From Clostridia bacterium (GTDB lineage Bacteria; Bacillota; Clostridia; Oscillospirales; CAG-272): a stretch of 64,000 bases of DNA. Positions 1 through 64,000 of the stretch are shown here, one piece after another. How positions within the stretch are numbered: position 1 is the first letter of the stretch; each line of letters starts with the position of its first letter. The position numbers and the translations under genes are program-made. The notes under the pieces were generated by a model. The model did no database searches. It was given only the letters and a program-made list of their open reading frames with translations, and was not told the DNA's origin. The stretch covers positions 3,416 through 67,415 of the forward strand of contig JAFUOH010000013.1 of the NCBI GenBank assembly GCA_017482055.1, in the 5' to 3' direction.

Positions 1-1056
1 CGCCACCTTCTTCTCGCCCAAGCTCTGCAAATCAAGCTCATCGGTAGATGTCAGCGTTGCAAGGCTTTCAAGGTTAAACTTTTCAAGTCTTGCCGCAAGA
101 GTGATCTGAATCGACTTTAAGGTTTTTGCGGAACCCGATCTGTACGCCTTGTAATACTTCAAGGCGATATGCGCAGGGTTATCTGTCTCAAGCATTCCAA
201 ACAGATCATCAAGTGCGCTGCCTGCGGCTTCATTCTCCTCGTCAATGTCACCCGCGCGCAGAAGCTCCATAACCATTGGGAAGTTCTGCTCCTCGGGCGG
301 TGCTTCATATCTCAAATAGAAGATTAGCGCAAGCAATAGCATTGAAGCCGCCGTATCCCAAAATGGGTCGTTGCTCTGACTTCCCTTGGGGGTGGTGGAC
401 TTGAACAGATTAGTTACAAGTCTCTGCACGTCGTTGTCACTCTCAATATACTTGAAAGGATTGTATCTGTCCGATCTTTCCATATTGATAAGGTCAAGCA
501 CACGGACTTCATATCCTTTTTCTTTGAGCAGACCGCCCGTGTCTCTCAAGATCTCACCCTTGGGGTCAAGCACCACAAACGAAGTGTTCGCTTGCATAAT
601 GTTCGGCTTGGCATAGAAGCGTGTTTTACCCGCACCACTACCACCGACCACCAACGTGTTGAAGTTGCGACGGTGAAGCTTGGCGTTATATCCAATGCTT
701 ACGTTTTGCGTTAAGACCTTATTGTTTTCCTCGGGAGCTTGGTGATACTTCTTGTTGATCTCCTTTGCTTCACCCCACTTAGCCGAACCGTGTTCTTCAC
801 GGCGGCGGTAGTTGGGTTTGGTATAGTGATAGACAATAAGGATCAAACCGTATATTGCGGTAAACACCACAATACAGGGCAAGGTCACATCACACCAAGT
901 AAAGCGAAAGGGATGCGAAAAAGCATCCCCCATCTTTGGAATCATTACCGGAAGTCCGCCACCGAGCGTCGGTGCGATCAGAACTGCAAGCCAAACGGGT
1001 ACAAGCAATCCCACCGCACCGACAATAAGCCATAGCTTTTTATTATCGTTCTTCAC
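1..1056 (-). CDS. Type IV secretion coupling protein (VirD4/TraG/TraD family), N-terminal 352 codons; continues beyond the left edge
   Basis: Not in the ORF track because it has no stop in the window. My minus-strand translation gives (V)KNDNKKLWLIVGAVGLLVPVWLAVLIAPTLGGGLPVMIPK...CIVVFTAIYGLILIVYHY (two TM helices). It continues ...RRNFNTLVVGGSGAGKTRFYAKPNIMQANTSFVVLDPKGE (Walker A at about 617-640). The frame stays open to position 1. The start is uncertain: GTG at 1056 or TTG at 1092. The ATG at 1033 is in a different frame that closes after 41 codons. Confidence 0.85.
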   Translation of the reverse strand, partial: MKNDNKKLWLIVGAVGLLVPVWLAVLIAPTLGGGLPVMIPKMGDAFSHPFRFTWCDVTLPCIVVFTAIYGLILIVYHYTKPNYRRREEHGSAKWGEAKEINKKYHQAPEENNKVLTQNVSIGYNAKLHRRNFNTLVVGGSGAGKTRFYAKPNIMQANTSFVVLDPKGEILRDTGGLLKEKGYEVRVLDLINMERSDRYNPFKYIESDNDVQRLVTNLFKSTTPKGSQSNDPFWDTAASMLLLALIFYLRYEAPPEEQNFPMVMELLRAGDIDEENEAAGSALDDLFGMLETDNPAHIALKYYKAYRSGSAKTLKSIQITLAARLEKFNLESLATLTSTDELDLQSLGEKKVA

Positions 1057-1228
1057 GGTCTCTCTTTTTGCTCTTTTTTGTAGGTGCGTCAATGACCTTC
1101 AAGAGCACTTCATTGACGTCCTCGGTAGGCTTATTCGCAGCGATAAAATCGTTCCGTCTGTCCGCGAGTGCCTCCATCATCACGCGATGCTGAAAATCAT
1201 CGACCTCGATCACTCTGCGCTCATTCAT
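1043..1228 (-). CDS. Small conjugative-element protein, 61 aa, function unknown
   Basis: ORF of 61 aa. Its start shares one base with the stop of the upstream gene (TGATG). Weakly similar to the 55-aa ORF at 38354-38521 (F..RV..EAL..R......L..DA). Ends in ...KKRDREER. Confidence 0.55.
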   Translation of the reverse strand: MNERRVIEVDDFQHRVMMEALADRRNDFIAANKPTEDVNEVLLKVIDAPTKKSKKRDREER

Positions 1229-2178
1229 CAGCGTTCCTCCCTATTTTTGCTCCCTTTGTTCGGATTCTGCTGCTCCTTGGTCTGAGTCTGCTCAAGAGAC
1301 TCAATCATTCGGGCGGTGATGGTCTTGACATTACTGTGAACGTCACCGAGCACCTTCTTTACGTCCTCTGCCTCCATCGTTTCAATATTCTGAGGAATAC
1401 CGTAAACGTCAACGGTGCGAGTATCGACACCGTATCTCTGAGAGATCACGTAAGCGGAACATCTTGCCGCAAACTCATGCTCACCGATGCGGTAGTTCTC
1501 CACGTCCTTTGCCATTTCCGCGTGGGCAAGAGCTTTTGCAAGCGCCGGGAAGATCGCATCGAACTCCAAGCCTGCCTTGAAGTAGACAACCTTGTTCTTA
1601 GCATCGTAGATCGCATTGTGTTCGCCAAGACTTTTCTCTGCCTTGCAAACGGGAACGGGAGCATCGTGAACAAGAGCCGCAACGAGCTGTTTCTGCTCAT
1701 AGGACTTCGGCTGAGGAAGTGCATCTTCGGGAGCTTCTACGTCGGCAATGTCAAAGACGTGTTTTGCATTATATCCTCTGTGCATCTTTCCGTCGTTTCC
1801 CTTATAGGGGGAAGGCTCCAAGATCATAATGCTCTTTGCACCTTTCTTGACGGAAATATCCTCCTTGTTCCAAGCAGCCAATTCCTTTAACTTAACCGCA
1901 TCGGGCTTCTGCTCAAAGATAAGCAACGCATTGTTCAGCGAATACTTATCGAAACGGCTCTGCACGTTGAGAAACTGACGCAGGCTCTCTATGCTCGATA
2001 CTGCATTGAGGCAAGCATCGTCGATCATAGCATAGCACTGATTTTTCTTCTCTGCCATGCGCTCGGCAAAGCTCTTTTTGCCCTCTCCCTCGTCGGCAAC
2101 TTCAACCGATTCGGGTGGGACATTATTGACTTCATTTTTCTTGTTGGCTTCATTGATTACGTTTTCAAATACGCTCAT
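1228..2178 (-). CDS. Hypothetical conjugative-element protein with a possible ArdC-N-like (ssDNA-binding) module
   Basis: 316-aa ORF. The segment RFDKYSLNNALLIFEQKPDAVKLKELAAWNKEDISVKKGAKSIMILEP follows the pattern I recall for the ArdC N-terminal domain (YS..N..L...Q ... W ... V.KG.K.I.I). It is related to the N-terminus of the giant ORF at 21009. The family call is recollection-based. Confidence 0.45.
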   Translation of the reverse strand: MSVFENVINEANKKNEVNNVPPESVEVADEGEGKKSFAERMAEKKNQCYAMIDDACLNAVSSIESLRQFLNVQSRFDKYSLNNALLIFEQKPDAVKLKELAAWNKEDISVKKGAKSIMILEPSPYKGNDGKMHRGYNAKHVFDIADVEAPEDALPQPKSYEQKQLVAALVHDAPVPVCKAEKSLGEHNAIYDAKNKVVYFKAGLEFDAIFPALAKALAHAEMAKDVENYRIGEHEFAARCSAYVISQRYGVDTRTVDVYGIPQNIETMEAEDVKKVLGDVHSNVKTITARMIESLEQTQTKEQQNPNKGSKNREER

Positions 2179-2189
2179 TCTGTTTTACC

Positions 2190-2990
2190 TTACCTTTCTT
2201 TCGGTTTACTTCCCTTGCTCTTGCCGAGTTCGGGAGTCTTGGTTGTTTCCTTGGGTCTCTCGCTTCTCTTGCGATTGATCTCCTCTAACTTTTTTCTTAC
2301 GGACGGCTTACGGTCTGACTTGCCCTCGCTCTTATCATCAGATCTTTCGGGATTTTTGGTAGCCGTCGAGGATGGCTCGGACGGAAGGTTTCTTTCGGGT
2401 TCCGTTCCCTCCGGCACCCTCGTAGTTTCCGTCCGAGCCGCAGTAGGGTTTTCCATTTCGTTCTCCTCCTTTTGGATAGGCTTGCCAAGGATCTCATCGG
2501 CAAGCTTCTCGTCGGCACTCTTTTCGGGTTTGTCGTTTTCGGGAACGTCGGTCTTTCCTTCGTCCTTTTCGATCTCCTCTTTTTCACGAATGATCTCTGC
2601 GCGAAGGTCAGCCGTATTGACTCTTGCAAGATTGAATCGCTCGGTAATTCGTGCGATCTTGCTCTCGTCCTCTGCTCTGACCATAACGTCAAAGACACCG
2701 CCCGTTTTGTCTTTTTCCTTCAGCACGGTGTAGAGGATACCGTACTGCTTGGCGACCTCTTTGAATTTCGGCAGGTCGCTATCCCTAAAGGTGTAAACCT
2801 TCAAGGGCTTTCCGCTTCGGAGCATACTTTCAAGTCTCGCGGCTCCCTTTGTTTTCTTTTGCTCACGAGCAATCGAATACAAAAGAACAGCGGCGTTCTT
2901 CGCACCGCTACCCGAGAGCTTGACAAGAACCTCCGCGCCGTTCAGCATCATCCTCATGACCTGATCAGCAGCTTCTCCGGATGTGTTCAT
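2190..2990 (-). CDS. pcfB: PcfB family protein (DUF3801-like)
   Basis: The N-terminal 130 aa (QVMRMMLNGAEVLVKLSGSGAKNAAVLLYSIAREQKKTKGAARLESMLRSGKPLKVYTF...YGILYTVLKEKD) match the PcfB pattern seen next to relaxases in Firmicutes elements. The C-terminal half is low-complexity and charged. There is a 4-nt ATGA overlap with the relaxase stop. Confidence 0.7.
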   Translation of the reverse strand: MNTSGEAADQVMRMMLNGAEVLVKLSGSGAKNAAVLLYSIAREQKKTKGAARLESMLRSGKPLKVYTFRDSDLPKFKEVAKQYGILYTVLKEKDKTGGVFDVMVRAEDESKIARITERFNLARVNTADLRAEIIREKEEIEKDEGKTDVPENDKPEKSADEKLADEILGKPIQKEENEMENPTAARTETTRVPEGTEPERNLPSEPSSTATKNPERSDDKSEGKSDRKPSVRKKLEEINRKRSERPKETTKTPELGKSKGSKPKER

Positions 2991-4321
2991 CTCTTGTCCT
3001 CTCTTTCGTTAGTTTTTGTTTTCGCATCGTTGGTATCTCTCCTTTGAAGATTCTTGTCGGGAATGTGAATCGTGTTGACCACCGCCTCAACAACACCGCT
3101 TCTTGCCGCAATGTCCTCGCAGAGTTTCATCTGCTTTCGTAGATCTGCCATCTGCGAAGATAACTCTGAGATCTCGTCCTTTATCGGTTGCATCGTCTCG
3201 GTATCGTGCATACGGCGAAGCTTGTTGCGGAGCTTGGCTCTCTTATATGCGAGTTCCTTAAACTTGTTGGATAACCCCTCGGTAAACAAAGAAAGCTCCT
3301 CGGCAGTATTGATGTTATACTTACCAAGAAGCTTTGCTTCCTCCGAATACATACGCGCACGTTTCACATCTTCCTTGATAACCGCGTATGCTTCACGATT
3401 ATTCGGTCTTTCTTTTGGCAGAGCACCAAGAAGATAACAATAATGGATATACAACGCATACAGACCTTTCGGTTTTTCTCTCGGCACATACGCCATATAC
3501 GGAATGACACGACGATTTCTCGCGTTATCTATGATTCGCTCCTTCACATCCTCCAAGGTGTATCCCTCTCCGAGCTTATCCATACGGAAGAACTTTTTAC
3601 TCGCGTCGGGACGTATGCGAAGATACTGCCCTCTCCACTCAAGCGTGTATCCGAGTGCTTGAAAAAGGTTCTCGAACATTCTGAAACTCGTACTGTGCTT
3701 GATTGCAATATCCATATCCCGACGTATGATTCCTCGCACGGTCGGTCTACCTTCTTGCTCGGCTTTGAGCTCACCGATGTGTCGGGTCTTTCCCCTCTGT
3801 GGGTTCTTGATTACGGATAGTCCGTGCTCTTGACACAATCGGTCGGAAACCTCGCGCATCCTGCGGTAGTTATCTCCGTCAGCATGAAATCTTCGTCCAT
3901 CAAAACCCGTCGCACATATCGCGTAGTGGTTATGAACGTGTCGGGTATTGAGGTGGGTTGTGACAAGCACCGGAAAGTTTTCTCCCCACATTTCTTTTGC
4001 GAAGGCGATACCGATAGCGTGTGCGGTTTTCGGATCGACTTCATCTTCCGCAAAGCTCTGATAGGCGTGATAGGCAACGCGATCCGAGTTGGTGGGATAG
4101 GTTGAAAGATTTTTGTTCATCACACTCAAAACATTTTCGGGTGTGCAACCTATTCCCGTAACGTACAACCTCTGCTCTGTTTTACTCTCATCGGCATCAT
4201 ACCAAATAAGATTTTTGAGAGCTTCGCTTGTTTCGTTCTCGGTGGTCTTATCGAGATCACAGACATACTCAATCAGTTGTCGGAGTCGTTCCTTGACCGC
4301 CCATATCTTCGTTGTAGCCAA
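2987..4321 (-). CDS. MOB relaxase (MobA/VirD2-type relaxase/mobilisation nuclease domain)
   Basis: N-terminal MATTKIWAVKERL..., then a YHAYQSF (catalytic Tyr region) and the His-rich metal motif THLNTRHVHNHYAI. The start codon is TTG at 4321, with GAGGTG 9 nt upstream. It overlaps the MobC 3' end by 53 nt. Confidence 0.85.
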   Translation of the reverse strand: MATTKIWAVKERLRQLIEYVCDLDKTTENETSEALKNLIWYDADESKTEQRLYVTGIGCTPENVLSVMNKNLSTYPTNSDRVAYHAYQSFAEDEVDPKTAHAIGIAFAKEMWGENFPVLVTTHLNTRHVHNHYAICATGFDGRRFHADGDNYRRMREVSDRLCQEHGLSVIKNPQRGKTRHIGELKAEQEGRPTVRGIIRRDMDIAIKHSTSFRMFENLFQALGYTLEWRGQYLRIRPDASKKFFRMDKLGEGYTLEDVKERIIDNARNRRVIPYMAYVPREKPKGLYALYIHYCYLLGALPKERPNNREAYAVIKEDVKRARMYSEEAKLLGKYNINTAEELSLFTEGLSNKFKELAYKRAKLRNKLRRMHDTETMQPIKDEISELSSQMADLRKQMKLCEDIAARSGVVEAVVNTIHIPDKNLQRRDTNDAKTKTNEREDKR

Positions 4322-4664
4322 ACTTCACACCACCTCTCACAAGCTGTTCCGAGAGACTTGCAACACAACGCCAAATCTTATCTGCGTTGGCTTGATACTC
4401 TCTGTCATCGACAAAGCCGAGCGAATGAGCCTTACTTGCAATCTGATTCATATTGACACCGATCTTTTGGAGTTCCCAAATCACTTGCGAATATTCTGCG
4501 GGAGGAAAAGCGACGGGGGTAAATCCGTTTATCAGTTCACGCAAGTAAGCATTCATCGTTCTTTTCGATGCTGATGACCATTCGCACAATCTCTGATACT
4601 CATCATCGTTAAGTCGAATGGTAATACGATGCTTGCGACTACGGTTTGCATCAAACTTATTCAT
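4269..4664 (-). CDS. mobC: MobC-family relaxosome accessory protein (ribbon-helix-helix)
   Basis: The sequence RKHRITIRLNDDEYQRLCEWSSASKRTMNAYLRELING...VIWELQKIGVNMNQIA is typical of plasmid mobilisation MobC proteins. It lies immediately upstream of the relaxase. Confidence 0.75.
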   Translation of the reverse strand: MNKFDANRSRKHRITIRLNDDEYQRLCEWSSASKRTMNAYLRELINGFTPVAFPPAEYSQVIWELQKIGVNMNQIASKAHSLGFVDDREYQANADKIWRCVASLSEQLVRGGVKFGYNEDMGGQGTTPTTD

Positions 4665-4777
4665 TCATTTTTGCGGCGGGGTCTTAGGGGCTGTCCCCTC
4701 ACAAGTAAGCGTTTGGGCGTCCAACCGCGATGCTTGCTAAGACTGAAAGACAGCTCCTCCCCGTCGCCGTCCTCCTT

Positions 4778-4975
4778 TCATCGCTCGTAAGACTCGCGTT
4801 TTCTTGCAGGTGATACTGCATTGAACTCTACGCCTTTGAAATCTTCCGCATCAAGAATATATTCGGAATTGTGCCAAGCATCTGACACGATCTGCTCCGC
4901 TTCGTCTCTGTCCTCTGCTTCGACTTCGACTACTTTTTCAAGAGTTTCGGTAATCTTTACCTTGTAGGTTTTCAT
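4778..4975 (-). CDS. DpnD/PcfM-like small protein
   Basis: 65 aa: MKTYKVKITETLEKVVEVEAEDRDEAEQIVSDAWHNSEYILDAEDFKGVEF. This is the beta-alpha-beta pattern I recall for DpnD/PcfM-like proteins of conjugative elements. Confidence 0.6.
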   Translation of the reverse strand: MKTYKVKITETLEKVVEVEAEDRDEAEQIVSDAWHNSEYILDAEDFKGVEFNAVSPARKRESYER

Positions 4976-4984
4976 TGATTCACC

Positions 4985-5509
4985 TCACTCTGCGTGTCTC
5001 AAGGAGTAGATTTCTTCGTCGAGCTCGTCCAAGAAATCTTCCGAATCAAGTACCATATCGGTGGGGATCTTCTTGCCGAGAGGATAGCGATAGATCATGC
5101 TTGCTTCGCTAATCGGATCACTCATCATACAGAAATAAGTGAACACGATACGCATATCGTCAAGCAACCACATCTCATACCCTTCGCAGAAATCATCATC
5201 GGCACAGCAACCTGCGATAACGAAATCATTGAGGAGAAACCCTTTGTTGCCAAACAGATTGTTGTGCTTCACGTTGAAGCTGAACTCCTCCATTCCTTCG
5301 ATCTCGCAACCACATACCGGGCGGAACTTCCAATCGAGCAACGGGTCAAAGTCCGCAAATCCATTGAGATAATCGTCAATGGTATCTGCGATAAACTTGT
5401 TCTCGTCTCTCTGCATCAGCACCTTGCGGAGCTTCTTCTTGAACTTCAAATGGTTCTTGGTATCCTTCGATACTTCATCTGTTTTGATCTGAATTTTCAC
5501 GGTTCTCAT
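4985..5509 (-). CDS. Hypothetical protein (174 aa), Cys-containing, function unknown
   Basis: Long ORF in an operon context. Its start is uncertain because it overlaps the upstream Toprim gene by 35 nt. I recognise no family. Confidence 0.5.
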   Translation of the reverse strand: MRTVKIQIKTDEVSKDTKNHLKFKKKLRKVLMQRDENKFIADTIDDYLNGFADFDPLLDWKFRPVCGCEIEGMEEFSFNVKHNNLFGNKGFLLNDFVIAGCCADDDFCEGYEMWLLDDMRIVFTYFCMMSDPISEASMIYRYPLGKKIPTDMVLDSEDFLDELDEEIYSLRHAE

Positions 5510-6452
5510 TCCTTTCGTTTTTGAAATTGATTTGTTTGGTTATCATTAGATAATCGTTGTAGTCCTTACCTTCGGGCGGAGGAATATATCGTACTTCGTA
5601 CTTTCCTCCGAGAATAACTTGCAGGGCATCAGCACCTCTCTGTCCCGCGAAATCGTTATCAAGATAAAGACAAATCTTCTTTGTGTTTGGGTGAGTTGCA
5701 AGATAATGTTCAAGCGGCATCGGTATCGTGGATTCTTCGATTTTCTTTTTCGGTAGATATATTCCCGAGAGAGATATGAGGTTTTCCGTTCGATAATCTT
5801 TTCCGATCTCCTTAAGCATCGTGGCGTATGACAGCAGATCTATCGCACTTTCAAAGACTCTGACCGTTAGATTTTCATCGTTGGATGCGATCTTGAAAGC
5901 GTATCTTTTGTCACTTCCCGCCATATCTTTTTTACCCGAGCTACCATCGGTCTCACGCGAACAGCAATGCTTGAGGTCTCCCTTTTCATCGAACCCAAGG
6001 AACAATACCGCACCACTTCTTGCGTGTTCGGTAATCATTCCTTGCTCGACACATTCATTGATGATCCCTTCATCAATGCCACGGGCAAGCAAATATTTCT
6101 TTGCTTGGTTGAGCATTGGAGTGTGTATCGGCATATAAACTCTTTCGTAAGTTTTCTTTGGTTTGGGCGAAATAAATGACGGTATTTCTACCGCCTTACC
6201 CATAACTGATTCAACTGCCGATAAGAAATCCATTCCTCGGACTTTGATAAGATAGTCAAGTGCAGATGCGCCGCCGATTCCCCTCGACCACCAAAACCAC
6301 TTACCGTTTGAGATCTTGAGTGAGTCGTGAGAACGAGTGCAGTATTCATTCCCGTCACACTTTACAAGTTCACTTGGATCGGTAGCTTTGAGATAAGAAA
6401 GAAGATCAACCTTTCGTGCTTCTGCAACTATCTCGGGTTGAATATACGCCAT
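5475..6452 (-). CDS. DUF3991 + Toprim domain protein (conjugative primase-like)
   Basis: The N-terminal VDLLSYL....C..HDSLKISNGKWFWWSRGIGGASALDYLIKVRGMDF is DUF3991-like. The C-terminal region has a Toprim-like acidic motif, ICLYLDNDFAGQRGADAL. Confidence 0.7.
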   Translation of the reverse strand: MAYIQPEIVAEARKVDLLSYLKATDPSELVKCDGNEYCTRSHDSLKISNGKWFWWSRGIGGASALDYLIKVRGMDFLSAVESVMGKAVEIPSFISPKPKKTYERVYMPIHTPMLNQAKKYLLARGIDEGIINECVEQGMITEHARSGAVLFLGFDEKGDLKHCCSRETDGSSGKKDMAGSDKRYAFKIASNDENLTVRVFESAIDLLSYATMLKEIGKDYRTENLISLSGIYLPKKKIEESTIPMPLEHYLATHPNTKKICLYLDNDFAGQRGADALQVILGGKYEVRYIPPPEGKDYNDYLMITKQINFKNERNENRENSDQNR

Positions 6453-6454
6453 AG

Positions 6455-6841
6455 TTACCTTTCGTCTCGCTCTCGCGCTTTTCTTTCTTGAACTTCTTTC
6501 TTGAACTCCTCGCGCGAGATCTCGTTTGCTTTACACTCGATTGCCCTTCTAACGGTGTCCATGTGATTCTTTTCAAAGTCCTCCCACTTGCCAAAGATCT
6601 CATCAAGTGCGTTCTCGGATTTCAAAAGAGCTTGCGCTTGTCTTGCGTGAATACTTCCACACTCAATAGCGATCACGATGTCTGAACGAACTGCATAGGC
6701 ATAAGCGTGTTCAAGCAACTGTTCGGGAGGCAGCATAAGCAAATTATTCTTGTACTCCTCAAACTCTGTGCTGACCTTTTCATAAAGTTCAGCATTAAGT
6801 TCTTCTGCTGTTTTCGGTCTTTCACCGAGCATTTTCATCAC
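6455..6841 (-). CDS. DUF3848-like conjugative-element protein
   Basis: LYEKVSTEFEEYKNNLLMLPPEQLLEHAYAYAVRSDIVIAIE matches my recollection of DUF3848 proteins. The annotated start at 6841 is GTG. The ATGs at 6838 and 6832 are alternative starts. Confidence 0.55.
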   Translation of the reverse strand: MMKMLGERPKTAEELNAELYEKVSTEFEEYKNNLLMLPPEQLLEHAYAYAVRSDIVIAIECGSIHARQAQALLKSENALDEIFGKWEDFEKNHMDTVRRAIECKANEISREEFKKEVQERKARERDER

Positions 6842-6850
6842 CTCGCTTTA

Positions 6851-7015
6851 TCAAAAATATCCTTCGATCTTGCACTCTTTCACTTCTGTTTCGTGATACA
6901 AGATACGTTCTTCCGACACGGCTTCAGCGGCTTTTGCCTTTGCTTCTTCTTCGCAATCGGCTTCAACTTCGATATATCCGGTCTGTACGATTGTAACGGC
7001 TACTCCATATTTCAT
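6851..7015 (-). CDS. Small DpnD/PcfM-like protein, 54 aa (below the ORF-track cutoff)
   Basis: My translation is MKYGVAVTIVQTGYIEVEADCEEEAKAKAAEAVSEERILYHETEVKECKIEGYF. The ATG at 7015 is preceded by GAGGAGGAAGGGGCG. It has the same fold-like pattern as the 4778-4975 protein. Confidence 0.55.
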   Translation of the reverse strand: MKYGVAVTIVQTGYIEVEADCEEEAKAKAAEAVSEERILYHETEVKECKIEGYF

Positions 7016-7044
7016 CGCCCCTTCCTCCTCTCTTGGAAATAAAA

Positions 7045-7111
7045 ATAGCCGAGAGAATTAAGGTGCTAATCCTCTCGGCTATGTAAAATGGGCGGTAGAC
7101 AAATACCGCCC
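7045..7111 (-). terminator. Two consecutive GC-rich hairpins ending the resistance operon
   Basis: Hairpin 1 is GGGCGGTA-6nt-TACCGCCC (7090-7111). Hairpin 2 is ATAGCCGAGAG-16nt-CTCTCGGCTAT (7045-7082). On the minus strand hairpin 2 is followed by TTTTATTT. Confidence 0.6.
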
Positions 7112-7155
7112 TTGACTATTCAATTTTAATAAACTGTTCGATAAATTGGAATTTG

Positions 7156-8028
7156 TCAATACCTATTACCATAAAGATATTTATTTGAAATTCTCTTTTG
7201 TGTTTCCAAATATTTTGTAACGTTTTCATCATAATCAGGATAATTATAACCAAGTGAATCTGCCACTTTTTTAGATATTTTTTTGAACAAACATAGACAC
7301 AAATCAAACGATTTCCACATTTCTTCATACGAACTCATTGAATATGTATTTAGTAAGTTATCCCACAATTCTTTTGAAATATGCTTATCTAAAAATTTAT
7401 AGTTTTTACCCAAACTGAAATTAAATCCTTTTTCAGTACCGACATACCAACTAATCATCCTAAGAAGCTCATGACGTAATACTTCATTCATATGGTCTAT
7501 TGCAAATAGTATTTCACCACGAAGTAAGCCCTTGGATACATATGTTGCAACATTCCAAAATTCGTTACAACAGTCATCAAACTTTCTTTCTGTTGGACAC
7601 TTAATGTAATAATCTTCATCTGTGGGAACTATTTCTGTTTTAATCATATTATCTTTATCTAACATGATTTTTACAAGTTTATCGCGAGTAAGATACTCCT
7701 CAAGCATTGAAACAGGTAACAAAGTTAAATCAATCTTTACACCATCATCAAAAAGCATTATATAAGAAAATCCTTTTTCTTCTGGAGGAAATAATTCCAT
7801 ATCTTCAGGTTTTTGCATCATAATTCTGTTACCAAAAACACTAAGCCAGTCATCGCTTTTCAAAAATTCTCCCATATCTATAACAAAAAAAGTAATATCA
7901 TAATCTTGAAGATTGTCTTTTGGTATATTAACATTAGTGCGAGACCCCTCAAGAGTTACAATTCTAATTCTCTCATCTTGAAAAGCAAAATTCAAAACTA
8001 AATCGTATATTTCTTTTTCAGTCCTCAT
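7156..8028 (-). CDS. ant(6): Aminoglycoside 6-nucleotidyltransferase ANT(6) (streptomycin resistance, AadE family)
   Basis: MRTEKEIYDLVLNFAFQDERIRIVTLEGSRTNVNIPKD..QDYDITFFV...IMMQKPEDMELFPPEEKGFSYIMLFDD..KIDLTLLP...DDCCNEFWNV...ILFAIDH...RHELLRMISW is near-colinear with ANT(6)-Ia as I recall it. The start is taken as the ATG at 8028, with GAGGTG 6 nt upstream. The track start at 8037 is GTG. Confidence 0.9.
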   Translation of the reverse strand: MRTEKEIYDLVLNFAFQDERIRIVTLEGSRTNVNIPKDNLQDYDITFFVIDMGEFLKSDDWLSVFGNRIMMQKPEDMELFPPEEKGFSYIMLFDDGVKIDLTLLPVSMLEEYLTRDKLVKIMLDKDNMIKTEIVPTDEDYYIKCPTERKFDDCCNEFWNVATYVSKGLLRGEILFAIDHMNEVLRHELLRMISWYVGTEKGFNFSLGKNYKFLDKHISKELWDNLLNTYSMSSYEEMWKSFDLCLCLFKKISKKVADSLGYNYPDYDENVTKYLETQKRISNKYLYGNRY

Positions 8029-8081
8029 TTCATTCACCTCAATAAAATTATATCACAAAAAAAGATTGATTCTAACTGTTC

Positions 8082-8849
8082 TTATAATTTGATAACCGCA
8101 TCAAGGCAGAGCGTAAGTGCATATTCGTATGCATTACCGCCCCAGTTTCTTTCGTCGTATTTGTCAACATCTGCAAGACTGTCTGCGGTATAAAGTATCA
8201 TACCCCAGGTTGCCCCTCTGAAATCAGCACAGGCCGCCAGAGCAGAACATTCCATTTCTACAACTGCACAGCCTTCACTTTTGCGATAAGCCACCTTTTC
8301 TTTGGTTTCACGGAAAAATCCATCCGTTGACCAGGTTATAACCTCCTGATATTTCATACTATGCTCAAGAATGGTTTCTTCAATTGCTTTTCTTGCCTTC
8401 TCGCTGATTTCCACAAATCGAGAAGGGGGCGCATAGTGATAAGATGTTCCCTCATCACGCAGAGCCTTGTTTGGTACGAGGAATGTACTTTCGGGGAACT
8501 TTTCCAGAGCACCGCAACTACCTGCCGAGATTACCTCTCTTACACCATAACCAATCAGCCAATCAAGTATCTGTGTGGCTGCTGCCGCACCAACGGGTGC
8601 TTGACAAAGCACAATGTCCTCACCCTTGTATTTGGTGATGTAAATGGGATAATGCTTCGTTGCACTCTCAAAAGTGGATACCTGTTTGGTATCACTTTTA
8701 CTGGCATATTCATCTATGTAAGCACCAAGAAATGCGAACACACATTTCTTGGGTAAGTTCAAACCAAGATTTTCATGAGTGGGATTAAGAACTGCTGTCT
8801 GCTCTGTATCAAACTCCAAAATCGGTATTTCGTTTTTAATAATAGCCAT
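8082..8849 (-). CDS. Nucleoside phosphorylase superfamily protein (PNP/UDP-1 fold, uridine-phosphorylase-like)
   Basis: 255 aa. The sequences ...VLCQAPVGAAAATQILDWLIGYGVREVISAGSCGAL... and ...AVVEMECSALAACA.. are typical of PNP_UDP_1 enzymes. The substrate is unknown. Confidence 0.65.
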   Translation of the reverse strand: MAIIKNEIPILEFDTEQTAVLNPTHENLGLNLPKKCVFAFLGAYIDEYASKSDTKQVSTFESATKHYPIYITKYKGEDIVLCQAPVGAAAATQILDWLIGYGVREVISAGSCGALEKFPESTFLVPNKALRDEGTSYHYAPPSRFVEISEKARKAIEETILEHSMKYQEVITWSTDGFFRETKEKVAYRKSEGCAVVEMECSALAACADFRGATWGMILYTADSLADVDKYDERNWGGNAYEYALTLCLDAVIKL

Positions 8850-8861
8850 ACTATCTCTCCG

Positions 8862-8904
8862 TCAAATTCTTATTTTCCTAACTGTTCGACCTATTGGAAT
8901 TTGT
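8862..8904. repeat. 43-bp cassette-junction repeat, copy 1
   Basis: TCAAATTCTTATTTTCCTAACTGTTCGACCTATTGGAATTTGT, identical (43/43) to 9980-10022. It lies between the stop of the MBL gene and the start of the phosphorylase gene. On the coding strand it has 7-bp terminal inverted repeats, CAAATTC...GAATTTG. Confidence 0.9.
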
Positions 8905-9492
8905 TTATTTCAATATTTTTTGATTTGCGTGAGCGTAATAAATCGCGGTTGGAGAATAACTTTTAATGCGTTCCCAATCGTTTTGTAAACTCTCATTAAG
9001 CTCATAACCATCGAGATATTCCATGGGTTCTAAATCGCCAACAAAGCATTCGCCGCTATCCAAGACTAAAGATACGCTATCTTGACTGTGACTTGGGGTA
9101 CTAACGATCTCACCGTTTAACCCGAGGCTCTTGAGGAAAGCTCTGCTTTCTTCGGTACGGATAACTGTTGCATTGTTTATATCAATCGGTTTGTAGTGCA
9201 GCCTTTTATCTCTTTTAAATATCCCGTCTGAAAAATGGACAAAAGACACTTGCGTGTCGATCAAAAGCAACTTGACGTTTTGACTCATAACCTCGCTTAT
9301 CAAGCCAATGTGATCGGGATGATAATGTGTAGCTAATACATAGGTTATATCGGAGAACCTAATATTCTGTTCTTTTATGGCTTTGTAAAAAGAAGATATC
9401 GTGCCTGCATAGTCTGTATCGACAAGCAAGCCGCCGTCTTTTCCACTAATGAAAAAAGTGTTCGTGTTGCCATATTTCAGTTTCGTAACCAT
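8905..9492 (-). CDS. MBL-fold metallo-hydrolase (195 aa)
   Basis: Contains the HxHxDH motif (ATHYHPDHIG). The start is taken at the ATG at 9492, with GGAGG 6 nt upstream. The longer track ORF (to 9609) would overlap the upstream gene. Confidence 0.7.
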   Translation of the reverse strand: MVTKLKYGNTNTFFISGKDGGLLVDTDYAGTISSFYKAIKEQNIRFSDITYVLATHYHPDHIGLISEVMSQNVKLLLIDTQVSFVHFSDGIFKRDKRLHYKPIDINNATVIRTEESRAFLKSLGLNGEIVSTPSHSQDSVSLVLDSGECFVGDLEPMEYLDGYELNESLQNDWERIKSYSPTAIYYAHANQKILK

Positions 9493-9532
9493 AACAAACC
9501 TCCATTCGTCAAATTGGAATTTGGAGAACTGT

Positions 9533-9967
9533 TTACAATCTTTTCTTGAAGCAGATGATACGATTTGCTTCATCAAATCCCATTGCCATATGGAATTTGA
9601 AACTATCAATATTGTCTATCTCACAATCACTGGCAAACTCGCTGCATCCAATTTCTTTTGCCCATATTTCACAAGCTAAAAGGAGCTCTTTTGCATATCC
9701 GTTCTTTCGGTATTCCTCTTTTACGAAAATACCTTCCAAGTAACCCACAGGAGAACTTTCTGTGCCTTCGACATAGTCAGTTCTCAAACCGCATTGCGCA
9801 AATCCTACGGGCAAATCATTTATATACTTGATAAAAAATGCAGATTGCTTGTCATTAAGTGTTTCAGCAAACTCTGCTTCTAATTCATCAACAGTATGAC
9901 TATCCCACATTTGAACAGCCATTTCTGCCAAAACACGACTGTCCCCATTTATTGCTATTCTAACCAT
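9533..9967 (-). CDS. aac(6'): Aminoglycoside 6'-N-acetyltransferase, AAC(6')-I type (GNAT)
   Basis: LRTDYVEGTESSPVGYLEGIFVKEEYRKNGYAKELLLACEIWAKEIGCSEFASDCEIDNIDSFKFHMAMGFDEANRIICFKKRL aligns closely with the AAC(6')-Iy/Ic subfamily as I recall it (IRHDYVNGCDSSPVVFLEGIFV...GCREMASDT..EN..S...H.ALGFEE.ERV..YRK). Confidence 0.85.
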   Translation of the reverse strand: MVRIAINGDSRVLAEMAVQMWDSHTVDELEAEFAETLNDKQSAFFIKYINDLPVGFAQCGLRTDYVEGTESSPVGYLEGIFVKEEYRKNGYAKELLLACEIWAKEIGCSEFASDCEIDNIDSFKFHMAMGFDEANRIICFKKRL

Positions 9968-9979
9968 TGAAACACCTCA

Positions 9980-10022
9980 TCAAATTCTTATTTTCCTAAC
10001 TGTTCGACCTATTGGAATTTGT
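9980..10022. repeat. 43-bp cassette-junction repeat, copy 2
   Basis: Identical to 8862-8904. It lies between the stop of the Lnu-like gene and the start of aac(6'). Degenerate or partial copies occur at 7132-7156 (22/25 over the right arm), 9493-9532, 8038-8081 and 10520-10550. Confidence 0.9.
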
Positions 10023-10024
10023 CG

Positions 10025-10519
10025 TTATCTATACTCATTTGGAACTTCGATATGAAATGTCTCACACAATAACTTCACATCATGTACATCATTTTCATCA
10101 AACTCGTATCCGAGATGGAACATTACTTGACTATATGGTTCAATACAGGAAACCTCTATCTCCTCAATTTTTCCTTTACCTGAAAAAATTTCTAACGGAA
10201 AGCAATCCCCCTCATAAAGAATTTCACCTTTGCCTGTATATTCAAAACAATGCAAATCAATAATTCTGTTTTTCGCATCTTCCCATACAGTATGATTCAA
10301 TGTTGTATATTCCATCTTAATTTCATAAAATCCATTAGCTTGTATTATCTCTATAAAATTCTGATAATCTTTCTTTTCTACAAAAATATCAATATCGTTA
10401 TGGCTTCTTGACTGATGTCCAAGAAGTGCATCTACACCCCAGCCGCCATCAAGAAAGACTTTAATCTCCGCATCTATTGCGAATTGAAGAATCTGTCTTA
10501 CATCTGTTATATTGACCAT
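10025..10519 (-). CDS. lnu: Lnu(A)/ANT(2'')-family nucleotidyltransferase, most like lincosamide nucleotidyltransferase Lnu(A)
   Basis: 164 aa. FLDGGWGVDALLGHQSRSHNDIDIFV matches the Lnu(A)/AadB nucleotidyltransferase motif (W.DGGWGVD.L.G.Q.R.H.DIDI). The C-terminal CIEPYSQVMFHLGYEFDENDVHDVKLL parallels Lnu(A). Confidence 0.75.
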   Translation of the reverse strand: MVNITDVRQILQFAIDAEIKVFLDGGWGVDALLGHQSRSHNDIDIFVEKKDYQNFIEIIQANGFYEIKMEYTTLNHTVWEDAKNRIIDLHCFEYTGKGEILYEGDCFPLEIFSGKGKIEEIEVSCIEPYSQVMFHLGYEFDENDVHDVKLLCETFHIEVPNEYR

Positions 10520-10557
10520 CTTATCATCCTCACAAATTCTTATTTATCGGTGAGTTT

Positions 10558-10586
10558 ATTATATCATAAAAATGTGAAATTTTCAA
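10558..10586 (-). promoter_or_regulatory. SigA-type promoter of the resistance operon
   Basis: The minus strand reads TTGAAA-17nt-TATAAT, about 35 nt upstream of the lnu-like ATG. Confidence 0.6.
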
Positions 10587-10629
10587 TCAGTTCTGAATTA
10601 TATCTTAACTTTCAATTTCTCTTATGTAA

Positions 10630-10653
10630 GGCAACAGTACAATGTCTGTTGCC
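10630..10653 (-). terminator. Hairpin downstream of the giant ORF (possible terminator)
   Basis: GGCAACAG-8nt-CTGTTGCC, 34 nt after the stop at 10687. The U-tract is weak. Confidence 0.4.
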
Positions 10654-10686
10654 CGCACGTCTTATTTTCACCGTGCAATCTGACCG

Positions 10687-13600
10687 TTATCTGTCGGTAC
10701 GATCAGATCTCGTTCTGCTGTTCTCGTCGCGCTCATCCTCGCTCTGCTCCTCTGCGCCGTCAACGATCTCGTTCTCTCGCTTATCCATATTCAGCTCAGC
10801 ATTGAGTTCTGCAAGTCGCTTGCATTTTTCCTCAAGCTCTGCTTCTCTTGCAAAGGGTTTAGCGATCTCCGCCTTCGCGTTCTCGACCTGCTTATGCAGT
10901 TCTTCAAGCTGAAGCTCACAGCCCTGCTTTCGCTTTTCAAAGGCTTCGATAGCATTGTCAAGACGGATAATGATACCGTTAGCATCTTGTCCGAGTGGAA
11001 CTTTGTGAAAGAGTTTTCCTCGCAAATTGATAAAGAACTCTCTACCAAAGGTATCAAATCCAATCTCCATTTTGAAACCACGATATTCACCAAGAGGTCT
11101 TTCGTCGGGCGAGTTGATGCGCTCACATACAGCGAGGATCGCCTTACCCGCTTCTGCCTTTTCGGTATAGGTCGTGCCCATAACTTCCATCGGGGAGAAT
11201 CCGTTTTCATTCGGGAACGTGGAGTTCTTTGCGGTTTCAATATCCTCGATCAAGCACTTAATTCTCTCCTCTTGGTCGGCAATATTCCTCGGGAACTTCT
11301 TGATAAGAGCGTCCTCAAGGCTGTACCTCTGACTCAAGTGATCTGCCTTTTGAAGCTTCAGTTTTGCAACGTCGGCATCAAGCTGCATCTTCTCCATAAT
11401 CTTCGGATTGCCGCTTGCAAGAGCCTTGATCTCCGCATAGGATAGGGCGGTCTCGTCCACGTCCTCTGCACTTCTTACCGGAGATTTACTCGTCATAATC
11501 TGCGAAATAAACTTCTGTTTGCTCTCAAGAAGCTGATAGGAATAGGCGTCGAAGGTTCCCTCCGTAACGTAACGGTAAAGGTCAACCTCGGGGTTGGAGT
11601 TTCCTTGTCGGACAATTCGACCTGCTCTCTGTTCAAGGTCAGCGGGTCTCCACGGAACGTCAAGGTCGTGAAGTGCAATGAGTCTCTGCTGCACGTTTGT
11701 GCCGGCTCCCATCTTGAAGGTTGAACCCATAAGCACTCTGACTTGTCCACGGCGAACCTTGGCAAAAAGTTCTTTCTTCTTTGTGTCGGTATCTGCCGCG
11801 TGAATGAAAGCGATCTCCTCGGGCGGTATTCCCCGCTCAATGAGTTTATTTCTGATGTCATCATAAACATTGAAGCTGCCGTCATCCTTCGGTGTGGAAA
11901 GGTCGCAGAACACAAGCTGTGCCGCCTTTTTATCCGCATACTTTTCCCAAATCTCGTAGATGTTCTGAACGCAAGTGTTGACCTTACTTCCATCATAATC
12001 TCCAAGACCAATATCGACAAGTCGCTGATCAAGTGCAGCCTTTCGTCCGTCGTTTGTGATGAGAAGCATATTGTCCTCTGTTGAGCTTACCATACGGTTG
12101 TGAACCCTTTCGGCTCTCTCCGCAAAGGACTCAACGAGTTCTTTCTGCTCCTCACTTGCTTCGACCTTGACGATGTGGTAGTGCGCTTCGGGTACGGGAA
12201 GTTTGAGCATATCTGCGGTCTGAATGTCCGCCGTCTGCTTAAACATTGCCATCAGCTCGGGGATGTTAAAGAACTTTGCAAAGCGTGTCTTTGCTCGGTA
12301 TCCGCTACCATCGGGTGCAAGCTCTATTGCCGTTACCGTCTCGCCAAAGGTCGATGCCCAAGCATCAAAATTGAGAAGTCCGCGCAACTGAAGCTCATCG
12401 TACTGAAGGTATTTCTGCATCGTGTAAAGCTCTACCATCGTATTGGAGATAGGCGTACCCGTTGCAAACACACAACCCTTTCCTCCTGTCAGTTCGTCAA
12501 GATAACGACACTTCATATAGAGGTCGGAGGATTTCTGTGCTTCGGTCTGTGAGATACCTGCTACGTTTCGCATCTTGGTATATGCCGCGAGGTTCTTATA
12601 GAAGTGTGCCTCGTCCACAAACAGACGGTCAACGCCAAGCTCCTCAAAGGTCACGACGTCATCCTTTCGGCTTTGGTCATTGAGCTTTGCAAGTTTTGTC
12701 TCGATCTGCTTTCTCGCTTTGGCGAGCTGCTTGACGGTTACTCTGTCTCCTCTTGATGCTTGGATCTCCTCAATACTTTGCAGTATTTGGTCACGCTCAT
12801 TGTTAAGCGTTTCGATCTGTCTCTCAAGGGACATCGGGATCTTCTCAAACTGTGAGTGACCGATGATAACAGCATCGTAGTCACCCGTAGCAATTCTTGC
12901 ACAGAACTTCTTACGGTTTTTGGTTTCAAAGTCTTTCTTGGTAGCGACAAGGATATTTGCGCTCGGATAGAGTTGCAGATATTCACTTGCCCACTGTTCA
13001 ATAAGATGGTTGGGAACAACAAACATACTCTTGTTACAGAGTCCGAGTCTCTTGCTCTCCTGCGCCGCCGCAACCATCGTAAAGGTCTTACCTGCACCGA
13101 CAACGTGTGCAAGGAGTGAGTTACCGCCGTACATAATTCTTGCCACGGCATCGCTCTGATGCTTTCTCAAGGTAATCTCGGGGTTCATACCAAAGAACTT
13201 GATGTGGCTACCGTCAAACTCACGGGGGCGAATACTGTTGAAACGCTCGTTATAGAGCTTACAAAGTCTCTCTCGCCTTGCCGGGTCTTTCCATATCCAC
13301 TCGTCAAACGCTCTCTTGATCTGCTCCTGCTTACCTTGTGCAATTGCAGTTTCCTTTTTGTTGAGGACTTGCTTTTTGTTTCCGTTCTCGTCAATCGGGT
13401 AATCAAAGATACGCACGTCCTTGAGGTTCAAGCTCTCCTCGATGATCTCATAACCGTTGATTCGATGAGTACCGTAAGCGTTTACCGCCTTGACATTTCC
13501 TCTGTCTCTTGTCTTATTGGTTATGACCCATTGTGAGGTCTGCGGAATGAATTTGACCTCGATAAGCCTTCTCATATAGAAAGGCGTTCCGAGCAATTCG

Positions 13601-16600
13601 TGGACGAAATCTTGAATATCCTCTTGCGGTATCCAAGTGGAACCGAGTCGTACACCGATCTCGGCAGCACTCAGATCTTCGGGCTGTACCTTCTCAAGTG
13701 CTTCTACGTTATCCGCAAATGCGGGGTCTGCTTCGGCTTTCCATTTGGCTTCCTTGAGCTTTTCTCGCACGTTACCCGAAAGGTATTCGTCAGCCATAAG
13801 GTAAGGTCTTGCGCCGATCTTTTCGCCGTGCTCGGGGTTGCGGAAGATAACGCCCTTGAGGTCGGAGAACAATTCCTCCTCGCTCTTGCCCGTCAGTTCG
13901 CTCATATACTCCATATCCACCATAGCTCGCTCACCCATAGAGAGTGCAAGAGCTTCGCTTGCCGTGTCCACTCGGTCAACCGTGACCTGCGGCTTGATGG
14001 TTCGCTTGGTGAACATATCCGCCTTTGCTTTGAGTTCCTTGTTTTCATCAAGTATCTCAAGAGAACAAAGGAGGAAATAGGAGTTATCGTCGCTGAACAC
14101 CATCGCGTTTCCTCGGCTATTGATAAGTCCATACTTTGCAGTAAACTCATCATACTGCTTATTGAGTTTCGCTTGGAGTTCTTTGATCTCGCTCTCGGGG
14201 TAATCCTCAAGCTGCGCTTCGATCAGAGCCTTCACCGTGTCTCGGATACCGATCATACCCTTGATACGGTTCTCGCCCGTTACCGAAGTCTCGACGGGGT
14301 TCATAACGCTGTTCTGTCGGTAGTACACCTTTCCGTCTACAATCGTAAAGGAAAAGTTCTTCACGGTCGGGTCTGCGGGAATGGATTTGTCCTCTGTTCC
14401 CTCTGTCAGTTCGTCAAGCTCAACCTCGCTGATCTCTGCGTGGATATTGCTGATTGCTTCTGTCAAAAGCTCTCCGAGATCTTCGTCCTCATAAGGCTTG
14501 CAGGTGGGTTCTGGTCCATAGGGACCGGAACGCATCACTACCTCACCGAGCACCATATCGGGGTGGTCGATAAAGTATTGGTTCATCTTGATTCCGTTTT
14601 CATCGGTTCCAAGGTGTACCCAATCCTCGTCTCTCTCGATAATTCGATCTCGCTTTTGGAGGAAGATAATATCCGACACGACCTTGTTCGCGCCTGCTCC
14701 GTCAAAGGTATTGTTGGGCAGACGGATAGCACCGAGGAAGTCGGCTCTCTGCGAGATATACTTTCTGACAGACGAGTTCTCTTTGTCAAGAGTACCCGAG
14801 CTTGTGATGAAAGCGATCACACCACCGGGGCGAACCTTATCCAAGGTTTTCGCAAAGAAATAGTCGTGAATGAGGAAGTTGTACTTGTCGTACTTCTTGT
14901 CAAGGAGCTTGAAATCATTGAACGGCACGTTACCGATTGCAACATCAAAGAAGCTATCGGGGAAATGAGTTTTCTCATATCCGTCGATGGTGATACCATT
15001 CTTCTGATAGAGCTGCCTTGCAATTCTACCCGAAAGGCTATCAAGCTCAACACCGTACATCTTGGCATCCATACTCTCTGGGATAAGACCCATAAAGTTA
15101 CCGACACCGCATGAAGGCTCAAGCACGTTTCCTCTCTTAAATCCCATATTCTCAAGAGCGCTATACATCGCCTTGATAACAACGGGCGGCGTATAAAAAG
15201 CCGTCAAAGTCGATTCTTTGGCGGCTTCATATTCTTCGGGAGAGAGTGTGGTGTAAAGCTCGGTAAACTCCGAGTGCCAATTATCTTTGGTCTCATCAAA
15301 GGCATCGGCAAGACCGCCCCAACCCGAATACTGTGCAAGTATCTCTTGCTCCTCGGGTGTTGCCAAACGGTTATCGAACTCAAGCTCGTGCAAGAGGTTG
15401 ATCGCCGCGATGTTCTTTCGGAACTTCTCTTTTGCTCCACCCATTCCGATCTCGTTATCGGTAATGCGGTAGTTGTGCTTTTCGCTATCGGGTATCTCAG
15501 GATGCGTGTTATACACGGGCAAAGTCTTTCTCGGCTTTTCCTTCTCGACAAGCTGCGGAATACCCATTCCGTATTTCTCATTGTACTGTTCAATAAGATC
15601 ATCCGAAACCGAAATCAGCGCATCAAACACAAGATTGTTCAGCTCGTATTCGATCAGATCGTGAAGTGAATCATATTTGCTTACCTCTACGATGTCATCG
15701 GCAAGGTATTTCTCAATCTTGAAATCCACAAGGTTTACGACAACTTGGATGGGAATTTCATCATCGGTAATAGTCGTATAACCGATACCGATGTTTGTCA
15801 GATCGGAAAAATCCACCGATTCGGAATTGTACTCCTCAGCACAATAATCCTCAATGAGCTTCTTTGCGACCTCAAGCTCGGTCGGTTCCCTACTCGGTAC
15901 TCGCTCGATGTGTGGCTCTGCTTTTTCGGCTCTGTCGGCTGCTCTTTCCTCGGGGGGTCTGTCATCGTTCAGTATCGGATATCTTGAGAACAGAAGGCTG
16001 ATATTGCCCTTATCCAAATACTTTTCAAACTCATAGCGATCCATACTGACCGCTTCTTGCCCGGGTTCACTCGGCATCGTATACCAAATGTCGTGCTCGT
16101 CTATGCGCTCGATCTCAAGGTGAACTCCGTCTTTTCCCTCAAAGGAGGCAAATAGCGTGTCACCCTCGTGGTACTCTTTACCGTTTTCGGTAGTAAAGAT
16201 ATTGGCTTCGGCAAAACCGTTAACCCTCTGAAAACCATTGAGATCTTTCAAAGCTTCGCTATGCTCGGCATAACGGAAGATCTGACCGTTACTTCCGATG
16301 AACTGTCCCGTGACATTATCAAAAATGCCTTGGATGCCACCTTCAAACGGCAGACGCCGGAGTGAGAAACGATGGGTAACCTCTCCCTTAAGACGAGGTT
16401 TCTCCACCTGCTCAAGTTCTTCCGCAATGGAGATAAGCTCCTCTCTTGCTTCTGTACCAAAGCCGTGGTAGTAATACTCATCCAATAAGAAACGCTTTGC
16501 AACATCATGGAAGTCCTCATCACCGACATCAACAAGTGTCTGCCTTGCTTCGGAACCGAGCTTATCAAAGAATACGCTGTAATCCTCATTCTCCTTGAGC

Positions 16601-19600
16601 GCGATGATCTGCTCAAAGGTGACTACGTTCTCAACAAACTGTCCACCTGCTGTGCTATCGGGATTAAAATAGAGCCAAGTTACCTCGCCCTTTTCTTCGT
16701 CCACATAGAAACGGTCATCGCTGAAGCGATACTCATACAAGCGCAGTATTTCTTTTCCATCAGCGGGTAAGATCTCCGCGATCTCCTCGTCGGTGTAGCT
16801 CTGATTGGCTTTCGGCTTTTCCTTGATTGCAAACTCCTTATCTTCCTCTGCGATAACCACCTTAAAGCCTTTATCTTGGAGCTTTTGCAGATACTTATCC
16901 AAGGTGTGATAAGGAAATCCGCACATAGGAACTCTTGTAGGTCTGTCGGGTACGCTTCTGCCCGTAAGTGTAAGCTCAAGGGCGTCGGATGCTTCTACTG
17001 CATCTTGGTCAAGAAGCTCATAGAAGTCTCCTACTCGGATAAGCGCCATTCGGTCGGGATAGTGAGTTTTCGTAATCGTAAATCTTTCCCAAACATCGGT
17101 CTTTGCGGGAATGGAAAGTTTTTCAACGTCGCTCTCCAAAAGGATTTCTTCTGCTTCTTCATCTTCATTCATAAGAGAAGCGAAAATCTCCTCGGTTCTC
17201 TGCTCGTGCTCGATCTGCGGCAAGATCTTTTCAATCTCACTCTTACAACGGTCAAAGCTATCAAGGTACTGATTTGCATTGCGGTGACGTCTCATATCAA
17301 TAAGTCTGTCATTCTCGATGGCAGACTCAAGACCCGTAACATACCCCAAGATATTCGGGATAGAGGTCTTTTTGAGTATCTTTTCGGGTATGCGCTTTGC
17401 CTGCTCTTTGCACCATTGGTAGGTCTCATTCGATTGATAGATCGCAAGTGCTACCTTTGCAGCTTCACGGATAAGATCTGCATTTGCCACAAAGTTTTGC
17501 GGCACTTCGGGCGGTATCTCGCGGTCGAAAATATCGGGGAGATTATCTTCTCCGACAAGCTCAAGAATCTGTCGGCGGTAAGATATGATATGGTTACGAA
17601 CCAAATTCATATTGACGCCATCTTCCCAAAAGGGATCGCCCGAACCTTCGGCTTTAATCTGATTCCACCTTGCGTAAGACTCCTCCATCTTTGCCACAAG
17701 TGCATCAACCGACGGCTCGTTCTTTTTACCCTTGCGCGTCTGCTTAGGCGGTGTTCCCGGCTTCGGCTTTTCCTCCTTAAACTCTACCTTTGGAGCAGGT
17801 CGGGGTTCTTTCAGAAGTCCGTCATTCAGCGGGTTTTCACGGATACGCTTAAGGAAGGTATCAAGCTCCATTTCAAGAGGAATGAGTGTACCGTCAAAGA
17901 GCTCCACCTTATCTCCTGCAAGTGACAAAATCTCATATTCGTCCTTGCCGATGTGTACGGTCACACCAAGGTGCAGATCGTACTCTGTGTCGGGTAATTC
18001 TTCGATGATAGGCTCGTTTACCTCTGCGACGGGTTCTTGCACTACTTCCTTCTTCTCGGGCGCAAAGGGCGTTTTCTTGCGGTAGGGAGAGCCGGGAAAC
18101 AGATTATATCTGCCCTCGGAATAATCCTTTACGGTATCAAGGGTTTGCTTATCTCGGTTATAACTTTCCGTGCCCGGGAACTGTTTGTCCAAGGCTTCTT
18201 GCATCATATCTATGATCTCAAGCAAGCGGTCTTTATTCTCGATCTGTTTTGCAATATCGTTGACAGCAATCCAAAAATCTGTCGTTTTATAAACGTCATA
18301 AGGATAACGCACGTCAAGCATCTTGTCCGAATAGAAGTTTTTGATCTTCCAACCAATATCCTTCCTTTCGTAGCTATCCATTTCGGCTTTGTCCTCATCG
18401 GACAGATATACGCCTTTACGGATAAGCTCGTCGATACGCTTTGCCACCTGCGACCATTTAAGGTGCATACCCGTGTTACCGCTACGAAGTCCACCGTAGA
18501 TCACCCAACCTTTAGGACTATGGTCATCCCCGATTCTACCGCCCGAGGAACCTCCCGTACCGAAACTGTCCGAAAGATGCTTGGCTCTTTTGGTGTTATC
18601 TTTCTCTCTCAAGAAGAAAGAATAATGCTTGAGTTTGGTATCCGTTCCTTTTTCAAGTAGCGCCGCATCGAACTTGTCTTGTGTGACAAACTGCTTGGGA
18701 GGGAGAATATACGGGTCTGCTTCGGGAAAATCGATAGGCTCTCTTAGGTGCATTTCCAAGTAAGACATATACTGCTCTGCGTTTTCCAAATAGCGAAAAC
18801 GCGGAGGATATTTTTCAAGCAAAGGCATTCTTGCTCTCAATTCTCTTACTTGCTGTGCTCCCTTTTCGGGATCGTTCAAATTCTTCGCAAATAACTCTCT
18901 CGCCTCGTAATACATCAAGTTCGGCTTAAGCCAAAACTTTTGCTCGTCGGGGATCTCTCCAAACACATCGCCAAGCAAGGTGCGAACCTTATCCGAGATA
19001 AGATCACACCATACCTCTTTTGCCTTTTCTGCTTCTTGCTGTGAGAGATATTGACCCAAGTTCATCAGTTCTCTGACTCGCTTGTCAACAATATCCCAAG
19101 GTATCAGCACGGAACTGTATTCCGATACTCTATCTCCGGTAGATATGCGGATACCCGCATCATCCCATTTAGCGGAATAGTTCTTATCGTTAACCGTAAT
19201 ACCAACACTATCGCTCTGATATTCGCGGCGCAGATAAGGAATCGTTTCTTCGCTGCCTTTGGCTCTGCGATAATACTCATAAATTCGCATATTGCTATTT
19301 CGGGTACAACCGCCAAGCCTTAACAGCTCGTCGATAACCTCCTGCGAGATACGCATCTGACTTGTGCTATCTGCTTTCTCTTGGGGAGTGCTTTCTGCTG
19401 CCGTCTGTACCTCGGGCATATCCATATCAAAGAGAGACATTTGGTGATCTTCCTTGACCACGGGCTTTTCAAGGTAATTCTTATCGGTGATAAGTGCCTC
19501 AACAAGTCTTGTGACAAATGCCCAATCCATACGGTTCTCCGCCGTTCTCGACGTGAAGCTACCCGTATAGAGAAGCAGGCTTTCATCATCGGCTCTGTAA

Positions 19601-21009
19601 CCGAGATGATCTTCTGTTCCCTGCTTGTAGAACTCCGCAAAAAGTAAAGGCGGGTATGCACTCTTTACATACTCCGCCTTTTCTGCGTCGCTCTTATCTG
19701 AAGTTAAAAAAGACACGATTTCTTCCTTGCTGTGTCGCAAGTAGTCACCGTGTCTTAAGATTTGGATGAGACTTTCGGGGTCGCTGATCTCGGGAAGTGT
19801 GCTGTCACTTATGCGTAGATTAGGGACGTCAACACTTCTTCCTCTGCTGAATTCTTGATCGAGTTCATCATCTGTACCCACTGCATCGGATTCTCTGCTT
19901 TCAGCTTCTCCGATACCCCAAGGCTCTGTGCCATCCGGGATATACTCTCCGAGATCTGTGCTTTCGCCGTCTCGTCGATCTCGTGAAGATAACTGTTCAG
20001 CCTGCCCTCGGTCAGTATCGTCGTGTACGTTCCCTTTCGGTGCTGTTTCAAGAAATTCAATCTCATCTGACCGTACTTCCCGATTGTGTGGTTCGTCTGC
20101 TCGGGCAGCTCCAAGTTCGGGATCTGTACTCCGTTCTGTGTCCTGTAAGTCAACGTCATTGATATTACCTCCGTTTCGATTTAGTGTTTCTGCTTTACCG
20201 CCATTATTATACTCGGTTTCACTTTTACCGTCAAATGTGCGATTTTCTCTTTGGATGCTTTTCTCAACACTCTTTACCGTCCTCTCGATCTCTCGCAGAC
20301 AAATCTCGGAAATATCGCTTGTAGCGGTTCCGAGAATGTTTACGGTCGCAGGGGTGTTAAACTCATGCACCCATTCAAAGCTCTCTGCACCAACAAACGG
20401 CTCTGCATTGAAGCCGAGACGGGTAAGCACCGTATAAGCAACACTCGCTTGCACGGTAACAAGAAATCTCACGCGGAGATTATCTTCGTCATACTCCTCA
20501 AGAAAGCTTCCCTCCTTTTCGTAGGAAAGCTCATGCAGATAATCCGTAATGTTATCCGCACCGAGATTGATTGCGGCGGCGATGACCGCATCACTGATCT
20601 TTTCTCTTTGCTTTTCATCGTCGATAAACCGATTCTGCAAAGCTTCGATAATATCTCCTTCGTATTCGGGTTTGATACCCCAAATATCGAAAGGCTTGTT
20701 ATCGCGGTCGTGTGTGTCGCTGACATCGAAAACGTACTTGAGGTAGTTCTTATCTCCTCGTCCGTCGATCAGAGCGATACCCGTTGCTCCTCGTTTCACC
20801 CACCGTCCAAAGTGTTGATTCCACAACTGCGTTTCCGCACACGCGGTCGCATAGGGTCTTTGTGCGTAGATAAGCACTTGGTCTGCAAACGGGTATTTGT
20901 ACTGATACGCTGCCGAGTGCAAAAAAGCTCTCCACGCCACCGAGTCCGATGTGATGTCTTTTATCGTCCGCTTATACAGTTCGGTAATCAAGTCTATTTT
21001 TCTCGGCAT
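10687..21009 (-). CDS. Giant polyvalent conjugative-element protein (3,440 aa): ArdC-N-like module, MutS-domain-I-like module, N6-adenine DNA methyltransferase, SNF2/DEAH helicase, coiled-coil C-terminus
   Basis: Single uninterrupted ORF with ATG at 21009 and AAGGAG 8 nt upstream. Motifs located on the DNA:
- RVGDFYELL (17011-17031, aa 1327).
- MTase motif I LEPSCGVGNF and motif IV NVPF (14920-14931, aa 2027).
- Helicase Walker A HVVGAGKTF (13081-13107).
- DEAH box LFVDEAHF (12601-12624).
- Motif VI QRAGRIVRQGN (11599-11631). Confidence 0.9.
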   Translation of the reverse strand: MPRKIDLITELYKRTIKDITSDSVAWRAFLHSAAYQYKYPFADQVLIYAQRPYATACAETQLWNQHFGRWVKRGATGIALIDGRGDKNYLKYVFDVSDTHDRDNKPFDIWGIKPEYEGDIIEALQNRFIDDEKQREKISDAVIAAAINLGADNITDYLHELSYEKEGSFLEEYDEDNLRVRFLVTVQASVAYTVLTRLGFNAEPFVGAESFEWVHEFNTPATVNILGTATSDISEICLREIERTVKSVEKSIQRENRTFDGKSETEYNNGGKAETLNRNGGNINDVDLQDTERSTDPELGAARADEPHNREVRSDEIEFLETAPKGNVHDDTDRGQAEQLSSRDRRDGESTDLGEYIPDGTEPWGIGEAESRESDAVGTDDELDQEFSRGRSVDVPNLRISDSTLPEISDPESLIQILRHGDYLRHSKEEIVSFLTSDKSDAEKAEYVKSAYPPLLFAEFYKQGTEDHLGYRADDESLLLYTGSFTSRTAENRMDWAFVTRLVEALITDKNYLEKPVVKEDHQMSLFDMDMPEVQTAAESTPQEKADSTSQMRISQEVIDELLRLGGCTRNSNMRIYEYYRRAKGSEETIPYLRREYQSDSVGITVNDKNYSAKWDDAGIRISTGDRVSEYSSVLIPWDIVDKRVRELMNLGQYLSQQEAEKAKEVWCDLISDKVRTLLGDVFGEIPDEQKFWLKPNLMYYEARELFAKNLNDPEKGAQQVRELRARMPLLEKYPPRFRYLENAEQYMSYLEMHLREPIDFPEADPYILPPKQFVTQDKFDAALLEKGTDTKLKHYSFFLREKDNTKRAKHLSDSFGTGGSSGGRIGDDHSPKGWVIYGGLRSGNTGMHLKWSQVAKRIDELIRKGVYLSDEDKAEMDSYERKDIGWKIKNFYSDKMLDVRYPYDVYKTTDFWIAVNDIAKQIENKDRLLEIIDMMQEALDKQFPGTESYNRDKQTLDTVKDYSEGRYNLFPGSPYRKKTPFAPEKKEVVQEPVAEVNEPIIEELPDTEYDLHLGVTVHIGKDEYEILSLAGDKVELFDGTLIPLEMELDTFLKRIRENPLNDGLLKEPRPAPKVEFKEEKPKPGTPPKQTRKGKKNEPSVDALVAKMEESYARWNQIKAEGSGDPFWEDGVNMNLVRNHIISYRRQILELVGEDNLPDIFDREIPPEVPQNFVANADLIREAAKVALAIYQSNETYQWCKEQAKRIPEKILKKTSIPNILGYVTGLESAIENDRLIDMRRHRNANQYLDSFDRCKSEIEKILPQIEHEQRTEEIFASLMNEDEEAEEILLESDVEKLSIPAKTDVWERFTITKTHYPDRMALIRVGDFYELLDQDAVEASDALELTLTGRSVPDRPTRVPMCGFPYHTLDKYLQKLQDKGFKVVIAEEDKEFAIKEKPKANQSYTDEEIAEILPADGKEILRLYEYRFSDDRFYVDEEKGEVTWLYFNPDSTAGGQFVENVVTFEQIIALKENEDYSVFFDKLGSEARQTLVDVGDEDFHDVAKRFLLDEYYYHGFGTEAREELISIAEELEQVEKPRLKGEVTHRFSLRRLPFEGGIQGIFDNVTGQFIGSNGQIFRYAEHSEALKDLNGFQRVNGFAEANIFTTENGKEYHEGDTLFASFEGKDGVHLEIERIDEHDIWYTMPSEPGQEAVSMDRYEFEKYLDKGNISLLFSRYPILNDDRPPEERAADRAEKAEPHIERVPSREPTELEVAKKLIEDYCAEEYNSESVDFSDLTNIGIGYTTITDDEIPIQVVVNLVDFKIEKYLADDIVEVSKYDSLHDLIEYELNNLVFDALISVSDDLIEQYNEKYGMGIPQLVEKEKPRKTLPVYNTHPEIPDSEKHNYRITDNEIGMGGAKEKFRKNIAAINLLHELEFDNRLATPEEQEILAQYSGWGGLADAFDETKDNWHSEFTELYTTLSPEEYEAAKESTLTAFYTPPVVIKAMYSALENMGFKRGNVLEPSCGVGNFMGLIPESMDAKMYGVELDSLSGRIARQLYQKNGITIDGYEKTHFPDSFFDVAIGNVPFNDFKLLDKKYDKYNFLIHDYFFAKTLDKVRPGGVIAFITSSGTLDKENSSVRKYISQRADFLGAIRLPNNTFDGAGANKVVSDIIFLQKRDRIIERDEDWVHLGTDENGIKMNQYFIDHPDMVLGEVVMRSGPYGPEPTCKPYEDEDLGELLTEAISNIHAEISEVELDELTEGTEDKSIPADPTVKNFSFTIVDGKVYYRQNSVMNPVETSVTGENRIKGMIGIRDTVKALIEAQLEDYPESEIKELQAKLNKQYDEFTAKYGLINSRGNAMVFSDDNSYFLLCSLEILDENKELKAKADMFTKRTIKPQVTVDRVDTASEALALSMGERAMVDMEYMSELTGKSEEELFSDLKGVIFRNPEHGEKIGARPYLMADEYLSGNVREKLKEAKWKAEADPAFADNVEALEKVQPEDLSAAEIGVRLGSTWIPQEDIQDFVHELLGTPFYMRRLIEVKFIPQTSQWVITNKTRDRGNVKAVNAYGTHRINGYEIIEESLNLKDVRIFDYPIDENGNKKQVLNKKETAIAQGKQEQIKRAFDEWIWKDPARRERLCKLYNERFNSIRPREFDGSHIKFFGMNPEITLRKHQSDAVARIMYGGNSLLAHVVGAGKTFTMVAAAQESKRLGLCNKSMFVVPNHLIEQWASEYLQLYPSANILVATKKDFETKNRKKFCARIATGDYDAVIIGHSQFEKIPMSLERQIETLNNERDQILQSIEEIQASRGDRVTVKQLAKARKQIETKLAKLNDQSRKDDVVTFEELGVDRLFVDEAHFYKNLAAYTKMRNVAGISQTEAQKSSDLYMKCRYLDELTGGKGCVFATGTPISNTMVELYTMQKYLQYDELQLRGLLNFDAWASTFGETVTAIELAPDGSGYRAKTRFAKFFNIPELMAMFKQTADIQTADMLKLPVPEAHYHIVKVEASEEQKELVESFAERAERVHNRMVSSTEDNMLLITNDGRKAALDQRLVDIGLGDYDGSKVNTCVQNIYEIWEKYADKKAAQLVFCDLSTPKDDGSFNVYDDIRNKLIERGIPPEEIAFIHAADTDTKKKELFAKVRRGQVRVLMGSTFKMGAGTNVQQRLIALHDLDVPWRPADLEQRAGRIVRQGNSNPEVDLYRYVTEGTFDAYSYQLLESKQKFISQIMTSKSPVRSAEDVDETALSYAEIKALASGNPKIMEKMQLDADVAKLKLQKADHLSQRYSLEDALIKKFPRNIADQEERIKCLIEDIETAKNSTFPNENGFSPMEVMGTTYTEKAEAGKAILAVCERINSPDERPLGEYRGFKMEIGFDTFGREFFINLRGKLFHKVPLGQDANGIIIRLDNAIEAFEKRKQGCELQLEELHKQVENAKAEIAKPFAREAELEEKCKRLAELNAELNMDKRENEIVDGAEEQSEDERDENSRTRSDRTDR
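19809..20159 (-). CDS. TnpV-like ORF (116 aa) embedded in the +1 frame of the giant ORF; expression unproven
   Basis: ATG at 20159 is preceded by GGAGGT with an 8-nt spacer. The translation is MTLTYRTQNGVQIPNLELPEQTNHTIGKYGQMRLNFLKQHRKGTYTTILTEGRLNSYLHEIDETAKAQISESISRMAQSLGVSEKLKAENPMQWVQMMNSIKNSAEEEVLTSLIYA. It follows the TnpV family pattern I recall (..Y....G.Y..P.L.LPE.....IGKYG..R..YLK.HR...Y..L...G.L..HL.E.D..A......M....GV.E.LKA...M.WV..MN.I...AEE.V...LIY). Confidence 0.5.
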   Translation of the reverse strand: MTLTYRTQNGVQIPNLELPEQTNHTIGKYGQMRLNFLKQHRKGTYTTILTEGRLNSYLHEIDETAKAQISESISRMAQSLGVSEKLKAENPMQWVQMMNSIKNSAEEEVLTSLIYA

Positions 21010-21031
21010 TGTTTTGCTCCTTCTTTAGATT

Positions 21032-21859
21032 TTATCGGGCGTCACGCGCTGACACCCGTTCTTTCTTTTCGGTTGGGAAATCCCAACCATATACTTGTGC
21101 GATAATCCCACCGAGCTTATCGGTCACACGGTCAATATCCTCCTGCGTGGCTTTGCCCTCATAGAACTTATCAAGGAAGTCCTCTTTATCGTCCGAAGAA
21201 AGTCCGTCCTTGAACTTGCGGTAATACAGATAGTTCGTTCCATCGTGGTGTATCTGTGTCGAGCACAGATCTCCGTCTCGGTCAACGTACCATTCAGCCA
21301 TATCGCAATCGGTATAAAGGCAATCCGCGATATTACCCGATTCGATAAGCTTATATCCGTGCGCTCTGCCGTTCCAACGACCGATATTGCCGAAAACGAT
21401 AATGTCGTTTCCGCATTGGATCTTCAAGTTGTAACGCTCGTCACTGAGATAATCGTTGTTGACCTCATACATTTCTTCGGTCAACTGCTCCTCGGTATAT
21501 TCGGGGTGTTCCTCTCTGAGTCCTTCCCAATCCTTGAGATCAAGGTCGATATTCGACCAAATCATGTGCTTCTCGGGGAAAGGATAAACGTGTGCTCCAC
21601 GTCTTTCCAAAACCTCAGCAAACTCGCAGATGTGGAAAGAGTTGTTGCCGACAAGAACGTGATAATCGTCGATATACTTGCAGGTGAAAGCCTTTACCTC
21701 TCCCGAAGGATAGGTCACAATGACTTGATCTCCATCGGGAATACGGAACTTCTCTTGATAGTCGGGATAGATAAATCGAATCTCTTTCGGCTCATTCATC
21801 GTCGCTCTGTCAAGAACGGCGGTGACTCCGTATCTGTTTTGAAAAACATAGTCGCTCAT
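21032..21859 (-). CDS. Hypothetical conjugative-element protein (275 aa)
   Basis: ORF tightly packed in the operon. Its start shares a base with the upstream stop (TAATG). I recognise no family. Confidence 0.55.
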   Translation of the reverse strand: MSDYVFQNRYGVTAVLDRATMNEPKEIRFIYPDYQEKFRIPDGDQVIVTYPSGEVKAFTCKYIDDYHVLVGNNSFHICEFAEVLERRGAHVYPFPEKHMIWSNIDLDLKDWEGLREEHPEYTEEQLTEEMYEVNNDYLSDERYNLKIQCGNDIIVFGNIGRWNGRAHGYKLIESGNIADCLYTDCDMAEWYVDRDGDLCSTQIHHDGTNYLYYRKFKDGLSSDDKEDFLDKFYEGKATQEDIDRVTDKLGGIIAQVYGWDFPTEKKERVSARDAR

Positions 21860-22281
21860 TATCGTTCCTCCCTATCTTTTACCTTTTTCTGTTTGGGTTC
21901 GGGTGCAATATGATTCTGCTCTGTTGCCTTACGCGCTTCTACCGCTTTCAAATAATCGTCCTTGTGCCAAGTGGTGATCACATCGTCGATAATCGCGCTG
22001 TACTCACCCTCCTTATAATACTGATTGACGGGTGCTTTCATAAGGCCCTTGTCAAGCAGTTCACGGATAGCAACGGGAGAATCGCAATCCTCCTCAAAGC
22101 AGAGATAACGACCTTCAACAAAGCCTACTGCTTGAGCTTCTTTGGAAAGGTATTCATCGGCAAGCTCACGAAGTATCATTACACCGCCGTGTCTTGCGGT
22201 CTGAACCTCAAAGGCTCCGTAGCAGAGCATCTTGCAATGATCTACCGTTCCCCAAGGAGAATACATAGGTTCTACCATCAT
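21859..22281 (-). CDS. Hypothetical conjugative-element protein (140 aa)
   Basis: N-terminal YSPWGTVDHCKMLCYGAFEVQTARHGGVMI resembles a recurrent ICE-associated domain that I cannot name. It has an ATGA overlap with the upstream gene. Confidence 0.55.
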   Translation of the reverse strand: MMVEPMYSPWGTVDHCKMLCYGAFEVQTARHGGVMILRELADEYLSKEAQAVGFVEGRYLCFEEDCDSPVAIRELLDKGLMKAPVNQYYKEGEYSAIIDDVITTWHKDDYLKAVEARKATEQNHIAPEPKQKKVKDREER

Positions 22282-22982
22282 CGTTCCTCCCTGCTATCCT
22301 TTTTTCTGATTGCTTTTCCGTTCTCATCGTAGTTTTTCGGGTCGGCACCGGGTACGTTCCAACCGAACATTGAGCCAACCTTCATAGCCTCCGCTTGCGC
22401 GGGAGATATGCCAAGTTCACGGTTCATTTCGTTTGCGGCTCTGCCGTTCCCTTGCTTACGAATGGGGGTGTATCCGCTTTGAGCAATATCTATGCGAATC
22501 TCCTCCTGCGTAGTAGGAAGATAGGCATAAGAATACAAAGGAAGTCCTTTGTCCTTAGCGAGCTTATTCATCACCATATCCTTGTCATAGCAAAAGACAT
22601 AGAAATTGTAGTCACCCGGAGTAGGAATACAACGGAGATAAAGGGCGTAGTCCTGCGTGAGAATACGGAATCCCCACTGCTCACCAAAGGGATGGGAGAC
22701 CTTACATTGAGGTTGAGTACGACAATAAGCTCTCATACTTTCGCGGTCAGAAAGAACGCCACACGGCTCTCGCATCTTGTTTATAAGGGCATCAAAGATA
22801 ACCTTGAACTTTTCATCGTTCAGTTCGGGGAAATTATGAGGAAACCAAGTCGTCCAAAACTCTTTACCGCCTCCACCGAAATCCCCTCGCAAATATCCAA
22901 TGCAGCCAAGCTCCTTTTCTTCATCCTTATTGAAAAAGAAAAGGTCTTTTTCTTCTTTCATTTTGATAGCTTCAAGCACCAT
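22278..22982 (-). CDS. Hypothetical conjugative-element protein, paralog A (234 aa from the ATG at 22982)
   Basis: Paralogous to 22984-23700: GYLRGDF / GWLKGNF, EQWGFRILTQDYALYL / ECWGFRVLTEDYAWYI, LAKDKGLP in both, and FGWNVPGADPKNYDENG / FGWDTPVANPKNYDENG. The start is moved from 23039 to 22982 because AGGAGG lies 7 nt upstream and this start removes the overlap. Confidence 0.6.
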   Translation of the reverse strand: MVLEAIKMKEEKDLFFFNKDEEKELGCIGYLRGDFGGGGKEFWTTWFPHNFPELNDEKFKVIFDALINKMREPCGVLSDRESMRAYCRTQPQCKVSHPFGEQWGFRILTQDYALYLRCIPTPGDYNFYVFCYDKDMVMNKLAKDKGLPLYSYAYLPTTQEEIRIDIAQSGYTPIRKQGNGRAANEMNRELGISPAQAEAMKVGSMFGWNVPGADPKNYDENGKAIRKKDSREER

Positions 22983-22983
22983 C

Positions 22984-23700
22984 TTATCTCCTCCTCTCTT
23001 TGGGTTCTTCCACGGGAACGTAGAAGTGACCGTTTTCATCGTAGTTCTTGGGATTAGCCACGGGAGTATCCCAACCGAAGATCACACCGTTCTCCATTGC
23101 CGCAACCTGCTCGATAGTGAGGTTAAGAGCTTCATTCTGCTCATTGGCATAAGCGCGGTTCTCAACCATATTGCCACCGTACTGAGGGAAGCTGTCGTAC
23201 AGATCTTCGCCATAACGGATAAGGATGCGCTCACCTGTATATTTCAGAACACCGTAGCAGGTTTCGGGAAGTCCTTTATCTTTGGCAAGTACGGTCATAA
23301 GTGCTTTGCGGTTATAGCAATAGATCGTTACGTGCCGCACGGGGTTCCAAGGGGTAAGAGCGATATACCAAGCATAGTCCTCGGTCAGCACTCTGAATCC
23401 CCAACACTCGCGGTTGAAGGAATACGGAACGTGGTCGTGTACCTTGTCCCGACAAAAGGCATTGAGATCTGAAAGAGTGCGGAGCATATACCCCGCACTC
23501 TCGCTTGCAAGAAAAATACAAAGCGACTCAAGCTCATAACGAATCATATAGTCGTTATCTCCCGTCATTTCCATATCCGAGAGCACGAGTCTATCCTCAT
23601 TGAAATTACCCTTGAGCCACCCGATAAATCCCTTGTCCGTCTCGCCCTGCTCGGTGAAAAGATACTTTTCATCCCATAATGCAAGGCGTTCAAGCTTCAT
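22984..23700 (-). CDS. Hypothetical conjugative-element protein, paralog B (238 aa)
   Basis: See paralog A. ATG at 23700 with AAGGAG 8 nt upstream. Confidence 0.6.
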   Translation of the reverse strand: MKLERLALWDEKYLFTEQGETDKGFIGWLKGNFNEDRLVLSDMEMTGDNDYMIRYELESLCIFLASESAGYMLRTLSDLNAFCRDKVHDHVPYSFNRECWGFRVLTEDYAWYIALTPWNPVRHVTIYCYNRKALMTVLAKDKGLPETCYGVLKYTGERILIRYGEDLYDSFPQYGGNMVENRAYANEQNEALNLTIEQVAAMENGVIFGWDTPVANPKNYDENGHFYVPVEEPKERRR

Positions 23701-23950
23701 CGTCTACACTCTCCTTGCCTTCGGTTTCCTCCTTAACTTCCTTGGCTTCGGGTTTTGCCAAGAAAGCCAAGATACCGACCGATTTGATCTCGTCCTGCAA
23801 CTCGCAGAGAGCCGTAAGCTCCGGCTTTGTGATATTCGGGATAGAAAGGATGTCCTTGAGCTTGAGCGCCATGATCTGCTTCTCCGACGTGATGCCAGAC
23901 TCAATGAGACGAGTAACCAATCGGAGATTTGTCTTGTTTACTTCTGCCAT
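23690..23950 (-). CDS. Hypothetical protein (86 aa)
   Basis: ORF whose start shares a base with the upstream stop, with AGGGAGGAG upstream. No family recognised. Confidence 0.5.
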   Translation of the reverse strand: MAEVNKTNLRLVTRLIESGITSEKQIMALKLKDILSIPNITKPELTALCELQDEIKSVGILAFLAKPEAKEVKEETEGKESVDDEA

Positions 23951-24240
23951 TATCTCTCCTCCCTATCTCTGTTTGTCTTTTTCTTGGGTTCATTCTCTTT
24001 GGGATATTCGCCAATGCTTCGCTTAAAAGCGACCTCGGCTTCTACGCGGTCATACAAGTCCTTGTTTGCCGCTTCTTTGTCCGTAAAGTAATGACCCCAA
24101 AAATAGTTATTGCCCCCGGTACATTCCCAAGTAACATACCGAGCGCGGTCGTGGATATTCTCACCAAGCACAAACTCCGTATTTCCTACGGGAAAAGACT
24201 TGATGATCTCATATCCTGCATTGATTCTCTTATCTTGCAT
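23950..24240 (-). CDS. Hypothetical protein (96 aa)
   Basis: ORF in the operon, with AAGGAGGA upstream. Ends in ...NRDREER. Confidence 0.5.
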   Translation of the reverse strand: MQDKRINAGYEIIKSFPVGNTEFVLGENIHDRARYVTWECTGGNNYFWGHYFTDKEAANKDLYDRVEAEVAFKRSIGEYPKENEPKKKTNRDREER

Positions 24241-24832
24241 CTTTGTCCTCCTTTTTCAGCTCAAGCTTCACTTTCTCAAGTGTTCTCTTGGCAAATTCGG
24301 GAACCTTTTCATGGGGTACAATCCCCAAAACATTCGGGCGCTCAATTCTGCACTTCTCTCCGGTATAAAGATCCCAACCGTAGCAAGCTCTGCCACGGCT
24401 TTTAGGCTCTACACCAAAACCGCTGTTTACATAGTAAAGCTGATGTGCAATATCTCGGAAACCGTGAAGCATTGTCTGCTCCTTAACTGCAACGACTTTG
24501 CCCTTGATGCTTTCCTCCCAAGACACCGAGATTACATCTTCTGCCGTCAAGCAAGAAGGATCGTCAACACCGACAATGGCGGCGCGACGATCCTCAAGCT
24601 CTTTTGCACACTCGTTGATCTTGTTCGCAAATGCGTGGAGTGCTTCGGGGTAGTTGTCGAAACAATGGAGCTTATCGCACACGGGAAACATATATCCCTC
24701 GGACTCGTAAACGCACATCATATACGGATATTCGGTTTTCTGATCTTCGGCAATACCAAAGCAAACCCTCTTGTGACCTATCCACATTGCGACGTCGATA
24801 ACGTATCCGTTCAATACTTCTTTCTCGTCCAT
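24230..24832 (-). CDS. Hypothetical protein (200 aa)
   Basis: ORF in the operon, with AAGGTGAG upstream. No family recognised. Confidence 0.5.
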   Translation of the reverse strand: MDEKEVLNGYVIDVAMWIGHKRVCFGIAEDQKTEYPYMMCVYESEGYMFPVCDKLHCFDNYPEALHAFANKINECAKELEDRRAAIVGVDDPSCLTAEDVISVSWEESIKGKVVAVKEQTMLHGFRDIAHQLYYVNSGFGVEPKSRGRACYGWDLYTGEKCRIERPNVLGIVPHEKVPEFAKRTLEKVKLELKKEDKDAR

Positions 24833-24841
24833 GTGCTCACC

Positions 24842-27800
24842 TTAACCTTGATACCAATCGTCATAGATTGTTCCGTCGATTACAACCTTCACATTACGAA
24901 CCGCCGAGATCATACCTGCGGGAGTCCAAATATGGGTTGCAGTTGCGGAAACGGTGTAATTTCCGTCCTCAACGTAAACGGGAATAAAGTGTACTCTTGC
25001 ATTTCCGTCAGCATCAGAGTTCTGCACGAACTGATAATATCCGCCTACCTGCTCAAGCGTTCTGTACTTATAGCTTGCCGTTGAGTAAGCATACTCGGGG
25101 AAAGTCGCAAACACGCTTTGCGCGGCAGTATAAGCATTGGAACTCGGCATCGTATATCCCGACTTGGCTACAAGCTTGGGATTCCAACTGATCGTTATAC
25201 CATATCCCGACTTCATCTTCCAAGTGTTACCTACCTTTTCTGCGGTAAGACAAGCGGAGCTCGGGAGCAGATCGGGGTCAGCAGAGGTCACACTTACACC
25301 ATACTGCTTCAAAACGATAGAGCCGTTCTCATATACCCACATATTCCAAGTTGCACTTCCCGACTTTGCGGTAGGTGCTGTAATAGAGGGGTTATAGCTT
25401 GAGGGCGCACTCGACTCAAAGTGAGTGTTAGCGGTCTGAGAGCTACCGATACTCTGTGCGAGAACGGCATATTCGGTGGTGTTATTCGCACCGTTTGTCT
25501 CGTTAGCCATTCTGCCGGGATTGATCGTACCCTTACAGAAGTAGGTCGTACCTGCACTTCCTGCGGGGACTCGCCACTTGAAATACACAAGGTTTCTACC
25601 ACCTGCGGGAATGACTACACTCTCCCAAGTCTGCTGACTTACAACATTCGTTGAGCTGCCATTCATCGAATAAACAACGAAATCGAAGGATACAGCGTCG
25701 CTCGGGATAATATCACTTGCAGCTTCGTTGGTCACATAGAAGCTCGAAATGACCTCAAAGCCTTCGACATAATCACCGTTGACCGTTACGCTTTCGGTAG
25801 AAGTTTCAATGAGCTTCTTCACGGTAAAGGTGGTGCTTACACTGTTGTTGGTGGTTCGTGTCTCATTTTCGTGATCTGCCCAATTGATTCGTGCAACAAG
25901 GGTCTGCTGACCGAGAAGTGCGCCTACGTTAATATCAAAGGAGAAGTTTTGCACTCCATACTTGATAAAGTCAACGGTGGTGGAATAGATAACAGAGCCA
26001 TTCAAGAGAACCTCAACGGGAATATCATCGTAAGGCAGATTTCTGTCCCAAGAGTCAGTTCTGAACATAATACTGATCTTCTCGTACTGATAAACCTCAC
26101 CGGGAGTGGTTGAGAAATTAGAAACCGAGAAGTCATAGTTGCGCTCGATCCATACCGCATACAAGGTTACAGAAGCATCTGCATAGTAGGTCTCACCGCC
26201 GTAATACTCGGGTGTGGTTGCCGTGCTCGACGTTGCCCACCCCATAAAGGCGTGGTTTGTTCTTGTAGGCTGAACCGTGGAGATCGTTACCGTCTGCCCG
26301 ATGGTCTTTGTCTGAGAAGCAGGTGCTCCGCTACCTCCGTTTGCGTTATACGATACGGTGAAGATCGTCTTTTGCCATACCGCATAGAGCGTTACGTTTG
26401 CATTGGAGGTATAACTACTGCCTGCTGCATAGGTCGCACTCGTCGCGGAACTTGAGGTTGCCCATCCCTTGAAATCATAACCTTCTCTTGTAGGCTTCGC
26501 GGAGGTAAGTGTCAAGGTCTCACCGTGGATCTTCGTCTGACTTGAGGGAGGATTGATACCGCCGTTTGCGTTAAAAGTTACGGAGTAGGTTTTCTTCACG
26601 GAATAGGAATATCCACACTCGGAGCAGGTATAGATAATGTTTCCGTTACTCTCGGTAGAGGTAAAGGAATGTGCTTCGGTATTGGAGTTACCAACCATAC
26701 TGTCACACTCGGAGCAATAAGAGTAATACTTATGCTGAGATGCGGTGTACTGCTCAAACTTGGTTTCAAGTGAATGACCTTGGTACTGTGCTTCGGAATA
26801 GTCACCGTAGTTACAGTTCTTGTATCTGAGGTGCTGACTTGTGGAATAATACTCCCACGCCGAATACGTGTATGGGCCGTGGGTAGTTCCTGTTGAAAGG
26901 ATAGTGCCGCAAGTATTACATACTCTCTGCCAATCGCAACCCGTTACATAGCTCTGTGTTGCTGAAGAATGAGGGCAGTTCCAAATCGCGTAGAGTGTGA
27001 TCGACGCATTATTGGAATAGTTTGCTCCCGCCAAATAAGACGGAGAGGTAGAAGCACTCGATGTTCCCCAACCCTTAAACTCATAGCCGGTTCGGGTAGG
27101 AACTACCGAAGAAAGAGTAAGCGTTACACCATAGGTCTTTGTCTGACTTGCGGGCGCACCGCTACCGCCGTTTGCATTGTAGCTGACGGTAAAGGTCTGC
27201 ACGGTCTCTTTGGTATAGCCGCAATCGTTACAAACCGATACGGTCTTACCGCCCGAGGTAGTGCTTGTGAAGTCGTGTGCTTCATAGCTCGCACTACCGA
27301 TCATAGAAGCACAAGTGGAGCAATAAGAATAATACTTATGCTGAGTGCTGCTATATCTCTCATACTCGGTAGTTTTAGAGTGAGAACCATATTCATAGGT
27401 GGAATAGTCACCGTAGTCACAATCCTTTGTTCTGCGGTGCTGACTTGTAGAATAATAGACCCAATCGCTGTAGCTATACGGTCCGTGGGTCGTACCTGTT
27501 GAAGTCACAGCTCCGCAGTTATTGCAAATCAGTTCCCAGTCGCATCCGGTCACATAGTCTCTGTAAGTCGATGAATGGCTACAAGACCAAACCGCATACA
27601 TCGTACAAGATGCGTTGGTAGTATAAGAACCACCCGCGCTATACGATGCTGTCTTTGCAGAGCTTGAGGTAGACCAACCGAGGAATGAATATCCGCTTCG
27701 GGTAGGCTTCGTAGAGGAAAGAGTCAGCGTGACTCCGTGTGTCTTTGTCTGACTTGCAGGTGCGCCCGAGCCACCGTTTGCGTTATAACTTACGGTATAC

Positions 27801-28792
27801 GTTGTTGGAGCATTACTCTCCCAAACTGCATACAAGGTTGCAGACGAATTAGAAGTGTACTTGCCGCCCGGCTGATAAGACGCGGTAGTCGAAGAACTTG
27901 ATGTTCCCCACCCCTTAAAGGTATATCCGCTTCTTGTCGGTTTCGTTGAGGACAGCGTAAGATCAAGACCGTAAGTTTTGGTCTGACTTGAGGGAGCACC
28001 GCTACCACCGTTTGCGTTAAAGGAAATGGTATATTTGTTCTTTGCCCATACCGCATACAAAGTTGTGTTTGCATTGGTGGAGAATGTTCCACCTGCGCTA
28101 TACGATGCACTTGTAGCACTGCTTGAAGTGCTCCATCCTTGGAAGGTATAACCTGTGCGGGTCGGCTTTGTTGAAGAAAGAGTAAGATTTGTGGTGTATT
28201 TCTTAGTCTGACTTGAAGGCGCTCCGCTACCTCCGTTTGCGTTATAAGATACCGTGTAGGTTTTCTCATAGTAGGTTACAACGTGTGAACCGCTACCGTA
28301 AGTTCCCGACACCGAGGATTTATTAGGAGTATAGCCCGTAATAGTAGGGGAAGTTACCGTAAAACTTGCTCCCTGCTTGCCCGTTACTGTCTTTGTAGCA
28401 GATGCGGTTCCACCACTTGAATAATTGTAATAGATGGTGGAGCTTGCCGCTTTGACATAATATACAGTATAGGTTGCCGAACCTTGGCGAACATAGTGAG
28501 ATGCAGGAAAACTCTTATCCATCATCGCGTAGGTTACATAGGAATCGCTACTGTTTTTAAGCACATAACCCGACACAGTAGGCGAATAATACTTCGTCTG
28601 CTGTGCATTGGTATCTGCCGCGTTCATTGAGAATGTCTTGGTGGTCGCTACCTGCTTACCGCTTTCATCCTTGTAATAGATGGAACAGCTCATAGGATAA
28701 CTGCCTGCAGCAGAAGCAGGTACGGCAAAGGTCGCAACAAGTGTTACGAGCACCAATACCATTGCGAGAACTCTTGAAAAATGTTTCTTCAT
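24842..28792 (-). CDS. Secreted 1,316-aa repeat adhesin-like protein (signal peptide, MucBP-like modules, six Listeria-Bacteroides-type repeats, two Cys/His-rich modules, large C-terminal beta-rich region)
   Basis: Signal peptide MKKHFSRVLAMVLVLVTLVATFAVPASA. Repeats have the form YTVSYNANGGSGAPxSQTKxxGxxLTLSSxKPTRxGYxFxGWxTSSxAxxxxYxxGxxYxxNAxxTLYAVW. No LPXTG motif or C-terminal TM helix is seen. Confidence 0.8.
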   Translation of the reverse strand: MKKHFSRVLAMVLVLVTLVATFAVPASAAGSYPMSCSIYYKDESGKQVATTKTFSMNAADTNAQQTKYYSPTVSGYVLKNSSDSYVTYAMMDKSFPASHYVRQGSATYTVYYVKAASSTIYYNYSSGGTASATKTVTGKQGASFTVTSPTITGYTPNKSSVSGTYGSGSHVVTYYEKTYTVSYNANGGSGAPSSQTKKYTTNLTLSSTKPTRTGYTFQGWSTSSSATSASYSAGGTFSTNANTTLYAVWAKNKYTISFNANGGSGAPSSQTKTYGLDLTLSSTKPTRSGYTFKGWGTSSSSTTASYQPGGKYTSNSSATLYAVWESNAPTTYTVSYNANGGSGAPASQTKTHGVTLTLSSTKPTRSGYSFLGWSTSSSAKTASYSAGGSYTTNASCTMYAVWSCSHSSTYRDYVTGCDWELICNNCGAVTSTGTTHGPYSYSDWVYYSTSQHRRTKDCDYGDYSTYEYGSHSKTTEYERYSSTQHKYYSYCSTCASMIGSASYEAHDFTSTTSGGKTVSVCNDCGYTKETVQTFTVSYNANGGSGAPASQTKTYGVTLTLSSVVPTRTGYEFKGWGTSSASTSPSYLAGANYSNNASITLYAIWNCPHSSATQSYVTGCDWQRVCNTCGTILSTGTTHGPYTYSAWEYYSTSQHLRYKNCNYGDYSEAQYQGHSLETKFEQYTASQHKYYSYCSECDSMVGNSNTEAHSFTSTESNGNIIYTCSECGYSYSVKKTYSVTFNANGGINPPSSQTKIHGETLTLTSAKPTREGYDFKGWATSSSATSATYAAGSSYTSNANVTLYAVWQKTIFTVSYNANGGSGAPASQTKTIGQTVTISTVQPTRTNHAFMGWATSSTATTPEYYGGETYYADASVTLYAVWIERNYDFSVSNFSTTPGEVYQYEKISIMFRTDSWDRNLPYDDIPVEVLLNGSVIYSTTVDFIKYGVQNFSFDINVGALLGQQTLVARINWADHENETRTTNNSVSTTFTVKKLIETSTESVTVNGDYVEGFEVISSFYVTNEAASDIIPSDAVSFDFVVYSMNGSSTNVVSQQTWESVVIPAGGRNLVYFKWRVPAGSAGTTYFCKGTINPGRMANETNGANNTTEYAVLAQSIGSSQTANTHFESSAPSSYNPSITAPTAKSGSATWNMWVYENGSIVLKQYGVSVTSADPDLLPSSACLTAEKVGNTWKMKSGYGITISWNPKLVAKSGYTMPSSNAYTAAQSVFATFPEYAYSTASYKYRTLEQVGGYYQFVQNSDADGNARVHFIPVYVEDGNYTVSATATHIWTPAGMISAVRNVKVVIDGTIYDDWYQG
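26150..28261 (-). repeat. Intragenic tandem repeat region of the adhesin (arrangement LB-LB-LB / Cys module / LB / Cys module / LB-LB)
   Basis: Listeria-Bacteroides-type repeats lie at aa 178-402, 533-604 and 735-881. Duplicated Cys/His-rich modules of about 128 aa lie at aa 403-530 (nt 27203-27586) and aa 605-733 (nt 26594-26980). Confidence 0.8.
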
Positions 28793-29142
28793 TCATTCTC
28801 TCCTTTCACACCTTGAATAATAACCACTTCACCGTCAACGGCAGGCTCGTCCTTTCTTTCGTTGGTCTCGTCACCGTCCAAAATGTCGATGGTTGCATCG
28901 CCGGGGTTCACGGGTTTCTGATCGTTGTCTCCCTTATCATCGGGTTCGATGTCGGGAATGTTAGGAATTGTGGTGTCTGTACCGCTATCCTCGGGTTCTG
29001 TCGTATCTGTGATGGGAGGCTGTGTTTCATCGGGAGGATTATCATTACCGTTGCGAATCGCACCGTAAATGATAGCGCCGATAACAGCCAAAATTACGAC
29101 AAGGCAGATAACGATACAAACAATGTTTGCTTTTCTGCTCAT
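28789..29142 (-). CDS. Small membrane-anchored Pro/Asp/Thr-rich protein (117 aa)
   Basis: N-terminal TM helix IVCIVICLVVILAVIGAIIYGAI, then a low-complexity acidic ectodomain. It has an ATGA overlap with the adhesin start. Confidence 0.55.
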   Translation of the reverse strand: MSRKANIVCIVICLVVILAVIGAIIYGAIRNGNDNPPDETQPPITDTTEPEDSGTDTTIPNIPDIEPDDKGDNDQKPVNPGDATIDILDGDETNERKDEPAVDGEVVIIQGVKGENE

Positions 29143-29154
29143 TTCATTTCTCCT

Positions 29155-29634
29155 TTACTTTTGTTTGAATTGGGATACGATTGTGATGGGAACTACAATA
29201 TCCGTAATCTTCCGATTGAACAGTTCAAACGGGATCGAGATCTCATATTCCACATAAACACCAAACGCATCTCCTGCCATCGCATAGATCGTAGGTCTTG
29301 ACATAACGTACTTGCCATCCACCGCCACGGGTTCACGGTACTCAAGTGTGATGATACGCGGAAAGCCGAGCAAGGTATATGCTCCGTCCACAAGATCATT
29401 GCGGTCGATATAATCGTCCCACGGCTCACCCTGCTTCAAGGCATCGTATTTGCTCACGGCATAGCGCGTCACATAACTGTCGAGCTTGAGCTGCGTTTCG
29501 TTCTGCTGTTCCCTTGCAACGTGATATACAAAAGCGTATTGCAAAGCAACCGCAACAAGCATCATCACTACAAGGATGCAGACACAAGTGAGAACGTAGC
29601 TGAATCCCTTATTGTTTTTCAAAGGATTTCTCAC
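29155..29634 (-). CDS. Putative pseudopilin / TadE-like minor pilin (159 aa)
   Basis: The N-terminus MRNPLKNNKG|FSYVLTCVCILVVMMLVAVAL has a short basic leader ending in Gly, followed by a hydrophobic helix. This resembles a prepilin-type signal. It lies in the pilus operon. Confidence 0.45.
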   Translation of the reverse strand: MRNPLKNNKGFSYVLTCVCILVVMMLVAVALQYAFVYHVAREQQNETQLKLDSYVTRYAVSKYDALKQGEPWDDYIDRNDLVDGAYTLLGFPRIITLEYREPVAVDGKYVMSRPTIYAMAGDAFGVYVEYEISIPFELFNRKITDIVVPITIVSQFKQK

Positions 29635-29645
29635 TCGCCCTCACC

Positions 29646-30056
29646 TCACTTCCAATACATTCGGGAGAGACCCGATTGTGTCACGGAAACATCGAAAGGC
29701 AATTCAAAGCCACCGAATCCCGGCAAGATCATTTCGGTCGTGAGTGTTACGGATATAACATCACCAAGCTGAACCTTGCCCGTGGCATAGTCAAAGTAGG
29801 TTGCCGAAAATTGTACCGTTGGTGTGAAACCCGATTCGGCACAAAGCTCTGCAAACCTCGCTTCTACCTCGGGACCAATTCGTCCCGTTACGGTCGCTAC
29901 CTCCAACAGTTCGTTACACATATACGTCATATCCTGCTTGAGCGTGACCATTGACCAAATGCTGATAATTAAGACTAATACAAGAGCGATGACGAGAACC
30001 GCCACCGCTACGTCGATATAGCCTTCTGCTTTTTTGTTTTTGAGTGTTTTTAACAC
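29646..30056 (-). CDS. DUF4320-like protein, putative minor pilin of the Tad-like system (136 aa)
   Basis: N-terminal MLKTLKNKKAEGYIDVAVAVLVIALVLVLI and C-terminal ...SGLSRMYWK match my recollection of DUF4320 proteins. It shares the AEG|YID motif with the four small pilins. Confidence 0.55.
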   Translation of the reverse strand: MLKTLKNKKAEGYIDVAVAVLVIALVLVLIISIWSMVTLKQDMTYMCNELLEVATVTGRIGPEVEARFAELCAESGFTPTVQFSATYFDYATGKVQLGDVISVTLTTEMILPGFGGFELPFDVSVTQSGLSRMYWK

Positions 30057-30068
30057 GGTTGCACCTCC

Positions 30069-30941
30069 TTAAAAGAGCGTTCCCATCGAAGTCAGAAGCA
30101 CCTGTCCGAGCACCGCCACATAGATAAGGATAAAGCAGAAAAGAAGTGCCATTGAGAGCTTACGCACCTTGCGAGGTACTGCGTTTGCCTGCGCCTTGAG
30201 CTGTTCTCGCTGATAGTCAGCAAACTTCAATGCGGTAGTTCCCCAATACACTTCCATATCGTCACCACGAACAACACCGATCAGACCTCTTGTGACGTCA
30301 CTCATCATCGTAGAGCCAACGCGAGACTCCAAACGTGTCAATGCAACTTCCTCGTTGCCGGAGCGCATATCCGCGATTGTGATCTCAAGCTCCTCCTTGA
30401 GTTCGGGGCAAGTGGTATCCTTAAAGGACTCAAGAGCATACACAGCTCCCTTTTTGTGCTTGATCGTCTTTTCGATAGAGCCGACAAGTCGGGGCAATTC
30501 GTACTCGATCTTCTTTCTCTTTGCTGCGATCATCTTGGTTACTTTCTTGGTTTCCGAGAAGTACATCACTACCGCCACAAAAGCGATAAAGAGTCCGAGC
30601 AACTTGAAAATGAGGAAAGCCGGGATAGCGAGAAGTCCGATAGCCACCGATTTCACGATAGCATTGGAAACGTACATTTCGGGGGAAATATCCATACCCG
30701 CCGTTCTGAGGTCTGCTTCAAGCTGTGCCTTCTTGTACTCGTTGAGCTTGATCTTCTCGGAGAGCTTTGTCGCAAACTCCTTGAGGTAGATCTCAATGAT
30801 ACTCGTTTTCTTGTCGCCCTTCTTACCGAGGTTGTTTGCCGCTTTGGATGCTTTCATCGTGGGAACCTTCATCAAGTCCGCAAGAATACAGCCGATACCC
30901 ACCGCCGCAAAGAGACCGATTAGTATTTGTAAAAATATCAT
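30069..30941 (-). CDS. tadC: Type II secretion system F-family membrane protein (TadC-like)
   Basis: 290 aa with an N-terminal TM helix, a cytoplasmic helical domain and C-terminal TM helices. It sits next to a TadB-like paralog and the CpaF ATPase. Confidence 0.6.
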   Translation of the reverse strand: MIFLQILIGLFAAVGIGCILADLMKVPTMKASKAANNLGKKGDKKTSIIEIYLKEFATKLSEKIKLNEYKKAQLEADLRTAGMDISPEMYVSNAIVKSVAIGLLAIPAFLIFKLLGLFIAFVAVVMYFSETKKVTKMIAAKRKKIEYELPRLVGSIEKTIKHKKGAVYALESFKDTTCPELKEELEITIADMRSGNEEVALTRLESRVGSTMMSDVTRGLIGVVRGDDMEVYWGTTALKFADYQREQLKAQANAVPRKVRKLSMALLFCFILIYVAVLGQVLLTSMGTLF

Positions 30942-30953
30942 ACCGTTTCCTCC

Positions 30954-31880
30954 TTATCTCTTATATTCAATGGGTTTCGTGATCTTGTTCATACGAATCG
31001 CGGTAATGATAATGACTACGCCACTTATGGCAAGAACGATCTTACCAAACACCGTATTCATCAGCGCATCGTACCAATCTCGGTTGAGACAGTACAAAAG
31101 CGGAACGTTGCCGACAACCATCAGCACCATCATCCAATACTCACGTCTTGTTTCCGCAAGCATCGTCTTGAGGGAGTTATTGACAAGTCTTACGTCGGTC
31201 AGCTTTGATACTACGGGCATCAAGGTGTCCTTGAGGGTTCTGTCGTTCTGACACGCGATAAGGGTATCACACCATTCCTCATAGATGCTGTTCTTAACCT
31301 TATCTTTGAGATTGTGGATAGCACCGCGAATGTCGGGTGAAATGATCGTTGCTTCTGCGATAAACTCCTCAAAAATGCCCTTGATAGGCGGCTTGAGATA
31401 GGAAAGGTTCTCCTGCACCGCACTTACAAGGTTGTCGCTTCGGATATATGAGGTGGTGATAATAGAAAGAGCCGTTTCAAGCTCTTGTCTGACCTGCGTT
31501 TCATAGATAGCAATCGCTTTGGTGAGGTAGGCAAAAGGAATCAGAGCGAAAGCAATCGCAAGAACGGGAATAAGGAACATATTATCGATGGCGATTGCTA
31601 CGATACAACCCACTACCATAAGGAGCAGCGCCGCCGTACACGCCAACGAAAACTGCTTTTCCTTGCCCGTTTCCTGCAAGGCTCGTCTGATACGTTCAAG
31701 CTCAAGAATGAGTCTGTTCTTTCTTTTCTTACCTCGTGCCATAAGTGCTTGGTCTTTGAGGGTCTGCTGTTTGTTGAACAGTTCGTTTATATCCTTATTG
31801 ATCTGTTCGGGTGTCAGCTTCAAGAGCGCAATCGTCGCAACGACAAGCAAAATAAAGCTGATAATATAGAGTGCTGTCAT
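30954..31880 (-). CDS. tadB: Type II secretion system F-family membrane protein (TadB-like)
   Basis: 308 aa with the same topology as TadC-like. It has an ATGA overlap with the upstream ATPase gene. Confidence 0.6.
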   Translation of the reverse strand: MTALYIISFILLVVATIALLKLTPEQINKDINELFNKQQTLKDQALMARGKKRKNRLILELERIRRALQETGKEKQFSLACTAALLLMVVGCIVAIAIDNMFLIPVLAIAFALIPFAYLTKAIAIYETQVRQELETALSIITTSYIRSDNLVSAVQENLSYLKPPIKGIFEEFIAEATIISPDIRGAIHNLKDKVKNSIYEEWCDTLIACQNDRTLKDTLMPVVSKLTDVRLVNNSLKTMLAETRREYWMMVLMVVGNVPLLYCLNRDWYDALMNTVFGKIVLAISGVVIIITAIRMNKITKPIEYKR

Positions 31881-33187
31881 ACGCTTCCCTCCTCTCTTTC
31901 AAATCTTTTAAGAAGCTCGTGCGGGATACCGCCGCGCAAAAGCTTTGAGCGCAGATACTCCGATGGGCTGTTTTCTTGGATAAACTCACCTACAATGTGG
32001 AACTGACCGTCCACGTACTCGTTACTGTGGATCTTGTAGCGGTAGAGCGTTCTGTACTCAAGCTCTCCGTCATCGTGAACGATGCACTCGGAAATGTCCA
32101 TTACCTTACGGGTGTTGTCCTCAAGCTTGTGTGCAAACACAACTACGGGGAAAGCAAGTGCCGCCTGCTGCATAGAGATCTTCATGTCGATAGGAAATCT
32201 TCTCTGCGAAAGGAAGGCAATACGACGATGAGCATATCTTCCACCGCCACCGTGAACAGTCGTTACAACGGTGTGGTCGGTGGAGCTTGCTTCTACTGCG
32301 GAATGAGCCTCCGCGTCTCTCATCTCACCTACACAGATCACGTCGGGGTCAAAACGGAGGGCTGCCATTACCAAGTCCTCTTGGGTAATGTCGTAGATGT
32401 CCTTATCCGATGGGCGAGACAGGGTATGCACCACGTTATTTATGACTCTGCCCTGCTCGTCTCTCTTAACAAGGGATAACTCTCTCGCACCGCTTTCAAT
32501 CGTATAGATACGTTTACTGTCGGGGATAGAACCGAGGAGAGAGTTCAGAAGCGTTGTCTTACCGGAGCTTGTTCTACCTGCAACAACGAAGGACACACCG
32601 TAACGTAAGCAAGTCTCAAGAAAGGCAAGCATATCGTCGGTGAGTGATTCTGTGTCGATGAGGTTTTCCCTATCTACTCTCTGCGGATGAAGCATACGGA
32701 TAGAGACCGCAATACCTCTGTCTGCATCTACAATAGGTTCTTTCAAAGCCGTAACACGAGTGTTATTCGGCAAATGTCCTTGCGCGATGGGAGCCGCATT
32801 GTCGATAATCATACCCGAATGGTGAAGCAGCTTCTTTACGATGTCGATGGCGTGCCCGGGAGAGAAGAAATGCTCCTCTGCCTTTTCAATACGACCATCA
32901 AGGTGTGTCAAAGCCACGTCATCCCAACCGTTGATATTGATCTCCTCAAGGTCGGGGTCTGCAAGGTACTTAGTGAGGATCGAATACTCCGCCATTTCGG
33001 TGAAAAGGCGTTCTACCAAGCCTTTGGTGTCATACCCCGCTACCGAATAACCCGTATCATAAAGATACTTTCCGATATACGCTTTCAGCTCGGCGGTCTT
33101 GCTTTTGTCGATAAGTGCTGCCGCGTAATTCTTCGCAATATAGCTCTGTGTGAGTCCTACAAGCGAAGATAATTCGATCTGTGCCAT
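31877..33187 (-). CDS. tadA: CpaF/TadA-family secretion ATPase (T2SS-E / VirB11-like)
   Basis: Walker A VVAGRTSSGKTTLLNSLLG, an Asp box and Walker B ...DPDVICVGEMRDAEA, and a His box TVVTTVHG. Confidence 0.85.
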   Translation of the reverse strand: MAQIELSSLVGLTQSYIAKNYAAALIDKSKTAELKAYIGKYLYDTGYSVAGYDTKGLVERLFTEMAEYSILTKYLADPDLEEININGWDDVALTHLDGRIEKAEEHFFSPGHAIDIVKKLLHHSGMIIDNAAPIAQGHLPNNTRVTALKEPIVDADRGIAVSIRMLHPQRVDRENLIDTESLTDDMLAFLETCLRYGVSFVVAGRTSSGKTTLLNSLLGSIPDSKRIYTIESGARELSLVKRDEQGRVINNVVHTLSRPSDKDIYDITQEDLVMAALRFDPDVICVGEMRDAEAHSAVEASSTDHTVVTTVHGGGGRYAHRRIAFLSQRRFPIDMKISMQQAALAFPVVVFAHKLEDNTRKVMDISECIVHDDGELEYRTLYRYKIHSNEYVDGQFHIVGEFIQENSPSEYLRSKLLRGGIPHELLKRFEREEGSV

Positions 33188-33190
33188 AAC

Positions 33191-33931
33191 TTACACCACC
33201 CTTTCCGCGATTGCTCGAATCGTCTGCATGAACTTCTTATCCTTCAACGGTTCATACAGATTTCCCTCCATATACTGTTCTGTCAGTGTGGAGCAGTAAG
33301 GAACCGTAAAGGCGATCTTTCCAAGATGAAGTCTCGCATCAGCGGCGGCAAGATTAAATTCCTCGCGGGGAATGTTCATCACCGCCACATCGTTTTCGCG
33401 GAGATAACCGTGAGAAGCAAAGATCTTCTGCTGAGACATCTGAAAGCTCAAGCACTTGAGATCGGGCGTAGACAGACGAATGACCTGCTCCGCTTTTTCA
33501 AGCGCTACGCTTGTAAGAAAGTTGGAGTCGGGGAGAGACATACAATCCACGATCACATAGTCCGCAATTCCTACAAGCACATCATAGAGATACTTTGCTT
33601 TTTCTTCCGTATAATCGGGAAAGGAGTGTTTGTTCTCGCTGTCCTTATATCCGAGATACCCGAGGTTCATTCTGTCCTTTGTCATTACCATATTGGAAAC
33701 AACGTCGTCAGCGAAAAAGTCGGGTTTGGTAAGGATAGTTCCCACCGAGAATACATCCTCGGAACGGAAGTTGGGAAAGATCACGGGAATGGTAGGTGTC
33801 ACAATATCGGTAAACACGACGATAACAGCACTTTTGCCACGGGAGCGATTGTAAAGAGCTTCCGCGAGTTTTACCGAAAAGGTGGTCTTGCCACTATCCG
33901 GCGAACCCCATACTGCTATCAATTTACCCAT
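33191..33931 (-). CDS. ParA/MinD-like P-loop ATPase (TadZ/CpaE analogue)
   Basis: N-terminal KLIAVWGSPDSGKTTFSVKLAEAL. It lies between the CpaB-like and CpaF-like genes, as in Tad loci. Confidence 0.55.
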   Translation of the reverse strand: MGKLIAVWGSPDSGKTTFSVKLAEALYNRSRGKSAVIVVFTDIVTPTIPVIFPNFRSEDVFSVGTILTKPDFFADDVVSNMVMTKDRMNLGYLGYKDSENKHSFPDYTEEKAKYLYDVLVGIADYVIVDCMSLPDSNFLTSVALEKAEQVIRLSTPDLKCLSFQMSQQKIFASHGYLRENDVAVMNIPREEFNLAAADARLHLGKIAFTVPYCSTLTEQYMEGNLYEPLKDKKFMQTIRAIAERVV

Positions 33932-34736
33932 TGTTCTCCTCCTCCGTTTCCTTCGGTGTGTTGTCGATGGGGTTATTCTTCAGATAATCGTCCTGCACCT
34001 TGATATATGCGTCTGCCTTATCCGTTTCCCCTCTGTAAACAAGCGTAAAGTGAATGGTAGTCACAGAATTGTAGTGTGCCAAAAGCTCTGCCTGCTCGGG
34101 TGTAACAAGTACCGTAACAGTAGCGGCTTTACCGCCCTCAACGATCTCGTCCTTATCCACACCTTCGTTTGTGGTTGTGGTAATGACCTTAACGTATTTC
34201 AGCTCTGCGGGGATATATGAGGTATACATATCCTTGTCGTAAATGATTACAGACACAATATCTCCGTTTTCAAGCTTATCTGAGAGACCTGCTGCAAAGT
34301 TTGCCACATTCACGGAAACTGCTACCTTTTCCCCGCCAAGTCCGAGAAGCACATCGTCCGCGCTCTTGTTATCGGTGGAGAGTTTGTTTGCGAAAAGATA
34401 ATCTCCCGTGTAAAGATCTGTCGCGGCATATTTACCCACAACGGCTTTACCGTCTTTGATCACGTTATTCGGGAGATTGTAGGAACCGACGTTGACGATT
34501 TCAAGGTGGTCTGCGGTGATGATCTGACCTCTCGGCACATCTGCTTTGAGTCTGACAATATCCACCTTCTGATCGGTAAATCTGTTCACCAAGGGAGCAA
34601 CGCCAAAGGTGATAAGAAGTGCGAGTACGATACAGATAACTCCGATGACCGTTCTTGAAGAAAATGGCTTCTTACCGGGAGCTTTAGGTGCTTTGGGTGT
34701 TTTCATAGGCTTGGAGCCAAAATTTCCAAAACTCAT
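33924..34736 (-). CDS. cpaB: Flp pilus assembly protein CpaB/RcpC-like (SAF domain)
   Basis: N-terminal TM anchor, then a SAF-like segment VDIVRLKADVPRGQIITADHLEIVNV and a beta-rich C-terminal domain. Confidence 0.65.
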   Translation of the reverse strand: MSFGNFGSKPMKTPKAPKAPGKKPFSSRTVIGVICIVLALLITFGVAPLVNRFTDQKVDIVRLKADVPRGQIITADHLEIVNVGSYNLPNNVIKDGKAVVGKYAATDLYTGDYLFANKLSTDNKSADDVLLGLGGEKVAVSVNVANFAAGLSDKLENGDIVSVIIYDKDMYTSYIPAELKYVKVITTTTNEGVDKDEIVEGGKAATVTVLVTPEQAELLAHYNSVTTIHFTLVYRGETDKADAYIKVQDDYLKNNPIDNTPKETEEENNG

Positions 34737-34756
34737 TTTTCTTTTTCCTCCTTAAA

Positions 34757-35350
34757 TTAAATGAAATATCCGATCATCAGACCGGTAGATAAAAACGGCA
34801 ACAGCGGAAAGGCTTCTTTGTTAGATTGCTTCTTGACCTTGTTGTAGATCGTTTGAAATACGATTGCAAAGACAAGACCGATCATATAGCCGATCACACC
34901 GCCGTAAAAACCGAGGCACAAAGCGGCAGCAGTTGAGAATTTGAAATCTGCTCCGCCTTGCCCTTTCGTTTTGAAAAACATTACTACTATAAACTGCGGC
35001 AAGAATACACCGAGAGCACCGAATAGCATTGAGGTTACACCTACTTCTTTGTAATTTACAAGAGCAAGTATCAGCAGCATAACCCAAAGGAACTCATCGG
35101 CTTTGCGCTCTGACAAATCCTGCACAGAAGCACGTAGCAATATGAGAGCCAACACGATACCTTTCACCGTCCACATCGAAAAGCCGCCTACAAAGTAAAG
35201 CGCACCGACGATTGCGGGGAGCAAAAGGTATGTGAGGTAGGGATTAAAGGCTAAGCCGCGTTGATCCATATAATAGTTCATCAGCCCGCCCACGATAACC
35301 GTCAGAAAGACGAGAGCCGCAAAAGGGATTGCGAATGATATAAATTCCAT
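34757..35350 (-). CDS. A24-family prepilin peptidase (TadV/CpaA-like)
   Basis: Polytopic membrane protein with the two aspartyl motifs, ...SVQDLSERK... and ...GQGGADFKF... (GxGD-type). Confidence 0.75.
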   Translation of the reverse strand: MEFISFAIPFAALVFLTVIVGGLMNYYMDQRGLAFNPYLTYLLLPAIVGALYFVGGFSMWTVKGIVLALILLRASVQDLSERKADEFLWVMLLILALVNYKEVGVTSMLFGALGVFLPQFIVVMFFKTKGQGGADFKFSTAAALCLGFYGGVIGYMIGLVFAIVFQTIYNKVKKQSNKEAFPLLPFLSTGLMIGYFI

Positions 35351-35414
35351 TTGTCCTCCTTATAAATTAGGAGGACGGTTGGCTCCGTCCTCCGTAGATT
35401 ACTTCACGCAGCTC

Positions 35415-35645
35415 TTATCCTGCGTAATTGAACATTTCCAAGATCTCGGTGTTGAGACGAGGAATGATCACGGTGTTGAAAAGCGCGTAGAGACCGCCGA
35501 GGATAACCGCACCGACAACAACGCCGATGATGATCTTCACGCCCGTGTCGATATAACCCTCTGCCTTTGCGTTGGCAAGAGTGGTCTTTGCGGAAACCGC
35601 GAGGGAGTTTGCCTTGTTCTTGATCTTATCAAAAAACTTCTTCAT
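35415..35645 (-). CDS. Small pilin-like protein, copy 4 of 4 (76 aa)
   Basis: MKKFFDKIKNKANSLAVSAKTTLANAKAEG|YIDTGVKIIIGVVVGAVILGGLYALFNTVIIPRLNTEILEMFNYAG. It has a basic leader, a Gly, then a hydrophobic helix. Confidence 0.65.
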   Translation of the reverse strand: MKKFFDKIKNKANSLAVSAKTTLANAKAEGYIDTGVKIIIGVVVGAVILGGLYALFNTVIIPRLNTEILEMFNYAG

Positions 35646-35665
35646 TCTGATTCACCTCCCTTCAA

Positions 35666-35896
35666 TTACGCAGTATAGTTGAACATCTCACCGATCTCGG
35701 TGTTGAGACGGGGGAGGATGACGCCGTTAAAGAGCGCGTAGAGACCGCCGAGGATAACTGCACCGACTACGACACCGATGATGATCTTCACGCCCGTGTC
35801 GATATAGCCTTCTGCTCTTGCGTTGTCGATGGTGGATTTAGCGCGGATAGCGAGAGAGTTTGCCTTTGCCTTGATCTTGTTCATAAAGTTCTTCAT
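35666..35896 (-). CDS. Small pilin-like protein, copy 3 of 4 (76 aa)
   Basis: The core EGYIDTGVKIIIGVVVGAVILGGLYALF is identical to that of copies 2 and 4. Confidence 0.65.
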   Translation of the reverse strand: MKNFMNKIKAKANSLAIRAKSTIDNARAEGYIDTGVKIIIGVVVGAVILGGLYALFNGVILPRLNTEIGEMFNYTA

Positions 35897-35947
35897 TGTT
35901 TGATTACCTCATTCTTTCTGTTTTTTGATTGTGGATTGGTTTACGGA

Positions 35948-36178
35948 TTAACCCGCGTAATCGAACATACCGTCGATACGGGTCTCAAGGGTGGGGAGAA
36001 TTACGTTGTCAAAGAGAGCGTAGAGACCGCCGAGGATAACTGCACCGACTACAACGCCGATGATGATCTTCACGCCCGTGTCGATATAGCCCTCTGCCTT
36101 TGCGTTGTCGAGAGTGGTCTTAGCTCTGATAACGAGCGCGTTTGCCTTGTTCTGCATCTTGTTGAAAAACTTCTTCAT
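35948..36178 (-). CDS. Small pilin-like protein, copy 2 of 4 (76 aa)
   Basis: Same architecture, with divergent leader and C-terminal residues. Confidence 0.65.
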   Translation of the reverse strand: MKKFFNKMQNKANALVIRAKTTLDNAKAEGYIDTGVKIIIGVVVGAVILGGLYALFDNVILPTLETRIDGMFDYAG

Positions 36179-36247
36179 AGTTGAATTACCTCATTCTTTC
36201 ATTTTTAGATTTGATTTTTGATTTGGATTTTGTTTGCGGTTGTTAGA

Positions 36248-36487
36248 TTAGAGAAGGATGATGCCACCGCCGCCACCATCGTTTCCACCTCCACCGGGAG
36301 AACCGAACATATCTTGGATACGCTCTGCAAGCCCCGGCAGGATCAATGTGTTGAAGATATAATAGAGACCGCCGAGAAGCAGCGCACCGATCACTACGGC
36401 AATAATCATCTTGACCGCAGTATCCACGTAGCCTTCTCCGCCCTTATCTTCAAGCACGGCTCTTGCTCTTGCGAAAAACTTCTTCAC
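36248..36487 (-). CDS. Small pilin-like protein, copy 1 of 4 (79 aa, divergent, Gly-rich C-terminus)
   Basis: GTG start with AAGGAGG 6 nt upstream. The sequence is ...DKGGEG|YVDTAVKMIIAVVIGALLLGGLYYIF...GSPGGGGNDGGGGGIILL. Confidence 0.6.
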   Translation of the reverse strand: MKKFFARARAVLEDKGGEGYVDTAVKMIIAVVIGALLLGGLYYIFNTLILPGLAERIQDMFGSPGGGGNDGGGGGIILL

Positions 36488-36572
36488 TGTTTACCTCCTT
36501 GTTCTGTGATCTTTCGCTTGGGGGTCAACGCAACACAATCATAAGCACCACCTCTTTTCTGTTTTTGGGCAT

Positions 36573-36621
36573 AAAAAAACGGGGTAAAGTTTAGATGATA
36601 ATTTCATCCTCTTTACCCCGT
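36573..36621 (-). terminator. Rho-independent terminator downstream of parB
   Basis: The minus strand reads ACGGGGTAAAG-20nt-CTTTACCCCGT followed by TTTTTTT. Confidence 0.7.
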
Positions 36622-36641
36622 GATTTCGGTATTAAATTGTT

Positions 36642-37541
36642 TCATCGTGCGTCTCGGTTCTCCTTCTGCCGCTGACGGTACAAAGCAAGAGCTTTGATAA
36701 TGGTCTCCTCTATCTTCTGCTCCGAAGTACCTACGGGAAAGTATTTCTCAATCTTTTCCATAGGAATCTTGATTCGCGCCTTTTGGTTTGGCTTTTCTTC
36801 ATTCATAATGGTGTTGATAGCATCGGTGTCGAGTTTCCCTTCTTTACTCAATGCTCTCATTCTTATGGTTTGGGCGTGAGACGGGAACGTTCCCTCGGTG
36901 TCGATATAATCAACCAAGTCTCGCATTTCGTCCTCCTGCAAGTAAGAAAGCTCCACCGCAGGTCTCATACCGATTTTACCCTCATCGACAAATTCAAGTA
37001 GCTCAGGAGTCAATTCTGTCAATCTAACGTATCTACGAATCTGCTCACTGCTATCGGGACTATCCGCCGCCAACATATCTCTTGTGGTCTTGCCAAAATT
37101 CTGCTCCAGTGGGGCAGAATTTTCTTTACTTGGTCTACCTGCCTTTCTTTTCATCGCGTCCATCTTCATTTTATATGCCCGAGCCTTTTCCGAAGGTAAG
37201 ATGCACTCTCTTTGAAGATTGGAATCAACCATTTCGATGATGGCATCTTCACGACTCAATTCACGGACGATAGAGGGTATGAGCTTTATATCCAACTTAC
37301 GACAAGCGTATTTTCGTCTGTGTCCTGCGATGATCTCATATCGCTCTCCTTCTTTTTTGCGAAGAATAACGGGATTGAGAACGCCGTTCATTTCTATACT
37401 GCTTACAAGCTGCGCCATGCTTTCATCATCCTTTACTTGGAAAGGGTGCTCGGGGAAATCGTCGATAAGCTCAATGGAAATTATTCGCACCTTCTCGCGC
37501 TTTGGTTCATTCCCCTTTAACTCGTCAATGGATTCACTCAT
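36642..37541 (-). CDS. parB: ParB/Spo0J-like nuclease-domain protein
   Basis: IISIELIDDFPEHPFQV....M..LV.SIEMNGVLNPVILRKKEGERYEIIAGHRRKYACRKL (ParB box GHRR). The start is taken at the ATG at 37541, with AAGGAGAA upstream. The track start at 37640 adds 33 unlikely residues. Confidence 0.85.
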   Translation of the reverse strand: MSESIDELKGNEPKREKVRIISIELIDDFPEHPFQVKDDESMAQLVSSIEMNGVLNPVILRKKEGERYEIIAGHRRKYACRKLDIKLIPSIVRELSREDAIIEMVDSNLQRECILPSEKARAYKMKMDAMKRKAGRPSKENSAPLEQNFGKTTRDMLAADSPDSSEQIRRYVRLTELTPELLEFVDEGKIGMRPAVELSYLQEDEMRDLVDYIDTEGTFPSHAQTIRMRALSKEGKLDTDAINTIMNEEKPNQKARIKIPMEKIEKYFPVGTSEQKIEETIIKALALYRQRQKENRDAR

Positions 37542-38253
37542 TTGTTCTTTCTCCTTTCCTCTTGTGCTTATATTTCTTCGCTCTCTGCTTTTCGCTGACT
37601 CTGATAGCATCAAGACCGTATGCGCTGATAGCCACCGCATAACAGATCATTCGGAACACATCAAAGTCCACAACTTCATCATCGGAGAGGTCGAGCAGGT
37701 CTGAGTGTGCCGAACCGTATTCAAGATCTATCGCGGTTGTAAAGAGATTGTGCGGATTTACGTCAATGCCCTTGATAGAGATTTCAAGAGCCGAGTAAAC
37801 AACACAGTTCCTTTCAAGTACCTTTTTGGCTTCAACCCACAAGCTCTCATAAGCGGAAAGCAAGAAGATCTGAGCAATAAGGTTATTACTTGCCTTTCTT
37901 GTATAGGCAAGACCTTCATAGAAACGTTTGCGGTGTCCTGCATCCAAAAAGCAGCTTTTCAGTTCTGCTTCACGCTCAATAGCGATACGCAGACAGAAAT
38001 GAAACACGTTATCTCCGATGCCCGAGAAACAATATCTCATCATTTCCCCGAAAGTACAGGTATGAGCGCGGATGCGTTCATCCATACAGCAGCACTCCTT
38101 CAGAGCGCACTTGCCTTTGGTCGAATACAGACAATTACTGCATCGACAAACAAAGCTTTTATACGGAAACCCGGTATTTCCTCCTCCCCTGCGCTGAACC
38201 AAAGCAATGAGGTCTGAAACATCAAGACCCGTCTTTTTCATTTCAATATACAT
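37534..38253 (-). CDS. Hypothetical Cys-rich protein (239 aa)
   Basis: First long gene of the unidirectional array. Contains the Cys cluster FVCRCSNCLYSTKGKCALKECCCMDERIRAHTC. No family recognised. Confidence 0.5.
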   Translation of the reverse strand: MYIEMKKTGLDVSDLIALVQRRGGGNTGFPYKSFVCRCSNCLYSTKGKCALKECCCMDERIRAHTCTFGEMMRYCFSGIGDNVFHFCLRIAIEREAELKSCFLDAGHRKRFYEGLAYTRKASNNLIAQIFLLSAYESLWVEAKKVLERNCVVYSALEISIKGIDVNPHNLFTTAIDLEYGSAHSDLLDLSDDEVVDFDVFRMICYAVAISAYGLDAIRVSEKQRAKKYKHKRKGERTNE

Positions 38254-38281
38254 TTTTTCCTCCTGTCGGTTGTTTTTTCGG

Positions 38282-38335
38282 AAAACAAAAAAGCCGACCT
38301 TATTTCCACTTCGTTAGTGGTCATAAAGTCGGCTT
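38282..38335 (-). terminator. Rho-independent terminator between the 55-aa ORF and the long gene array
   Basis: The minus strand reads AAGCCGAC-(29 nt containing the inner hairpin CCACT-5nt-AGTGG)-GTCGGCTT followed by TTTTTGTTTT. Confidence 0.6.
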
Positions 38336-38353
38336 CATGTTAACCGTATGTAA

Positions 38354-38521
38354 TTATGCTTCAAGTGCATCAAGCAGGTGGAGTATGAGATTGGAGGTTG
38401 CTCTGTTGTCGATCCCGTTTGCCTTCTGTTTAAGTCTCTTTGCATTGAGAGCTTCGATAGCAACTCGGAGTTCAAAGGGGGTGAGTTTAAGTCTGCGAAC
38501 CATCGTGTATCCGTTTTTCAT
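38354..38521 (-). CDS. Small ORF, 55 aa (below the track cutoff), outermost gene of the element
   Basis: My translation is MKNGYTMVRRLKLTPFELRVAIEALNAKRLKQKANGIDNRATSNLILHLLDALEA. GAGGA lies 7 nt upstream of the ATG at 38521. It is weakly similar to the 61-aa protein at 1043-1228. Confidence 0.5.
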   Translation of the reverse strand: MKNGYTMVRRLKLTPFELRVAIEALNAKRLKQKANGIDNRATSNLILHLLDALEA

Positions 38522-38554
38522 CTGTAAATCCTCGCTTTCCTTCTTTCTGTCTAT

Positions 38555-38583
38555 ATTATATCAGAAAAGCAGAGATTTCTCAA
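38555..38583 (-). promoter_or_regulatory. SigA-type promoter driving the 55-aa ORF
   Basis: The minus strand reads TTGAGA-17nt-TATAAT, about 30 nt upstream of the ATG. Confidence 0.55.
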
Positions 38584-38672
38584 ATGTGCGATTATCCCGT
38601 AGGTTCAAGACCTGTATAAACGAAAAATCGAGCATTTTTCAGCAAAAATTTTCGACACTGAAAAAAGCCCTT

Positions 38673-38708
38673 AAAAACACGAAAAGTCCTTGAAAATCAA
38701 GGACTTTT
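38673..38708 (-). terminator. Rho-independent terminator of the tRNA operon
   Basis: The minus strand reads AAAAGTCCTTGA-3nt-TCAAGGACTTTT followed by CGTGTTTTT. It lies 30 nt downstream of the tRNA-Cys 3' end. Confidence 0.7.
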
Positions 38709-38738
38709 GTGTGTAGTAGTCTTTTCGTACTACATAGA

Positions 38739-38813
<75 letters not shown>

Positions 38814-38848
38814 AAAGCTCATCCTTTTGGGATGAGTAGAGAAAAAAA

Positions 38849-38924
38849 TGGAGCGGATTACGGGGCTCGAACCCGCCACCTCGACCTTGGCAAGGTCGCG
38901 CTCTACCAAATGAGCTAAATCCGC
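38849..38924 (-). tRNA. tRNA-Gly (GCC)
   Basis: The reverse complement is GCGGATTTAGCTCATTTGGTAGAGCGCGACCTTGCCAAGGTCGAGGTGGCGGGTTCGAGCCCCGTAATCCGCTCCA. The anticodon loop is TTGCCAA, and CCA is encoded. Confidence 0.9.
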
Positions 38925-38950
38925 TTATTGCTTCGGCTATTGCCGAAGCT

Positions 38951-39026
38951 TGGTGCCTCCGGTCGGAATCGAACCAACGACACGGGGATTTTCAGTCCCC
39001 TGCTCTACCAACTGAGCTACAGAGGC
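38951..39026 (-). tRNA. tRNA-Phe (GAA)
   Basis: The reverse complement is GCCTCTGTAGCTCAGTTGGTAGAGCAGGGGACTGAAAATCCCCGTGTCGTTGGTTCGATTCCGACCGGAGGCACCA. The anticodon loop is CTGAAAA. Confidence 0.92.
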
Positions 39027-39029
39027 ATA

Positions 39030-39106
39030 TGGCGACCGAGATGGGGTTCGAACCCACGACCTCTAGCGTGACAGGCTAGCGTTCTAACCAGCTGAACTAC
39101 CCGGCC
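39030..39106 (-). tRNA. tRNA-Asp (GTC)
   Basis: The reverse complement is GGCCGGGTAGTTCAGCTGGTTAGAACGCTAGCCTGTCACGCTAGAGGTCGTGGGTTCGAACCCCATCTCGGTCGCCA. The anticodon loop is CTGTCAC. Confidence 0.9.
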
Positions 39107-39128
39107 ATAAGCGGTCTTTACAGACCGC

Positions 39129-39204
39129 TGGTGGAAGCTACAGGGCTCGAACCTGTGACCCTCTGCTTGTAAGGCAGATGCTCTCCCAGCTGAGCTAAGC
39201 TTCC
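39129..39204 (-). tRNA. tRNA-Val (TAC)
   Basis: The reverse complement is GGAAGCTTAGCTCAGCTGGGAGAGCATCTGCCTTACAAGCAGAGGGTCACAGGTTCGAGCCCTGTAGCTTCCACCA. The anticodon loop is CTTACAA. Confidence 0.92.
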
Positions 39205-39237
39205 ATGTCTTAGGAACTTGTTCCCTGCGACTTTTAT

Positions 39238-39266
39238 ATTATATCATACTCTTTTCGGTTTGTCAA
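39238..39266 (-). promoter_or_regulatory. Consensus SigA promoter of the tRNA operon
   Basis: The minus strand reads TTGACA-17nt-TATAAT, with an A/T-rich UP-like tract upstream. It lies about 35 nt upstream of tRNA-Val. Confidence 0.75.
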
Positions 39267-39412
39267 TAGGTTTTTGAAATTTTTCAAAAATATTTTTCCG
39301 GAAGCTTTTGTCACATATACCGCTCGACAAGGGACGGATCACAGCCGTTATCCGCCCTTCGATCGGTTATGGTAGATCTTATATTAAAGTATACGCTCCG
39401 AGCAGACAAATG

Positions 39413-40330
39413 TTACTCACCGAATGCGCCGATATCCACATCTCCCCAAAGCTCCTCATAGTCATCGCCGAGAAAGCAAGCAAAGGAAGCGATAACCTCG
39501 AAGCCAAGTCGGCAGTAAAAATCAAGGTCGCCTCGGATCAGCTCATTGTTTGCCTTAAACTGCTTAGGCGGCTTCTTCCACTTAGAGAAAAGCGAATTGT
39601 CATACCAATATTCCAACACTTTGGAGTTTTGCGTCCCGAACACTGCAAGCAGCTCACGCACATTGTCAAGCTCCGCGCCCTCCGATGCGGGACGGTTCAT
39701 GTCGCGCTTGATAGGAGCAAATTCAAGGAAGATACCGTCTGCAGGCTTTACGGTTTTCGGCGGTACGATGAAATTCTGATAAGCAAGATACGCAAGCGTC
39801 GCACTCGGGTCATCACGGCGCAAGCGCGTGACTATGGCATTCATCACTTTAAGTTGAGCATCCGATGGGGAAATAGCACGACACAGCTCGCAGCCGCACG
39901 GCTTTGAATTGTCGTCAAGCCAGAAATAGTAGCGCGGCGCACTGCGATACAGCCTTTTTGCAAGCGCCGCGGCATTTTCGGCAATAACGTCTATGGCTTC
40001 AGTATTCGATAAACAGAAATCTATCTCCCGCACACGCTCACCGTTCTCGTCCATGCGGAAATATTCGGGATGGGTATCAAACAGCTCACGGGACAACAGC
40101 CATCCTGCGGCATGAAACTCGTATTCTATTTCCAGCCCACGAACGTCAATGGCATAGTCAATAAGCGCGCGGTATTCTTCTGTTTCAAGCAGGCGCAGCA
40201 GATTATTTAATGAATCAATGGCTTGCTTGCCGCCTTCGGGGTGCAGTCCAAGCACCCTTACGCCTGCGTCTGCCATGCGGTCTATCCATTTTTTAGTAAG
40301 CTCACCGGGATGTATCAAAAGTCCGTGCAT
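39413..40330 (-). CDS. Hypothetical protein, possibly a DUF4838/GH20-like barrel (305 aa)
   Basis: Long ORF with chromosomal composition. The family call is a weak recollection only. Confidence 0.35.
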   Translation of the reverse strand: MHGLLIHPGELTKKWIDRMADAGVRVLGLHPEGGKQAIDSLNNLLRLLETEEYRALIDYAIDVRGLEIEYEFHAAGWLLSRELFDTHPEYFRMDENGERVREIDFCLSNTEAIDVIAENAAALAKRLYRSAPRYYFWLDDNSKPCGCELCRAISPSDAQLKVMNAIVTRLRRDDPSATLAYLAYQNFIVPPKTVKPADGIFLEFAPIKRDMNRPASEGAELDNVRELLAVFGTQNSKVLEYWYDNSLFSKWKKPPKQFKANNELIRGDLDFYCRLGFEVIASFACFLGDDYEELWGDVDIGAFGE

Positions 40331-40442
40331 AATATCCTCCGCTTTGATTTTTGTTTGGATTCTATTATTATACCATTGAATCCGAAGCGTGTCAACATTA
40401 ATTCAAGACAAATAATACTGTGGCATGTCTCTTTTTAATATA

Positions 40443-41339
40443 CTATTTTTTGAACATCTTCTCGGTGTCCGCCCTCGTGAAGAGATACTTCTTATCGCAG
40501 AAATGGCACTCGATCTGTATCTCCTCGGGCTTGCCCTCATTACGGCACTCCGCAAATATGCCCTCGACCTCGTCCCTGCCAATGCTGATAAGCGCACGTC
40601 CGCAGCGCTCACGGGAGCAGTCGCAAGCGTATCCCGCCTCGATCTCATCGAAAATATCATATTCGATACCCTCGAGCACGATATCCATGACCTGCTCGCA
40701 GGACAGTCCCTCGTCAAAAAGGCGGGAGATGTTTGAAAGCTTCTCGGCATTCTTTTCAAGCTGAGCTATGGTCTCCTCCGCGGCGAATGGGAGCAATGAC
40801 ACAAGCACGCCGCCTGCCGCCTTACAGGTATAGTCGCGGTCGATAAGCACACCAAGCGCACACAGGCTCGGCGTCTGCTCGCTTGCCGCGAAGTACTGAG
40901 TGATATCCTCCGCGATCTCGCCGCTGACTAAATTTATCATACCCGAATAGGGCTCCTTAAGTCCGATATCCTTGACAACCGACAGCGTGCCGTGACCGAT
41001 GGCGCCCGACACATCTAACTTGCCGTTTGACTTTTTCGGGATGTCGATATTGGGCTCGGCGATATATCCCTTGACATTGCCCGCATAGTCGGACACTGCG
41101 ATAACGTTTTTAGCGGGACCGTCGCCGCGAATGTTGAGGGTCAGAGTGTTGCCCTTATCTTTTAGCAGTGTACCCATCATGGAAGCCGCGGTCAGCGTTC
41201 TGCCGAGCAGTGCCGACGCGGTGGGGGTGGTGTGGTGATAGCCGATAGCGGAATTTACGATATCGGTGGAGTTTATCACAAACGCGCGTGCGCTGCCGTC
41301 TCTGGTCATCGCACGCAGTATAGTTGAATTTTTTTGCAT
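40443..41339 (-). CDS. hslO: Hsp33 redox-regulated chaperone
   Basis: MTRDGSARAFVINSTDIV...TAASMMGTLLK...LTLNIRGDGP, with the C-terminal zinc centre CDCSRERC ... CHFCDKKY. The start is taken at the ATG at 41339 (AAGGA upstream) rather than 41390. Confidence 0.88.
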   Translation of the reverse strand: MQKNSTILRAMTRDGSARAFVINSTDIVNSAIGYHHTTPTASALLGRTLTAASMMGTLLKDKGNTLTLNIRGDGPAKNVIAVSDYAGNVKGYIAEPNIDIPKKSNGKLDVSGAIGHGTLSVVKDIGLKEPYSGMINLVSGEIAEDITQYFAASEQTPSLCALGVLIDRDYTCKAAGGVLVSLLPFAAEETIAQLEKNAEKLSNISRLFDEGLSCEQVMDIVLEGIEYDIFDEIEAGYACDCSRERCGRALISIGRDEVEGIFAECRNEGKPEEIQIECHFCDKKYLFTRADTEKMFKK

Positions 41340-41359
41340 GTTGTTTAATCCTTTATAGC

Positions 41360-42133
41360 TTACTTCTTCGCCCGTGCGGTGAAATACCAACGCTCGGTGT
41401 CCTCGTTGACCTCACTGCCGTCAAAACCCGCACTCAATGAGCATAATTCAAAGCCGCACTCTGAGAGCAGCTTCTTCACAGTACGCAGACTGTAGCATCT
41501 CTCTCGCTGAATCTCGTCATAGCGCTGCCATGTGCCGTTTTCATTCTCCGTGAAGATGGAAAGATAGAAATCGCACAGCTTTGTCTTAGCATTATAATCA
41601 TTCTGCCATGCGCAAAGCACACCATCATCCTCGAGGATATATGAATTCTGACCGTACACTCTGCAAAACTTCGCAGGAGCGTTCATGTCGAAAACAAACA
41701 GCCCGTCAGGCTCAAGATAGTTGTGCACATGCAGAAGCGTACGCCGCAGATCGTCGATCTTCGTGAGATAATTAAGGCTGTCAAGGCAGCACACAATGGC
41801 ATCTACGGTGCCATACAGCTCAAACTCCGACATATCCTGTCTGATAAGCAGCACCGAATGCGAAAAACGCTCGCGGTCGCACCTGTCGCGCGCGACGGCG
41901 AGCATATCCTCGGACAAGTCGATACCCGTCATATCGTAGCCGCGGCGGGCGAGGATGACTGTCATCGCGCCCGTACCGCAGGCAAGGTCAAGTACCGATT
42001 CTGGCTGTTTTTTTGCATATGACCTGAACTGAGCCTCTATATGATCTGCCCATCCCTCATAGTCGATCTCGGAATTAAGGCGGTCATATACGGGCGCCAG
42101 TGAGGTATACGCATCTGACCCATGTGACGCCAT
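41360..42133 (-). CDS. Class I SAM-dependent methyltransferase
   Basis: Motif I VLDLACGTGAMTVILARRGYDMTGIDLSEDML. Confidence 0.75.
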   Translation of the reverse strand: MASHGSDAYTSLAPVYDRLNSEIDYEGWADHIEAQFRSYAKKQPESVLDLACGTGAMTVILARRGYDMTGIDLSEDMLAVARDRCDRERFSHSVLLIRQDMSEFELYGTVDAIVCCLDSLNYLTKIDDLRRTLLHVHNYLEPDGLFVFDMNAPAKFCRVYGQNSYILEDDGVLCAWQNDYNAKTKLCDFYLSIFTENENGTWQRYDEIQRERCYSLRTVKKLLSECGFELCSLSAGFDGSEVNEDTERWYFTARAKK

Positions 42134-42423
42134 TATTTCATGCGTTCCATGCGCTCAAGCACGGTAATATAGCCGTCACTGCCATACTTTAAGCAACGAT
42201 TAACGCGGCTGATGGTGGCGGTAGAGAGACCCGTACGCTCGGCGATCTCGGTATAGATATAATTATCCTTTAACATCTTTGCCGCAAGCAGACGCTTGGA
42301 CATTTCCTGAAGCTCCGCTACCGTGCAAAGATCCTCAAAGAAGCTGTAGCATTCCGCTACGTTCTCAAGTGTAAGTATTCCCTTAAATAAGAAGTCGATT
42401 TTTTCGTCATGCAGCTTGTTCAT
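42133..42423 (-). CDS. yerC: YerC/YecD-family TrpR-like protein
   Basis: LFKGILTLENVAECYSFFEDLCTVAELQEMSKRLLAAKML...YTEIAERTGLSTATISRVNRCLKYGSDGY. The start is taken at 42423, with AAAGGAA 8 nt upstream. Confidence 0.75.
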   Translation of the reverse strand: MNKLHDEKIDFLFKGILTLENVAECYSFFEDLCTVAELQEMSKRLLAAKMLKDNYIYTEIAERTGLSTATISRVNRCLKYGSDGYITVLERMERMK

Positions 42424-42587
42424 AATAATGATTCCTTTCATCTTGAAGTATTTTCAGAGAAAAAGCAGATTTGTTATTAAGGTTGTGACCTTTAAACTTC
42501 TACTATACTAATATTTTAATATATTTTGCTGTAAAAGTAATGAACAAACTGTTAACTCATCGTCAACATTTATAAAACAGTGAAAAA

Positions 42588-43607
42588 TTACAGTAACAAA
42601 GCAAGAAGGCTCGCTGCATCCGCCCCTGAGATATATTCACCAACCTCTGTACCGTCAAGTTGTTTTGTGATGCCCTCGCGTGTATACTGCACGCCGCGAA
42701 GTATTCCTGCCAGCTCCGATACATCGCGAACACCGAAGAAATCTCCGCCAAATGCAATATTGTCAATGACACCGTCTCTCACGGTGAGTGCCACTTCGAG
42801 AGAGCCGAATGCAAAGCGCTTGCGGCTGGTCTTGTCAAAGCTGCCGAAGCGGCGAAGGTTCCATTCGTCCGTGGAATATTTGGCTTTCGCCAGCGCTTCT
42901 ATTCCACCGCTCACACTCTGTGTGAAGCTCTCCGCGCTCACGGAAAAGTCGTACTCAAGCCGCTTTGCAAGGCGATTCATAAACAGCTCGGCGCTCTCAA
43001 GCTCCGCCGAAGGCGGCAGCAGATCGCGAATATTTGCAACACGGCTTCGCACGCTGGCAATGCCCTTGGTTTTGAGCTTTTCGGGATCTACGGTAAGAGC
43101 CCCCTGCATACGTGAGAGTTCAGCCGAAAAAAGCAGTGTGCCGTGATGCATGGTGGTACCGTCAATCACGCACTGCGCATTGCCCGAGATCTTGCGCTCA
43201 CCGTCTGCTGTAGGTACAACAATGTCATTCCGCCCCGAAAGCTCGGCTTTAATTCCCATATCACCGAGCGCGGCAATAATCGGACGGGTAAAATGAGCAA
43301 AATCCAATCCGCCCGCGCGCATTCCCTCCGCAAGCTGTCCGCCTGCGGGAGAAATAAACGTAAAATTGACATTTCCGGGATCATGGAACACCGCTCCGCC
43401 TCCCGTCAAACGACGTACGACTTTGATACCGTTCACGCGACAAAATTCCAAGTCGATCTCAGCAAAAGCGTTCTGATTTTTTCCGATGATGACAGACCTG
43501 TCATTGCGCCAAAGCATGATTATATCCTCGCGGGTGTGGGTAATAAGATACTCCTCGGCTGCAAGGTTAAAATATGGGTCGAGATTTGGGTTTAGGTAAA
43601 GTTTCAT
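42588..43607 (-). CDS. lplA: Lipoate-protein ligase (LplA/LplJ family)
   Basis: MKLYLNPNLDPYFNLAAEEYL...WRNDRSVIIGKNQNAFAEID.....NGIKVVRRLTGGGAVFHDPGN.NFTF...ISGNAQ. The start is the ATG at 43607, with AGGAG 6 nt upstream. Confidence 0.85.
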   Translation of the reverse strand: MKLYLNPNLDPYFNLAAEEYLITHTREDIIMLWRNDRSVIIGKNQNAFAEIDLEFCRVNGIKVVRRLTGGGAVFHDPGNVNFTFISPAGGQLAEGMRAGGLDFAHFTRPIIAALGDMGIKAELSGRNDIVVPTADGERKISGNAQCVIDGTTMHHGTLLFSAELSRMQGALTVDPEKLKTKGIASVRSRVANIRDLLPPSAELESAELFMNRLAKRLEYDFSVSAESFTQSVSGGIEALAKAKYSTDEWNLRRFGSFDKTSRKRFAFGSLEVALTVRDGVIDNIAFGGDFFGVRDVSELAGILRGVQYTREGITKQLDGTEVGEYISGADAASLLALLL

Positions 43608-43651
43608 AATAGGCTCCTGCATCAAATACGCCGCTCAGTATTATTTTTGCG

Positions 43652-43901
43652 AATTATCGTTTAGCGTCGTGGGGCGGCTGCCCCACACCCCGCGTTTCGT
43701 GCCGTCCTTCGGGCGGCGCGGGCAGAGGGGGAACCATCTGCTCTCAAACGCCGATCCGAAGGGTTCCCCAGCAGGTCGGCAAAGCCGACCTGCTTCGGAG
43801 TTCGCCTTTGGCGAACTCTATGCAGTTGCTTTGCAACTGCTGCACTCCCCCTCCTCGGCTCGGCTACCGGCACCTCTACAATGTGACGATAAACGATAAT
43901 T
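43652..43901. repeat. 250-bp GC-rich hairpin-cluster element bounded by 17-bp inverted repeats (MITE-like or structured RNA)
   Basis: The termini are AATTATCGTTTAGCGTC (43652-43668) and GACGATAAACGATAATT (43885-43901), complementary at 16 of 17 positions. Internal perfect hairpins are GTGGGGC-GGCT-GCCCCAC, CAGGTCGGC-AAA-GCCGACCTG, GAGTTCGCC-TTT-GGCGAACTC and GCAGTTGC-TTT-GCAACTGC. GGGGAACC...GGTTCCCC also pairs. Confidence 0.7.
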
Positions 43902-43917
43902 TATCTTATAAAACCCT

Positions 43918-43947
43918 CAGGGCTGTCAAAAGACAGCCCTGTTTTTT
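43918..43947. terminator. Hairpin terminator just downstream of the E1 gene (bidirectional shape)
   Basis: CAGGGCTGTC-AAAA-GACAGCCCTG, flanked by an A-run on one side and TTTTTT on the other. On the minus strand it follows the E1 stop by 8 nt. Confidence 0.55.
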
Positions 43948-43954
43948 GTAGGAA

Positions 43955-46441
43955 TTAAAGACCCTTCTTGCTTCTTTCCATGCGCTCAACGTCGCTGCAG
44001 TTGGTCTTGGTAACATAACCCGGAATGGGCATGAGCTTTTCATGGATGATATCAATGATACCGTCAGCCTGCGGGAAGAATTCAGCATCAAGCTCATAGC
44101 AAGGAGTGATCCAGTTACGGGAGCCCAGTGCTACAGGAGGAGCATCAAGATAATCGAATGCAAATTCGGTGATGTTCGCAGCCATATCCTTCATTACGGA
44201 GTTGCGCTCGCAAGCGTCGCCGACGATAACGATCTTACCGGTCTTCTTAACAGACTCGATAACCTTGGTGTAGTCGAAGGGAACGATAGTGCGTGCGTCG
44301 ATGATCTCTGCGGAAATGCCGTACTTCTCCTCAAGAGTCTTAGCGGCATCCATTGCGCGGTAAAGGGTAGCACCGATGGTGAGAATGGTAACGTCCTTAC
44401 CCTCGCGCTTGATGTCGGGATCGCCGAGAGTGATCTCGTAGCGACCTTCCGGAACGCCGTCCTTCATGAACTGCTCGCCGATACCGTAAATTCTCTGAGA
44501 CTCGAAGCATACAACAGGGTCGGTGCCCTCGAGAGCCGCAGTCATGAGACCCTTTGCGTCTGCGGGTGTGTTCGGGAAGATCACCTTCAGACCGGGGATG
44601 TGAGCGGTGAGCGCGGTCCAGTCCTGAGAGTGCTGTGCGCCATACTTGGAGCCGACGGAAACACGAAGAACGATAGGCATTTTGAGAATGCCCGCGGACA
44701 TCGCCTGCCACTTAGCCATCTGGTTGAAGATCTCGTCACCTGCACAGCCGATGAAGTCAGCGTACATGAGCTCAACGATAGCGCGGCCGCCGCACATTGC
44801 GTAACCTACTGCGGAGCCAACGATAGCGGACTCGGAGATAGGAGAGTTGAAGAATCTGTGATAAGGAATAGCTTCGGTCATCTTCTTGTATACACCGAAC
44901 GCGCCGCCCCAGTCACGGTTGTCTTCACCGTATGCGATAAGGGTGGGATCCTCGTAGAACTTGTCGATGATCGGCTCAAAGAGACCGTCGGTGAGGTTGT
45001 ACATCTTCATCTTGGAAACGGGCTTGCCGTCCTTGTCGGTAGCGGTGCGAACCTTGCCTGCGATCTCCTTAACTCTGGGGCACTCTTCCTTGGGCATGAG
45101 TACATCAGCCTCACGGGTGGGATCCATGCTTGCAACCTTCTGATTGGAGAACATGATGGAAGCGATAGCATCGGGATCCTTCTTGAGATCCATACGGGGC
45201 GAGATTTCGTCGTTGATAGCCAGCTTCATGACCTCGGTCATGCGGTTTGTGATCTGCTCGTGCATTACGGCAAACTCTTCCTCGGTTGCGATCTTGCCCT
45301 TGATAAGCTTGTTCTTAAACGCAACGATCGGATCTGCTTCCTTCCAAGCCTCGATCTCTTCCTGAGTTCTGTAGGTGGAGGAGTCGGACGGGGAGTGACC
45401 GGATACACGGTAGGTAACAACGTCGAGAAGTGCGGGGCCCTTGCCCTCGAGGAGGAGCTGCTTCTTGCGGGTTACAGCGTCGATAACTGCGAGGGGATCG
45501 TAGCCGTTTACGCGCTCAGCGTGCATCTGGGTAGGATTGAAGCCGGCGCCGAGTCTTGCGACCATATCGAAGCCCATGGTCTCGCCGCGGGTCTGACCGC
45601 CCATGCCGTAGTGGTTGTTGAATACATTGAAGAGGATCGGCATACCATCGGAGCTGTATTTGCCTTCCATACCCCAGAGCTTTGTGATCTGATCCATGGA
45701 AGCAAAGTTGAGAGCTTCGAGAACGGGACCGCGTCCGGTTGCACCGTCACCGCAGTTGGAGATGACGATACCGGGCTTGTGGTTGGATCTCTTATAAAGC
45801 GCCGCACCGAGAGCGATAGGAGCGGATGCACCTACGATCGCGTTGTTGGGCATAAGACCGAAAGGAATGAAGAATGCGTGCATGGAGCCGCCGAGACCGC
45901 GGTTGAAGCCGGTCTGACGAGCGAAGATCTCAGCAAGTGCGCCGTAGAGCAGGAAGTTGATAGCAAGCTCCTTAATGTTGCCGCCTGCGTTCATGTGCTT
46001 TTCAACTACGTTAAGAACTGCACCGTCAAGAAATTCCTTCATAATATCATAGAGCTCGGTGTCGTCAAGCTTCTGGATGGAGGAAAGACCCTTTGCCAAA
46101 ATTTCGCCGTGGCTTCTGTGAGAGCCGAAGGAGAAGTCGTTGATATCGAGGCAGTAAGCTTCGCCGACTGCGGATGCTTCCTGACCGATAGAAAGGTGAG
46201 CAGGGCCGGGGTTGTTGTACTGAACGCCGTTGTACTCACTCTTAACCTTAACTTCGTTAAGCATGGTCTCAAACTCGCGGATGATAGCCATATCGCGGTA
46301 GATTCTCATGAAATCTTCCTTGGTATAAAGCTTTTTCTCCTCAGAGAGAGTTTTCTTGTACTGGCAGACCGGAATATCCTCAAAATGGATATAACCCGGC
46401 TCAAATGCTTTCGCGGGATCTACATATTGACTCTTAGGCAT
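43955..46441 (-). CDS. 2-oxoacid dehydrogenase E1 component, fused alpha-beta subunits (TPP-dependent)
   Basis: 828 aa. The N-terminal half is E1-alpha-like (..HLSIGQEA...GSHRSHGE..., TPP motif GDGATGRGPVLEALNFA). The C-terminal half is E1-beta/transketolase-like (..AYGEDNRDWGGAFGV...SESAIVG.AVG.A..G...). Confidence 0.85.
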   Translation of the reverse strand: MPKSQYVDPAKAFEPGYIHFEDIPVCQYKKTLSEEKKLYTKEDFMRIYRDMAIIREFETMLNEVKVKSEYNGVQYNNPGPAHLSIGQEASAVGEAYCLDINDFSFGSHRSHGEILAKGLSSIQKLDDTELYDIMKEFLDGAVLNVVEKHMNAGGNIKELAINFLLYGALAEIFARQTGFNRGLGGSMHAFFIPFGLMPNNAIVGASAPIALGAALYKRSNHKPGIVISNCGDGATGRGPVLEALNFASMDQITKLWGMEGKYSSDGMPILFNVFNNHYGMGGQTRGETMGFDMVARLGAGFNPTQMHAERVNGYDPLAVIDAVTRKKQLLLEGKGPALLDVVTYRVSGHSPSDSSTYRTQEEIEAWKEADPIVAFKNKLIKGKIATEEEFAVMHEQITNRMTEVMKLAINDEISPRMDLKKDPDAIASIMFSNQKVASMDPTREADVLMPKEECPRVKEIAGKVRTATDKDGKPVSKMKMYNLTDGLFEPIIDKFYEDPTLIAYGEDNRDWGGAFGVYKKMTEAIPYHRFFNSPISESAIVGSAVGYAMCGGRAIVELMYADFIGCAGDEIFNQMAKWQAMSAGILKMPIVLRVSVGSKYGAQHSQDWTALTAHIPGLKVIFPNTPADAKGLMTAALEGTDPVVCFESQRIYGIGEQFMKDGVPEGRYEITLGDPDIKREGKDVTILTIGATLYRAMDAAKTLEEKYGISAEIIDARTIVPFDYTKVIESVKKTGKIVIVGDACERNSVMKDMAANITEFAFDYLDAPPVALGSRNWITPCYELDAEFFPQADGIIDIIHEKLMPIPGYVTKTNCSDVERMERSKKGL

Positions 46442-46481
46442 GATTTTTATCTCCTTTTTTAGTTTTTGTAAATTATCTATC

Positions 46482-46567
46482 GTAGGGGCGATTCACATAG
46501 CAGACGAAGTCTGCTTCGCCCGTCCAAAACATCGGTGATCTGCGGGCGATTCGTGAATCGCCCCTAC
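46482..46567. repeat. REP-like palindromic intergenic element
   Basis: The arms are GTAGGGGCGATTCAC (46482-46496) and GTGAATCGCCCCTAC (46553-46567), with an inner hairpin AGCAGAC-GAA-GTCTGCT. Its left flank, AATTATCTATCGTAGGGGCG, resembles the left end of the 43652 element (AATTATCGTTTAGCGTCGTGGGGCG). Confidence 0.65.
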
Positions 46568-46593
46568 AGGATCCCGTTTATTTTTTGTAATGA

Positions 46594-47955
46594 TCAAATA
46601 CCGAACATACCCTCGCGGATAACCTCGCAGACGGTAGGATGCGGGAATACGAAGTTTCTTACATCTTCGACTCTCATCTGCTTTTCCACCATCATAGCGG
46701 CACCGTAGATGATCTCGGATGCATAGGTACCGATCATGTGTACACCGAGCACACGTCTGTGTGCCTTGTCGATGATAATCTTAACGATACCATCGCCACC
46801 CTCGTTTTCGGCAACATATCTGCCGCTGTAGCGGAGAGTGAAGGATTCGACCTTGGCATCGAGTCCCTTTGCCTTAACGGTGTCGGAGGTCTCGCCTACG
46901 GATGCGACCTCGGGGTTGGTGTAGATAACAGCAGGAATCGCGTCATAATTGACAGCATCCTTCTTGCCGATCATATCGTTTACAGCCGCTTCGCCTTCAC
47001 GGTATGCGGTGTGAGCCAGCATGGACTTGCCGTTTACGTCGCCTGCCGCCCAAACGCCGCCGATGTTGGTGCGTCCGCACTCGTTTGTAACGATCGCGCC
47101 ACGCTCGGTGAGTACATTAATGTTTTCAAGACCGATGCCTGCAGTGTTCGCACGGCGTCCTACCGCGCAAAGCACACAGTCAGCGGAAACTTCAACGGTC
47201 TTGCCCTCATACTCGCAGGTAACGGAATTTGTACCGACGCCGGTAACCTTTGCGCCGAGCATGAAGTTTACGCCCTTCTTCCTGTAGTTCTTGAGAAGGA
47301 TAGCCGCAATCTCACTGTCGGTGGGACCACCGATGTGGTCCATCATCTCGATTACGGTGACCTTTGAACCGATGGAGTTGAAGTAGGAAGCCATCTCCAT
47401 ACCGATGACGCCGCCGCCGATGACTGCCAGCTCCTTCGGAACGGTGGTCATGTCGAGGATCTCACGGTTGGTCTTAACAAAACCGGAGGTTACACCCTCG
47501 CGAAGTCCGGGGATCGGAGGAACAGCCGCCGAGGAACCCGTGCAGATGAGAAGTCTGCGCCCCTCATAGGTCTCGTCGCCCGCCTTGACGGTGAACACAT
47601 CTCCGTTTCTGCCTTGAATTTCCGCGTGAGCGTTCACAACAGTGATGCCGCCGTGCTTCATCTTCATGCCGATACCGCCCACAAGCTGCTTTACGACCTT
47701 ATCCTTGCGTGCTACAACTGCCGCATGGTCGATAGAAGCATTCGGGAGCTTTACGCCGTAATCTTCACTGTGCTTCGCATAGTCGAAGATCTTAGCGGAG
47801 TAGAGCAGGGTCTTGGTGGGGATGCAGCCTTCGTTTAGGCAGACACCGCCGAGAGCACGCTCTTCGATAACAAGGGTGGAAAGTCCGCCCGCCGCGGCAC
47901 GTTCAGCCGCATTATAGCCGGCGGGGCCGCCGCCGAGGATTATAAGCTCGTACAT
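46594..47955 (-). CDS. lpdA: Dihydrolipoyl dehydrogenase (E3)
   Basis: FAD motif ILGGGPAGYNAAERAA, redox-active disulfide GGVCLNEGCIPTK, NAD motif AVIGGGVIGMEMA. Confidence 0.92.
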   Translation of the reverse strand: MYELIILGGGPAGYNAAERAAAGGLSTLVIEERALGGVCLNEGCIPTKTLLYSAKIFDYAKHSEDYGVKLPNASIDHAAVVARKDKVVKQLVGGIGMKMKHGGITVVNAHAEIQGRNGDVFTVKAGDETYEGRRLLICTGSSAAVPPIPGLREGVTSGFVKTNREILDMTTVPKELAVIGGGVIGMEMASYFNSIGSKVTVIEMMDHIGGPTDSEIAAILLKNYRKKGVNFMLGAKVTGVGTNSVTCEYEGKTVEVSADCVLCAVGRRANTAGIGLENINVLTERGAIVTNECGRTNIGGVWAAGDVNGKSMLAHTAYREGEAAVNDMIGKKDAVNYDAIPAVIYTNPEVASVGETSDTVKAKGLDAKVESFTLRYSGRYVAENEGGDGIVKIIIDKAHRRVLGVHMIGTYASEIIYGAAMMVEKQMRVEDVRNFVFPHPTVCEVIREGMFGI

Positions 47956-47970
47956 TTATGTATCCTCCTC

Positions 47971-49287
47971 TTATTTAGCGAGTAAGAGCGAGAAATGCTC
48001 CAGGTTAGCGCAGAGCTCCTTTAAGAAGCGAGCCGCGGGAGCACCATCCAGTGCGCGGTGATCGAAGGTAAGCGACAGTCCCATTGCGGGATATACATCG
48101 CCATCCTCGTTTACGCGCTGGGTGATAGCGCAGACGCCGAGAATTGCCACCTGCGGAGGATTAATAACGGGAGTGAAGCTCTCAACGCCGAGGGAGCCCA
48201 GATTGGTAACGGTGAATGTACCGCCCGAGAGCTTGTCGGGAGAAATGGAACCGCCCTGAGTCTCCTTGATAAGGGACTTCGCATTTGCGGACAGCCCGGA
48301 GAGAGACATAGTGTCAGCCGCCATAAGGGTGGGAACCATAAGTCCGCGCTCGGTGTCAACGGCGATTCCGAGGTTAACGTTGTCGAAGATACGTACAACG
48401 TCGTCGAGCCAGTGTGCGTTGAGATCCTTGTGATTCTTGAGAGTCTTTGCAGCGGCATAAAGCACGATGTCGTTAAGGGTGATATTACCCATACCGAGAG
48501 CCTCGCCGTTTGCCTTGAGATTCTTTCTGAATGCCATAACCTCGGTTGCATCAAAGGATGCGTTGAGGGTGAGCTGTGCCATATTGGACAGCGACGCATG
48601 CATGGACTTCGCGATAACCTTTCTGATGTTGGTGATCTTGACGTCGGTGTAGCCGCCGGTGGTGGGAGCTGCGGGTGCTGCTGCAGGTGCTGCTTCCACT
48701 GCGGGAGCCTCTTCAATAACCGCGCGCTCGCCTGCGAGATAACGTTCAACAGCTTCGATGGTAGTGGTCTTACCTGCATCAAGAAGCGCGTTTACATCAC
48801 GCTCGATGATTCTGCCCATAGGGCCGGTAGCGACGACCTTGGAGAGGTCTGCGCCTGCAGTGAGAGCCAGCTTCTTAGCTCTGGGAGAGATGCGGAGAAT
48901 GTCATCCGATGCTGTTGCTTCAGCGGGCGCTGCTTCCACTGCGGGAGCCGCTTCGGCAGCGGGAGCGGGTGCAGCTTCTGCGGCTGCGGCAGGAGCTGCG
49001 GGAGCTTCTGCTTCCTCCTTCTTCGGGATGAGTGCGGAGATATCCTCGCCTGCGTCACCGATGATGCATACTACCTCAAGGCAGGGTACATCGTCGCCCT
49101 CTGCGGCGAACACCTCAAGAAGGGTACCTGCGACCTCGGACTTTTCGTCAAAGCTCGACTTGTCAGTCTCATAGGAGAAGAGCACGTCGCCGACTGCTAC
49201 CGTGTCGCCTTTTTTCTTGGCCCACTCGGTGATGATGCAGCTTTCAACGCTCTGTCCCTGACGAGGCATAATAACTGCGGTTGCCAT
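47971..49287 (-). CDS. Dihydrolipoamide acyltransferase (E2) with one lipoyl domain
   Basis: Lipoyl attachment motif SYETDKSSFD, Ala/Pro linkers, a peripheral subunit-binding domain and the catalytic LTFDHRALDGAPAARFL. Confidence 0.9.
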   Translation of the reverse strand: MATAVIMPRQGQSVESCIITEWAKKKGDTVAVGDVLFSYETDKSSFDEKSEVAGTLLEVFAAEGDDVPCLEVVCIIGDAGEDISALIPKKEEAEAPAAPAAAAEAAPAPAAEAAPAVEAAPAEATASDDILRISPRAKKLALTAGADLSKVVATGPMGRIIERDVNALLDAGKTTTIEAVERYLAGERAVIEEAPAVEAAPAAAPAAPTTGGYTDVKITNIRKVIAKSMHASLSNMAQLTLNASFDATEVMAFRKNLKANGEALGMGNITLNDIVLYAAAKTLKNHKDLNAHWLDDVVRIFDNVNLGIAVDTERGLMVPTLMAADTMSLSGLSANAKSLIKETQGGSISPDKLSGGTFTVTNLGSLGVESFTPVINPPQVAILGVCAITQRVNEDGDVYPAMGLSLTFDHRALDGAPAARFLKELCANLEHFSLLLAK

Positions 49288-49329
49288 GTGTAAATCTTCC
49301 TTTCAACTGAATTTTTATGTGAATATTGT

Positions 49330-50097
49330 TTATTCCGTAACTATAATTTCCACACCTGCCGCTGCGGCAGCACGTGTGATTTCATCGGGCAGAGGTTTGT
49401 CCGCCACGATGGTATGTACCTTTTCAAGCGAGCAGAATGTGAAGGGCAATGAGCGATCGAGCTTGGACGTATCCATAAGCACGACCACGCGGCGCGCCTT
49501 TTCCACAACCATGCGCTTGAGCTCGCATTCGGGGTAGTTTCCGCTGGTAAAGCCATCTTTCAAGGACAGTCCCGACGGAACTATGAAAGCAATGTCGATG
49601 TTGATGTCGTCAAGAAATCTGAGAGCCTGGTTACCCGAGATGGAAATGTTGTCACGGTTCACCATGCCGCCCACCAGGTTTACGATGGGCTGATTCTTTT
49701 TTATCAGCTCCAGCGCAATATTGGGTCCTGTGGTAATGATGGTGTGCCGCTCGTCGGGGAGCAGAGACGCCAGAGTCAGCACCGTGGTACCCGAATCGAG
49801 GAACAGTGAACGTCCCGTTTCGATAAGCTCGATGGCACGTCGCGCGATCTTTTCCTTGGCGCTCATATTCTCGCCAAGCCTCTGATGGAAGGAATCCTCC
49901 ATTGAAGTGGTGATAAATTTCATGGAGCGTGCGCCTCCGCGCACCTTTATCGCCTCACCCTGCTTTTCAAAATACTCGATGTCGCGGCGAAGGGTCATAC
50001 TCGACACTTCCGGGAATATTACTTCAAGCTCTTTTAAGGAGATGAACGGTTTTTCGTGGAGCAGATCCTTTATGACCGCTCTGCGTGAGGTATTCAT
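49330..50097 (-). CDS. DeoR/GlpR-family transcriptional regulator
   Basis: HTH region RRAVIKDLLHEKPFISLKELEVIFPEVSSMTLRRDIEYFEKQG, followed by a sugar-binding domain. The start is at 50097, with AAGGAGG 9 nt upstream. Confidence 0.85.
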   Translation of the reverse strand: MNTSRRAVIKDLLHEKPFISLKELEVIFPEVSSMTLRRDIEYFEKQGEAIKVRGGARSMKFITTSMEDSFHQRLGENMSAKEKIARRAIELIETGRSLFLDSGTTVLTLASLLPDERHTIITTGPNIALELIKKNQPIVNLVGGMVNRDNISISGNQALRFLDDINIDIAFIVPSGLSLKDGFTSGNYPECELKRMVVEKARRVVVLMDTSKLDRSLPFTFCSLEKVHTIVADKPLPDEITRAAAAAGVEIIVTE

Positions 50098-50280
50098 GCC
50101 GATTTGCCTCCTTTCGGTGTATGGTAGCGGTTTATGCAACTACAATGTTAACTTTCGACGCAAATTCACACACTGCGAGTTCAAATTAACATTTCGCATA
50201 CATATTGTAACACAAAGATGCGCGTTTGTCAATGCGTTTTTCGACCAATTCAGAGGGCTTTTTTTGACCAAAACAGCGAA

Positions 50281-50306
50281 CATGCCCAAAACAAGTTTTG
50301 GGCATG
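50281..50306 (-). terminator. Hairpin downstream of folD
   Basis: CATGCCCAAA-6nt-TTTGGGCATG, 12 nt after the folD stop. The U-tract is moderate. Confidence 0.5.
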
Positions 50307-50317
50307 TTAATACAGGG

Positions 50318-51166
50318 TTATTTTAACGTTTTCTTAGCCGCGGTTAGGGTATTGCGCAGCAGCATGGTGATGGTCATGGGACCGACTCCGCCGGGAACGG
50401 GAGTGATATAGGATGCCTTCGGCTCGACCGTGGCAAAATCCACATCGCCCGTAAGCTTGCCATCGACTTTTCGGTTCATGCCCACATCAATGACAACAGC
50501 ACCTTCCTTGACCATGTCGCCGGTAACGAAATCCGCCTTGCCGATGGCAACGACGAGAATGTCCGCACGGCGTGTGACCTCTGCGAGATCCTTAGTACGG
50601 GAATGGCATACGGTCACGGTGCCGTTAGCATGCAGAAGCAGCATCGCCTGGGGCTTGCCCACTATGTTGGAGCGCCCTACCACAACGCATTCCTTGCCGC
50701 AAACGTCGATCCCGCTCTTTTCAAGCAGCACCATAACGCCCGCGGGAGTACAGGGCAGGAAATCGTAATTACCGATCATTATTTTGCCGACATTGATCTC
50801 ATGGAAAGCGTCAACATCCTTTTTCGGATCGATGTTCTGAATAATGATCTCATCGTTAAGATGCTTCGGCAGGGGGAGCTGTACGAGAATGCCGTGGATA
50901 GCCTCGTCGCGGTTAAGCTTATGTACAAGGGCGAGAAGCTCCTCCTCAGTGGTCGCCTCGGGAAGCTCATAGACCTCGGAGTGGAAGCCCACCTCCTCGC
51001 AGCCCTTCTTCTTGTTGCGTACGTATACCTTAGATGCGGGATCCTCGCCTACAATGATGACCGCAAGACCTGGAGTTACGCCCTTCGCTTTAAGCTCAGC
51101 ACACTCTGCCGCGATCTCCGCTCTTACCTCGGCTGCAATTTTCTTTCCGTCAATAATATTTGCCAT
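50318..51166 (-). CDS. folD: Bifunctional methylenetetrahydrofolate dehydrogenase/cyclohydrolase
   Basis: [19 protein letters not shown]...[23 protein letters not shown]...[10 protein letters not shown]...DVDAFH..N.G....PCTP.G...LL......[16 protein letters not shown]...LL...ATVT.CHS.T. Confidence 0.95.
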
Positions 51167-51168
51167 TA

Positions 51169-52203
51169 TCAGTTCTCCTTGTTATTCTCTTGGTTTTCGG
51201 TATTGTCGGTTGTATCAGTTTCGACGATATCCCCAGTCTCGTTCGACTCGGACACTTCGCCGTCGTTCTTTATGTCATACGCAGGCGCAGCTCCTGCTGT
51301 GAGCGTATCTTTGTTTGAGGTATAGACCTCATCGTACGCTTCCTCATCGAGAGAACGTTGCTTGGCTCGTACAAGCCCCACGATGGTCAAGACAACTCCG
51401 CCGATAACGCACAGGAGCGACACAAGCTGCGAAATACGTACAGTTTCGCCAAATATATTTTCGAGCAGGTACAGACTGTCTGTGCGCAGACCCTCGATAA
51501 AGTATCGACCAACGCCATACCATATGAGGTAGAAAAGCGTGTTGTGACCGTCGAACTTCTTCTTTTTATAGAAGCACATTATGAGAATGAAGCCCAGCAG
51601 ATTCCACAGAGATTCATAAAGAAAGGTGGGGTGGTAATACTCCATGGTACCGAAGCCGCCCTGCATAATGCCCATGCGCCAGGGAAGATCGGTGACCGTT
51701 CCGTGTGCCTCAGCGTTGAAGAAGTTGCCCCAGCGTCCGATAGCCTGACCGATTATAAGTCCGGGCACGGCAACATCAAGCAGCTTTGCAGTTTTGATCT
51801 TTTTAATACGGGAATACACGATTATCGTAAGCGCGCCCGCGATAATACCGCCGTAGATCGCAAGTCCGCCGTTCCAAATAGCGATAACATCGTAGAAGGA
51901 ATCATATTCGCCCGGCTTTGAGAGCACGTAATAGAGTCTCGCACCGATCATGCAGAAAATGATAAGGTATATGGCAAGATCGAACATATCGTCGGTCTTG
52001 ATACCTTCATATTTCGCTTTGCGAAGCGATACCGCAAAGCCTACTATCATCGCAAGTGTGATGATGATGCCGTACCACATGATACTGTGACTTTCTCCGT
52101 CCGTCCAGGGCAGGGGGATACGAAACGCCACAGGATCGAGTGTGAAATTCCCGATACCGAGTCCCGGGAAGGAGATGATATTTGACAGAAGTGCGCCTAT
52201 CAT
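51169..52203 (-). CDS. lgt: Prolipoprotein diacylglyceryl transferase with an acidic C-terminal extension
   Basis: Motifs ...MIGARLYYV..., [14 protein letters not shown] and [14 protein letters not shown]. The last 65 aa or so are Asp/Glu/Asn/Thr-rich. Confidence 0.9.
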
Positions 52204-53508
52204 TTATTTCACCTCCGTGTCGAGAGGCTTGACGATGGCTAAAGAATAAAATTCCTCTTTGAATGCGTTGTGAAGAAGCGCGGTCACATCCTCGTATGTC
52301 ACGCCGCCGAGAATATCGGCATAGTCAAGCAGATCTCCGTCATCCAGCTTAAATTGAAGGAAGTTGTTTGCGATATCGTCGGTGCTGTCGAACCACTTGA
52401 TCATCGCCGCATAAAGTGCGCGCTTGGAGCGCTCAAAGTCCTCACGGCACAGTCCATTCTTCTTGGCATCCTCCACACACGCCTTAAAGCGTGCAAACAC
52501 CTCGTCCGGGTCGGAGGATTCGCCGAACATTGCGTTATAGGCAAAGCTCTTACATATGCTGTAGCCCGCATCGAGCGACCCCGAAATGAGGCCTTCCTCG
52601 TAGAGCTTATTGAAGAAGTCGCCTGCTTTACCGAACAGCACATCATTAAGAATATCGGCAGTGGCTGATTTTTTCATACGCATATAGGGATCGTCGGAGA
52701 TATCCACGTCCTTCACTCCGATGGCAAACAGCGGCTTTGCCACCTGCATGGCGTATTCGTCTCGCTTCTTATAGACTTCCGCCTTTTCCTCGGGATACTC
52801 GCGGATGATGGAGGCGGGTGCTTGCTCTTTCAATACCTTGTCGCAGACCTCATTCACCTCATCCACCGTCACATCTCCGCAGACGATGAGCATCATATTG
52901 GACAAATTGTAGAATACTCGGTAGCATTCATAGAGTATGTCGGCGGTGATATGGGAGATGGATTCCACCGTACCCGCCACGTTGATGCGGACATTATGCT
53001 TTTCGTACATCGCTTCGAGCATCATGTGATAAAGCCTGCGGAAGGGATGGTCGTCGTACATCCGTATCTCCTGCGCGATGATGCCCTGCTCCTTTTCCAC
53101 CGTTTCGGGGGTGAAATACGGAGTGCTCACAAAGTCAAGCAGAATTTCAAGAGATTCCTTGAAATTCGAGGTGCAGGAAAACAGGTACGCGGTCATGGTA
53201 TTGCCCGTGTATGCGTTGGCACTGGCGCCGTATTTCGCATAGCGGGAAAAAGTATCCTCACCGTTGGGGTTCTCGAAAAGCTTGTGCTCGAGATAATGTG
53301 CGATACCGTCGGGCACAACCGTAAAATCCTTGTCGCCTTCCAGCTTGAATTTTGAGTCAATGGAGCCGTAGCGCGTGGCAAACAGCGCATAGGTGGTGGA
53401 GAGCTGTTTGGGGAATACATACACGGGAAGCCCGCTCTTATGTGTGTAGCTGTAATATTCCTCCTTCAAAAATTCGCTTCTTTTGGTGGTTACATTAAGC
53501 ATCTTCAC
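52204..53508 (-). CDS. M16-family (pitrilysin/insulinase-like) zinc peptidase, active-site subunit
   Basis: Contains the inverted zinc motif HxxEH (GIAHYLEHKLFEN). Confidence 0.8.
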   Translation of the reverse strand: MKMLNVTTKRSEFLKEEYYSYTHKSGLPVYVFPKQLSTTYALFATRYGSIDSKFKLEGDKDFTVVPDGIAHYLEHKLFENPNGEDTFSRYAKYGASANAYTGNTMTAYLFSCTSNFKESLEILLDFVSTPYFTPETVEKEQGIIAQEIRMYDDHPFRRLYHMMLEAMYEKHNVRINVAGTVESISHITADILYECYRVFYNLSNMMLIVCGDVTVDEVNEVCDKVLKEQAPASIIREYPEEKAEVYKKRDEYAMQVAKPLFAIGVKDVDISDDPYMRMKKSATADILNDVLFGKAGDFFNKLYEEGLISGSLDAGYSICKSFAYNAMFGESSDPDEVFARFKACVEDAKKNGLCREDFERSKRALYAAMIKWFDSTDDIANNFLQFKLDDGDLLDYADILGGVTYEDVTALLHNAFKEEFYSLAIVKPLDTEVK

Positions 53509-54784
53509 CCTCTCCTTTCAGAGTTCCGTTTAAAAAGTATACCGTGTCCAGTGACACTCTGTTTGCGGCGGTGATGATCTCGTCGCGGGTTACCCTTTCG
53601 ATGGATGCCGCCACACTGTCGGGATCGCCCGGAACGCCGTTAAGGAGCCGTCCGAGATACCACATTTCCAGTCCGCGCGCACTGTCCGCAAGCTCTCGGT
53701 AGCTGTTTATAAGTCCCAGCTTTGCGCTCTCATACTCTTCCTCATTGAAATCACCGCGCTTCACCGCGTCGAGCTGATCGAATATAGCCTTCTCCGCGAT
53801 CTCGCGGTTTGCGACCTCGATGCCGCTTGATACGATGATAAGCCCCTTCGGCGCGTCGGGCGCACTGGAGCAGTAGTAGCAGAGACTCATCTTCTCACGG
53901 ACATTCATAAACAGCTTGGAGGTAACGCCGCCTCCGAAGATCTCGTTGAACATCATCACCGCGGGATAATCCGCATCCTTGATGGAAGCCCCCGCACGGA
54001 ATCCGATATTCAGCTTACCCTGGTTCACGGGCATATCCTCATCAATACGCTTTACCGCCTCTGCCTTCTTTATGATCTCGGTCTCGGCAATAGCCATGGG
54101 AGTACGAGCGATACTGTCGAACAGCGAGGTGAGCTTGTCAGCGAGCGCGTCTATATCACAGCTTCCCACAAAGAATATCTCCACAGGATAGTTTTTGAGC
54201 GCATACTTATACTGCGCGTATACCGTCTCGGCGGTACATGCGGCAACTTCTTCCGGCGTACCTGTCTCGGATATGCCGTAGCGCTCATTTTTGCACATTT
54301 CTTCAATGCAGCGCATACGGGCATAGTACGCCTTGTTGTTTATTTTGGCGTTGATGGCGTCTATAAGATTGGTTTTTTCGCTCTCGGTATACGCCGCATT
54401 AAAGGCTTCACCGTCCGTCACGGGGCAGAACAGGATATCCGCAAGCATATCCGTGACCTCAAGCGGCAGATTTTCGCCGTCTATGGTGTAGGCGGGGTCG
54501 ATCATTGAAGCGGTCAGACCGAATATCTGTATCTCTCCGCGCTTTTCGCATCTTGACGAAAGACTTGCAGCATAAAGATAGTCGAGCTTTTTGTTGATCT
54601 GTGCCATATTCGGGTATTTCACCGAGCCGCGCAGGAGTATGCTCGGTATCAGCGCATTTTTCGCCGCCGTGGCGGAGTCAAGCGGAGCTATAAAGTTAAC
54701 GGACATATATCCCGTCTTGAATTTGTCTGTTTCGAGGTAATTAAGACTTACCCCATCGGCGATCTTCTTTTTAATGAGTGCCAT
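53495..54784 (-). CDS. M16-family peptidase-like protein lacking the HxxEH motif (probable non-catalytic partner)
   Basis: Same size and fold-like pattern as its neighbour, with no HxxEH. It overlaps the partner gene by 14 nt. Confidence 0.7.
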   Translation of the reverse strand: MALIKKKIADGVSLNYLETDKFKTGYMSVNFIAPLDSATAAKNALIPSILLRGSVKYPNMAQINKKLDYLYAASLSSRCEKRGEIQIFGLTASMIDPAYTIDGENLPLEVTDMLADILFCPVTDGEAFNAAYTESEKTNLIDAINAKINNKAYYARMRCIEEMCKNERYGISETGTPEEVAACTAETVYAQYKYALKNYPVEIFFVGSCDIDALADKLTSLFDSIARTPMAIAETEIIKKAEAVKRIDEDMPVNQGKLNIGFRAGASIKDADYPAVMMFNEIFGGGVTSKLFMNVREKMSLCYYCSSAPDAPKGLIIVSSGIEVANREIAEKAIFDQLDAVKRGDFNEEEYESAKLGLINSYRELADSARGLEMWYLGRLLNGVPGDPDSVAASIERVTRDEIITAANRVSLDTVYFLNGTLKGEGEDA

Positions 54785-54896
54785 ATGCTTCTCACTTTCC
54801 CTCCCACAAGAGGAGTTTTATTATTATCTATCATTTTACACCCTTTAGAGAAAAATTGCAACAAATACGCTGTGAATTTTCAAAAATGTTACGGAT

Positions 54897-57191
54897 TCAG
54901 GATGAGAAGTCGATACAGACAGGCTCCTCGCACATGATCACACCCGAAAATCCGTCGAGCCAATCCGCAAATTCCGCAAGTCTTTCCTTCGACGAAACAG
55001 CGATGTATTCCAGGCTTTCGTCTGCGGTTCCCGACGGCGGAGTCTTGAAATTTGGACCGTTGACACCGAGTATCAGATATTTTGCTCCCTCGGAACAGCT
55101 CCATACATAATCGCTTTCCCACGCCGCCGAGCCCGCGTATGTCAGCTTCGAGTCTGCGCAGGTGAAATTGATCAGTACAAGCGGCTGAACCGAGCGGTCA
55201 ATATAGGTACGGCCGGGCATGGACAGCGTTACATCTCCAAAGCTCATCACAGTCTCACGGTGCGGCGAGTACATGACTGTCTCGGTACCGTACTCCTCCG
55301 TCACGCGGTAAAGCTCCGCAAGCAAATGCGAATCGTAATCATCGCTCGGCGTGGGAACGAGCAGACGGCGTACTCTGCGATACCGCAAAAGCTCACGCAC
55401 GGCATTTACGTGCCGCCTGTCCACGTTTGTCAGCATCAGCGTGTCCGCCTCGGTGAGATAACGCTCGGCAAGCAAATCGTTAATATTCCCCATCAGCACA
55501 CCGGAGCCGTCAGTCGCATCTATTATCATCGCTTGGCGCTCGGATACCAGAAGAAAGGCATCGTGCTTTCCGTAACTTGTGTAGTTGAGTGTAGAGGTAT
55601 CAAAATGTGCGCGGTCGTAAAAATGCACGCCTGTGAGGAATATTGCGCTTGCCGCCGCAAAAGGTATCAGCGCATACAGCCAGCTCGGAAAGTTTTCCGC
55701 CATCATCCATATGATCACGCACACAAGACATACAATTATCGGAAGTGCGAAGGGGTATTCAAGAGATATAAGCCTTGCGTGCTCCGACAGCGCCTCGGCA
55801 GTCTGCGAGCATATTTTACACAGCGCCGATATGAGCCAACCTAACCGTCCGCATATAAAGTGCCAGCCCATAAGAGCACAGACAAGGTAAGGCATAAGCA
55901 ACAGCAGCAGTCCCTCGCACAAATACGACATTATGACCGTTGCGGGCACCGACAGCGTGGATATCTCCCCGAAATACAACCATTGGAGCGGCAGAACAAA
56001 CAGCGTGGCTCCAACGGATGCGGCAACGCTTCCGAGAAAGCTGCGTATTTTTCCGAGTATCGGTCTGACAGCTTTATTTTCGCTGTCGAGTCGTATTGTC
56101 TTACGTTTCGCCGCATCGGTCATGAGCAGTACGCCGAGTGTTGCACAAAACGAGAGCTGCAGGCTGACATCGAACAGCGCGGCGGGACTCACAAAGGTAA
56201 TGACCCATACCGCGATAAACAGAGCTGTGACCTTGTCGCTTTCCGTATCGAAAAAAGATGCCGCGAAGGTGAGCATGAGCATGACCGCCGCACGGACCAC
56301 CGACATCAAAAATCCGGTCAGCGCCACGTAAAACAGCATGATGAGCATCACAAGAACATATCTCAGCCGCCGTCCGAGTCCGAGCCTTATGAACAGCCGC
56401 TCAAGTCCGCCGCACATGACTGACAGATGAAGTCCGCTGAGCGCAAGTATGTGAATTACGCCGATATAGTTAAAATCCCGCCGTATCCTGCCAAGTCCGT
56501 CGCGGTCACCGAGCAGCAGCGCATCCGCAAGAGCCGTACTGTCACCATCAAGATACAGTGACATTTTAGCGGAAAACATTTCACGCAGCTTCTCAAGCCG
56601 AATCTCGATCCCGTTTGACTTACCCACGGCATCCACTTGTCCCGCGGCATCGCAGACAAACACATATCCGTCCGCAAGCATTGTGAGACGCGACACATCG
56701 TAAAAATCGTAAAACTCCTCAAGCGGAGAAAACACTACCGCCGCTTCGACGACGTCACCTACGGCAAATGTATCGGAGCTTTCGGTGTATACAAGTCCCA
56801 AAGCACCGGCGCGCTCTCCGTCAAGCGACTGAAGCCTTACCTCGTAAACCGCATTGTATGCAGTGTGACTTTTCACCTCGGTCACAGCGGCACGTATGGT
56901 ACCTTTGGTGAGGGATTCATATTTTGCCGCATATACGTTAAAATATGCAAAGGATGTAAGCAGCATGCAGAGTGTGATCGCTGCCGTAATAAAAACAAAA
57001 ACCGTCGGAGCGAGGTTACAGATGCGTACAGTACCGCGCCGACGAAGAATTAATATGGCAATCGGAACCGCCAAAATAACGGCGGCGATGAGAATAAGCT
57101 TCGGCAGAGCCGTGAGAAAAGCTGCCGCCGCAGACACGGCTATGCACAGGCTTATGGCTGCGGCAAGCGGTCTGCGGCGATAGAAATTCAT
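54897..57191 (-). CDS. comEC: ComEC/Rec2-family DNA internalisation channel protein
   Basis: Polytopic membrane protein with the competence-domain motif LLLGDRDGL......F..IGVIHILALSGLHLSVM and a C-terminal MBL-like domain. Confidence 0.85.
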   Translation of the reverse strand: MNFYRRRPLAAAISLCIAVSAAAAFLTALPKLILIAAVILAVPIAILILRRRGTVRICNLAPTVFVFITAAITLCMLLTSFAYFNVYAAKYESLTKGTIRAAVTEVKSHTAYNAVYEVRLQSLDGERAGALGLVYTESSDTFAVGDVVEAAVVFSPLEEFYDFYDVSRLTMLADGYVFVCDAAGQVDAVGKSNGIEIRLEKLREMFSAKMSLYLDGDSTALADALLLGDRDGLGRIRRDFNYIGVIHILALSGLHLSVMCGGLERLFIRLGLGRRLRYVLVMLIMLFYVALTGFLMSVVRAAVMLMLTFAASFFDTESDKVTALFIAVWVITFVSPAALFDVSLQLSFCATLGVLLMTDAAKRKTIRLDSENKAVRPILGKIRSFLGSVAASVGATLFVLPLQWLYFGEISTLSVPATVIMSYLCEGLLLLLMPYLVCALMGWHFICGRLGWLISALCKICSQTAEALSEHARLISLEYPFALPIIVCLVCVIIWMMAENFPSWLYALIPFAAASAIFLTGVHFYDRAHFDTSTLNYTSYGKHDAFLLVSERQAMIIDATDGSGVLMGNINDLLAERYLTEADTLMLTNVDRRHVNAVRELLRYRRVRRLLVPTPSDDYDSHLLAELYRVTEEYGTETVMYSPHRETVMSFGDVTLSMPGRTYIDRSVQPLVLINFTCADSKLTYAGSAAWESDYVWSCSEGAKYLILGVNGPNFKTPPSGTADESLEYIAVSSKERLAEFADWLDGFSGVIMCEEPVCIDFSS

Positions 57192-57213
57192 AACTTACTC
57201 CTTAGTTTCTTGA

Positions 57214-59307
57214 TTATTTTAATGCGACATGTCGGTCGCCAAGCGGCAGCTCTGCCGTGTAAAGCTTTCCGTTTACGGCGGGCTTATAGCTACCGCTCTC
57301 GGTGGTGACAGTGTACTCCTTGCCGTCGGTTACAACGAATGACAGCTTGCCGCCCTCATAAAGCGACCATACACCGTTGAATTGATAGTCAACCGCCAGC
57401 GGAGAATTATACTTGTCTGTAAGTCCCAGCATAGCGATCCCGTTTTCCACGGGTACGATCGTATAGAGTCGGAAGTCGTCGTGATCTTTCAGCATGATGT
57501 CGAGCACCTCGTCGCCGTGGAGCACAGTCACATCACCGGTAAAGTGCTCGTATACAACGTACTCATCGTACTTTTTGCCGATATCTGCCGCGCTGACGGT
57601 GCCTGTGACCGGCTTTTCATCAGCACTGAGGTTATACGCCGCCACCACGCCGCCAACCTTGTAGGTGTTGAATATCTTCATGGGCTTTCCGGAATCGGAA
57701 GGATCGGCGATGAGACAGTCAACGGTAGGAAGCGCGGGGGCTTCACAGCGCAGGAGACGTCCGTCGCTGTAGCAGAGGGGCTTTACGATATCCGCACAAC
57801 TGCGTCCGAGCTTGTCGGAAATATAAATGGGTCCGCCCGAAATGGCGCGCAGAACGGAGTTTTTCTTCGCCTGACCGTCATCCGTCCACCACATATCCCA
57901 GTCCGACCAGTAAAACAGTCCCTGAATGACCGAGTTGTATGCACACTGCCGTAAGTGCTTTATAAACCATTCGCGGTTTTCGGGCTGGAAATCGTCCGAG
58001 CATCGGGAGATGGCGCCTACGGGACGGTTGAACATATTTTCGTTACCCATGCCCATGCAGTTGATTATGGCATTGTCAAAGTTTGCGCCCACCGAGCAGT
58101 CTATGGCTCTTTGCTGTGCGCGCGCCGCTTTGCCTATCGGGTATCTGTTGGTCGCATAAGCGGGGATGGAGCTTTGATTATCGATCTTTACAAATTCAAC
58201 ACCGCACTGCTTCATGAAGAAATGCCAGTCATTGTAGAAGCGGAACATGGAGCCCACCTCGTATTTCGGAACGATACAATCGATCACGACCCCTTTTCTG
58301 AGACGCGGCACCGTCTCAAATTCATTCTCGTATACCTTTGCAAGCTCGCCCTCGGGATCAAGTCCTGCCCAATATCCCGTTGTGGGATGCCACATACCGA
58401 CCTTAACGCCGTATTCGTTCATTGACTTAACGCAGTGCGCAAGACCGTTCGGAAAACGCTTCGGATCAGCCTCGAACGAGCGGAGCTTTGAGGTGTGCAT
58501 GACCTCAAACATGGTGCCGTTAAAGCGGTCAAGACTGTCGGGAATGTCGCGCAGCTTGTCGCACTCTGCCCACATATCGTCGATAATGCCCCATTTGACG
58601 GGTATGTCTTTTTCTTTAAATTCCTTGCATTTTTCCACAAGTCCCGCTTCGCTTACTCGTATTTCCATCGCATCCCAGGAACACCAGCCAAGGTATTCAA
58701 ATATCTCGGGATAGCGGCGCTCCTCACGTACGGAACAACCGTTGTTTAAAAGCTTCATGGCGTACCTTGCGCAATCACGCATCAGCTTGTAGGGCTCGTC
58801 ACCCTCTCCGCAGACAAAGGAAAGCTGATCCTTGACCTGGTTAAGTCTGTAGTAAGCAGTCATACCCGCCGACACACCGCCCTCGGTACCGACCATGTTG
58901 GTCTTGTATGTATCGTCAACGGTAGGGAGAATGAAGCCCCAGTTGCCGTTTTTATAACGGAACAGCAAGCCCTGGGTACGCTCGTGCACCTTGGTTAGAT
59001 CGGTGTCAAAATGCGAATTGCACCAGAACGGACTGTTGCGGAAGTTGGCAAAGTAGCCCTCGATATCTCCGAGAGTCGCCATCTCAAGACCTACGGCAAA
59101 GTAATCCGAAAATTCCGCCCCCTCTATCCCGGAGTCCACATAAACACCCATTAACCCGCCCTCACTGACCGTGCGTGTCTTAAGCGCGACCTTGACCTCG
59201 CCCTCATTGTAGACATACTGACCGCGGCAGCAATCATTATTCATATAATAGCGTTTCTCATCGTTCGCCTTCATAAACCACGGTTTAAAAGTCTCACTGA
59301 GATTCAT
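57214..59307 (-). CDS. Glycoside hydrolase family 36-like enzyme (raffinose-synthase/Sip1-type alpha-galactosidase family)
   Basis: LGWCSWDAMEIRVSEAGLVEKCKEFKEKDIPVKWGIIDDMW and ...FVKIDNQS... match the Sip1/raffinose synthase pattern of GH36. Confidence 0.7.
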   Translation of the reverse strand: MNLSETFKPWFMKANDEKRYYMNNDCCRGQYVYNEGEVKVALKTRTVSEGGLMGVYVDSGIEGAEFSDYFAVGLEMATLGDIEGYFANFRNSPFWCNSHFDTDLTKVHERTQGLLFRYKNGNWGFILPTVDDTYKTNMVGTEGGVSAGMTAYYRLNQVKDQLSFVCGEGDEPYKLMRDCARYAMKLLNNGCSVREERRYPEIFEYLGWCSWDAMEIRVSEAGLVEKCKEFKEKDIPVKWGIIDDMWAECDKLRDIPDSLDRFNGTMFEVMHTSKLRSFEADPKRFPNGLAHCVKSMNEYGVKVGMWHPTTGYWAGLDPEGELAKVYENEFETVPRLRKGVVIDCIVPKYEVGSMFRFYNDWHFFMKQCGVEFVKIDNQSSIPAYATNRYPIGKAARAQQRAIDCSVGANFDNAIINCMGMGNENMFNRPVGAISRCSDDFQPENREWFIKHLRQCAYNSVIQGLFYWSDWDMWWTDDGQAKKNSVLRAISGGPIYISDKLGRSCADIVKPLCYSDGRLLRCEAPALPTVDCLIADPSDSGKPMKIFNTYKVGGVVAAYNLSADEKPVTGTVSAADIGKKYDEYVVYEHFTGDVTVLHGDEVLDIMLKDHDDFRLYTIVPVENGIAMLGLTDKYNSPLAVDYQFNGVWSLYEGGKLSFVVTDGKEYTVTTESGSYKPAVNGKLYTAELPLGDRHVALK

Positions 59308-59332
59308 ATCTAAGTACCATCCTTATTAAGAA

Positions 59333-60148
59333 TTAAGCCTTTAATTTGGCGTTTTTGAATATAGTAAGATCCACGTGAGCATTTTCACCGCCATCAAGGG
59401 TATATATCTTCCCGACGCCCTCATATTTTGCCCCGGCAAAGGGATTGTATGGCAGCAGCTCCACGGGCGAGTCTCCGATAAGCTCGGAGATCGCAAAAAG
59501 ATTTTCCCGCGTATCGGTGATATTCGGTATCAACGGCACACGAATGATGTGCGGCTTGCCGCTTTTTTTTAGCCGCTCGAGGTTTGCGAGAATCGGCTCA
59601 TTCGAAACACCGCACCACTTTTTATGGAGTGCGGGATCGGCAAGCTTTACATCCATCATCACAAGCTCCACACGGTCGAGTATCCGAAGAAATTTATCGC
59701 TGCCGCAGAAGCCGCAGGTTTCAACGGCGCGGTGAACGCCCGAAAGCCTGTCAAAAAGCTCGCACACGAAGTCCGCCTGCATGGTAGGCTCGCCGCCCGA
59801 CACCGTAACGCCACCGCCCGAGGTCTCCATGAAATCGGCGTTTTCGAGCAGCTTTTTTGCAAGCTCATCCGAGTCCCATACCTTGCCCACCACCGACACA
59901 AGTCCGTCGGGGCAAGCGTGCAGACAGCGCTCATAAGGCTTGCAGTCCACGTGGCTGCAGTGAGCTTTACAAAGCCCGCAGTGACGGCATCTTGCCGTGC
60001 GCACCATTATCTCGGGTGTTGGAGAAAGCCCCTCGGGGTTGTGGCACCACTTACAGGAAAGCGGACAGCCCTTCATAAATACCGTGGTGCGCACTCCCGG
60101 CCCGTCGTGGACGGAAAATTCCTTTATATCAAAAACGATCCCCGTCAT
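59333..60148 (-). CDS. Glycyl-radical enzyme activating protein (radical SAM)
   Basis: MTGIVFDIKEFSVHDGPGVRTTVFMKGCPLSCKWCHNPE, plus two ferredoxin-like Cys clusters (CRHCGLCKAHC, CLHACP). The start is taken at the ATG at 60148. Confidence 0.88.
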   Translation of the reverse strand: MTGIVFDIKEFSVHDGPGVRTTVFMKGCPLSCKWCHNPEGLSPTPEIMVRTARCRHCGLCKAHCSHVDCKPYERCLHACPDGLVSVVGKVWDSDELAKKLLENADFMETSGGGVTVSGGEPTMQADFVCELFDRLSGVHRAVETCGFCGSDKFLRILDRVELVMMDVKLADPALHKKWCGVSNEPILANLERLKKSGKPHIIRVPLIPNITDTRENLFAISELIGDSPVELLPYNPFAGAKYEGVGKIYTLDGGENAHVDLTIFKNAKLKA

Positions 60149-60276
60149 TTTATAATCACAACTTTTGCGTATCGAAAGTTTCCTTTCTGTGGAATTGTAA
60201 CCGGTTTTGCGCCGGCAAAATCGCTGATGCAAAGCAGCGTAAGTTACAAAACACTGCGTGAAAATTTATTTCCACG

Positions 60277-62247
60277 CTATACGGTATATTCCTGCCGCGC
60301 AATAACGTGATCCTGATACTCGCGGTCAAGCTCCACAAAGTATGCGCTCCAGCCCCAGATACGTACAACAAGGCGCTGATAGTTCTCGGGATGTGCCTGT
60401 GCATCCTTCATGGTCTCAAGATTCACGGCGTTTAACTGAAGCTGATGACCGCCGCGGTCAATGAAGTATTTTACGATGGATGCCACCTTGGAAATAGCAT
60501 CCTCGCCGCGGAACACACTGTTGTGGAATTCAAGCGTCAGCGGGCCGCCGTTGATGGCACGTTCAAAATGCTGCTTGGTGAATGATTTCACTACGGAAAC
60601 GGGTCCCGCTATCTTGGCAAACAGACTCGCCGAAAAGTTTGTACCGAAAGGCTCACCCTTTCTTCTTCCGTCGGGAGATGCACCTATATCGTTTGCATGC
60701 CACAGATAGAACATAGCCGAGCCTGTGCCCGCGCGCCATACGCCTCCCTCGCAGTTGGTCTTACCATCAAGCGCATCTGCGAACATATCGAGAAGCGCCA
60801 CGGATACAGAGTCTGCCGCGTCGTCGTTATTGCCCATCTTGGGCGCCTCGTTTCTCAGCTTGTCAAGCAGCTCCGGAGTGTTTTCAAAGTTGTCATCCAC
60901 AGCCTTGACAAACTCCTCGGAGGTAATGTACTTTTCATCATATACATATTTCTTTATCGCCGCCAGCGAGTCGGATGCGGTGGCGATGCCCGTACCGTGC
61001 ATACCGAAGTTCTTGTATTTGCGCTCGGTAAGCATCACGTTCATGAACGGCGACGGAACGAACCAAAGATTCTTGATGCTCTCTGTCACCCTATCGCATT
61101 CTGCGGTGATCTCACGCTTTACCGCCGCCATCACGTCGTCAAAGCTCTCGCAGGATGCAAGATCCTTGTGCAGAACATTATCGACCATCTTTGGGAAGGA
61201 AAGCGCGGCGATGTTTGCCACGTCAAAGCCGCATTTCGGGATTATAAATTCCCAGCATGCCGCCACCACATAGTTTGCGGCATCCTCGGGGGCGTAGCCC
61301 TTCTTTATAAGCGCGGGAATAACTATATCGTCGTTTGAATACTGCGGGAAGCCAAGTCCCGCCTTGGTAAGCTCGGTACCCAGCATATACTGCTCAATGG
61401 GCGTGTTTTTCGAAACACGGAGATTTATCTTGGGGTCGATCATTTTAAGGTTGCGGCTTGCGATGAGGCAGAGCTTTGACAGTTCGGAGAAGCAGTCATT
61501 TCCGTTCTCGTCGATACCGCCGAGTACCATTGACTGACCGTTGTCGCCCTGCTGTACGCCCACATACAGGTCGCTGTCCTTGTTGAAGGAGAGGAAGAAA
61601 TCCTCGATAAGCGCAAGCGCGGTCTCGGGAGTATAAATGCCTGCATCCATGTCCGCCTTGAAGTAGGGGTACATGTATTTGTCGAATCTTCCAACGGTAT
61701 TGTGGTAGTTGCCCTCAAGCCAAAGCGAGAAGTGCAGGATGCGGAAGAATTGGAGTGCTTCGCGGAAGCTTGTTGCGCCGTAACGCGGCACACGGGTAAG
61801 CACGGCGGCGATATCCGCACGCCCCACACGCTCAGCCTCCGCCTTGTAACGATCTGCAAGAGCGATTATATTGTCAATAGCGCGCTTTGAATATTCGTCG
61901 GCGCTCTCGCGGCAGGCGAGAAGTCCCTTTGCGATAACATCCTCGTAATTCGGAGAAAGGTTTGAGATGTAGCCGAGCTCGTGAATAAAGTGTTCGGACT
62001 TTATTTCTGACCATTCCGCTTCGGTGAAGCAGTCGGGAATCTGACGTGTGGTGCGCACATAACAGATCTGCTCCTCGGGCAGGATGTGCGGCACCTGCGC
62101 AAGACAAAGTCGCTCGAATCGGTCTGCCATACGCTCCTCGGGAGAAAATCCTTTTTTGCTGTATTCCTCGGCGAGGTTTTCTGTATAGTCAACACGGAAT
62201 TCGTGGTGCTTTTTTTCAAGTATGTAGTTAAGAAGCTTTTCGGACAT
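60277..62247 (-). CDS. Glycyl radical enzyme, PFL2/glycerol-dehydratase-like family, unusually short (656 aa)
   Basis: C-terminal glycyl-radical motif GGHQLQLNAVNLETMKDAQAHPENYQRLVVRIWGWSAYF. The candidate thiyl loop is VVAACWEF. The start is taken at the ATG at 62247, with AGGAGG upstream. Confidence 0.8.
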   Translation of the reverse strand: MSEKLLNYILEKKHHEFRVDYTENLAEEYSKKGFSPEERMADRFERLCLAQVPHILPEEQICYVRTTRQIPDCFTEAEWSEIKSEHFIHELGYISNLSPNYEDVIAKGLLACRESADEYSKRAIDNIIALADRYKAEAERVGRADIAAVLTRVPRYGATSFREALQFFRILHFSLWLEGNYHNTVGRFDKYMYPYFKADMDAGIYTPETALALIEDFFLSFNKDSDLYVGVQQGDNGQSMVLGGIDENGNDCFSELSKLCLIASRNLKMIDPKINLRVSKNTPIEQYMLGTELTKAGLGFPQYSNDDIVIPALIKKGYAPEDAANYVVAACWEFIIPKCGFDVANIAALSFPKMVDNVLHKDLASCESFDDVMAAVKREITAECDRVTESIKNLWFVPSPFMNVMLTERKYKNFGMHGTGIATASDSLAAIKKYVYDEKYITSEEFVKAVDDNFENTPELLDKLRNEAPKMGNNDDAADSVSVALLDMFADALDGKTNCEGGVWRAGTGSAMFYLWHANDIGASPDGRRKGEPFGTNFSASLFAKIAGPVSVVKSFTKQHFERAINGGPLTLEFHNSVFRGEDAISKVASIVKYFIDRGGHQLQLNAVNLETMKDAQAHPENYQRLVVRIWGWSAYFVELDREYQDHVIARQEYTV

Positions 62248-62320
62248 AAGCGTACCTCCTGAGATTATGTTGAACAACGGCACCGTCGGTGCCGAAGAAT
62301 TATAATACCTTACATTTTCT

Positions 62321-62348
62321 ATTATACCGATAATTTTTCCAATGTCAA
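62321..62348 (-). promoter_or_regulatory. SigA-type promoter for the glycyl-radical enzyme operon
   Basis: The minus strand reads TTGACA-16nt-TATAAT. The 5' UTR of about 75 nt contains the hairpin GGCACCG-AC-GGTGCC. Confidence 0.55.
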
Positions 62349-62451
62349 TAGACTGGACAAAAAATGTGTAAAACAGACGGCATTTCATAAAAAATGTCCT
62401 GCACTGCGGCATGCGGAAATAAACATAAAAAATGTACGGATACCGACAATA

Positions 62452-62480
62452 TTGACATCCGACACGATCTGTGCTATACT
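62452..62480 (+). promoter_or_regulatory. SigA-type promoter for the LtaS-family gene
   Basis: TTGACA-17nt-TATACT, 38 nt upstream of the TTG start. Confidence 0.55.
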
Positions 62481-62517
62481 TATGTTGTATAACGCTTTAT
62501 TTTAAGGAGTTTTTGCT

Positions 62518-64000
62518 TTGTCACAGAAAAAGAACGGAGCACGGTTAAGGCTCGATAGGACCGTACTTCTCGGTATAGTTTTCGGTGTGCTGTTTTTGCT
62601 CGGCGTCGCCGCTTTTGTTATCTGTATATGGTATATGAATACCTATGATCTTGAATTCAAGGAGCTGCTTTATACGATAGTCTCACCGCTCAAGGGTACG
62701 GGCGAGAGCACCATTGCGCTTATTGTTTCCTCCTGCCTGCCGTGGGTTCTCGCAGCGGCGGCTGTTTACATTGCGGCAGCGGTTTTTCTTATAAGAAAAA
62801 AGGACAGGTTCCGCCTGCTTCGCCGCATCGGCGCTGCATTCTGTGCCGCGGTGTTTGTAAGCTCGCTGATTTTCGCAGTCTACGCACTGCGCCTGCCGGG
62901 TTACATTGAGACGATCAGTCAAAAGACCACGCTGTATGAGGACTACTATGTGGATCCCGATACGGTTTCGATCACCGCCGACGGTGAGACAAAAAATCTC
63001 ATCTATATATACATGGAAAGCATGGAGACCACCTATGCCTCGGAGGAGGTAGGCGGTGCTCAGCCCGAGAACAACTATCTTCCGAACCTCACCGAGATGG
63101 CAAAAGAGGGCATCTCCTTCACCGATAAGGCAGAAGGCTTGCTCGGTGGATTCCATACGCCAAACGGCACCACCTGGACAATGGCGGCACTGCTCGCCAC
63201 CACCTCGGGCATACCGTTCTCCTTCCCAATCGGAGGAGACGGTCAAAACTACATGTCAAAGCACGAGTATTTTGCTCCCGGGCTTACTGCCCTCGGCGAC
63301 ATTTTAGAGGAAAAGGGCTACACTCAGGAATTTCTCTGCGGATCCAACGCCACCTTCGGCGGAAGAAGAAATTATTTCACCCAGCACGGAAATTACGCCA
63401 TCTTCGACCTCTACACCGCCCGTGAAACGGGGTATGTGGCGGAGGATTATCATGACGGCTGGTGGGGATATGAGGATATGTATCTCTACGAGATCGCCAA
63501 GGACAGGCTCACCGAGCTTGCCGCGGGAGATCAGCCGTTCAACTTCACCATGCTGACCGTCGACACCCACCATGTGGACGGCAACCGCTGTGATATCTGC
63601 AAATGGGAGTACAGCACACGCCTTGAAAACGTGGTAAGCTGTGCTGACAGGCAGGTGGCGGAGTTCGTTGATTGGTGTATGGAGCAGGATTTTTATGAGG
63701 ACAGCGTAATAATCGTATCCGGCGACCATCCGCGAATGGACACGCGGCTTGTGAGTGAGGTGGACTACTACGACCGCACCATCTACAACTGCTTCTTCAA
63801 CTCCGCCGCAGAGCCCGAGGGTAAGACCACCGAGCGCATATTCACAAGCATGGACATGTTCCCCACTATTCTCTCTGCCATGGGCTTTCTTATTGAGGGA
63901 GAACGCCTCGGACTTGGTGTAAACATGTTCTCGGGAGATGCCACCCTCGCCGAAACACTGGGCTACGACTATCTGAACGGTGAGATAGCCAAGCATTCGG
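62518..64000 (+). CDS. LTA synthase (LtaS)/sulfatase-family membrane protein, partial (continues past the right edge)
   Basis: Not in the track because it has no stop in the window. The start is TTG, with AAGGAG 8 nt upstream. My translation is LSQKKNGARLRLDRTVLLGIVFGVLFLLGVAAFVICIW...NLIYIYMESMETTYAS...GTTWTMAALLATTSG...FNFTMLTVDTHH...VIIVSGDHPRM. It has N-terminal TM helices and a sulfatase-type ectodomain. Confidence 0.8.
   Translation, partial: MSQKKNGARLRLDRTVLLGIVFGVLFLLGVAAFVICIWYMNTYDLEFKELLYTIVSPLKGTGESTIALIVSSCLPWVLAAAAVYIAAAVFLIRKKDRFRLLRRIGAAFCAAVFVSSLIFAVYALRLPGYIETISQKTTLYEDYYVDPDTVSITADGETKNLIYIYMESMETTYASEEVGGAQPENNYLPNLTEMAKEGISFTDKAEGLLGGFHTPNGTTWTMAALLATTSGIPFSFPIGGDGQNYMSKHEYFAPGLTALGDILEEKGYTQEFLCGSNATFGGRRNYFTQHGNYAIFDLYTARETGYVAEDYHDGWWGYEDMYLYEIAKDRLTELAAGDQPFNFTMLTVDTHHVDGNRCDICKWEYSTRLENVVSCADRQVAEFVDWCMEQDFYEDSVIIVSGDHPRMDTRLVSEVDYYDRTIYNCFFNSAAEPEGKTTERIFTSMDMFPTILSAMGFLIEGERLGLGVNMFSGDATLAETLGYDYLNGEIAKHS

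Follow-up and report, generated by a model that had tools for sequence, protein, structure and literature searches.

Arginine-ended C-terminal tails recur on the soluble backbone proteins of a clade of pCF10/CTn4-type elements and are probably a lineage-specific tag

In one clade of pCF10/CTn4-type conjugative elements, most of the soluble backbone proteins share an ending: about 10 to 20 disordered residues of mixed charge, often closing in R-[DE]-[EA]-R-COOH, with Arg in the final position. We put at about 0.9 the probability that these tails are a conserved, lineage-specific C-terminal tag at the protein level, and more than a by-product of ribosome-binding sites; this reading draws on sequence comparisons within a 64,000-nucleotide stretch of gut-Firmicute DNA (the window) and with related elements. 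The tagged proteins are the relaxase, PcfB, PcfM, ArdC-like, primase-like, and DUF3848 proteins, a giant methylase-helicase, ParB, and several unknowns. No earlier description of this tail tag was found in the literature.

An earlier note on this DNA had listed 16 such tails, 15 of them Arg-terminal, under coordinates that are the low ends, i.e., the stop codons, of minus-strand genes. All 16 were present in the sequence exactly as listed, with the terminal Arg encoded by CGA (six), AGA (six), AGG (two), or CGC (one). The comparison of C-terminal residue usage that the note had proposed, run within the window, gave terminal Arg in 15/20 soluble backbone proteins, compared to 1/19 host, 1/14 pilus or adhesin, and 1/5 resistance proteins; set against all remaining window proteins (3/38), the backbone differed at p = 3e-7 (Fisher). 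With the tails' own Arg content (10%) as the expectation, the binomial p for terminal Arg was ~1e-11. Within the window tails, the Arg fraction was 75% at position -1 and only approximately 10% from -20 to -2, and its spread was uneven, with a peak at -1 and, in about half of the proteins, another at -4. As a small correction to the note, two proteins outside its set, Lnu(C) at 10025 (ending VPNEYR) and a TadB-like protein at 30954 (ending KPIEYKR), are Arg-ended too, but neither has a comparable tail. Three relaxosome or backbone members, MobC/NikA and the proteins at 4985 and 23690, carry no tag. The tail pattern is real and stronger than the earlier note had it.

All of the tails are encoded on the minus strand. 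At the left end of the window, KKRDREER closes a 61-aa protein (1043..1069; homologues end in RDREAR or KERDER) and overlaps the GTG start (~1056) of a VirD4-like coupling-protein gene, whose 5' part (1..1056, minus strand) encodes a Walker A motif before it leaves the window and whose product is a candidate reader of the tag. The tail of an ArdC-like protein, SKNREER (1228..1254), comes with AGGGAGGAACGCTGATG, the Shine-Dalgarno sequence (SD) plus the overlapping start of the next gene. SKPKER of the PcfB/DUF3801 protein (2190..2216) lies 11 nt from the next start downstream, while NEREDKR of the MobA/VirD2 relaxase (2987..3013) forms an ATGA overlap with pcfB. The PcfM/DpnD protein ends uncoupled in RKRESYER (4778..4804), followed by a 113-nt gap, a candidate oriT; NSDQNR of a DUF3991-Toprim protein (5475..5501) has a 35-nt overlap with the next open reading frame (ORF), and ARERDER ends a DUF3848 protein (6455..6481). 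The 3440-aa MutS_I/methylase/SNF2 giant protein, also uncoupled, ends in RSDRTDR (10687..10713) with a hairpin after it. A 275-aa protein has a disordered 17-residue tail, DFPTEKKERVSARDAR (21032..21082), with the SD of the next gene 3' of the stop. The SD is embedded in VKDREER of a DUF7007 protein (21859..21885), in KDSREER (22278..22304), and in NRDREER (23950..23976), and the SD embedded in PKERRR (22984..23010) serves a gene that truly starts at 22982. KEDKDAR (24230..24256) has an 11-nt overlap with the next gene, KENRDAR ends ParB before an intrinsic terminator (36642..36668), and KGERTNE (37534..37560), the sole listed tail without a terminal Arg, contains the parB start (37541) together with its SD. 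For some genes the true start is later than that of the longest ORF, as with parB (37541) and the 22278 gene (22982), and the tails at 37534 and 22984 therefore also carry the SD of the next gene.

The SD or start codon of the following gene falls within, or overlaps, some 12 of the 16 tails. Checked against a definition of an SD-in-coding junction as a GGAGG-like motif 5 to 10 nt before a start that overlaps or abuts the stop, about 12 of the 16 window tails qualified, the exceptions being those at 4778, 10687, 21032, and 36642. The four coupled junctions that had been singled out earlier (1228, 21859, 22278, and 23950) match AGGGAGGA(A/G)(C/A)GNT(G/A)ATG exactly. We also recovered the hairpin 3' of the giant ORF (GGGCAACAG...CUGUUGCC), the terminator 3' of parB (ACGGGGUAAAG...CUUUACCCCGUUUUUUU), and the 113-nt gap at 4778. 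Translational coupling accounts for part of the pattern, as the note had proposed: an embedded SD for the next gene produces the recurrent AGG GAG GAA (R-E-E) codons, but it leaves the terminal Arg unexplained. That coupling is not the whole explanation, which the note had also claimed, was strongly borne out, since homologous elements keep the tail where no gene follows; tails were accordingly not confined to genes with a close downstream start.

The comparison of tails with and without a close downstream start, another of the note's proposals, was made across eight related elements and showed terminal Arg to be independent of junction type. Backbone proteins ended in Arg in 38/52 cases with an overlapping next start, in 14/17 with a start 5 to 30 nt away, and in 13/16 with no start within 30 nt. 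For machinery genes of the same elements the figures were 3/45 overall and 0/12 with an embedded SD. The backbone/machinery split was our own assignment and counts four small unknown proteins of the type IV secretion system (T4SS) region as backbone; moving these four out gave 61/81 versus 7/49. Cargo and defence genes inserted within the related elements had no tag. In homologue surveys Arg was last in 104/120, 114/120, and 119/120 sequences, the set with 114 comprising 79 different 9-residue tails and the set with 119 being ParB, which ends in RDAR. Entropy was 0.5 to 0.9 bits at the last position versus 1.8 to 3.4 bits at positions -2 to -12. The codon for the terminal Arg varied (CGA, AGA, AGG, CGC, CGG, CGT), as did the third positions of the preceding codons, and Arg recurred at -1, -4, and -8/-9 in several families. 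Homologues of the giant ORF end in DRDER with a terminator hairpin immediately after, and PcfM homologues all end in ER, their SD-like sequence lying 3' of the stop. Tail presence in the PcfM family is bimodal, with a terminal Arg in 32/85 short representatives, 25 of which match the motif. Terminal Arg has been lost in some orthologues, which end in REERG (L002) or EERKV (L007).

Three explanations do not invoke a tag. The tails are charged and of low complexity, so that chance or the compositional bias of Arg-rich ends might be suspected; this is now a negligible prospect, contradicted by the rise of Arg from approximately 10% at -20 to -2 to 75% at -1, by terminal Arg of 6 to 7% in controls, and by recurrence in independent elements. 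If the tails arose purely because the upstream gene ends in the SD (GGAGG) of its neighbour, R, E, K, and G would inevitably be abundant in them; four junctions do read AGGGAGGAACGNTRATG, and ~12/16 tails contain an SD or start. The last codon, however, falls within the spacer, where the SD does not dictate it; the codons for REER in the 61-aa protein (CGT GAA GAA CGA) contain no SD; and when machinery genes have an embedded SD, their final residue is E, K, Q, V, or G but never Arg. Moreover, tails remain where the downstream gene is missing, and Arg is kept in distant elements even though the SD comes after the stop. A pure SD artefact is therefore very improbable, being already contradicted by the homologue surveys, the junction-type counts, and the tails before terminators. 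It is also conceivable, but improbable, that the terminal Arg works in translation, with either peptidyl-tRNA(Arg) or the C-terminal Arg itself tuning termination or re-initiation at the stop codon and so aiding the expression of long operons. Tagged genes do lie mostly in tight operons, with 12/16 window tails overlapping the next initiation region, and A-ending Arg codons are modestly favoured in last place (NGA, 12/15 versus 51% internally). Nevertheless, the tag is as frequent on operon-terminal genes before terminators (the giant ORF and ParB), the Arg codons used need different tRNAs, pilus/T4SS genes in the same operons and with the same junction geometry have a terminal Arg in 0/12 cases, and an entire tail is added rather than the last codon alone.

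By structural prediction the tail is a disordered, separable add-on outside the folded domain. In the AlphaFold model of the 275-aa 21032 protein the fold ends at about residue 258 and is followed by a coil tail whose last 9 residues (267 to 275) have pLDDT below 50. Pfam domains stop 15 to 20 residues short of the stop codon, and a phage-like homologue terminates at the domain end without a tail. Approximately 54% of tail residues are charged; mean net charge over the 16 tails is +1.7 for the last 10 residues and +1.9 for the last 20, and two of the 16 are net negative.

Proteins co-transferred by conjugative plasmids include the Sog and TraC primases. The T4SS of the F plasmid transfers ParA, ParB, SSB, PsiB, and at least 16 plasmid proteins (PMC8406263, PMC11288057), and the tagged set resembles this pED208 "conjutome" in its establishment and maintenance kinds (ParB, primase-like Toprim, ArdC-like, relaxase); signals of the F plasmid are heterogeneous, C-terminal or internal, and are not known to share a motif, whereas the window set has one simple C-terminal motif. 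Positively charged C-terminal T4SS translocation signals are known (Vergunst et al. 2005, as cited in PMC8406263 and PMC11288057). As summarised in these sources, the VirB/VirD4 (type IVA) signals of Agrobacterium VirF, VirE2, and VirE3 are, like the window tails, short, unstructured, and Arg-containing, lie at the extreme C terminus of otherwise unrelated proteins, and belong to a system with a VirD4-type coupling protein. Unlike the signals so described, the window tails are of mixed charge (net ~+2), strictly conserve the very last residue with [DE][EA] before it, and come from a Gram-positive host; none of the 16 matches the Agrobacterium consensus R-X7-R-X-R-X-R. The junctions also resemble overlapping ATGA/TRATG coupling junctions, but plain coupling does not account for the terminal Arg, the operon-terminal tails, or the Arg-less coupled pilus/T4SS genes.

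Since the tag occurs on unrelated proteins of one element and not on machinery, cargo, or host proteins, it would most likely be a common docking signal for a single element-encoded partner. We tentatively suggest, at somewhat below even odds, that this reader is the VirD4-type coupling protein, whose gene lies directly downstream of the tagged genes, and that the tag aids transfer. The coupling protein might then recruit tagged proteins, either together with the relaxase-DNA complex or beside it, for passage to the recipient, where their anti-restriction, priming, and partition functions could be useful early. The note's suggestion of a T4SS signal is thus plausible, and the kinds of protein tagged (relaxase, primase-like, ArdC-like, ParB, methylase-helicase) favour such a role. 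Counting against it, the 3440-aa giant would make an unusually large substrate, some relaxosome and backbone proteins are untagged and some orthologues have no terminal Arg, the net charge is modest and mixed without the Agrobacterium consensus, and pCF10 lacks the signature. Selection on the protein for another purpose, such as protection from or targeting to a C-terminus-reading protease, binding of nucleic acid (e.g., the transferred strand), or docking on the relaxosome or PcfB, is likewise a real possibility short of an even chance. All evidence for protein-level selection fits it equally, Arg at -1, -4, and -8/-9 could form a short basic stripe able to bind DNA or an acidic groove, the charge is mixed and not strongly positive, and pCF10 has no tag although its coupling protein is of the same family. 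However, the coupling protein is the sole candidate reader identified, and host and cargo cytoplasmic proteins lack the tail, so a general host protease fits the distribution less well than a system specific to the element. A more specific proposal strikes us as rather doubtful: that a Gram-positive conjugative T4SS uses x-[DE]-[EA]-Arg-COOH, borne on a disordered tail of mixed charge, as a dedicated substrate tag read by the CTn4-type VirD4. If true, a dozen establishment proteins would be sent with the DNA, among them the relaxase, the primase-like and ArdC-like proteins, ParB, PcfB, PcfM, and even the methylase-helicase of 3440 aa. The tag would then be the first T4SS signal in Firmicutes to be defined by sequence, and T4SS substrates would become predictable by sequence alone.

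The signature follows one clade of pCF10/CTn4-type elements, those with a coupling protein at least 59% identical. It was present in L007, L018, L019, and L023, where coupling-protein identity is 59 to 76%, and also in L026, whose gene order is the same. Elements with a coupling protein no more than 42% identical lacked it, with terminal Arg in 2/41 proteins of pCF10 (Enterococcus), 2/30 of an E. avium plasmid, and 0/26 of pCLJ; PcfM and PcfB of pCF10 had no tail when checked, and the tail was missing from homologues in other element types, pCF10 included. Because pCF10 and the E. avium plasmid have coupling proteins of the same NCBIfam family (CD1115) and yet lack the signature, the tag is no general feature of this T4SS type. 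The element was assigned to the pCF10/CTn4 type from Pfam matches, the annotated syntenic loci L018 and L019, and the pCF10 annotation. It has PcfB (DUF3801), a MobA/VirD2 relaxase with MobC/NikA as its accessory, and a CD1115-family VirD4; the PcfB, PcfC/VirD4 CD1115, PrgJ/VirB4 CD1110, and PcfM families are shared with pCF10 and CTn4-type modules, and CTn4-like loci have the same gene order. Unlike those modules, the window element includes a Tad/Flp pilus locus as well as the giant methylase-helicase. The window coupling protein (1..1056) is 87% identical to that of L003, which in turn shares 72% identity with its L018 counterpart, a protein annotated as VirD4-like, CD1115 family. In the syntenic loci L003, L007, and L018, VirB4 (CD1110 family) and PrgI-like T4SS genes lie downstream of the coupling-protein gene; the corresponding VirB4/PrgI-like region of this element would be past the left end of the window.

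Every gene of the window is encoded on the minus strand. Positions 1 to ~38,600 cover part of a conjugative element from a gut Firmicute, with host metabolic genes from 39,413 onward. The first gene in order encodes a 239-aa protein of no known family (37534-38253; unnamed proteins are identified by the low-end coordinate of their gene), followed by ParB, a Tad/Flp pilus locus (28789-36487), a 1316-aa Listeria-Bacteroides-repeat adhesin, and seven small soluble proteins encoded at 21032-24832, of which one is a DUF7007 protein. A 3440-aa MutS_I/Eco57I-type methylase/SNF2 helicase protein (the giant protein, 10687-21009) comes next, then a low-GC resistance island (7132-10519), a DUF3848 protein, a DUF3991-Toprim protein, a 174-aa protein, and PcfM/DpnD. 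Past a 113-nt gap (4665-4777) lie NikA/MobC, a MobA/VirD2 relaxase, PcfB (DUF3801), an ArdC-like protein, a 61-aa protein, and a VirD4-like coupling protein whose gene runs off the left end of the window. In annotated relatives, the coupling protein carries the label "VirD4-like, CD1115 family" and the label of the ATPase is "VirB4-like, CD1110 family"; PcfC and PrgJ of pCF10 belong to these families. NCBIfam and Pfam assigned no family to the 37534, 4985, 21032, 22278, and 24230 proteins, and a megablast of positions 1-6900 against plasmids returned no match.

An earlier note had listed 16 short charged C termini on backbone proteins of this element. All 16 match the sequence exactly, and 15 end in Arg. 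Terminal Arg occurs on 15 of 20 soluble backbone proteins in the window versus 1 of 14 pilus and adhesin proteins, 1 of 5 resistance proteins, and 1 of 19 host proteins (Fisher P = 3e-7). Arg accounts for ~10% of tail residues at positions -20 to -2 and 75% at -1, the most frequent pattern being R at -4, D/E at -3, E/A at -2, and R at -1. Chance or composition was rejected as the source of the tails. A simple split between cytoplasmic and membrane proteins was likewise rejected, because the TadA ATPase, the CpaE-like protein, VirB4, and the coupling protein lack the tag, as do cargo and host cytoplasmic proteins. The 22278 and 22984 proteins (22278-23700) are adjacent paralogues, both with ..NYDENG.. 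~15 residues ahead of the tail, so the independent families behind the 16 tails are somewhat fewer than 16. The sole Arg-ended pilus protein is TadB-like and membrane located (30954-31880; ..EYKR), with terminal Arg in all three elements examined (the window; L015, 114-1040; L017, 108-1034).

Translational coupling explains part of these tails, as the note had proposed. When all junctions were read, the Shine-Dalgarno sequence (SD) or start of the next gene lay within or overlapped ~12 of the 16, four of them with the exact AGGGAGGAACGNTRATG junction. An ATGA overlap joins the relaxase gene and pcfB, both the SD and the real start (37541) of parB fall within the 37534 tail, a start at 22982 has its SD in the 22984 tail, and the 1043 tail extends over the GTG from which the coupling-protein gene starts. 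These signals account for the R-E-E spelling and for a large part of the enrichment in K, R, and E. Coupling leaves the last codon, located in the spacer, unfixed. Pilus and T4SS genes serve as an internal control: their SDs are embedded to the same degree, yet their products end in E, K, Q, V, or G. The window does contain the reported hairpin behind the giant ORF and the terminator behind parB. An SD artefact was rejected as the source of the tails.

We collected related loci from genome MAGs (L001-L008, relaxase ~70% identical), contigs encoding homologues of the 21032 and giant proteins (L013-L017, L025, and L026), IMG/VR (L009-L012), and PLSDB (Monoglobus, L018; Cohnella, L019; Subdoligranulum, L023). 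The comparison with homologues, suggested in the note, bore out its view that coupling is not the whole story, since the tails are conserved even without a nearby downstream start. Homologues of the giant ORF end in ..DDRDER, ..EDRDER, or ..DRDER with terminator hairpins directly after, and PcfM homologues end in ..YYER, ..RSER, ..ERER, or ..QSER with an SD-like AAGGAGGA behind the stop. In the Monoglobus locus and contig L026 the SD mostly follows the stop; 10 and 12 backbone proteins, respectively, nonetheless end in Arg, often after uncharged residues (RSFAR, SCESR, DLSR, EPVR). Pooling eight elements, with orthologues counted repeatedly and backbone and machinery classes assigned by us, we found terminal Arg on 38/52 soluble backbone proteins whose next start overlapped or lay within 4 nt, 14/17 with a start at 5 to 30 nt, and 13/16 with none within 30 nt (total, 65/85); the corresponding counts for machinery were 0/12, 3/22, and 0/11 (total, 3/45). 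Reclassing four small T4SS-region proteins of no assigned function as machinery gave 61/81 versus 7/49. The tail is missing from cargo and defence genes that have inserted into related elements.

Conservation is concentrated on the last residue, which is evidence that the protein itself is under selection. Terminal Arg is present in 104 of the 120 homologues of the 21032 protein (56-98% identity), a further 10 ending in ..ARS, and the residues before the Arg vary widely (SARDAR, DRDRNGR, EEQVKAR, NQIKQR, DKFSR). Homologues of the last 349 residues of the giant protein end in Arg in 114/120 cases with 79 different 9-residue tails, and ParB homologues, which are close relatives, in 119/120. With duplicate tails removed, last-position entropy is 0.86 bits in the 21032 family and 0.49 bits in the giant family, versus 1.8-3.4 bits at -2 to -12. 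All six Arg codons are used at the end, and third positions vary in the preceding D/E/A codons. A mild excess of A-ending terminal Arg codons would be accounted for by ATGA overlaps, which need an A-ending last codon, and by an A-rich stop context. A nucleotide-level motif was rejected, the sole constant at that level being that an Arg codon precedes the stop.

The tail is an add-on to the proteins that carry it. An AlphaFold2 model of the 21032 protein (mean pLDDT, 89) is confident up to ..VYGW at about residue 258, and the last 17 residues form a coil with pLDDT dropping below 50; a homologue on a phage-like contig (47% identical) stops at the domain end, ..KIYGW*. Foldseek found no significant match to this model in the PDB. 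Of 85 short proteins in the PcfM family (50%-identity cluster representatives), 32 have a terminal Arg, 25 of these fitting R-[DE]-x(0-2)-[EDAG]-R, and the remainder stop soon past the domain with neutral or acidic ends. PcfM and PcfB of pCF10 have no such tail.

The signature is found in L007, L018, L023, and L019, where the coupling protein shares 59-76% identity with its counterpart in MAG locus L003; these elements span Oscillospiraceae, Monoglobus, and a Bacillales plasmid. L026, in which the gene order is the same, also carries it. The L026 coupling protein (19049-21140) is called as a 1326-aa fusion of TraG/TrwB, AAA_11/AAA_12 helicase, and MTES_1575 domains. Conjugative plasmids with the same coupling-protein family at ≤42% identity lack the signature (terminal Arg on 2/41 proteins of pCF10, 2/30 of an E. 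avium plasmid, and 0/26 of C. botulinum pCLJ); C. acnes pKB112, with 4/24 in a GC-rich genome, is ambiguous.

The same extreme C-terminal feature on many unrelated proteins of one element lineage, and not on machinery, cargo, or host proteins, points to a shared reader. C-terminal signals containing Arg are the norm among VirB/VirD4 substrates, and given also that it is encoded adjoining the tagged genes, we infer that the obvious candidate is the coupling protein, which would read the tag on backbone proteins. The tagged set further resembles the proteins that F-type systems co-transfer with DNA (PMC8406263, PMC11288057). Counting against such a reader, the charge of the tails is mixed (mean net, ~+2), no tail of the window set matches the Agrobacterium consensus, and pCF10 has the same coupling-protein family but lacks the tag. 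Another reader or role, such as stability, DNA binding, or docking to another partner, is about as likely as reading by the coupling protein. That terminal Arg acts in translation is less likely, because operon-terminal genes carry the tag just as often and equally coupled machinery genes lack it.

We class the tag as a putative variant of the C-terminal recognition tails of T4SS-associated proteins. Substrate recognition in Gram-positive conjugation is very poorly understood, and a 2025 review notes the limited experimental evidence (PMC12857230). Full-text literature searches turned up neither an account of terminal-Arg or RDxER tails among the proteins of conjugative elements nor a defined T4SS signal in Gram-positive systems. 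One simple motif common to more than 10 unrelated proteins, in an element family widespread in gut Firmicutes and carrying resistance genes, makes the question directly testable. If recognition by the coupling protein were confirmed, sequence would suffice to tell which proteins are co-transferred with DNA; should the tag have another purpose, such as stability or DNA binding, the gain of one C-terminal tag by many unrelated proteins in one lineage would still be unusual.

Several other features of these elements were observed. The giant protein has MutS domain I (residues 1310-1396) in addition to an Eco57I-type methylase and an SNF2 helicase, and in relatives (L014, L017, L018, L026) it is frequently found split or with TnpV-type insertions interrupting it. 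The pilus locus is complete within a T4SS-type element, with three tandem Flp-like pilin paralogues (35415-36178) and a fourth at 36248-36487; C. botulinum pCLJ (L024, 1-7419) carries a Tad locus too, adjacent to its VirD4 gene. The phage-like IMG/VR contig L009 carries a tandem array (10924-14908) of ~12 paralogous genes of ~105 aa each, all beginning MTNEEIRKRF and most with an ATGA-type overlap with the next gene. The resistance island (ANT(6), nucleosidase-like, MBL-fold, AAC(6'), and Lnu(C) genes) has a 35-73-nt direct repeat copy (AACTGTTCGAcctATTGGAATTTGT...) behind each gene and resembles an array of cassettes in which one junction element recurs. The 113-nt pcfM-mobC gap (4665-4777) is a candidate oriT; it is kept in L002-L005 (AAGGAGGAyrGCGACGGGGAGGAGCTGTC...) and holds a GGGGACAGCCCC palindrome.

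Follow-up and report, generated by a model that had tools for sequence, protein, structure and literature searches.

Resistance genes on a clostridial conjugative element are separately mobile cassettes in a ready-made expression slot

The resistance genes and the cargo slot

The 64,000-nt stretch of Clostridia DNA analysed in this work (the window; contig JAFUOH010000013.1) carries five co-oriented ORFs on the minus strand (10519-7156), which a sequence-only reading had described as an AT-rich resistance operon inserted into a conjugative backbone:

10519-10025, minus strand: lnu(C), lincosamide nucleotidyltransferase, 164 aa, cassette gene
9967-9533, minus strand: aac(6')-I, 144 aa, cassette gene
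9492-8905, minus strand: MBL-fold hydrolase, 195 aa, cassette gene
8849-8082, minus strand: PNP/UDP-family phosphorylase (PNP_UDP_1 family), gene 1 of the two-gene PNP+ant(6) cassette
8028-7156, minus strand: ant(6), aminoglycoside 6-adenylyltransferase, 290 aa

The AT-rich block is present as described, with GC contents of 0.331 (lnu(C)), 0.379 (aac(6')), 0.393 (MBL), 0.435 (PNP) and 0.294 (ant(6)) as against approximately 0.48 in the flanking backbone and 0.476 in the giant ORF. Three of the products, Lnu(C), AAC(6') and ANT(6), exceeded curated resistance-gene cutoffs. The Lnu(A)-family label given earlier to the first gene was right at the level of the family, but the specific identity is Lnu(C) (348.7 bits with the NCBIfam Lnu(C) model, cutoff 300), and 149 of the 164 residues are shared with Lnu(C) of pHN61. 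AAC(6') is a group E equivalog (199 bits, cutoff 140), and the exact aac(6')-I sequence is that of AHN92738.1 from clone DCM001Kan02, a name that fits a kanamycin-selected clone series (PMC3993861). ANT(6) scored 449.9 bits with NF033084 (cutoff 420). A 234-aa version of the MBL ORF with a TTG start was rejected as an over-extension; gene callers choose the ATG at 9492. All five proteins are matched exactly by public sequences, and the 3.6-kb block itself recurs, differing by 2 mismatches over 3,642 nt, in other metagenome contigs. As an antibiotic-resistance cluster carried by a conjugative element the five AT-rich genes are real, and the array is predicted to confer resistance to lincosamides, 6'-amino aminoglycosides and streptomycin.

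Comparison with relatives shows that a cargo expression slot lies between the giant MutS_I/SNF2-type ORF and the 54-aa/DUF3848/primase module. Its parts are, in order, a probably insulating hairpin, the sigma-70 promoter, the left and the right junction site and the terminator hairpin. The hairpins and the promoter, together with the adjoining backbone hairpin, are:

10630..10654, minus strand: upstream hairpin GGGCAACAG-N8-CTGTTGCC, then TTACATAAG; upstream slot edge, in all occupied relatives
10558..10586, minus strand: slot promoter TTGAAA-17-TATAAT with TG extension; 11/12 consensus positions
7090..7111, minus strand: slot terminator hairpin GGGCGGTA-N6-TACCGCCC, then T-run; in all occupied relatives, absent from empty ones
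7045..7082, minus strand: backbone hairpin of 17 pairs, then T-run; approximately 25 nt upstream of the 54-aa gene, in empty L012 and L015, outside the insert

Among relatives with the same 54-aa gene and backbone, the slot was empty in L012 and L015, and held an HTH gene in L013, a SUKH gene in L014, L016 and L017, a GNAT gene in L019, the same five genes as the window in L018, and GNAT153+aac(6')+MBL+PNP+ant(6) in L021. Promoter, left site, right site and terminator were common to all occupied forms. In the two empty relatives the giant ORF is separated from the 54-aa gene by just 136 nt with one hairpin, which bears out the proposal that the block is foreign to the backbone. The hairpin of the empty forms differs from the one at 10630..10654, which probably insulates the slot from the giant ORF. 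The positions assigned earlier to the promoter and the terminators were correct, but the block does not own them: the promoter (identical in relatives with SUKH or GNAT cargo), the 5' site and the hairpin 7111-7090 are common to the relatives carrying SUKH, HTH and GNAT genes. Nor did the insertion put terminators before the primase module, as had been suggested. The empty relatives have an identical hairpin 7082-7045 and an identical gap of approximately 25 nt before the ATG at 7015, thus the puzzle of downstream transcription predates the insert. In unrelated backbones the -10 box of the slot and the leader downstream of it are conserved, whereas the -35 box and the spacer diverge. There is a contrast in age: slot sequences diverge along with the backbones, whereas the cassettes are identical across backbones. 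A scan for empty copies of the commonest type of slot had no hit.

Cassettes and their junction sites

The array was shown to consist of four compact cassettes, lnu(C), aac(6'), MBL and PNP+ant(6), and not of one unit. A cassette starts directly after ..AATTTG, 13-17 nt ahead of the start codon, and ends at CAAATTCC, 0-9 nt past the stop codon. The junctions and associated elements are as follows:

10533..10552, minus strand: left junction, outer-inner, CACCGATAAA-TAAGAA-TTTG; lnu(C) cassette directly after
9981..10022, minus strand: 42-nt junction ACAAATTCCAATAGGTCGAAC-A-GTTAGGAAAATAAGAATTTG; inner-outer site, AACAGTT, outer-inner site
9510..9523, minus strand: minimal inner-inner junction CAAATTCCAATTTG; joins the aac(6') and MBL cassettes
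8863..8904, minus strand: second copy of the 42-nt junction, repeat with the copy at 9981..10022
8071..8081, minus strand: GAACAGTTAGA, remnant of the 3' site of a once independent PNP cassette
8047..8055, minus strand: extended -10 TGATATAAT, internal promoter-like element for ant(6), resembling the -10 region of the slot promoter
7127..7155, minus strand: right junction, inner-outer, CAAA-TTCCAA-TTTATCGAAC-AGTTTATTA; right arm of a 30-nt inverted repeat

The inverted repeat brackets the array, with its left arm at 10561-10532 and the right junction site as its right arm. The 73-nt stretches across the two 42-nt junctions are 81% identical and their 42-nt cores are the same; in L021 this junction follows a different first cassette (GNAT153). 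The minimal junction links other cassette pairs in L032, L141 and L146. PNP-only cassettes (L056-L060) terminate in AACAGTT-TGATAAA-TTCCAA-TTTAT. The first three cassettes, lnu(C), aac(6') and MBL, are promoterless; ant(6) comes with an extended -10 element, which was kept in every PNP+ant(6) copy examined.

The junction site is nearly palindromic and approximately 30 bp long, (AACAGTT)-MGAYAAA-N6-TTTRTCGAAC, that is, an arm, a 6-nt spacer and an arm. The consensus GTTCGACAAATTKGAATTTG is common to left sites and reverse-complemented right sites, and the cassette-side (inner) arms are weak, with about 6 conserved nucleotides. Four classes were distinguished: outer-inner, inner-outer, inner-inner (9523-9510 in the window, L032, L141 and L146) and outer-outer, the latter having no cassette and being represented by one clear site (L126, 64-93) and a further candidate (L128, 2941-2970). 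The crossover always falls to the right of the spacer, and spacer positions 1-4 always stay with the left partner. In front of one and the same lnu(C) cassette, position 4 is G if the left partner is a slot arm and C if it is another cassette, which places the crossover inside AATTTG. The earlier observation that no integrase or IS lies nearby was confirmed, but element ends, which had been reported as lacking, are visible in the form of a palindromic site at every cassette boundary.

The 11-mer CAAATTCCAAT occurred in 35 distinct contexts in 1.18 Mb, with approximately 0.6 expected; it was on the gene strand in 33 of these and, by reading, just past the stop codon in most. Regular expressions for the site gave 144 and 355 matches compared to approximately 25 and 120 in shuffled sequences. 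As single strands the 42-nt junctions folded no better than shuffled sequence (z -0.3 to -0.8), which argues against an attC-like folded substrate. The XerD-arm consensus TTATGTTAAAT is absent from the site, and Rfam gave no match.

Recurrence of the cassettes in other contexts

Elsewhere the cassettes are found singly or in other orders, on unrelated ICEs and IMEs, on an IS1595-type element and on the chromosomes of many gut Clostridia. Numbers of collection blocks were 51,806 for PNP, 1,245 for lnu(C) (exact protein), 407 for aac(6') and 309 for MBL. The PNP+ant(6) pair was found, 100% identical, in at least 20 different flanks and species, and the homology begins exactly at the AATTTG-ACGGAGAG boundary and stops at TGACAAATT. 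Ten further contexts of lnu(C) behave in the same way, and as a passenger of ISSag10 this gene has the same cassette boundaries. The aac(6') gene occurs on its own, without the MBL gene, in L148, L151-L153 and L157. L141 and L146 share an identical 210-aa hexapeptide acetyltransferase gene and an identical lnu(C), but the acetyltransferase gene is upstream of lnu(C) in the former and downstream in the latter; GNAT142 is found on either side of lnu(C) (L138, L142). In some arrays lnu(C) is swapped for GNAT153, and PNP+ant(6) for a MerR/TipAS, a GNAT or a methyltransferase gene. The material compared was largely metagenome assembly; the same junctions are present in the isolate genomes L002, L003, L011, L035, L036, L041 and L054. 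At least four separately mobile cassettes are parked in a ready-made promoter-and-terminator slot.

Mode of exchange and related systems

The cassettes move independently of each other and were assembled and exchanged at the conserved site. We consider it fairly probable (roughly 60 per cent) that this exchange is site-specific recombination with a single crossover, and that the slot promoter transcribes the array. A slot site made of two outer arms and a cassette site made of two inner arms would recombine by one crossover where the 6-nt spacer ends on its 3' side, yielding an outer-inner left and an inner-outer right junction; insertion of a cassette at the junction of one already resident would leave the minimal CAAATTCCAATTTG joint. 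Transcription of the array would start at the slot promoter and stop at the hairpin 7111-7090. The arm-6-arm anatomy and the off-centre single crossover suggest a tyrosine recombinase that exchanges one pair of strands, in the manner of integron attI x attC or XerC-only reactions, and that presumably acts in trans. The annotated ORFs of the element inside the window include no transposase or integrase, and no recombinase was consistently adjacent to the sites (in the window, none within 25 kb); their neighbours vary, including ParA/ParB, a tyrosine integrase, TnpX-like serine recombinases and an IS1595-like gene. No circular cassette or excision product was directly observed.

Taking into account that no recombinase is tied to the sites, the genes might instead be shuffled without a dedicated enzyme, by short-homology or illegitimate recombination; the conserved sequences of the 5' leader and the 3' trailer would then simply be shared untranslated regions. 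RecA-independent or annealing-protein recombination between the 14-45-nt repeats, e.g. on incoming conjugative single strands, would do the shuffling; the junction repeats are identical within arrays and would supply the homology, and all contexts are conjugative or mobilisable elements with a single-stranded stage. This we regard as unlikely. From context to context the outer arms vary at several positions, but the cassettes are 100% identical, which confines every crossover to 7 nt of identity or less. Homology alone requires neither the dyad symmetry, the arm-6-arm layout nor the AACAGTT flank kept across unrelated backbones, and exchange is strictly orientation-preserving although the flanks are inverted repeats of each other. 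It is quite improbable that an HUH-type enzyme, an IS200/IS605-like transposase or a conjugative relaxase, cuts 3' of ..AATTTG at the foot of a small palindrome, in the target and at the right end of the cassette, and then transfers the cassettes in the form of single-stranded circles. The AATTT(G) that directly precedes the crossover on its 5' side at both junctions, the small hairpin-capable palindrome at the right end, the single polar crossover, the strict orientation and the conjugative or mobilisable nature of all hosts would agree with this; however, no HUH transposase is near the sites, relaxase families vary with the context (PF03432 here, MobA_MobL in L005 and L007), the cassettes have no left-end hairpin, the small hairpins are weak, and the 42-nt junctions show no significant folding.

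The model first proposed, a one-off insertion en bloc of one five-gene operon that brought along its own promoter and terminators, has become very unlikely and, as a complete account, is already contradicted. The promoter and the terminator also serve non-resistance cargo in relatives, single cassettes are replaced, absent or reordered, their GC content varies from 0.29 to 0.44, and their abundances differ more than 100-fold. What remains of the proposal is that several samples contain the identical 3.6-kb block in the same backbone: the array is now inherited as a block within the ICE lineage and was probably passed between ICE relatives as such. The cassettes also occur separately. There is little to recommend a classical integron (IntI, attC) or an IS event (ISSag10/IS1595 or a composite transposon), in spite of the integron-like layout of a promoter followed by compact co-oriented cassettes and the fact that lnu(C) rides in ISSag10 elsewhere. 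There is no intI among the annotated ORFs, no R''/R' core consensus, folded attC or Rfam hit, no transposase and no target-site duplication around the 30-nt repeat, and the inverted repeats of ISSag10, GGCTCTGTCACAACAAATGGTTGAT, do not occur here and bear no relation to the junction site.

We found no published description of this system. MTnSag1/ISSag10 (IS1595 family) carries lnu(C) with 93% nucleotide identity, and the homology ends at the same cassette boundaries (5' AATTAGAATTTG followed by TGGAG, 3' CTGCAAATAACAGTTTG), but here neither its transposase nor its inverted repeat is present; ISSag10 looks like another recipient of the cassette rather than the vehicle. Firmicutes ICE hotspots (Tn916/Tn5252-type) also have a defined intergenic backbone position with different accessory genes in each relative, whereas here promoter, terminator and recombination-site architecture are conserved, and the same type of site occurs in unrelated backbones.

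From its anatomy, the junction fits site-specific recombination, closest to integron cassettes and the dif modules of Acinetobacter. The latter (pdif, XerC/XerD) are likewise bounded by arm-6 nt spacer-arm sites (PMC13141974, PMC6449649, PMC11705084) with differing half-sites and an orientation alternating along the array; single modules are exchanged among related replicons, there are 'empty modules', and the gene for the recombinase does not lie beside the modules. The outer arm AGTTCGACAAA agrees with the pdif XerC arm ATTTCGTATAA in 7 of 11 positions. In contrast to pdif, there is no XerD-type arm here, the spacer, which pdif needs near-identical, differs between the two sites flanking a cassette, and the modules are single genes aligned with a promoter, on ICEs and IMEs of strict anaerobes instead of Rep_3 plasmids.

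With integrons the array shares a fixed promoter followed by compact, co-oriented and mostly promoterless cassettes, each bounded by an imperfect palindrome and found singly, in varied orders and on varied platforms, a single off-centre crossover (between G and TT in attC), and a cargo rich in, but not limited to, resistance genes. It differs in having no integrase beside the platform, in the length of the sites (14-42 nt compared to 57-141), which have no RYYYAAC/GTTRRRY cores and no significant single-strand folding, and in its Clostridia hosts, with platforms inside ICEs, IMEs and an IS1595-type element. We know of no integrons reported in Clostridia. The palindromic site shared by the cassettes is the same as that flanking many other genes in gut Clostridia, and it points to an integron-like gene-shuffling system.

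The five genes and the slot that holds them

The block was previously described, in a sequence-only reading, as an AT-rich five-gene resistance operon with its own promoter and terminators, inserted into a conjugative backbone. Comparison with curated models showed the gene calls to be essentially right, and the GC content of the five genes (0.29-0.44) is low compared with that of the adjacent 3,440-aa ORF (0.476). A sequence check also confirmed the promoter and both hairpins. The features on which the following account depends are:

10687-21009, 3,440-aa ORF directly upstream of the slot
10586-10558, TTGAAA-17-TATAAT promoter
10561-10532, one copy of a 30-nt inverted repeat
10519-7156, minus strand, five co-oriented genes: lnu(C), aac(6')-I, MBL-fold gene, PNP/UDP-family gene, ant(6)
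7156-7127, second copy of the 30-nt inverted repeat
7111-7090, hairpin with T-run
7082-7045, minus strand, hairpin with T-run
7015, ATG of the 54-aa gene
38739-39204, five tRNA genes (Cys, Gly, Phe, Asp, Val), border between element and chromosome

The lincosamide nucleotidyltransferase Lnu(C) was matched over residues 1-164 of 164 by NCBIfam NF000141 (348.7 bits, cutoff 300) and shares 149 of 164 amino acids with Lnu(C) of pHN61. The AAC(6')-I acetyltransferase scored 199.3 bits with the AAC_6p_group_E equivalog (cutoff 140), and the aminoglycoside 6-adenylyltransferase ANT(6) 449.9 bits with the NF033084 equivalog (cutoff 420). All five proteins have exact matches in public databases; the resistance genes of the block are already known. 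AAC(6') is identical to a protein from a clone named DCM001Kan02, a name that fits the kanamycin-selected manure clone series (PMC3993861).

The remaining two genes are of a different kind. The true start of the MBL-fold gene is the ATG at 9492, giving a protein of 195 aa, and the 234-aa ORF starting with TTG is an over-extension. Its best domain match as a metallo-beta-lactamase, bla_class_B_core, reached 41.7 bits against a cutoff of 100, and this identity was rejected; the product is a predicted MBL-fold hydrolase. The closest solved structure is a glyoxalase II-like protein (E 4e-6), and all PDB matches are remote. The PNP gene (8082-8849) encodes a PNP_UDP_1 protein, which likewise has only remote relatives among solved structures; for both genes PDB and PADLOC gave remote matches only and no functional assignment. 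Precomputed annotations list a weak match of the MBL-fold protein (8905-9492) to Anti-Pycsar Apyc1 (PF23023), and a Pfam scan of the over-extended 234-aa ORF returned Lactamase_B and ODP only, with no Apyc1. An anti-defence role of this gene, instead of antibiotic resistance, is conceivable.

Relatives were collected as contigs encoding the identical 54-aa protein. Two of them (L012 and L015) are empty, with 136 nt and one hairpin separating the giant ORF from the 54-aa gene. In the others the slot holds an HTH gene (L013), SUKH/SMI1 genes (L014, L016, L017), a GNAT gene (L019), a GNAT153+aac(6')+MBL+PNP+ant(6) array (L021) or the same five genes as in the window with 2 mismatches in 3,642 nt (L018). 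All occupied slots have the same frame: a hairpin, the promoter and ..AAACTCACCGATAAATAAGAATTTG before the cargo, then (C)AAATTCCAATTTATCGAACAGTTTATTA.. and the hairpin GGGCGGTA..TACCGCCC after it. Since the promoter and the hairpin at 7111-7090 are common to all occupied relatives, whatever their cargo, they are parts of the slot and not of the resistance genes; the block is not a self-contained operon. The empty relatives have the same hairpin (7082-7045) with the same gap of about 25 nt to the ATG at 7015. How the primase module is transcribed, a question that had been raised as a consequence of the insertion, is therefore a matter of the backbone and not of the insert.

The hairpin at 7045-7082 has 17 pairs and a T-run, stands just ahead of the gene that heads the DUF3848/primase/relaxase module, and is kept in empty and occupied relatives alike (L012-L021); it may act in the transfer region as a leaky terminator, as an attenuator or as a promoter-like element in single-stranded DNA. 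Two small hairpins lie between the stop codon of the 3,440-aa ORF and the slot promoter, and the ORF itself has MutS_I, SNF2/ResIII helicase and faint Eco57I-like methylase domains. The intergenic hairpin of the empty relatives lies at about 5895-5925 in L012 and L015. In L012 its loop reads TTCGATTTATAAATTGGATT, which, save for a 4-nt insert, is the reverse complement of the right slot junction TTCGATAAATTGGA. The likeness may stem from a site that has degenerated in inverted orientation, or from chance.

The slot is carried by an integrative conjugative element, as indicated by relaxase, coupling protein, mating-pore genes and tRNA-adjacent integration, partly through relatives. Upstream of the block the window encodes the giant MutS_I/SNF2-type ORF, a List_Bact-repeat surface protein, a CpaF/VirB11-type ATPase, RcpC, a prepilin peptidase and ParB. 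Downstream follow the 54-aa gene, DUF3848 and a Toprim/DUF3991 primase, after which come, in relatives, a NikA-like gene, a relaxase (PF03432), a weakly ArdC-like gene and a coupling protein (T4SS-DNA_transf). The evidence is thus split: the ATPase, RcpC, prepilin peptidase and ParB come from the window, the relaxase, NikA-like gene and coupling protein from relatives. Past the tRNA cluster there are ordinary chromosomal genes (Hsp33, LplA, 2-oxoacid dehydrogenase, Lgt, ComEC and a PFL-like enzyme). No integrase of the element was found within the window, and no recombinase family had a match among the annotated ORFs of the element's part of it.

Separate cassettes joined at a palindromic site

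It had been suggested to see whether the block travels as a unit. At other loci its components were found apart, reordered and replaced. The exact PNP protein occurs in 51,806 collection blocks, always followed by the identical ANT(6), and this pair has at least 20 unrelated flanks and host species (Lachnospiraceae, Oscillospiraceae, Selenomonadaceae and others), with ParA/ParB, a tyrosine integrase, Tn4451-like IMEs, an IS1595-like gene, an erm(42)-like gene or a lnu(AN2)-like gene as neighbours. Homology between these copies sets in precisely at AATTTG|ACGGAGAG and stops at TGACAAATT. The same mobile behaviour was observed with lnu(C) (1,245 blocks), and aac(6') (407 blocks) was found alone, without the MBL gene. 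Within the same ICE family GNAT153 takes the place of lnu(C) in L021 with the downstream junction unchanged, and three other genes take the place of PNP+ant(6) in L027. Order also varies: an identical 210-aa hexapeptide acetyltransferase is upstream of the identical lnu(C) in contig L141 and downstream of it in L146, and a GNAT gene changes sides relative to lnu(C) between L138 and L142. The hexapeptide-repeat gene (L141 2341-2973, L146 3528-4160) is joined to lnu(C) by a minimal junction of the CAAATTCCAATTTG type, and by eye its product resembles the streptogramin (Vat) acetyltransferases.

PNP is also found as a single-gene cassette (L056-L060). The sequence GAACAGTTAGA following PNP at 8081-8071 appears to be the remnant of an old 3' site of PNP, onto which an ant(6) gene that brought an extended -10 element of its own was fused. 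Judged by the stretch 8047-8081, the PNP+ant(6) pair looks like two fused cassettes, and the extended -10 of ant(6), TGATATAAT, is like the -10 region of the slot promoter. PNP copies of 93-96% identity are single-gene cassettes, and this nucleoside phosphorylase-like gene is among the most widely spread cassettes; homologues of 80-90% identity (in the L056-L111 set) have neither ant(6) nor the site with them and stand in contexts that look chromosomal.

The joints within the array have sequence in common. The 42-nt stretch ACAAATTCCAATAGGTCGAACAGTTAGGAAAATAAGAATTTG comes after lnu(C) and again after the MBL gene, the aac(6')-MBL joint is the 14-nt palindrome CAAATTCCAATTTG, and the whole array is bracketed by the 30-nt inverted repeat. 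When left junctions were aligned with reverse-complemented right junctions, one consensus emerged, (AACWGTT)CGACAAA-TTKGAA-TTTG, with the following parts:

Parts of the junction site
Outer (slot-side) arm: about 10 nt conserved, MGAYAAA with AACAGTT before it
Inner (cassette-side) arm: about 6 nt conserved, CAAA/TTTG
Full right-hand site: AACAGTT-AGAYAAA-TTCCAA-TTTRTCGAAC

All four combinations of the two kinds of arm were present: outer-inner at left junctions, inner-outer at right junctions, inner-inner at the minimal joints between cassettes, and outer-outer. The last class is exemplified by AGATAAA-CTTGAA-TTTGTCGAAC (L126 64-93), a slot without content between two cassettes, and a second candidate is at L128 2941-2970. 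On the reverse strand of L126, positions 47-125 contain three sites in succession, namely the right junction of a cassette, the cargo-free outer-outer site AACAGTTAGATAAACTTGAATTTGTCGAAC and the left junction of the next cassette. A perfect palindrome, AACAGTTCGACAAACTTAAGTTTGTCGAAC, was seen with no obvious cassette on two GC-rich contigs (L122 1394-1423 and L124 1762-1791), which are probably not from gut samples.

The cassettes begin 13-17 nt ahead of their start codons and all have one orientation. Each comprises little more than a ribosome-binding site and an ORF. An exact 11-mer of the site was found in 35 contexts, against about 0.6 expected, and in 33 of them on the gene strand; two regular expressions for the site gave 144 and 355 matches, compared with about 25 and 120 in shuffled sequences. 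The metagenome scan placed the full right-hand site behind further unrelated genes as well. Within the window convincing sites are confined to the block. Eight matches in viral contigs were mostly chance matches inside coding regions, PLSDB plasmids had no match to the site (and to the whole block only through lnu(C)), and metagenomes, when searched for the commonest (ParA-type) slot in its empty form, gave 0 matches.

In four contigs (L139, L144, L145 and L146, at about 2900-3700) lnu(C) and a full slot with hairpin, promoter and sites lie amid ordinary-looking chromosomal genes, e.g. on the downstream side of rplM-rpsI, or close to the genes for RNase Y and RecA. A conserved stretch of about 110 nt after the right junction is common to L139 and L144. 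To judge from these gene neighbourhoods, slots may also exist outside recognisable mobile elements.

Mode of exchange and comparison with known systems

These observations show that compact cassettes are exchanged as modules, with their orientation kept, and that the exchange takes place at one fixed point within a conserved palindromic site; the slots that provide promoter and terminator are diverged, i.e. old. The exchange point can be located from the spacer. Its positions 1-4 always go with the left partner: with one and the same lnu(C) cassette, position 4 is G where a slot arm precedes it and C where another cassette does. All crossovers therefore fall inside AATTTG, to the right of the dyad centre.

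The exchange would be a conservative site-specific recombination. Exchange of one strand pair is the accepted picture for integron attI x attC and for XerC-only reactions, and a single polar crossover at the edge of the 6-nt spacer would fit a tyrosine recombinase acting in this way. According to such a model the circular cassette would have the junction ..TGACAAATTCC-AATTTGACGG.., and the emptied slot would read outer arm-spacer-outer arm. A serine recombinase with a central dinucleotide is excluded by the off-centre crossover, in which spacer positions 1-4 move with the left partner. A weaker alternative would be an enzyme of the HUH type that acts on single strands and cuts 3' of AATTTG. 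Plain short-homology recombination is a possible way of shuffling cassettes, but neither the dyad symmetry of the site nor the restriction of crossovers to at most 7 nt is explained by it. No linked recombinase was detected, the neighbourhoods being different in every context examined; as no recombinase is consistently near the sites, the enzyme would have to act in trans.

ISSag10/MTnSag1 was rejected as the vehicle of the block. It has only lnu(C) in common with it (window 10544-10017), and neither the DDE transposase gene nor the 25-bp terminal inverted repeats that define an IS1595/ISSag10 element are present; in ISSag10 the lnu(C) passenger keeps its cassette boundaries, and the ends of ISSag10 are unrelated to the site. 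A composite transposon was rejected as well. The 30-nt inverted repeats do not behave as transposon ends, there being no target duplication, and the outer arms go with the backbone and not with the cargo.

In several respects the arrangement works like an integron. The promoter of the platform (10586-10558) drives co-oriented cassettes lacking promoters of their own, with the exception of ant(6), the crossover is off-centre, and compact cassettes occur in shuffled order in the slot arrays. In contrast to integrons, there is no adjacent intI, no Phage_integrase match among the element's annotated ORFs in the window and no integrase consistently adjacent in other cassette contexts, and the attC cores RYYYAAC..GTTRRRY with R''/L''/L'/R' are not at the ends of the slot-array sites. 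The 42-nt junctions folded no better than shuffled sequences (z -0.3 to -0.8) and had no match in Rfam, which argues against an attC-like folded substrate.

The dif modules of Acinetobacter (PMC13141974) resemble the system in their arm-6-arm sites, which have half-sites of two kinds and alternate in orientation, in the existence of empty modules and in having a recombinase that is not linked to them, and the outer arm of the slot site is similar to the XerC arm (7 of 11 positions). A dif-module site consists of 28 bp, an 11-nt XerC arm, a 6-nt spacer and an 11-nt XerD arm, whereas slot-array sites have no XerD arm (11 nt, TTATGTTAAAT-like), and the two spacers flanking one slot cassette differ. 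No description of the site or the system, including the site sequence itself, was found in the literature; subscription-only papers were outside the scope of this search, so an earlier description is possible.

Implications for gut Clostridia

The block is what a cargo slot holds at present; this slot was filled cassette by cassette, via a recurrent site-defined exchange widespread in gut Clostridia. The sequence-only reading was correct in seeing no transposase or integrase, as far as the annotated ORFs go, but it had left the mode of acquisition unclear, and for this window the cassette-slot reading supplies the answer to how the block arrived. Tentatively, with a probability of about 40 per cent, we propose that gut Clostridia have an undescribed integron- or dif-module-like cassette system with an unlinked recombinase, whose slots reside on ICEs, IMEs, IS1595-type elements and chromosomes and whose site is (AACAGTT)MGAYAAA-N6-TTTRTCGAAC. 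The interesting part is this cassette-and-slot architecture and not the resistance genes.

The cargo includes resistance genes (lnu(C), lnu(AN2)-like, aac(6'), ant(6), erm(42)-like and vat-like) as well as genes for SUKH immunity proteins, regulators and enzymes with no assigned role. Gut metagenomes from humans and animals abound in identical ant(6), lnu(C) and aac(6') genes, which often have neither an IS nor an integrase next to them. How they hop between unrelated mobile elements and species would be explained by a conserved cassette site together with ready-made expression slots. The site would also serve as a sequence signature in searches for further cassettes, novel resistance genes among them, and would turn the search for the recombinase into a defined problem. 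To our knowledge, cassette capture has been described mainly for Gram-negative integrons and Acinetobacter dif modules. If the proposal is true, the cassette-slot system would extend cassette capture to Bacillota, and would be a route by which identical resistance genes enter many gut anaerobes without any IS.

Follow-up and report, generated by a model that had tools for sequence, protein, structure and literature searches.

Integrons are the closest described parallel to the gene array analysed here. They share with it co-oriented, mostly promoter-less single-ORF cassettes under one upstream promoter, a recombination site that abuts the stop codon, a cargo made up mostly of GNATs, glyoxalase/bleomycin-type proteins, methyltransferases and resistance genes, the occurrence of one cassette in many orders and hosts, and arrays that ride conjugative elements. 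The differences lie in the recombination machinery: no intI lies beside the Clostridia array, and searches for an integrase gave no tyrosine recombinase in the window (the whole stretch of 64,000 nucleotides of Clostridia DNA that was analysed) and only sporadic ones in about 200 loci. The Clostridia sites are conserved by sequence and not by fold, carry their AAC/GTT boxes centrally and do not have the make-up of attC sites, which are longer than 43 bp, and both ends of every cassette carry a site, the two being inverted relative to each other. The hosts differ as well, since these arrays belong to Clostridia and Firmicutes are nearly without integrons (PMC9024848).

The pdif (Xer) modules of Acinetobacter plasmids resemble the array in their short sites in alternating orientation, in having no linked recombinase and in the appearance of one module in many backbones. 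They differ in hosts and replicons, and in Clostridia each module is one ORF with standardised RBS spacing, the modules standing in tandem behind a common promoter; the sites have no evident likeness to dif (11-6-11, with a TTATG.. XerD arm) or to the Firmicutes dif consensus. Heterospecific lox/FRT sites for RMCE also combine like arms with unlike centres (here AAGA vs TCCA), and internal sites with one good and one degraded arm recall lox66/lox71, but this is an engineering analogy only: the arms here are much shorter than 13 bp, and no natural recombinase was found. MITEs and mobile insertion cassettes share the inverted repeats, but neither target duplications nor an IS with matching ends were found in the loci examined. 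Unlike shufflons and invertons, the cassettes are all co-oriented, with no adjacent invertase in the loci examined. Finally, MTnSag1/ISSag10 of streptococci and Pasteurellaceae plasmids carries an lnu(C) gene 93% identical in DNA to that of the window; there an IS1595-family transposase moves the gene in a 1.7-kb unit, the sites are decayed and there is no array.

We could not find a prior description of cassette arrays with this joint. The motif strings were unmatched in the literature save for chance hits (e.g. primers), and a keyword search gave no paper on such arrays.

Structure of the array

The array in the window is listed in Table 1. Arrays of this kind are predicted, from their promoters and terminators, to be single transcription units, and about 40 other loci have an equivalent promoter ahead of their start site.

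Table 1. Features of the resistance gene array in the window, listed from the promoter to the terminators.
Feature	Position	Strand	Evidence or remark
Array promoter, TTGAAA-17 nt-TATAAT with upstream TG	10558..10586	-	11/12 match, region's best
Array-start site R' (AAACTCACCGATAAATAAGAATTTGT), core AAAT-AAGA-ATTTG	10532..10557	-	directly downstream of promoter
Cassette 1, lnu(C)-family lincosamide nucleotidyltransferase	10025..10519	-	NF000141, 348.7 bits vs cut-off 300
43-bp joint, copy 1 (L + overlapping R)	9980..10022	-	exact match to copy 2
Cassette 2, aminoglycoside 6'-N-acetyltransferase, group E, aac(6')	9533..9967	-	NF043067, 199 bits vs cut-off 140
Minimal joint	9493..9532	-	single 14-bp palindrome CAAATTCCAATTTG at 9510-9523, then next cassette's SD directly
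Cassette 3, MBL-fold hydrolase	8905..9492	-	weak Anti-Pycsar Apyc1 match
43-bp joint, copy 2	8862..8904	-	exact match to copy 1
Cassette 4a, PNP_UDP_1 phosphorylase-superfamily protein	8082..8849	-	GC ~46% vs ~31% for neighbours
Decayed joint (TCAAATTATAAGAACAGTTAGAATCAA)	8038..8093	-	starts within last PNP codons
Cassette 4b, aminoglycoside 6-adenylyltransferase ANT(6)	7156..8028	-	NF033084, 449.9 bits vs cut-off 420
Array-terminal site L' (ACAAATTCCAATTTATCGAACAGTT)	7132..7156	-	left half; inverted repeat of R'
Two intrinsic terminators closing the array transcription unit	7045..7111	-	predicted from sequence

A sequence-only reading of this DNA had reported an identical 43-bp element at two of the junctions, and the two copies were confirmed to match at 43/43 positions. 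The window has no further copy within three mismatches, and none is expected by chance: the 43-mer appeared in none of 100 dinucleotide-preserving shuffles. The element had been described as running from a stop codon to about 15 nt before the next start; the distance to the start is 12 nt. Copy 1 extends from 2 nt past the lnu(C) stop to 12 nt short of the aac(6') ATG, and copy 2 from immediately 3' of the MBL stop to 12 nt short of the PNP ATG.

The 43-mer is two overlapping, oppositely oriented copies of one asymmetric site, whose core is the palindrome CAAAT-N4-ATTTG. In copy 1 the L site is ACAAATT-CC-AATAGGTCGAACAGTT and the overlapping R site is AACAGTTAGGAAAATA-AG-AATTTG. The L site and the R site of the next cassette have the palindromic AACAGTT in common. 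The inverted repeats that had been noticed at its ends are real; they make better sense as cassette-side arms, one from each of two distinct sites that overlap, than as the termini of one 43-bp unit. Sites are conserved in sequence, with a 14-16-bp palindromic core within 25-34 bp, and the terminal array sites are strongly palindromic (z -3.8 and -8).

The remaining four junctions had been taken for degenerate versions of the same element. They are indeed related sites, of different kinds: a start, a terminal, a minimal and a decayed site. The outer arm of R' derives from the platform, and the R' region pairs as inverted repeat I1 with 7127-7156. The first A of L' is the final base of the ant(6) TGA, and the backbone flank that follows L' in the window was found behind other terminal cassettes in loci L049 and L108. 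Minimal joints of the type seen in the window also occur in L035, L040, L053, L126, L147, L205 and L209. The decayed joint has its own extended -10 box (TGTGATATAAT, 8047-8057), and the PNP and ant(6) genes on its two sides are adjacent in every array compared, L064 included; they travel as a fused double cassette.

Distribution and cargo of the joint

The sequence-only reading had proposed a search for the element in other genomes and a catalogue of the genes beside it. Species-representative genomes were searched with the left 25 nt of the joint, ACAAATTCCAAT-NNN-TCGAACAGTT, and the pattern was found in 110 loci of about 110 genomes, from more than 100 gut Clostridia species. Gut Clostridia MAGs account for nearly all of these, and two sequenced strains (non-MAG genome records) are also among them. 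Sequenced strains with arrays are 'Bacterium D16-50' (RAZA01000009) and Lachnospiraceae IMSAGC_003. The pattern fixes 22 nt of L, so the conservation of L itself is partly by design. The genes directly 5' of the left half fall into about 92 clusters (roughly 90 unrelated small genes), among them GNATs, kinases, methyltransferases, lnu(C) and ant(6), and L starts -1 to +5 nt from the stop codon in 58 of 87 cases. The 43-mer had no match in PLSDB plasmids or INPHARED phages, and the 25-nt pattern had none in IMG/VR contigs.

The data are nearly all metagenome assemblies. The k-mers used in assembly, as given in contig names (k99-k141), are longer than 43 bp, so assembly chimeras are unlikely to account for the joints. 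Many site matches lie at or close to contig ends, and cassette joints may help account for assembly breaks at these loci.

Forms of the joint and exchange of cassettes

The form of the joint depends on what follows it. Ahead of a further gene, the left half continues into AGGAAAATAAGAATTTG and a ribosome-binding site; in the array-terminal position, a terminator comes after it. R was absent from the pattern that collected the 112 left halves, and it follows 63 of them, 40 exactly, with a bimodal distribution of mismatches; 31 exact 42-mers are present among the joints. Nucleotides 13-15 of L track the downstream context, being AGG before R and TTG, TTA or ATG at array ends (Fisher p = 1.5e-13), and an AAT[G/T]TG polymorphism of R moves with the downstream MerR cassette. 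The left half is kept after the last cassette, where no cistron follows, and the right half is kept at array starts without a left half.

Among ICEs with near-identical backbones, cassettes have been replaced exactly at the cores. Between L113 on one side and L112 and the window on the other, the difference is confined between ..AATAAGAATTTG and GACAAATTCC.., and in L116 a different cassette follows copy 2 of the 43-bp joint, with divergence starting after AGGAAAATAAGAAT, inside the R core. One cassette was found both in first position, after the platform-derived CCGATAAAT, and in an internal position, after AGGAAAAT; the exchange therefore maps within the shared 13-nt core. The expected reciprocal forms of the joint are also present, one attP-like (CAAATTCCAATTTG plus SD) and one attB-like (AGGAAAAT plus TCCAATTTGTCGAGCAGTT).

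Reordering was seen as well. An identical Lnu(C) protein is encoded in at least nine unrelated chromosomal or ICE contexts, and lnu(C) was seen both before and after a hexapeptide acetyltransferase gene, with the minimal palindrome as the joint. In the arrays examined, every cassette lying between sites reads in the direction of the promoter. For one cassette family, sampled without bias, sites are still present in diverged form (R = AAAT-NN-GAATTTG, L = CAAATTC-NN-ATTT), and homologues in a native operon are without sites. Altogether, the roughly 90 gene families, the roughly 110 genomes and the exact breakpoints strongly support the initial description of a cassette-like organisation without an integron, and cargo diversity and replacement breakpoints do the same for modular assembly through a shared recombination site, one of the three explanations offered with it.

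Proposed mechanism and alternatives

Based on these comparisons, the 43-mer is probably the standard joint of mobile promoter-less single-ORF cassettes in gut Clostridia arrays, recombined at the core sites by an unlinked recombinase. The anatomy, distribution and cargo diversity, as well as the exact breakpoints of replacement and reordering, are observed. A cassette extends from just past GAATTTG, through its own SD, ORF and stop, to just before CAAATTC, and on either side of it lies a copy of the asymmetric site, the two copies being inverted, with R upstream and L downstream. R has the outer arm ..GTTCGAYAAAT, the centre NNGA and the inner arm ATTTG, and L the inner arm CAAAT, the centre TCNN and the outer arm ATTTRTCGAACAGTT. 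The arrays sit in expression platforms of promoter, R', cassettes, L' and terminator; platforms were found on ICEs, on small TIR-bounded elements and on chromosomes. A conservative site-specific recombinase of the tyrosine or serine type, presumably encoded elsewhere in the ICE or host, would cut and join at the CAAAT-N4-ATTTG cores. Since R and L have unlike centres (AAGA and TCCA), R would preferentially recombine with R and L with L, and whole cassettes would be exchanged; the R half would supply each cassette with a standard translation-initiation context. Cassette circles would carry ..ACAAATTCCAAT(AAG)AATTTG.. or ACAAATTCCAATTTG plus SD, and empty slots would read ..AAAT-TCCA-ATTTGTCGAACAGTT. 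With centres that differ between R and L, a canonical R-by-L excision would not be simple. The invariant arms span just 5-7 bp, and slippage between AATTTG repeats is another possible origin of minimal and 'empty' joints.

The enzyme was sought in several ways. Within 8-10 kb of the arrays no recombinase gene turns up consistently, and the ICE part of the window has none. Queries with gamma-delta resolvase, Hin, XerD and a Tn916-like Int (phmmer, six-frame ORFs) gave no recombinase in the window and, in about 200 loci, sporadic ICE/IME integrases only. Pfam searches of 30 window ORFs returned a relaxase, a primase, ParB, a Tad-like ATPase and SNF2/methylase, and no recombinase; the neighbours of the array in the window are an SNF2/methylase gene and DUF3848/Toprim genes. 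A search by terminal overlaps gave no circular cassette contigs, and no pair of one same site, filled and empty, was found.

Several candidate leads were set aside. The region upstream of the NikA-like gene (4664-4780), considered as a relaxase/oriT site, has no similarity to L or R sites. Long ORFs within cassettes were considered as transposases, and the 618-aa ORF in L138 resembles a glycoside hydrolase. The 'empty' type-A platforms in L045 and L079 are chance matches to the TIR motif inside a GrpB gene. The likeness of the sites to streptococcal difSL or attC boxes was too weak to use.

Two explanations take the joint for something already familiar. It could be primarily an RNA element, either an intercistronic hairpin for processing or stability or a common translational leader, with its spread secondary, and the sequence-only reading had offered both forms. 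The fit to a leader is real on one side of the joint: the distance from the end of the right half to the start codon is always about 9-16 nt, many cassettes share an extension of R into the SD (GAATTTG-TAGGTG or -ACGGAG), and the arrays are transcribed, by prediction, as single units. This leaves the left half and the shuffling unexplained, as well as the precise DNA breakpoints, and both the retention of the left half after the last cassette and that of the right half at array starts speak against it. The hairpin fares worse. The 7-bp stem with its loop of about 27 nt pairs on paper, but as DNA it reaches only -2.3 kcal/mol, no better than shuffles (z -0.8 to -1.0); RNA folds of the joints in context have z of +1.1 and -0.6, and Rfam has no family match at joints or platforms, all of which argues against a processing or stability hairpin. 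An RNA element is therefore improbable as the primary function. A degenerate integron, that is, an attC cluster without integrase (CALIN) served by an IntI supplied from elsewhere, seems to us very improbable indeed. A co-oriented array of promoter-less cassettes behind a single promoter would look like this, and the joint has GTCGAAC and GTTAGGA, which match the attC boxes R'' (RYYYAAC) and R' (GTTRRRY) at 6/7 positions each. Yet the two boxes sit side by side in the middle of the element and not at its ends, the 43 bp are conserved by sequence and not by structure, the TTAGGAA that a G|TT crossover should leave is missing from first cassettes, and integrons are almost absent from Firmicutes (PMC9024848).

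Two further explanations accept that the cassettes move and differ on how, and we regard each as unlikely. In one there is no dedicated enzyme: the joints serve as 'adaptors', and shuffling proceeds by homologous or microhomology recombination or by replication slippage, e.g. in conjugation or transformation. The negative recombinase search is in keeping with this, the 43-bp joints are often 100% identical (hence the exact 42-mers) and offer some homology, and a deletion between two AATTTG repeats would be enough to describe a minimal joint. However, the first-versus-internal breakpoints fall within a shared core of merely 13 nt, and 13 nt is far below the homology length usually held necessary for RecA-dependent recombination. 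The palindromic two-arm architecture persists in diverged lineages, where homology alone would have no need for it, and the origin of the same ends, a few nt from stop and SD, on about 90 unrelated genes is left unexplained. In the other, the cassette is a non-autonomous transposable unit, MITE-like or like a mobile insertion cassette, with TIRs GAATTTG...CAAATTC and a transposase acting in trans on a palindromic hot spot ..TCGACAAAT|ATTTGTCGA... Inverted repeats do bound the cassettes, and the flanking outer arms are jointly palindromic, perfectly so in L098. IS30-family elements target palindromic hot spots and their own ends, which provides a precedent, and one platform type is itself a TIR-bounded non-autonomous element in or beside terminator hairpins. 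Against transposition stand the lack of target-site duplications, the central dinucleotides of R and L, which are inverted and not direct repeats, TIRs of merely 7-8 bp, and about 200 loci with no transposase-bearing element with matching ends.

Implications

If cassettes are recombined at the core sites as proposed, gut Clostridia, and other Firmicutes through ICEs, may own a gene-capture system analogous to integrons, although we hold this broader reading only tentatively. It would use short palindromic sites of a new class, whose centres are heterospecific, and a recombinase encoded off the array, and its mobility would be nested on two levels, with cassettes moving within platforms and the platforms themselves moving as TIR-bounded elements or as ICE cargo. 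The mechanistic question it raises is which enzyme would act on palindromes of 14-16 bp whose centres are unlike. For mining thousands of cassettes from gut metagenomes, the cores CAAATTCCAATTTG and AATAAGAATTTG give a simple handle.

The homology between MTnSag1 and the window runs from A(A/T)TAGAATTTG to ..CAAAT, and remnants of the R and L cores flank lnu(C) there. Because of these remnants, Clostridia arrays are a likely source of the clinical lnu(C). If the reading is true, such arrays would be a major unrecognised route by which lnu(C), ant(6) and aac(6') were assembled before reaching pathogens.

A repeated spacer in the resistance-gene array

Five co-oriented genes span 7156-10519 on the minus strand, and with one promoter and two terminators the block makes up a single transcription unit. 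A 43-bp element had been reported between the resistance genes from sequence alone, and this was borne out: two mismatch-free copies were found, the window has no third one even at up to three mismatches, and 100 shuffles yielded none. Its coding-strand sequence is ACAAATTCCAATAGGTCGAACAGTT followed by AGGAAAATAAGAATTTGA. The lnu(C) and ant(6) genes have a GC content of about 31%, against about 46% for the PNP_UDP_1 gene and the array flanks; the differing values fit separate origins of the array genes.

Features of the array, its host element and related loci (window positions unless an L-number, a locus from another genome or contig, is given)
Feature	Position or locus	Strand	Remark
43-bp element TCAAATTCTTATTTTCCTAACTGTTCGACCTATTGGAATTTGT	8862-8904, 9980-10022		zero mismatches between copies
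lnu(C)-family gene	within 7156-10519	minus	NF000141, above cut-off
aac(6') group E gene	within 7156-10519	minus	
MBL-fold cassette gene	8905-9492	minus	
PNP_UDP_1 gene	8082-8849	minus	
ant(6) gene	7156-8028	minus	
Decayed joint, PNP_UDP_1/ant(6) pair	8038-8093		
Internal extended -10 promoter, same pair	8047-8057		
Array promoter	10586-10558		TTGAAA-17-TATAAT with upstream TG
Two terminators	7111-7045		
R' and L'	10532-10561, 7127-7156		mutually inverted repeats
Joint L'(TTG)+R			
Minimal joint CAAATTCCAATTTG+SD	9510-9523		also L035, L040, L053, L126, L147, L205, L209
Joint L'-terminator-promoter-R'	L073, L100, L138		
'Empty slot' AGGAAAAT-TCCA-ATTTGTCGAGCAGTT	L092		similar form in L077
Tandem R-like and L-like remnants	L027, L051, L081, L085, L086		comparable to 'empty slots'
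ICE stretch	1-38500		right end near 38.5-39.4 kb
TIR-bounded platform	L047 about 5450-6730		oriented; example
Single-cassette promoter-R'-lnu(C)-L' units	L210 about 9750-10600; L208 about 9770-11000		between direct duplications
Tandem tRNA 3'-end-like fragments	L204, L205 about 10600-10920		downstream of lnu(C) cassette
Tn916-like integrase gene	L028 3338-4870; L101 2-1190; L029 1462-2870		
Swapped ant(6) 3' end	L113 12270-12520		
Diverged array lineage	L198 850-7200		metagenome contig ULWX01008062

The MBL-fold cassette protein scores far under all beta-lactamase cut-offs and has a weak precomputed match to Anti-Pycsar Apyc1 (PF23023); rather than a beta-lactamase, it may therefore be a hydrolase of cyclic nucleotides or other small molecules. 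The PNP_UDP_1 and ant(6) genes always travel together and, with their decayed joint and internal promoter, look like a fused double cassette. The pair joins a phosphorylase-superfamily gene to the gene of an aminoglycoside nucleotidyltransferase.

Distribution and cargo

Other genomes were searched for the element and the flanked genes were listed, as the sequence-only reading had proposed. The search pattern was the 25-nt left half, ACAAATTCCAATNNNTCGAACAGTT, with the right half not included, and it matched 110 loci when each species was represented by a single genome. The host bins are nearly all gut Clostridia MAGs (Lachnospiraceae, Oscillospiraceae, Acutalibacteraceae, Christensenellaceae, Ruminococcus, Faecousia), and the bin labels outside Clostridia are Treponemataceae (one), Bacteroidales (one) and Bacilli (two). 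Two non-MAG records also carry the left-half site, Bacterium D16-50 and Lachnospiraceae IMSAGC_003 (L081 and L085). Assembly chimeras are an unlikely source of the arrays, because the 43-bp repeat is shorter than the k-mers in the contig names (k99-k141) and because the site is present in these two records. The full 43-mer had no match in PLSDB plasmids or INPHARED phages, and the left-half pattern had none in IMG/VR contigs.

The left-half site (L) sits 3' of a gene's stop codon in all 110 loci; of 87 cases, 58 have its start at -1 to +5 nt relative to the stop, whose last A is often common to both. The right-half site (R) follows L in 63 of 112 copies, 40 of them exact, with a sharply bimodal mismatch distribution; after GAATTTG come the SD and, mostly 9-16 nt on, the start codon. 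The remaining 49 copies are array ends, where diverse backbone comes next, with a terminator hairpin in most. Arrays start with a promoter (-10 box TGnTATAAT), then ..(T/C)CGA(T/C)AAATAAGAATTTG, then the first SD. About 160 ORFs adjoin L and fall into about 92 BLAST clusters. Pfam searches of 76 cluster representatives gave 12 GNAT acetyltransferases, along with P-loop kinases, SAM methyltransferases, alpha/beta hydrolases, GrpB, glyoxalase/bleomycin-type proteins, cytidine deaminases and PNPOx.

Cassette movement

Within the collection, 308 blocks hold the window MBL protein and 1245 the window Lnu(C). Identical Lnu(C) occurs in at least nine unrelated settings, including 3' of rplM-rpsI, beside spoIIA genes, RNase Y and RecA, after an MFS transporter, and within other ICEs. 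ICEs sharing the window backbone bear variant arrays. In L113 a 153-aa GNAT replaces lnu(C), with identity to the window until ..AATAAGAATTTG and again from GACAAATTCC..., and in L116 MerR, GNAT and methyltransferase cassettes replace PNP and ant(6) behind the second 43-mer, with divergence starting past AGGAAAATAAGAAT. Both orders of lnu(C) and a hexapeptide acetyltransferase are known (L205 versus L209), and their sole link is (A/T)AAATTCCAATTTG. One P-loop kinase cassette is preceded by many different neighbours. About 50 human-gut contigs hold homologues of it, in an ordinary operon without L or R; the sites are therefore a property of the cassette state, not of the gene.

L113 also has the 3' end of ant(6) swapped, at an internal R-like AAGAGAATTTG, for a C-terminal fragment of a short-chain dehydrogenase that is closed by its own L' site, apparently through an off-target event at a pseudo-site within the coding region.

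Site anatomy and exchange points

The array-terminal site L' (TTG variant) holds a perfect palindrome, ACAAATT-CC-AATTTGT, which in L098 extends over 34 bp (AACTGTTCGACAAATTCCAATTTGTCGAACAGTT); both palindromes score as strong (z -3.8 and -8). The array-start site R' has the arms of L' and a different centre (..CGA(C/T)AAAT-AAGA-ATTTGT). Members of one cassette family, sampled without bias, carry diverged forms of the sites: YGAYAAAT-NN-GAATTTG for R and CAAATTC-NN-ATTTRTCGA for L. These forms, together with the inverted-repeat relation of R' and L', show R and L to be one asymmetric site in two orientations, whose outer arm is long and whose arm facing the cassette is short. In the 43-mer, an L site (ACAAATT-CC-AATAGGTCGAACAGTT) and an R site (AACAGTTAGGAAAATA-AG-AATTTG) overlap in the palindromic AACAGTT, and the outer arm of every internal site is degraded relative to terminal sites.

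The joints of the diverged array in L198 are shorter (ACAACTTCCAACTTGTTGGGCAG-AAAAATTTGAAGTTG is an example). At one of them the cassette-side arms are altered jointly (CAACTTC, GAAGTTG); those of the other joints in that array are not.

Nucleotides 13-15 of L are AGG in 51 of 63 copies with R downstream and TTG, ATG or TTA in 41 of 49 at array ends (Fisher p = 1.5e-13), an association kept even behind one gene, lnu(C). The five bases 5' of AAATAAG track the upstream context (CCGAT behind the promoter, AGGAA behind L), and an AAT[G/T]TG variant of R travels with the downstream MerR cassette. Together these place the exchange points inside a stretch of about 10 bp in the middle of each core.

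Mechanism and comparison with known systems

The most economical reading would be conservative site-specific recombination at CAAAT-N4-ATTTG cores. Because R and L differ at the centre (AAGA versus TCCA), exchange would then be favoured between sites of the same kind. The minimal and 'empty' joints would be compatible with R-by-L events that were resolved on one or other side of the centre and left reciprocal products. No recombinase proved to be consistently linked to the arrays in about 200 loci, and none lies in the ICE part of the window; oriT-like similarity and cassette circles were looked for and not found. Shuffling by short-homology recombination was weighed against this, and first and internal copies of a cassette have just 13 nt of homology in common. 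Inverted repeats bounding the cassettes are what a second rival, TIR cassettes mobilised in trans, would draw on. An RNA element had been suggested with a hairpin in the 43-mer, whose predicted fold proved marginal.

As for an integron remnant, the array organisation works like that of an integron, but intI/attI at the array and the attC structure are missing, so that the window array is negative in both defining integron tests; integrons are also nearly absent from Firmicutes (PMC9024848). The pdif modules resemble the cassette sites in their alternating sites and unlinked recombinase, but no dif-likeness is evident here.

In three loci (L028, L101, L029) the gene of a Tn916-like tyrosine integrase, the sole recombinase seen repeatedly beside arrays, precedes an L site by one to two genes and points the same way; in L028 and L101 it ends shortly before the array promoter. 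The enzyme probably belongs to the host IME.

Host elements and platforms

The window array lies inside an ICE, between the gene for a 3440-aa fusion of MutS_I, Eco57I-type methylase and SNF2 on one side and DUF3848, Toprim-primase, NikA and relaxase genes on the other. The ICE combines several modules, one of which comprises a MobA/VirD2 relaxase, a NikA-like protein, DUF3801, an ArdC-like protein and a Toprim/DUF3991 primase. The ICE also encodes a 1316-aa surface protein with Listeria-Bacteroides repeats, Tad/Flp-like pilus components (T2SSE ATPase, RcpC/CpaB, prepilin peptidase) and ParB. Its integrase is located beyond the window.

One platform type runs terminator, promoter, R', cassettes, L' and a structured tail of about 150 nt (L203, L207, L211, L008, L047, L063). 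It is itself a non-autonomous element with terminal inverted repeats of about 22 bp (G[CG]GC..TTCCC[TG]TAGGGATTT), and its chromosomal insertion sites are numerous and unrelated. The L211 copy lies within a host terminator hairpin, in the loop; those of L047 and L203 adjoin a tRNA gene or tRNA 3'-end fragments. The single-cassette lnu(C) units of L210 and L208 are flanked by duplications of a sequence of about 45 bp containing a terminator, which hints that whole platforms may be inserted by a separate, terminator-associated mechanism. The tandem tRNA fragments (..GGTTCGAATCTGTCC..) of L204 and L205, spaced about 80-100 nt, form the pattern expected where integration into a tRNA gene and excision from it have recurred.

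Standing of the system and clinical lnu(C)

The cassette/site system is real and widespread, and is a kind of cassette/recombination-site module. It appears to be undescribed so far: literature searches by motif string and keyword found no description of such arrays among the papers covered, and prior publication is possible.

Clinical lnu(C) in MTnSag1/ISSag10 contexts, which include Glaesserella, Enterococcus, Streptococcus, Cetobacterium and Ligilactobacillus plasmids, has 93% identity to the window gene. Homology between window 10017-10544 and 1500-2040 of plasmid pHN61 (L111, NC_012661) runs from A(A/T)TAGAATTTG to ..CAAAT, after which comes AACAGTT-TGTAGG. Decayed R and L.R remnants thus lie on either side of the clinical gene, which suggests capture of clinical lnu(C) from such a cassette array.
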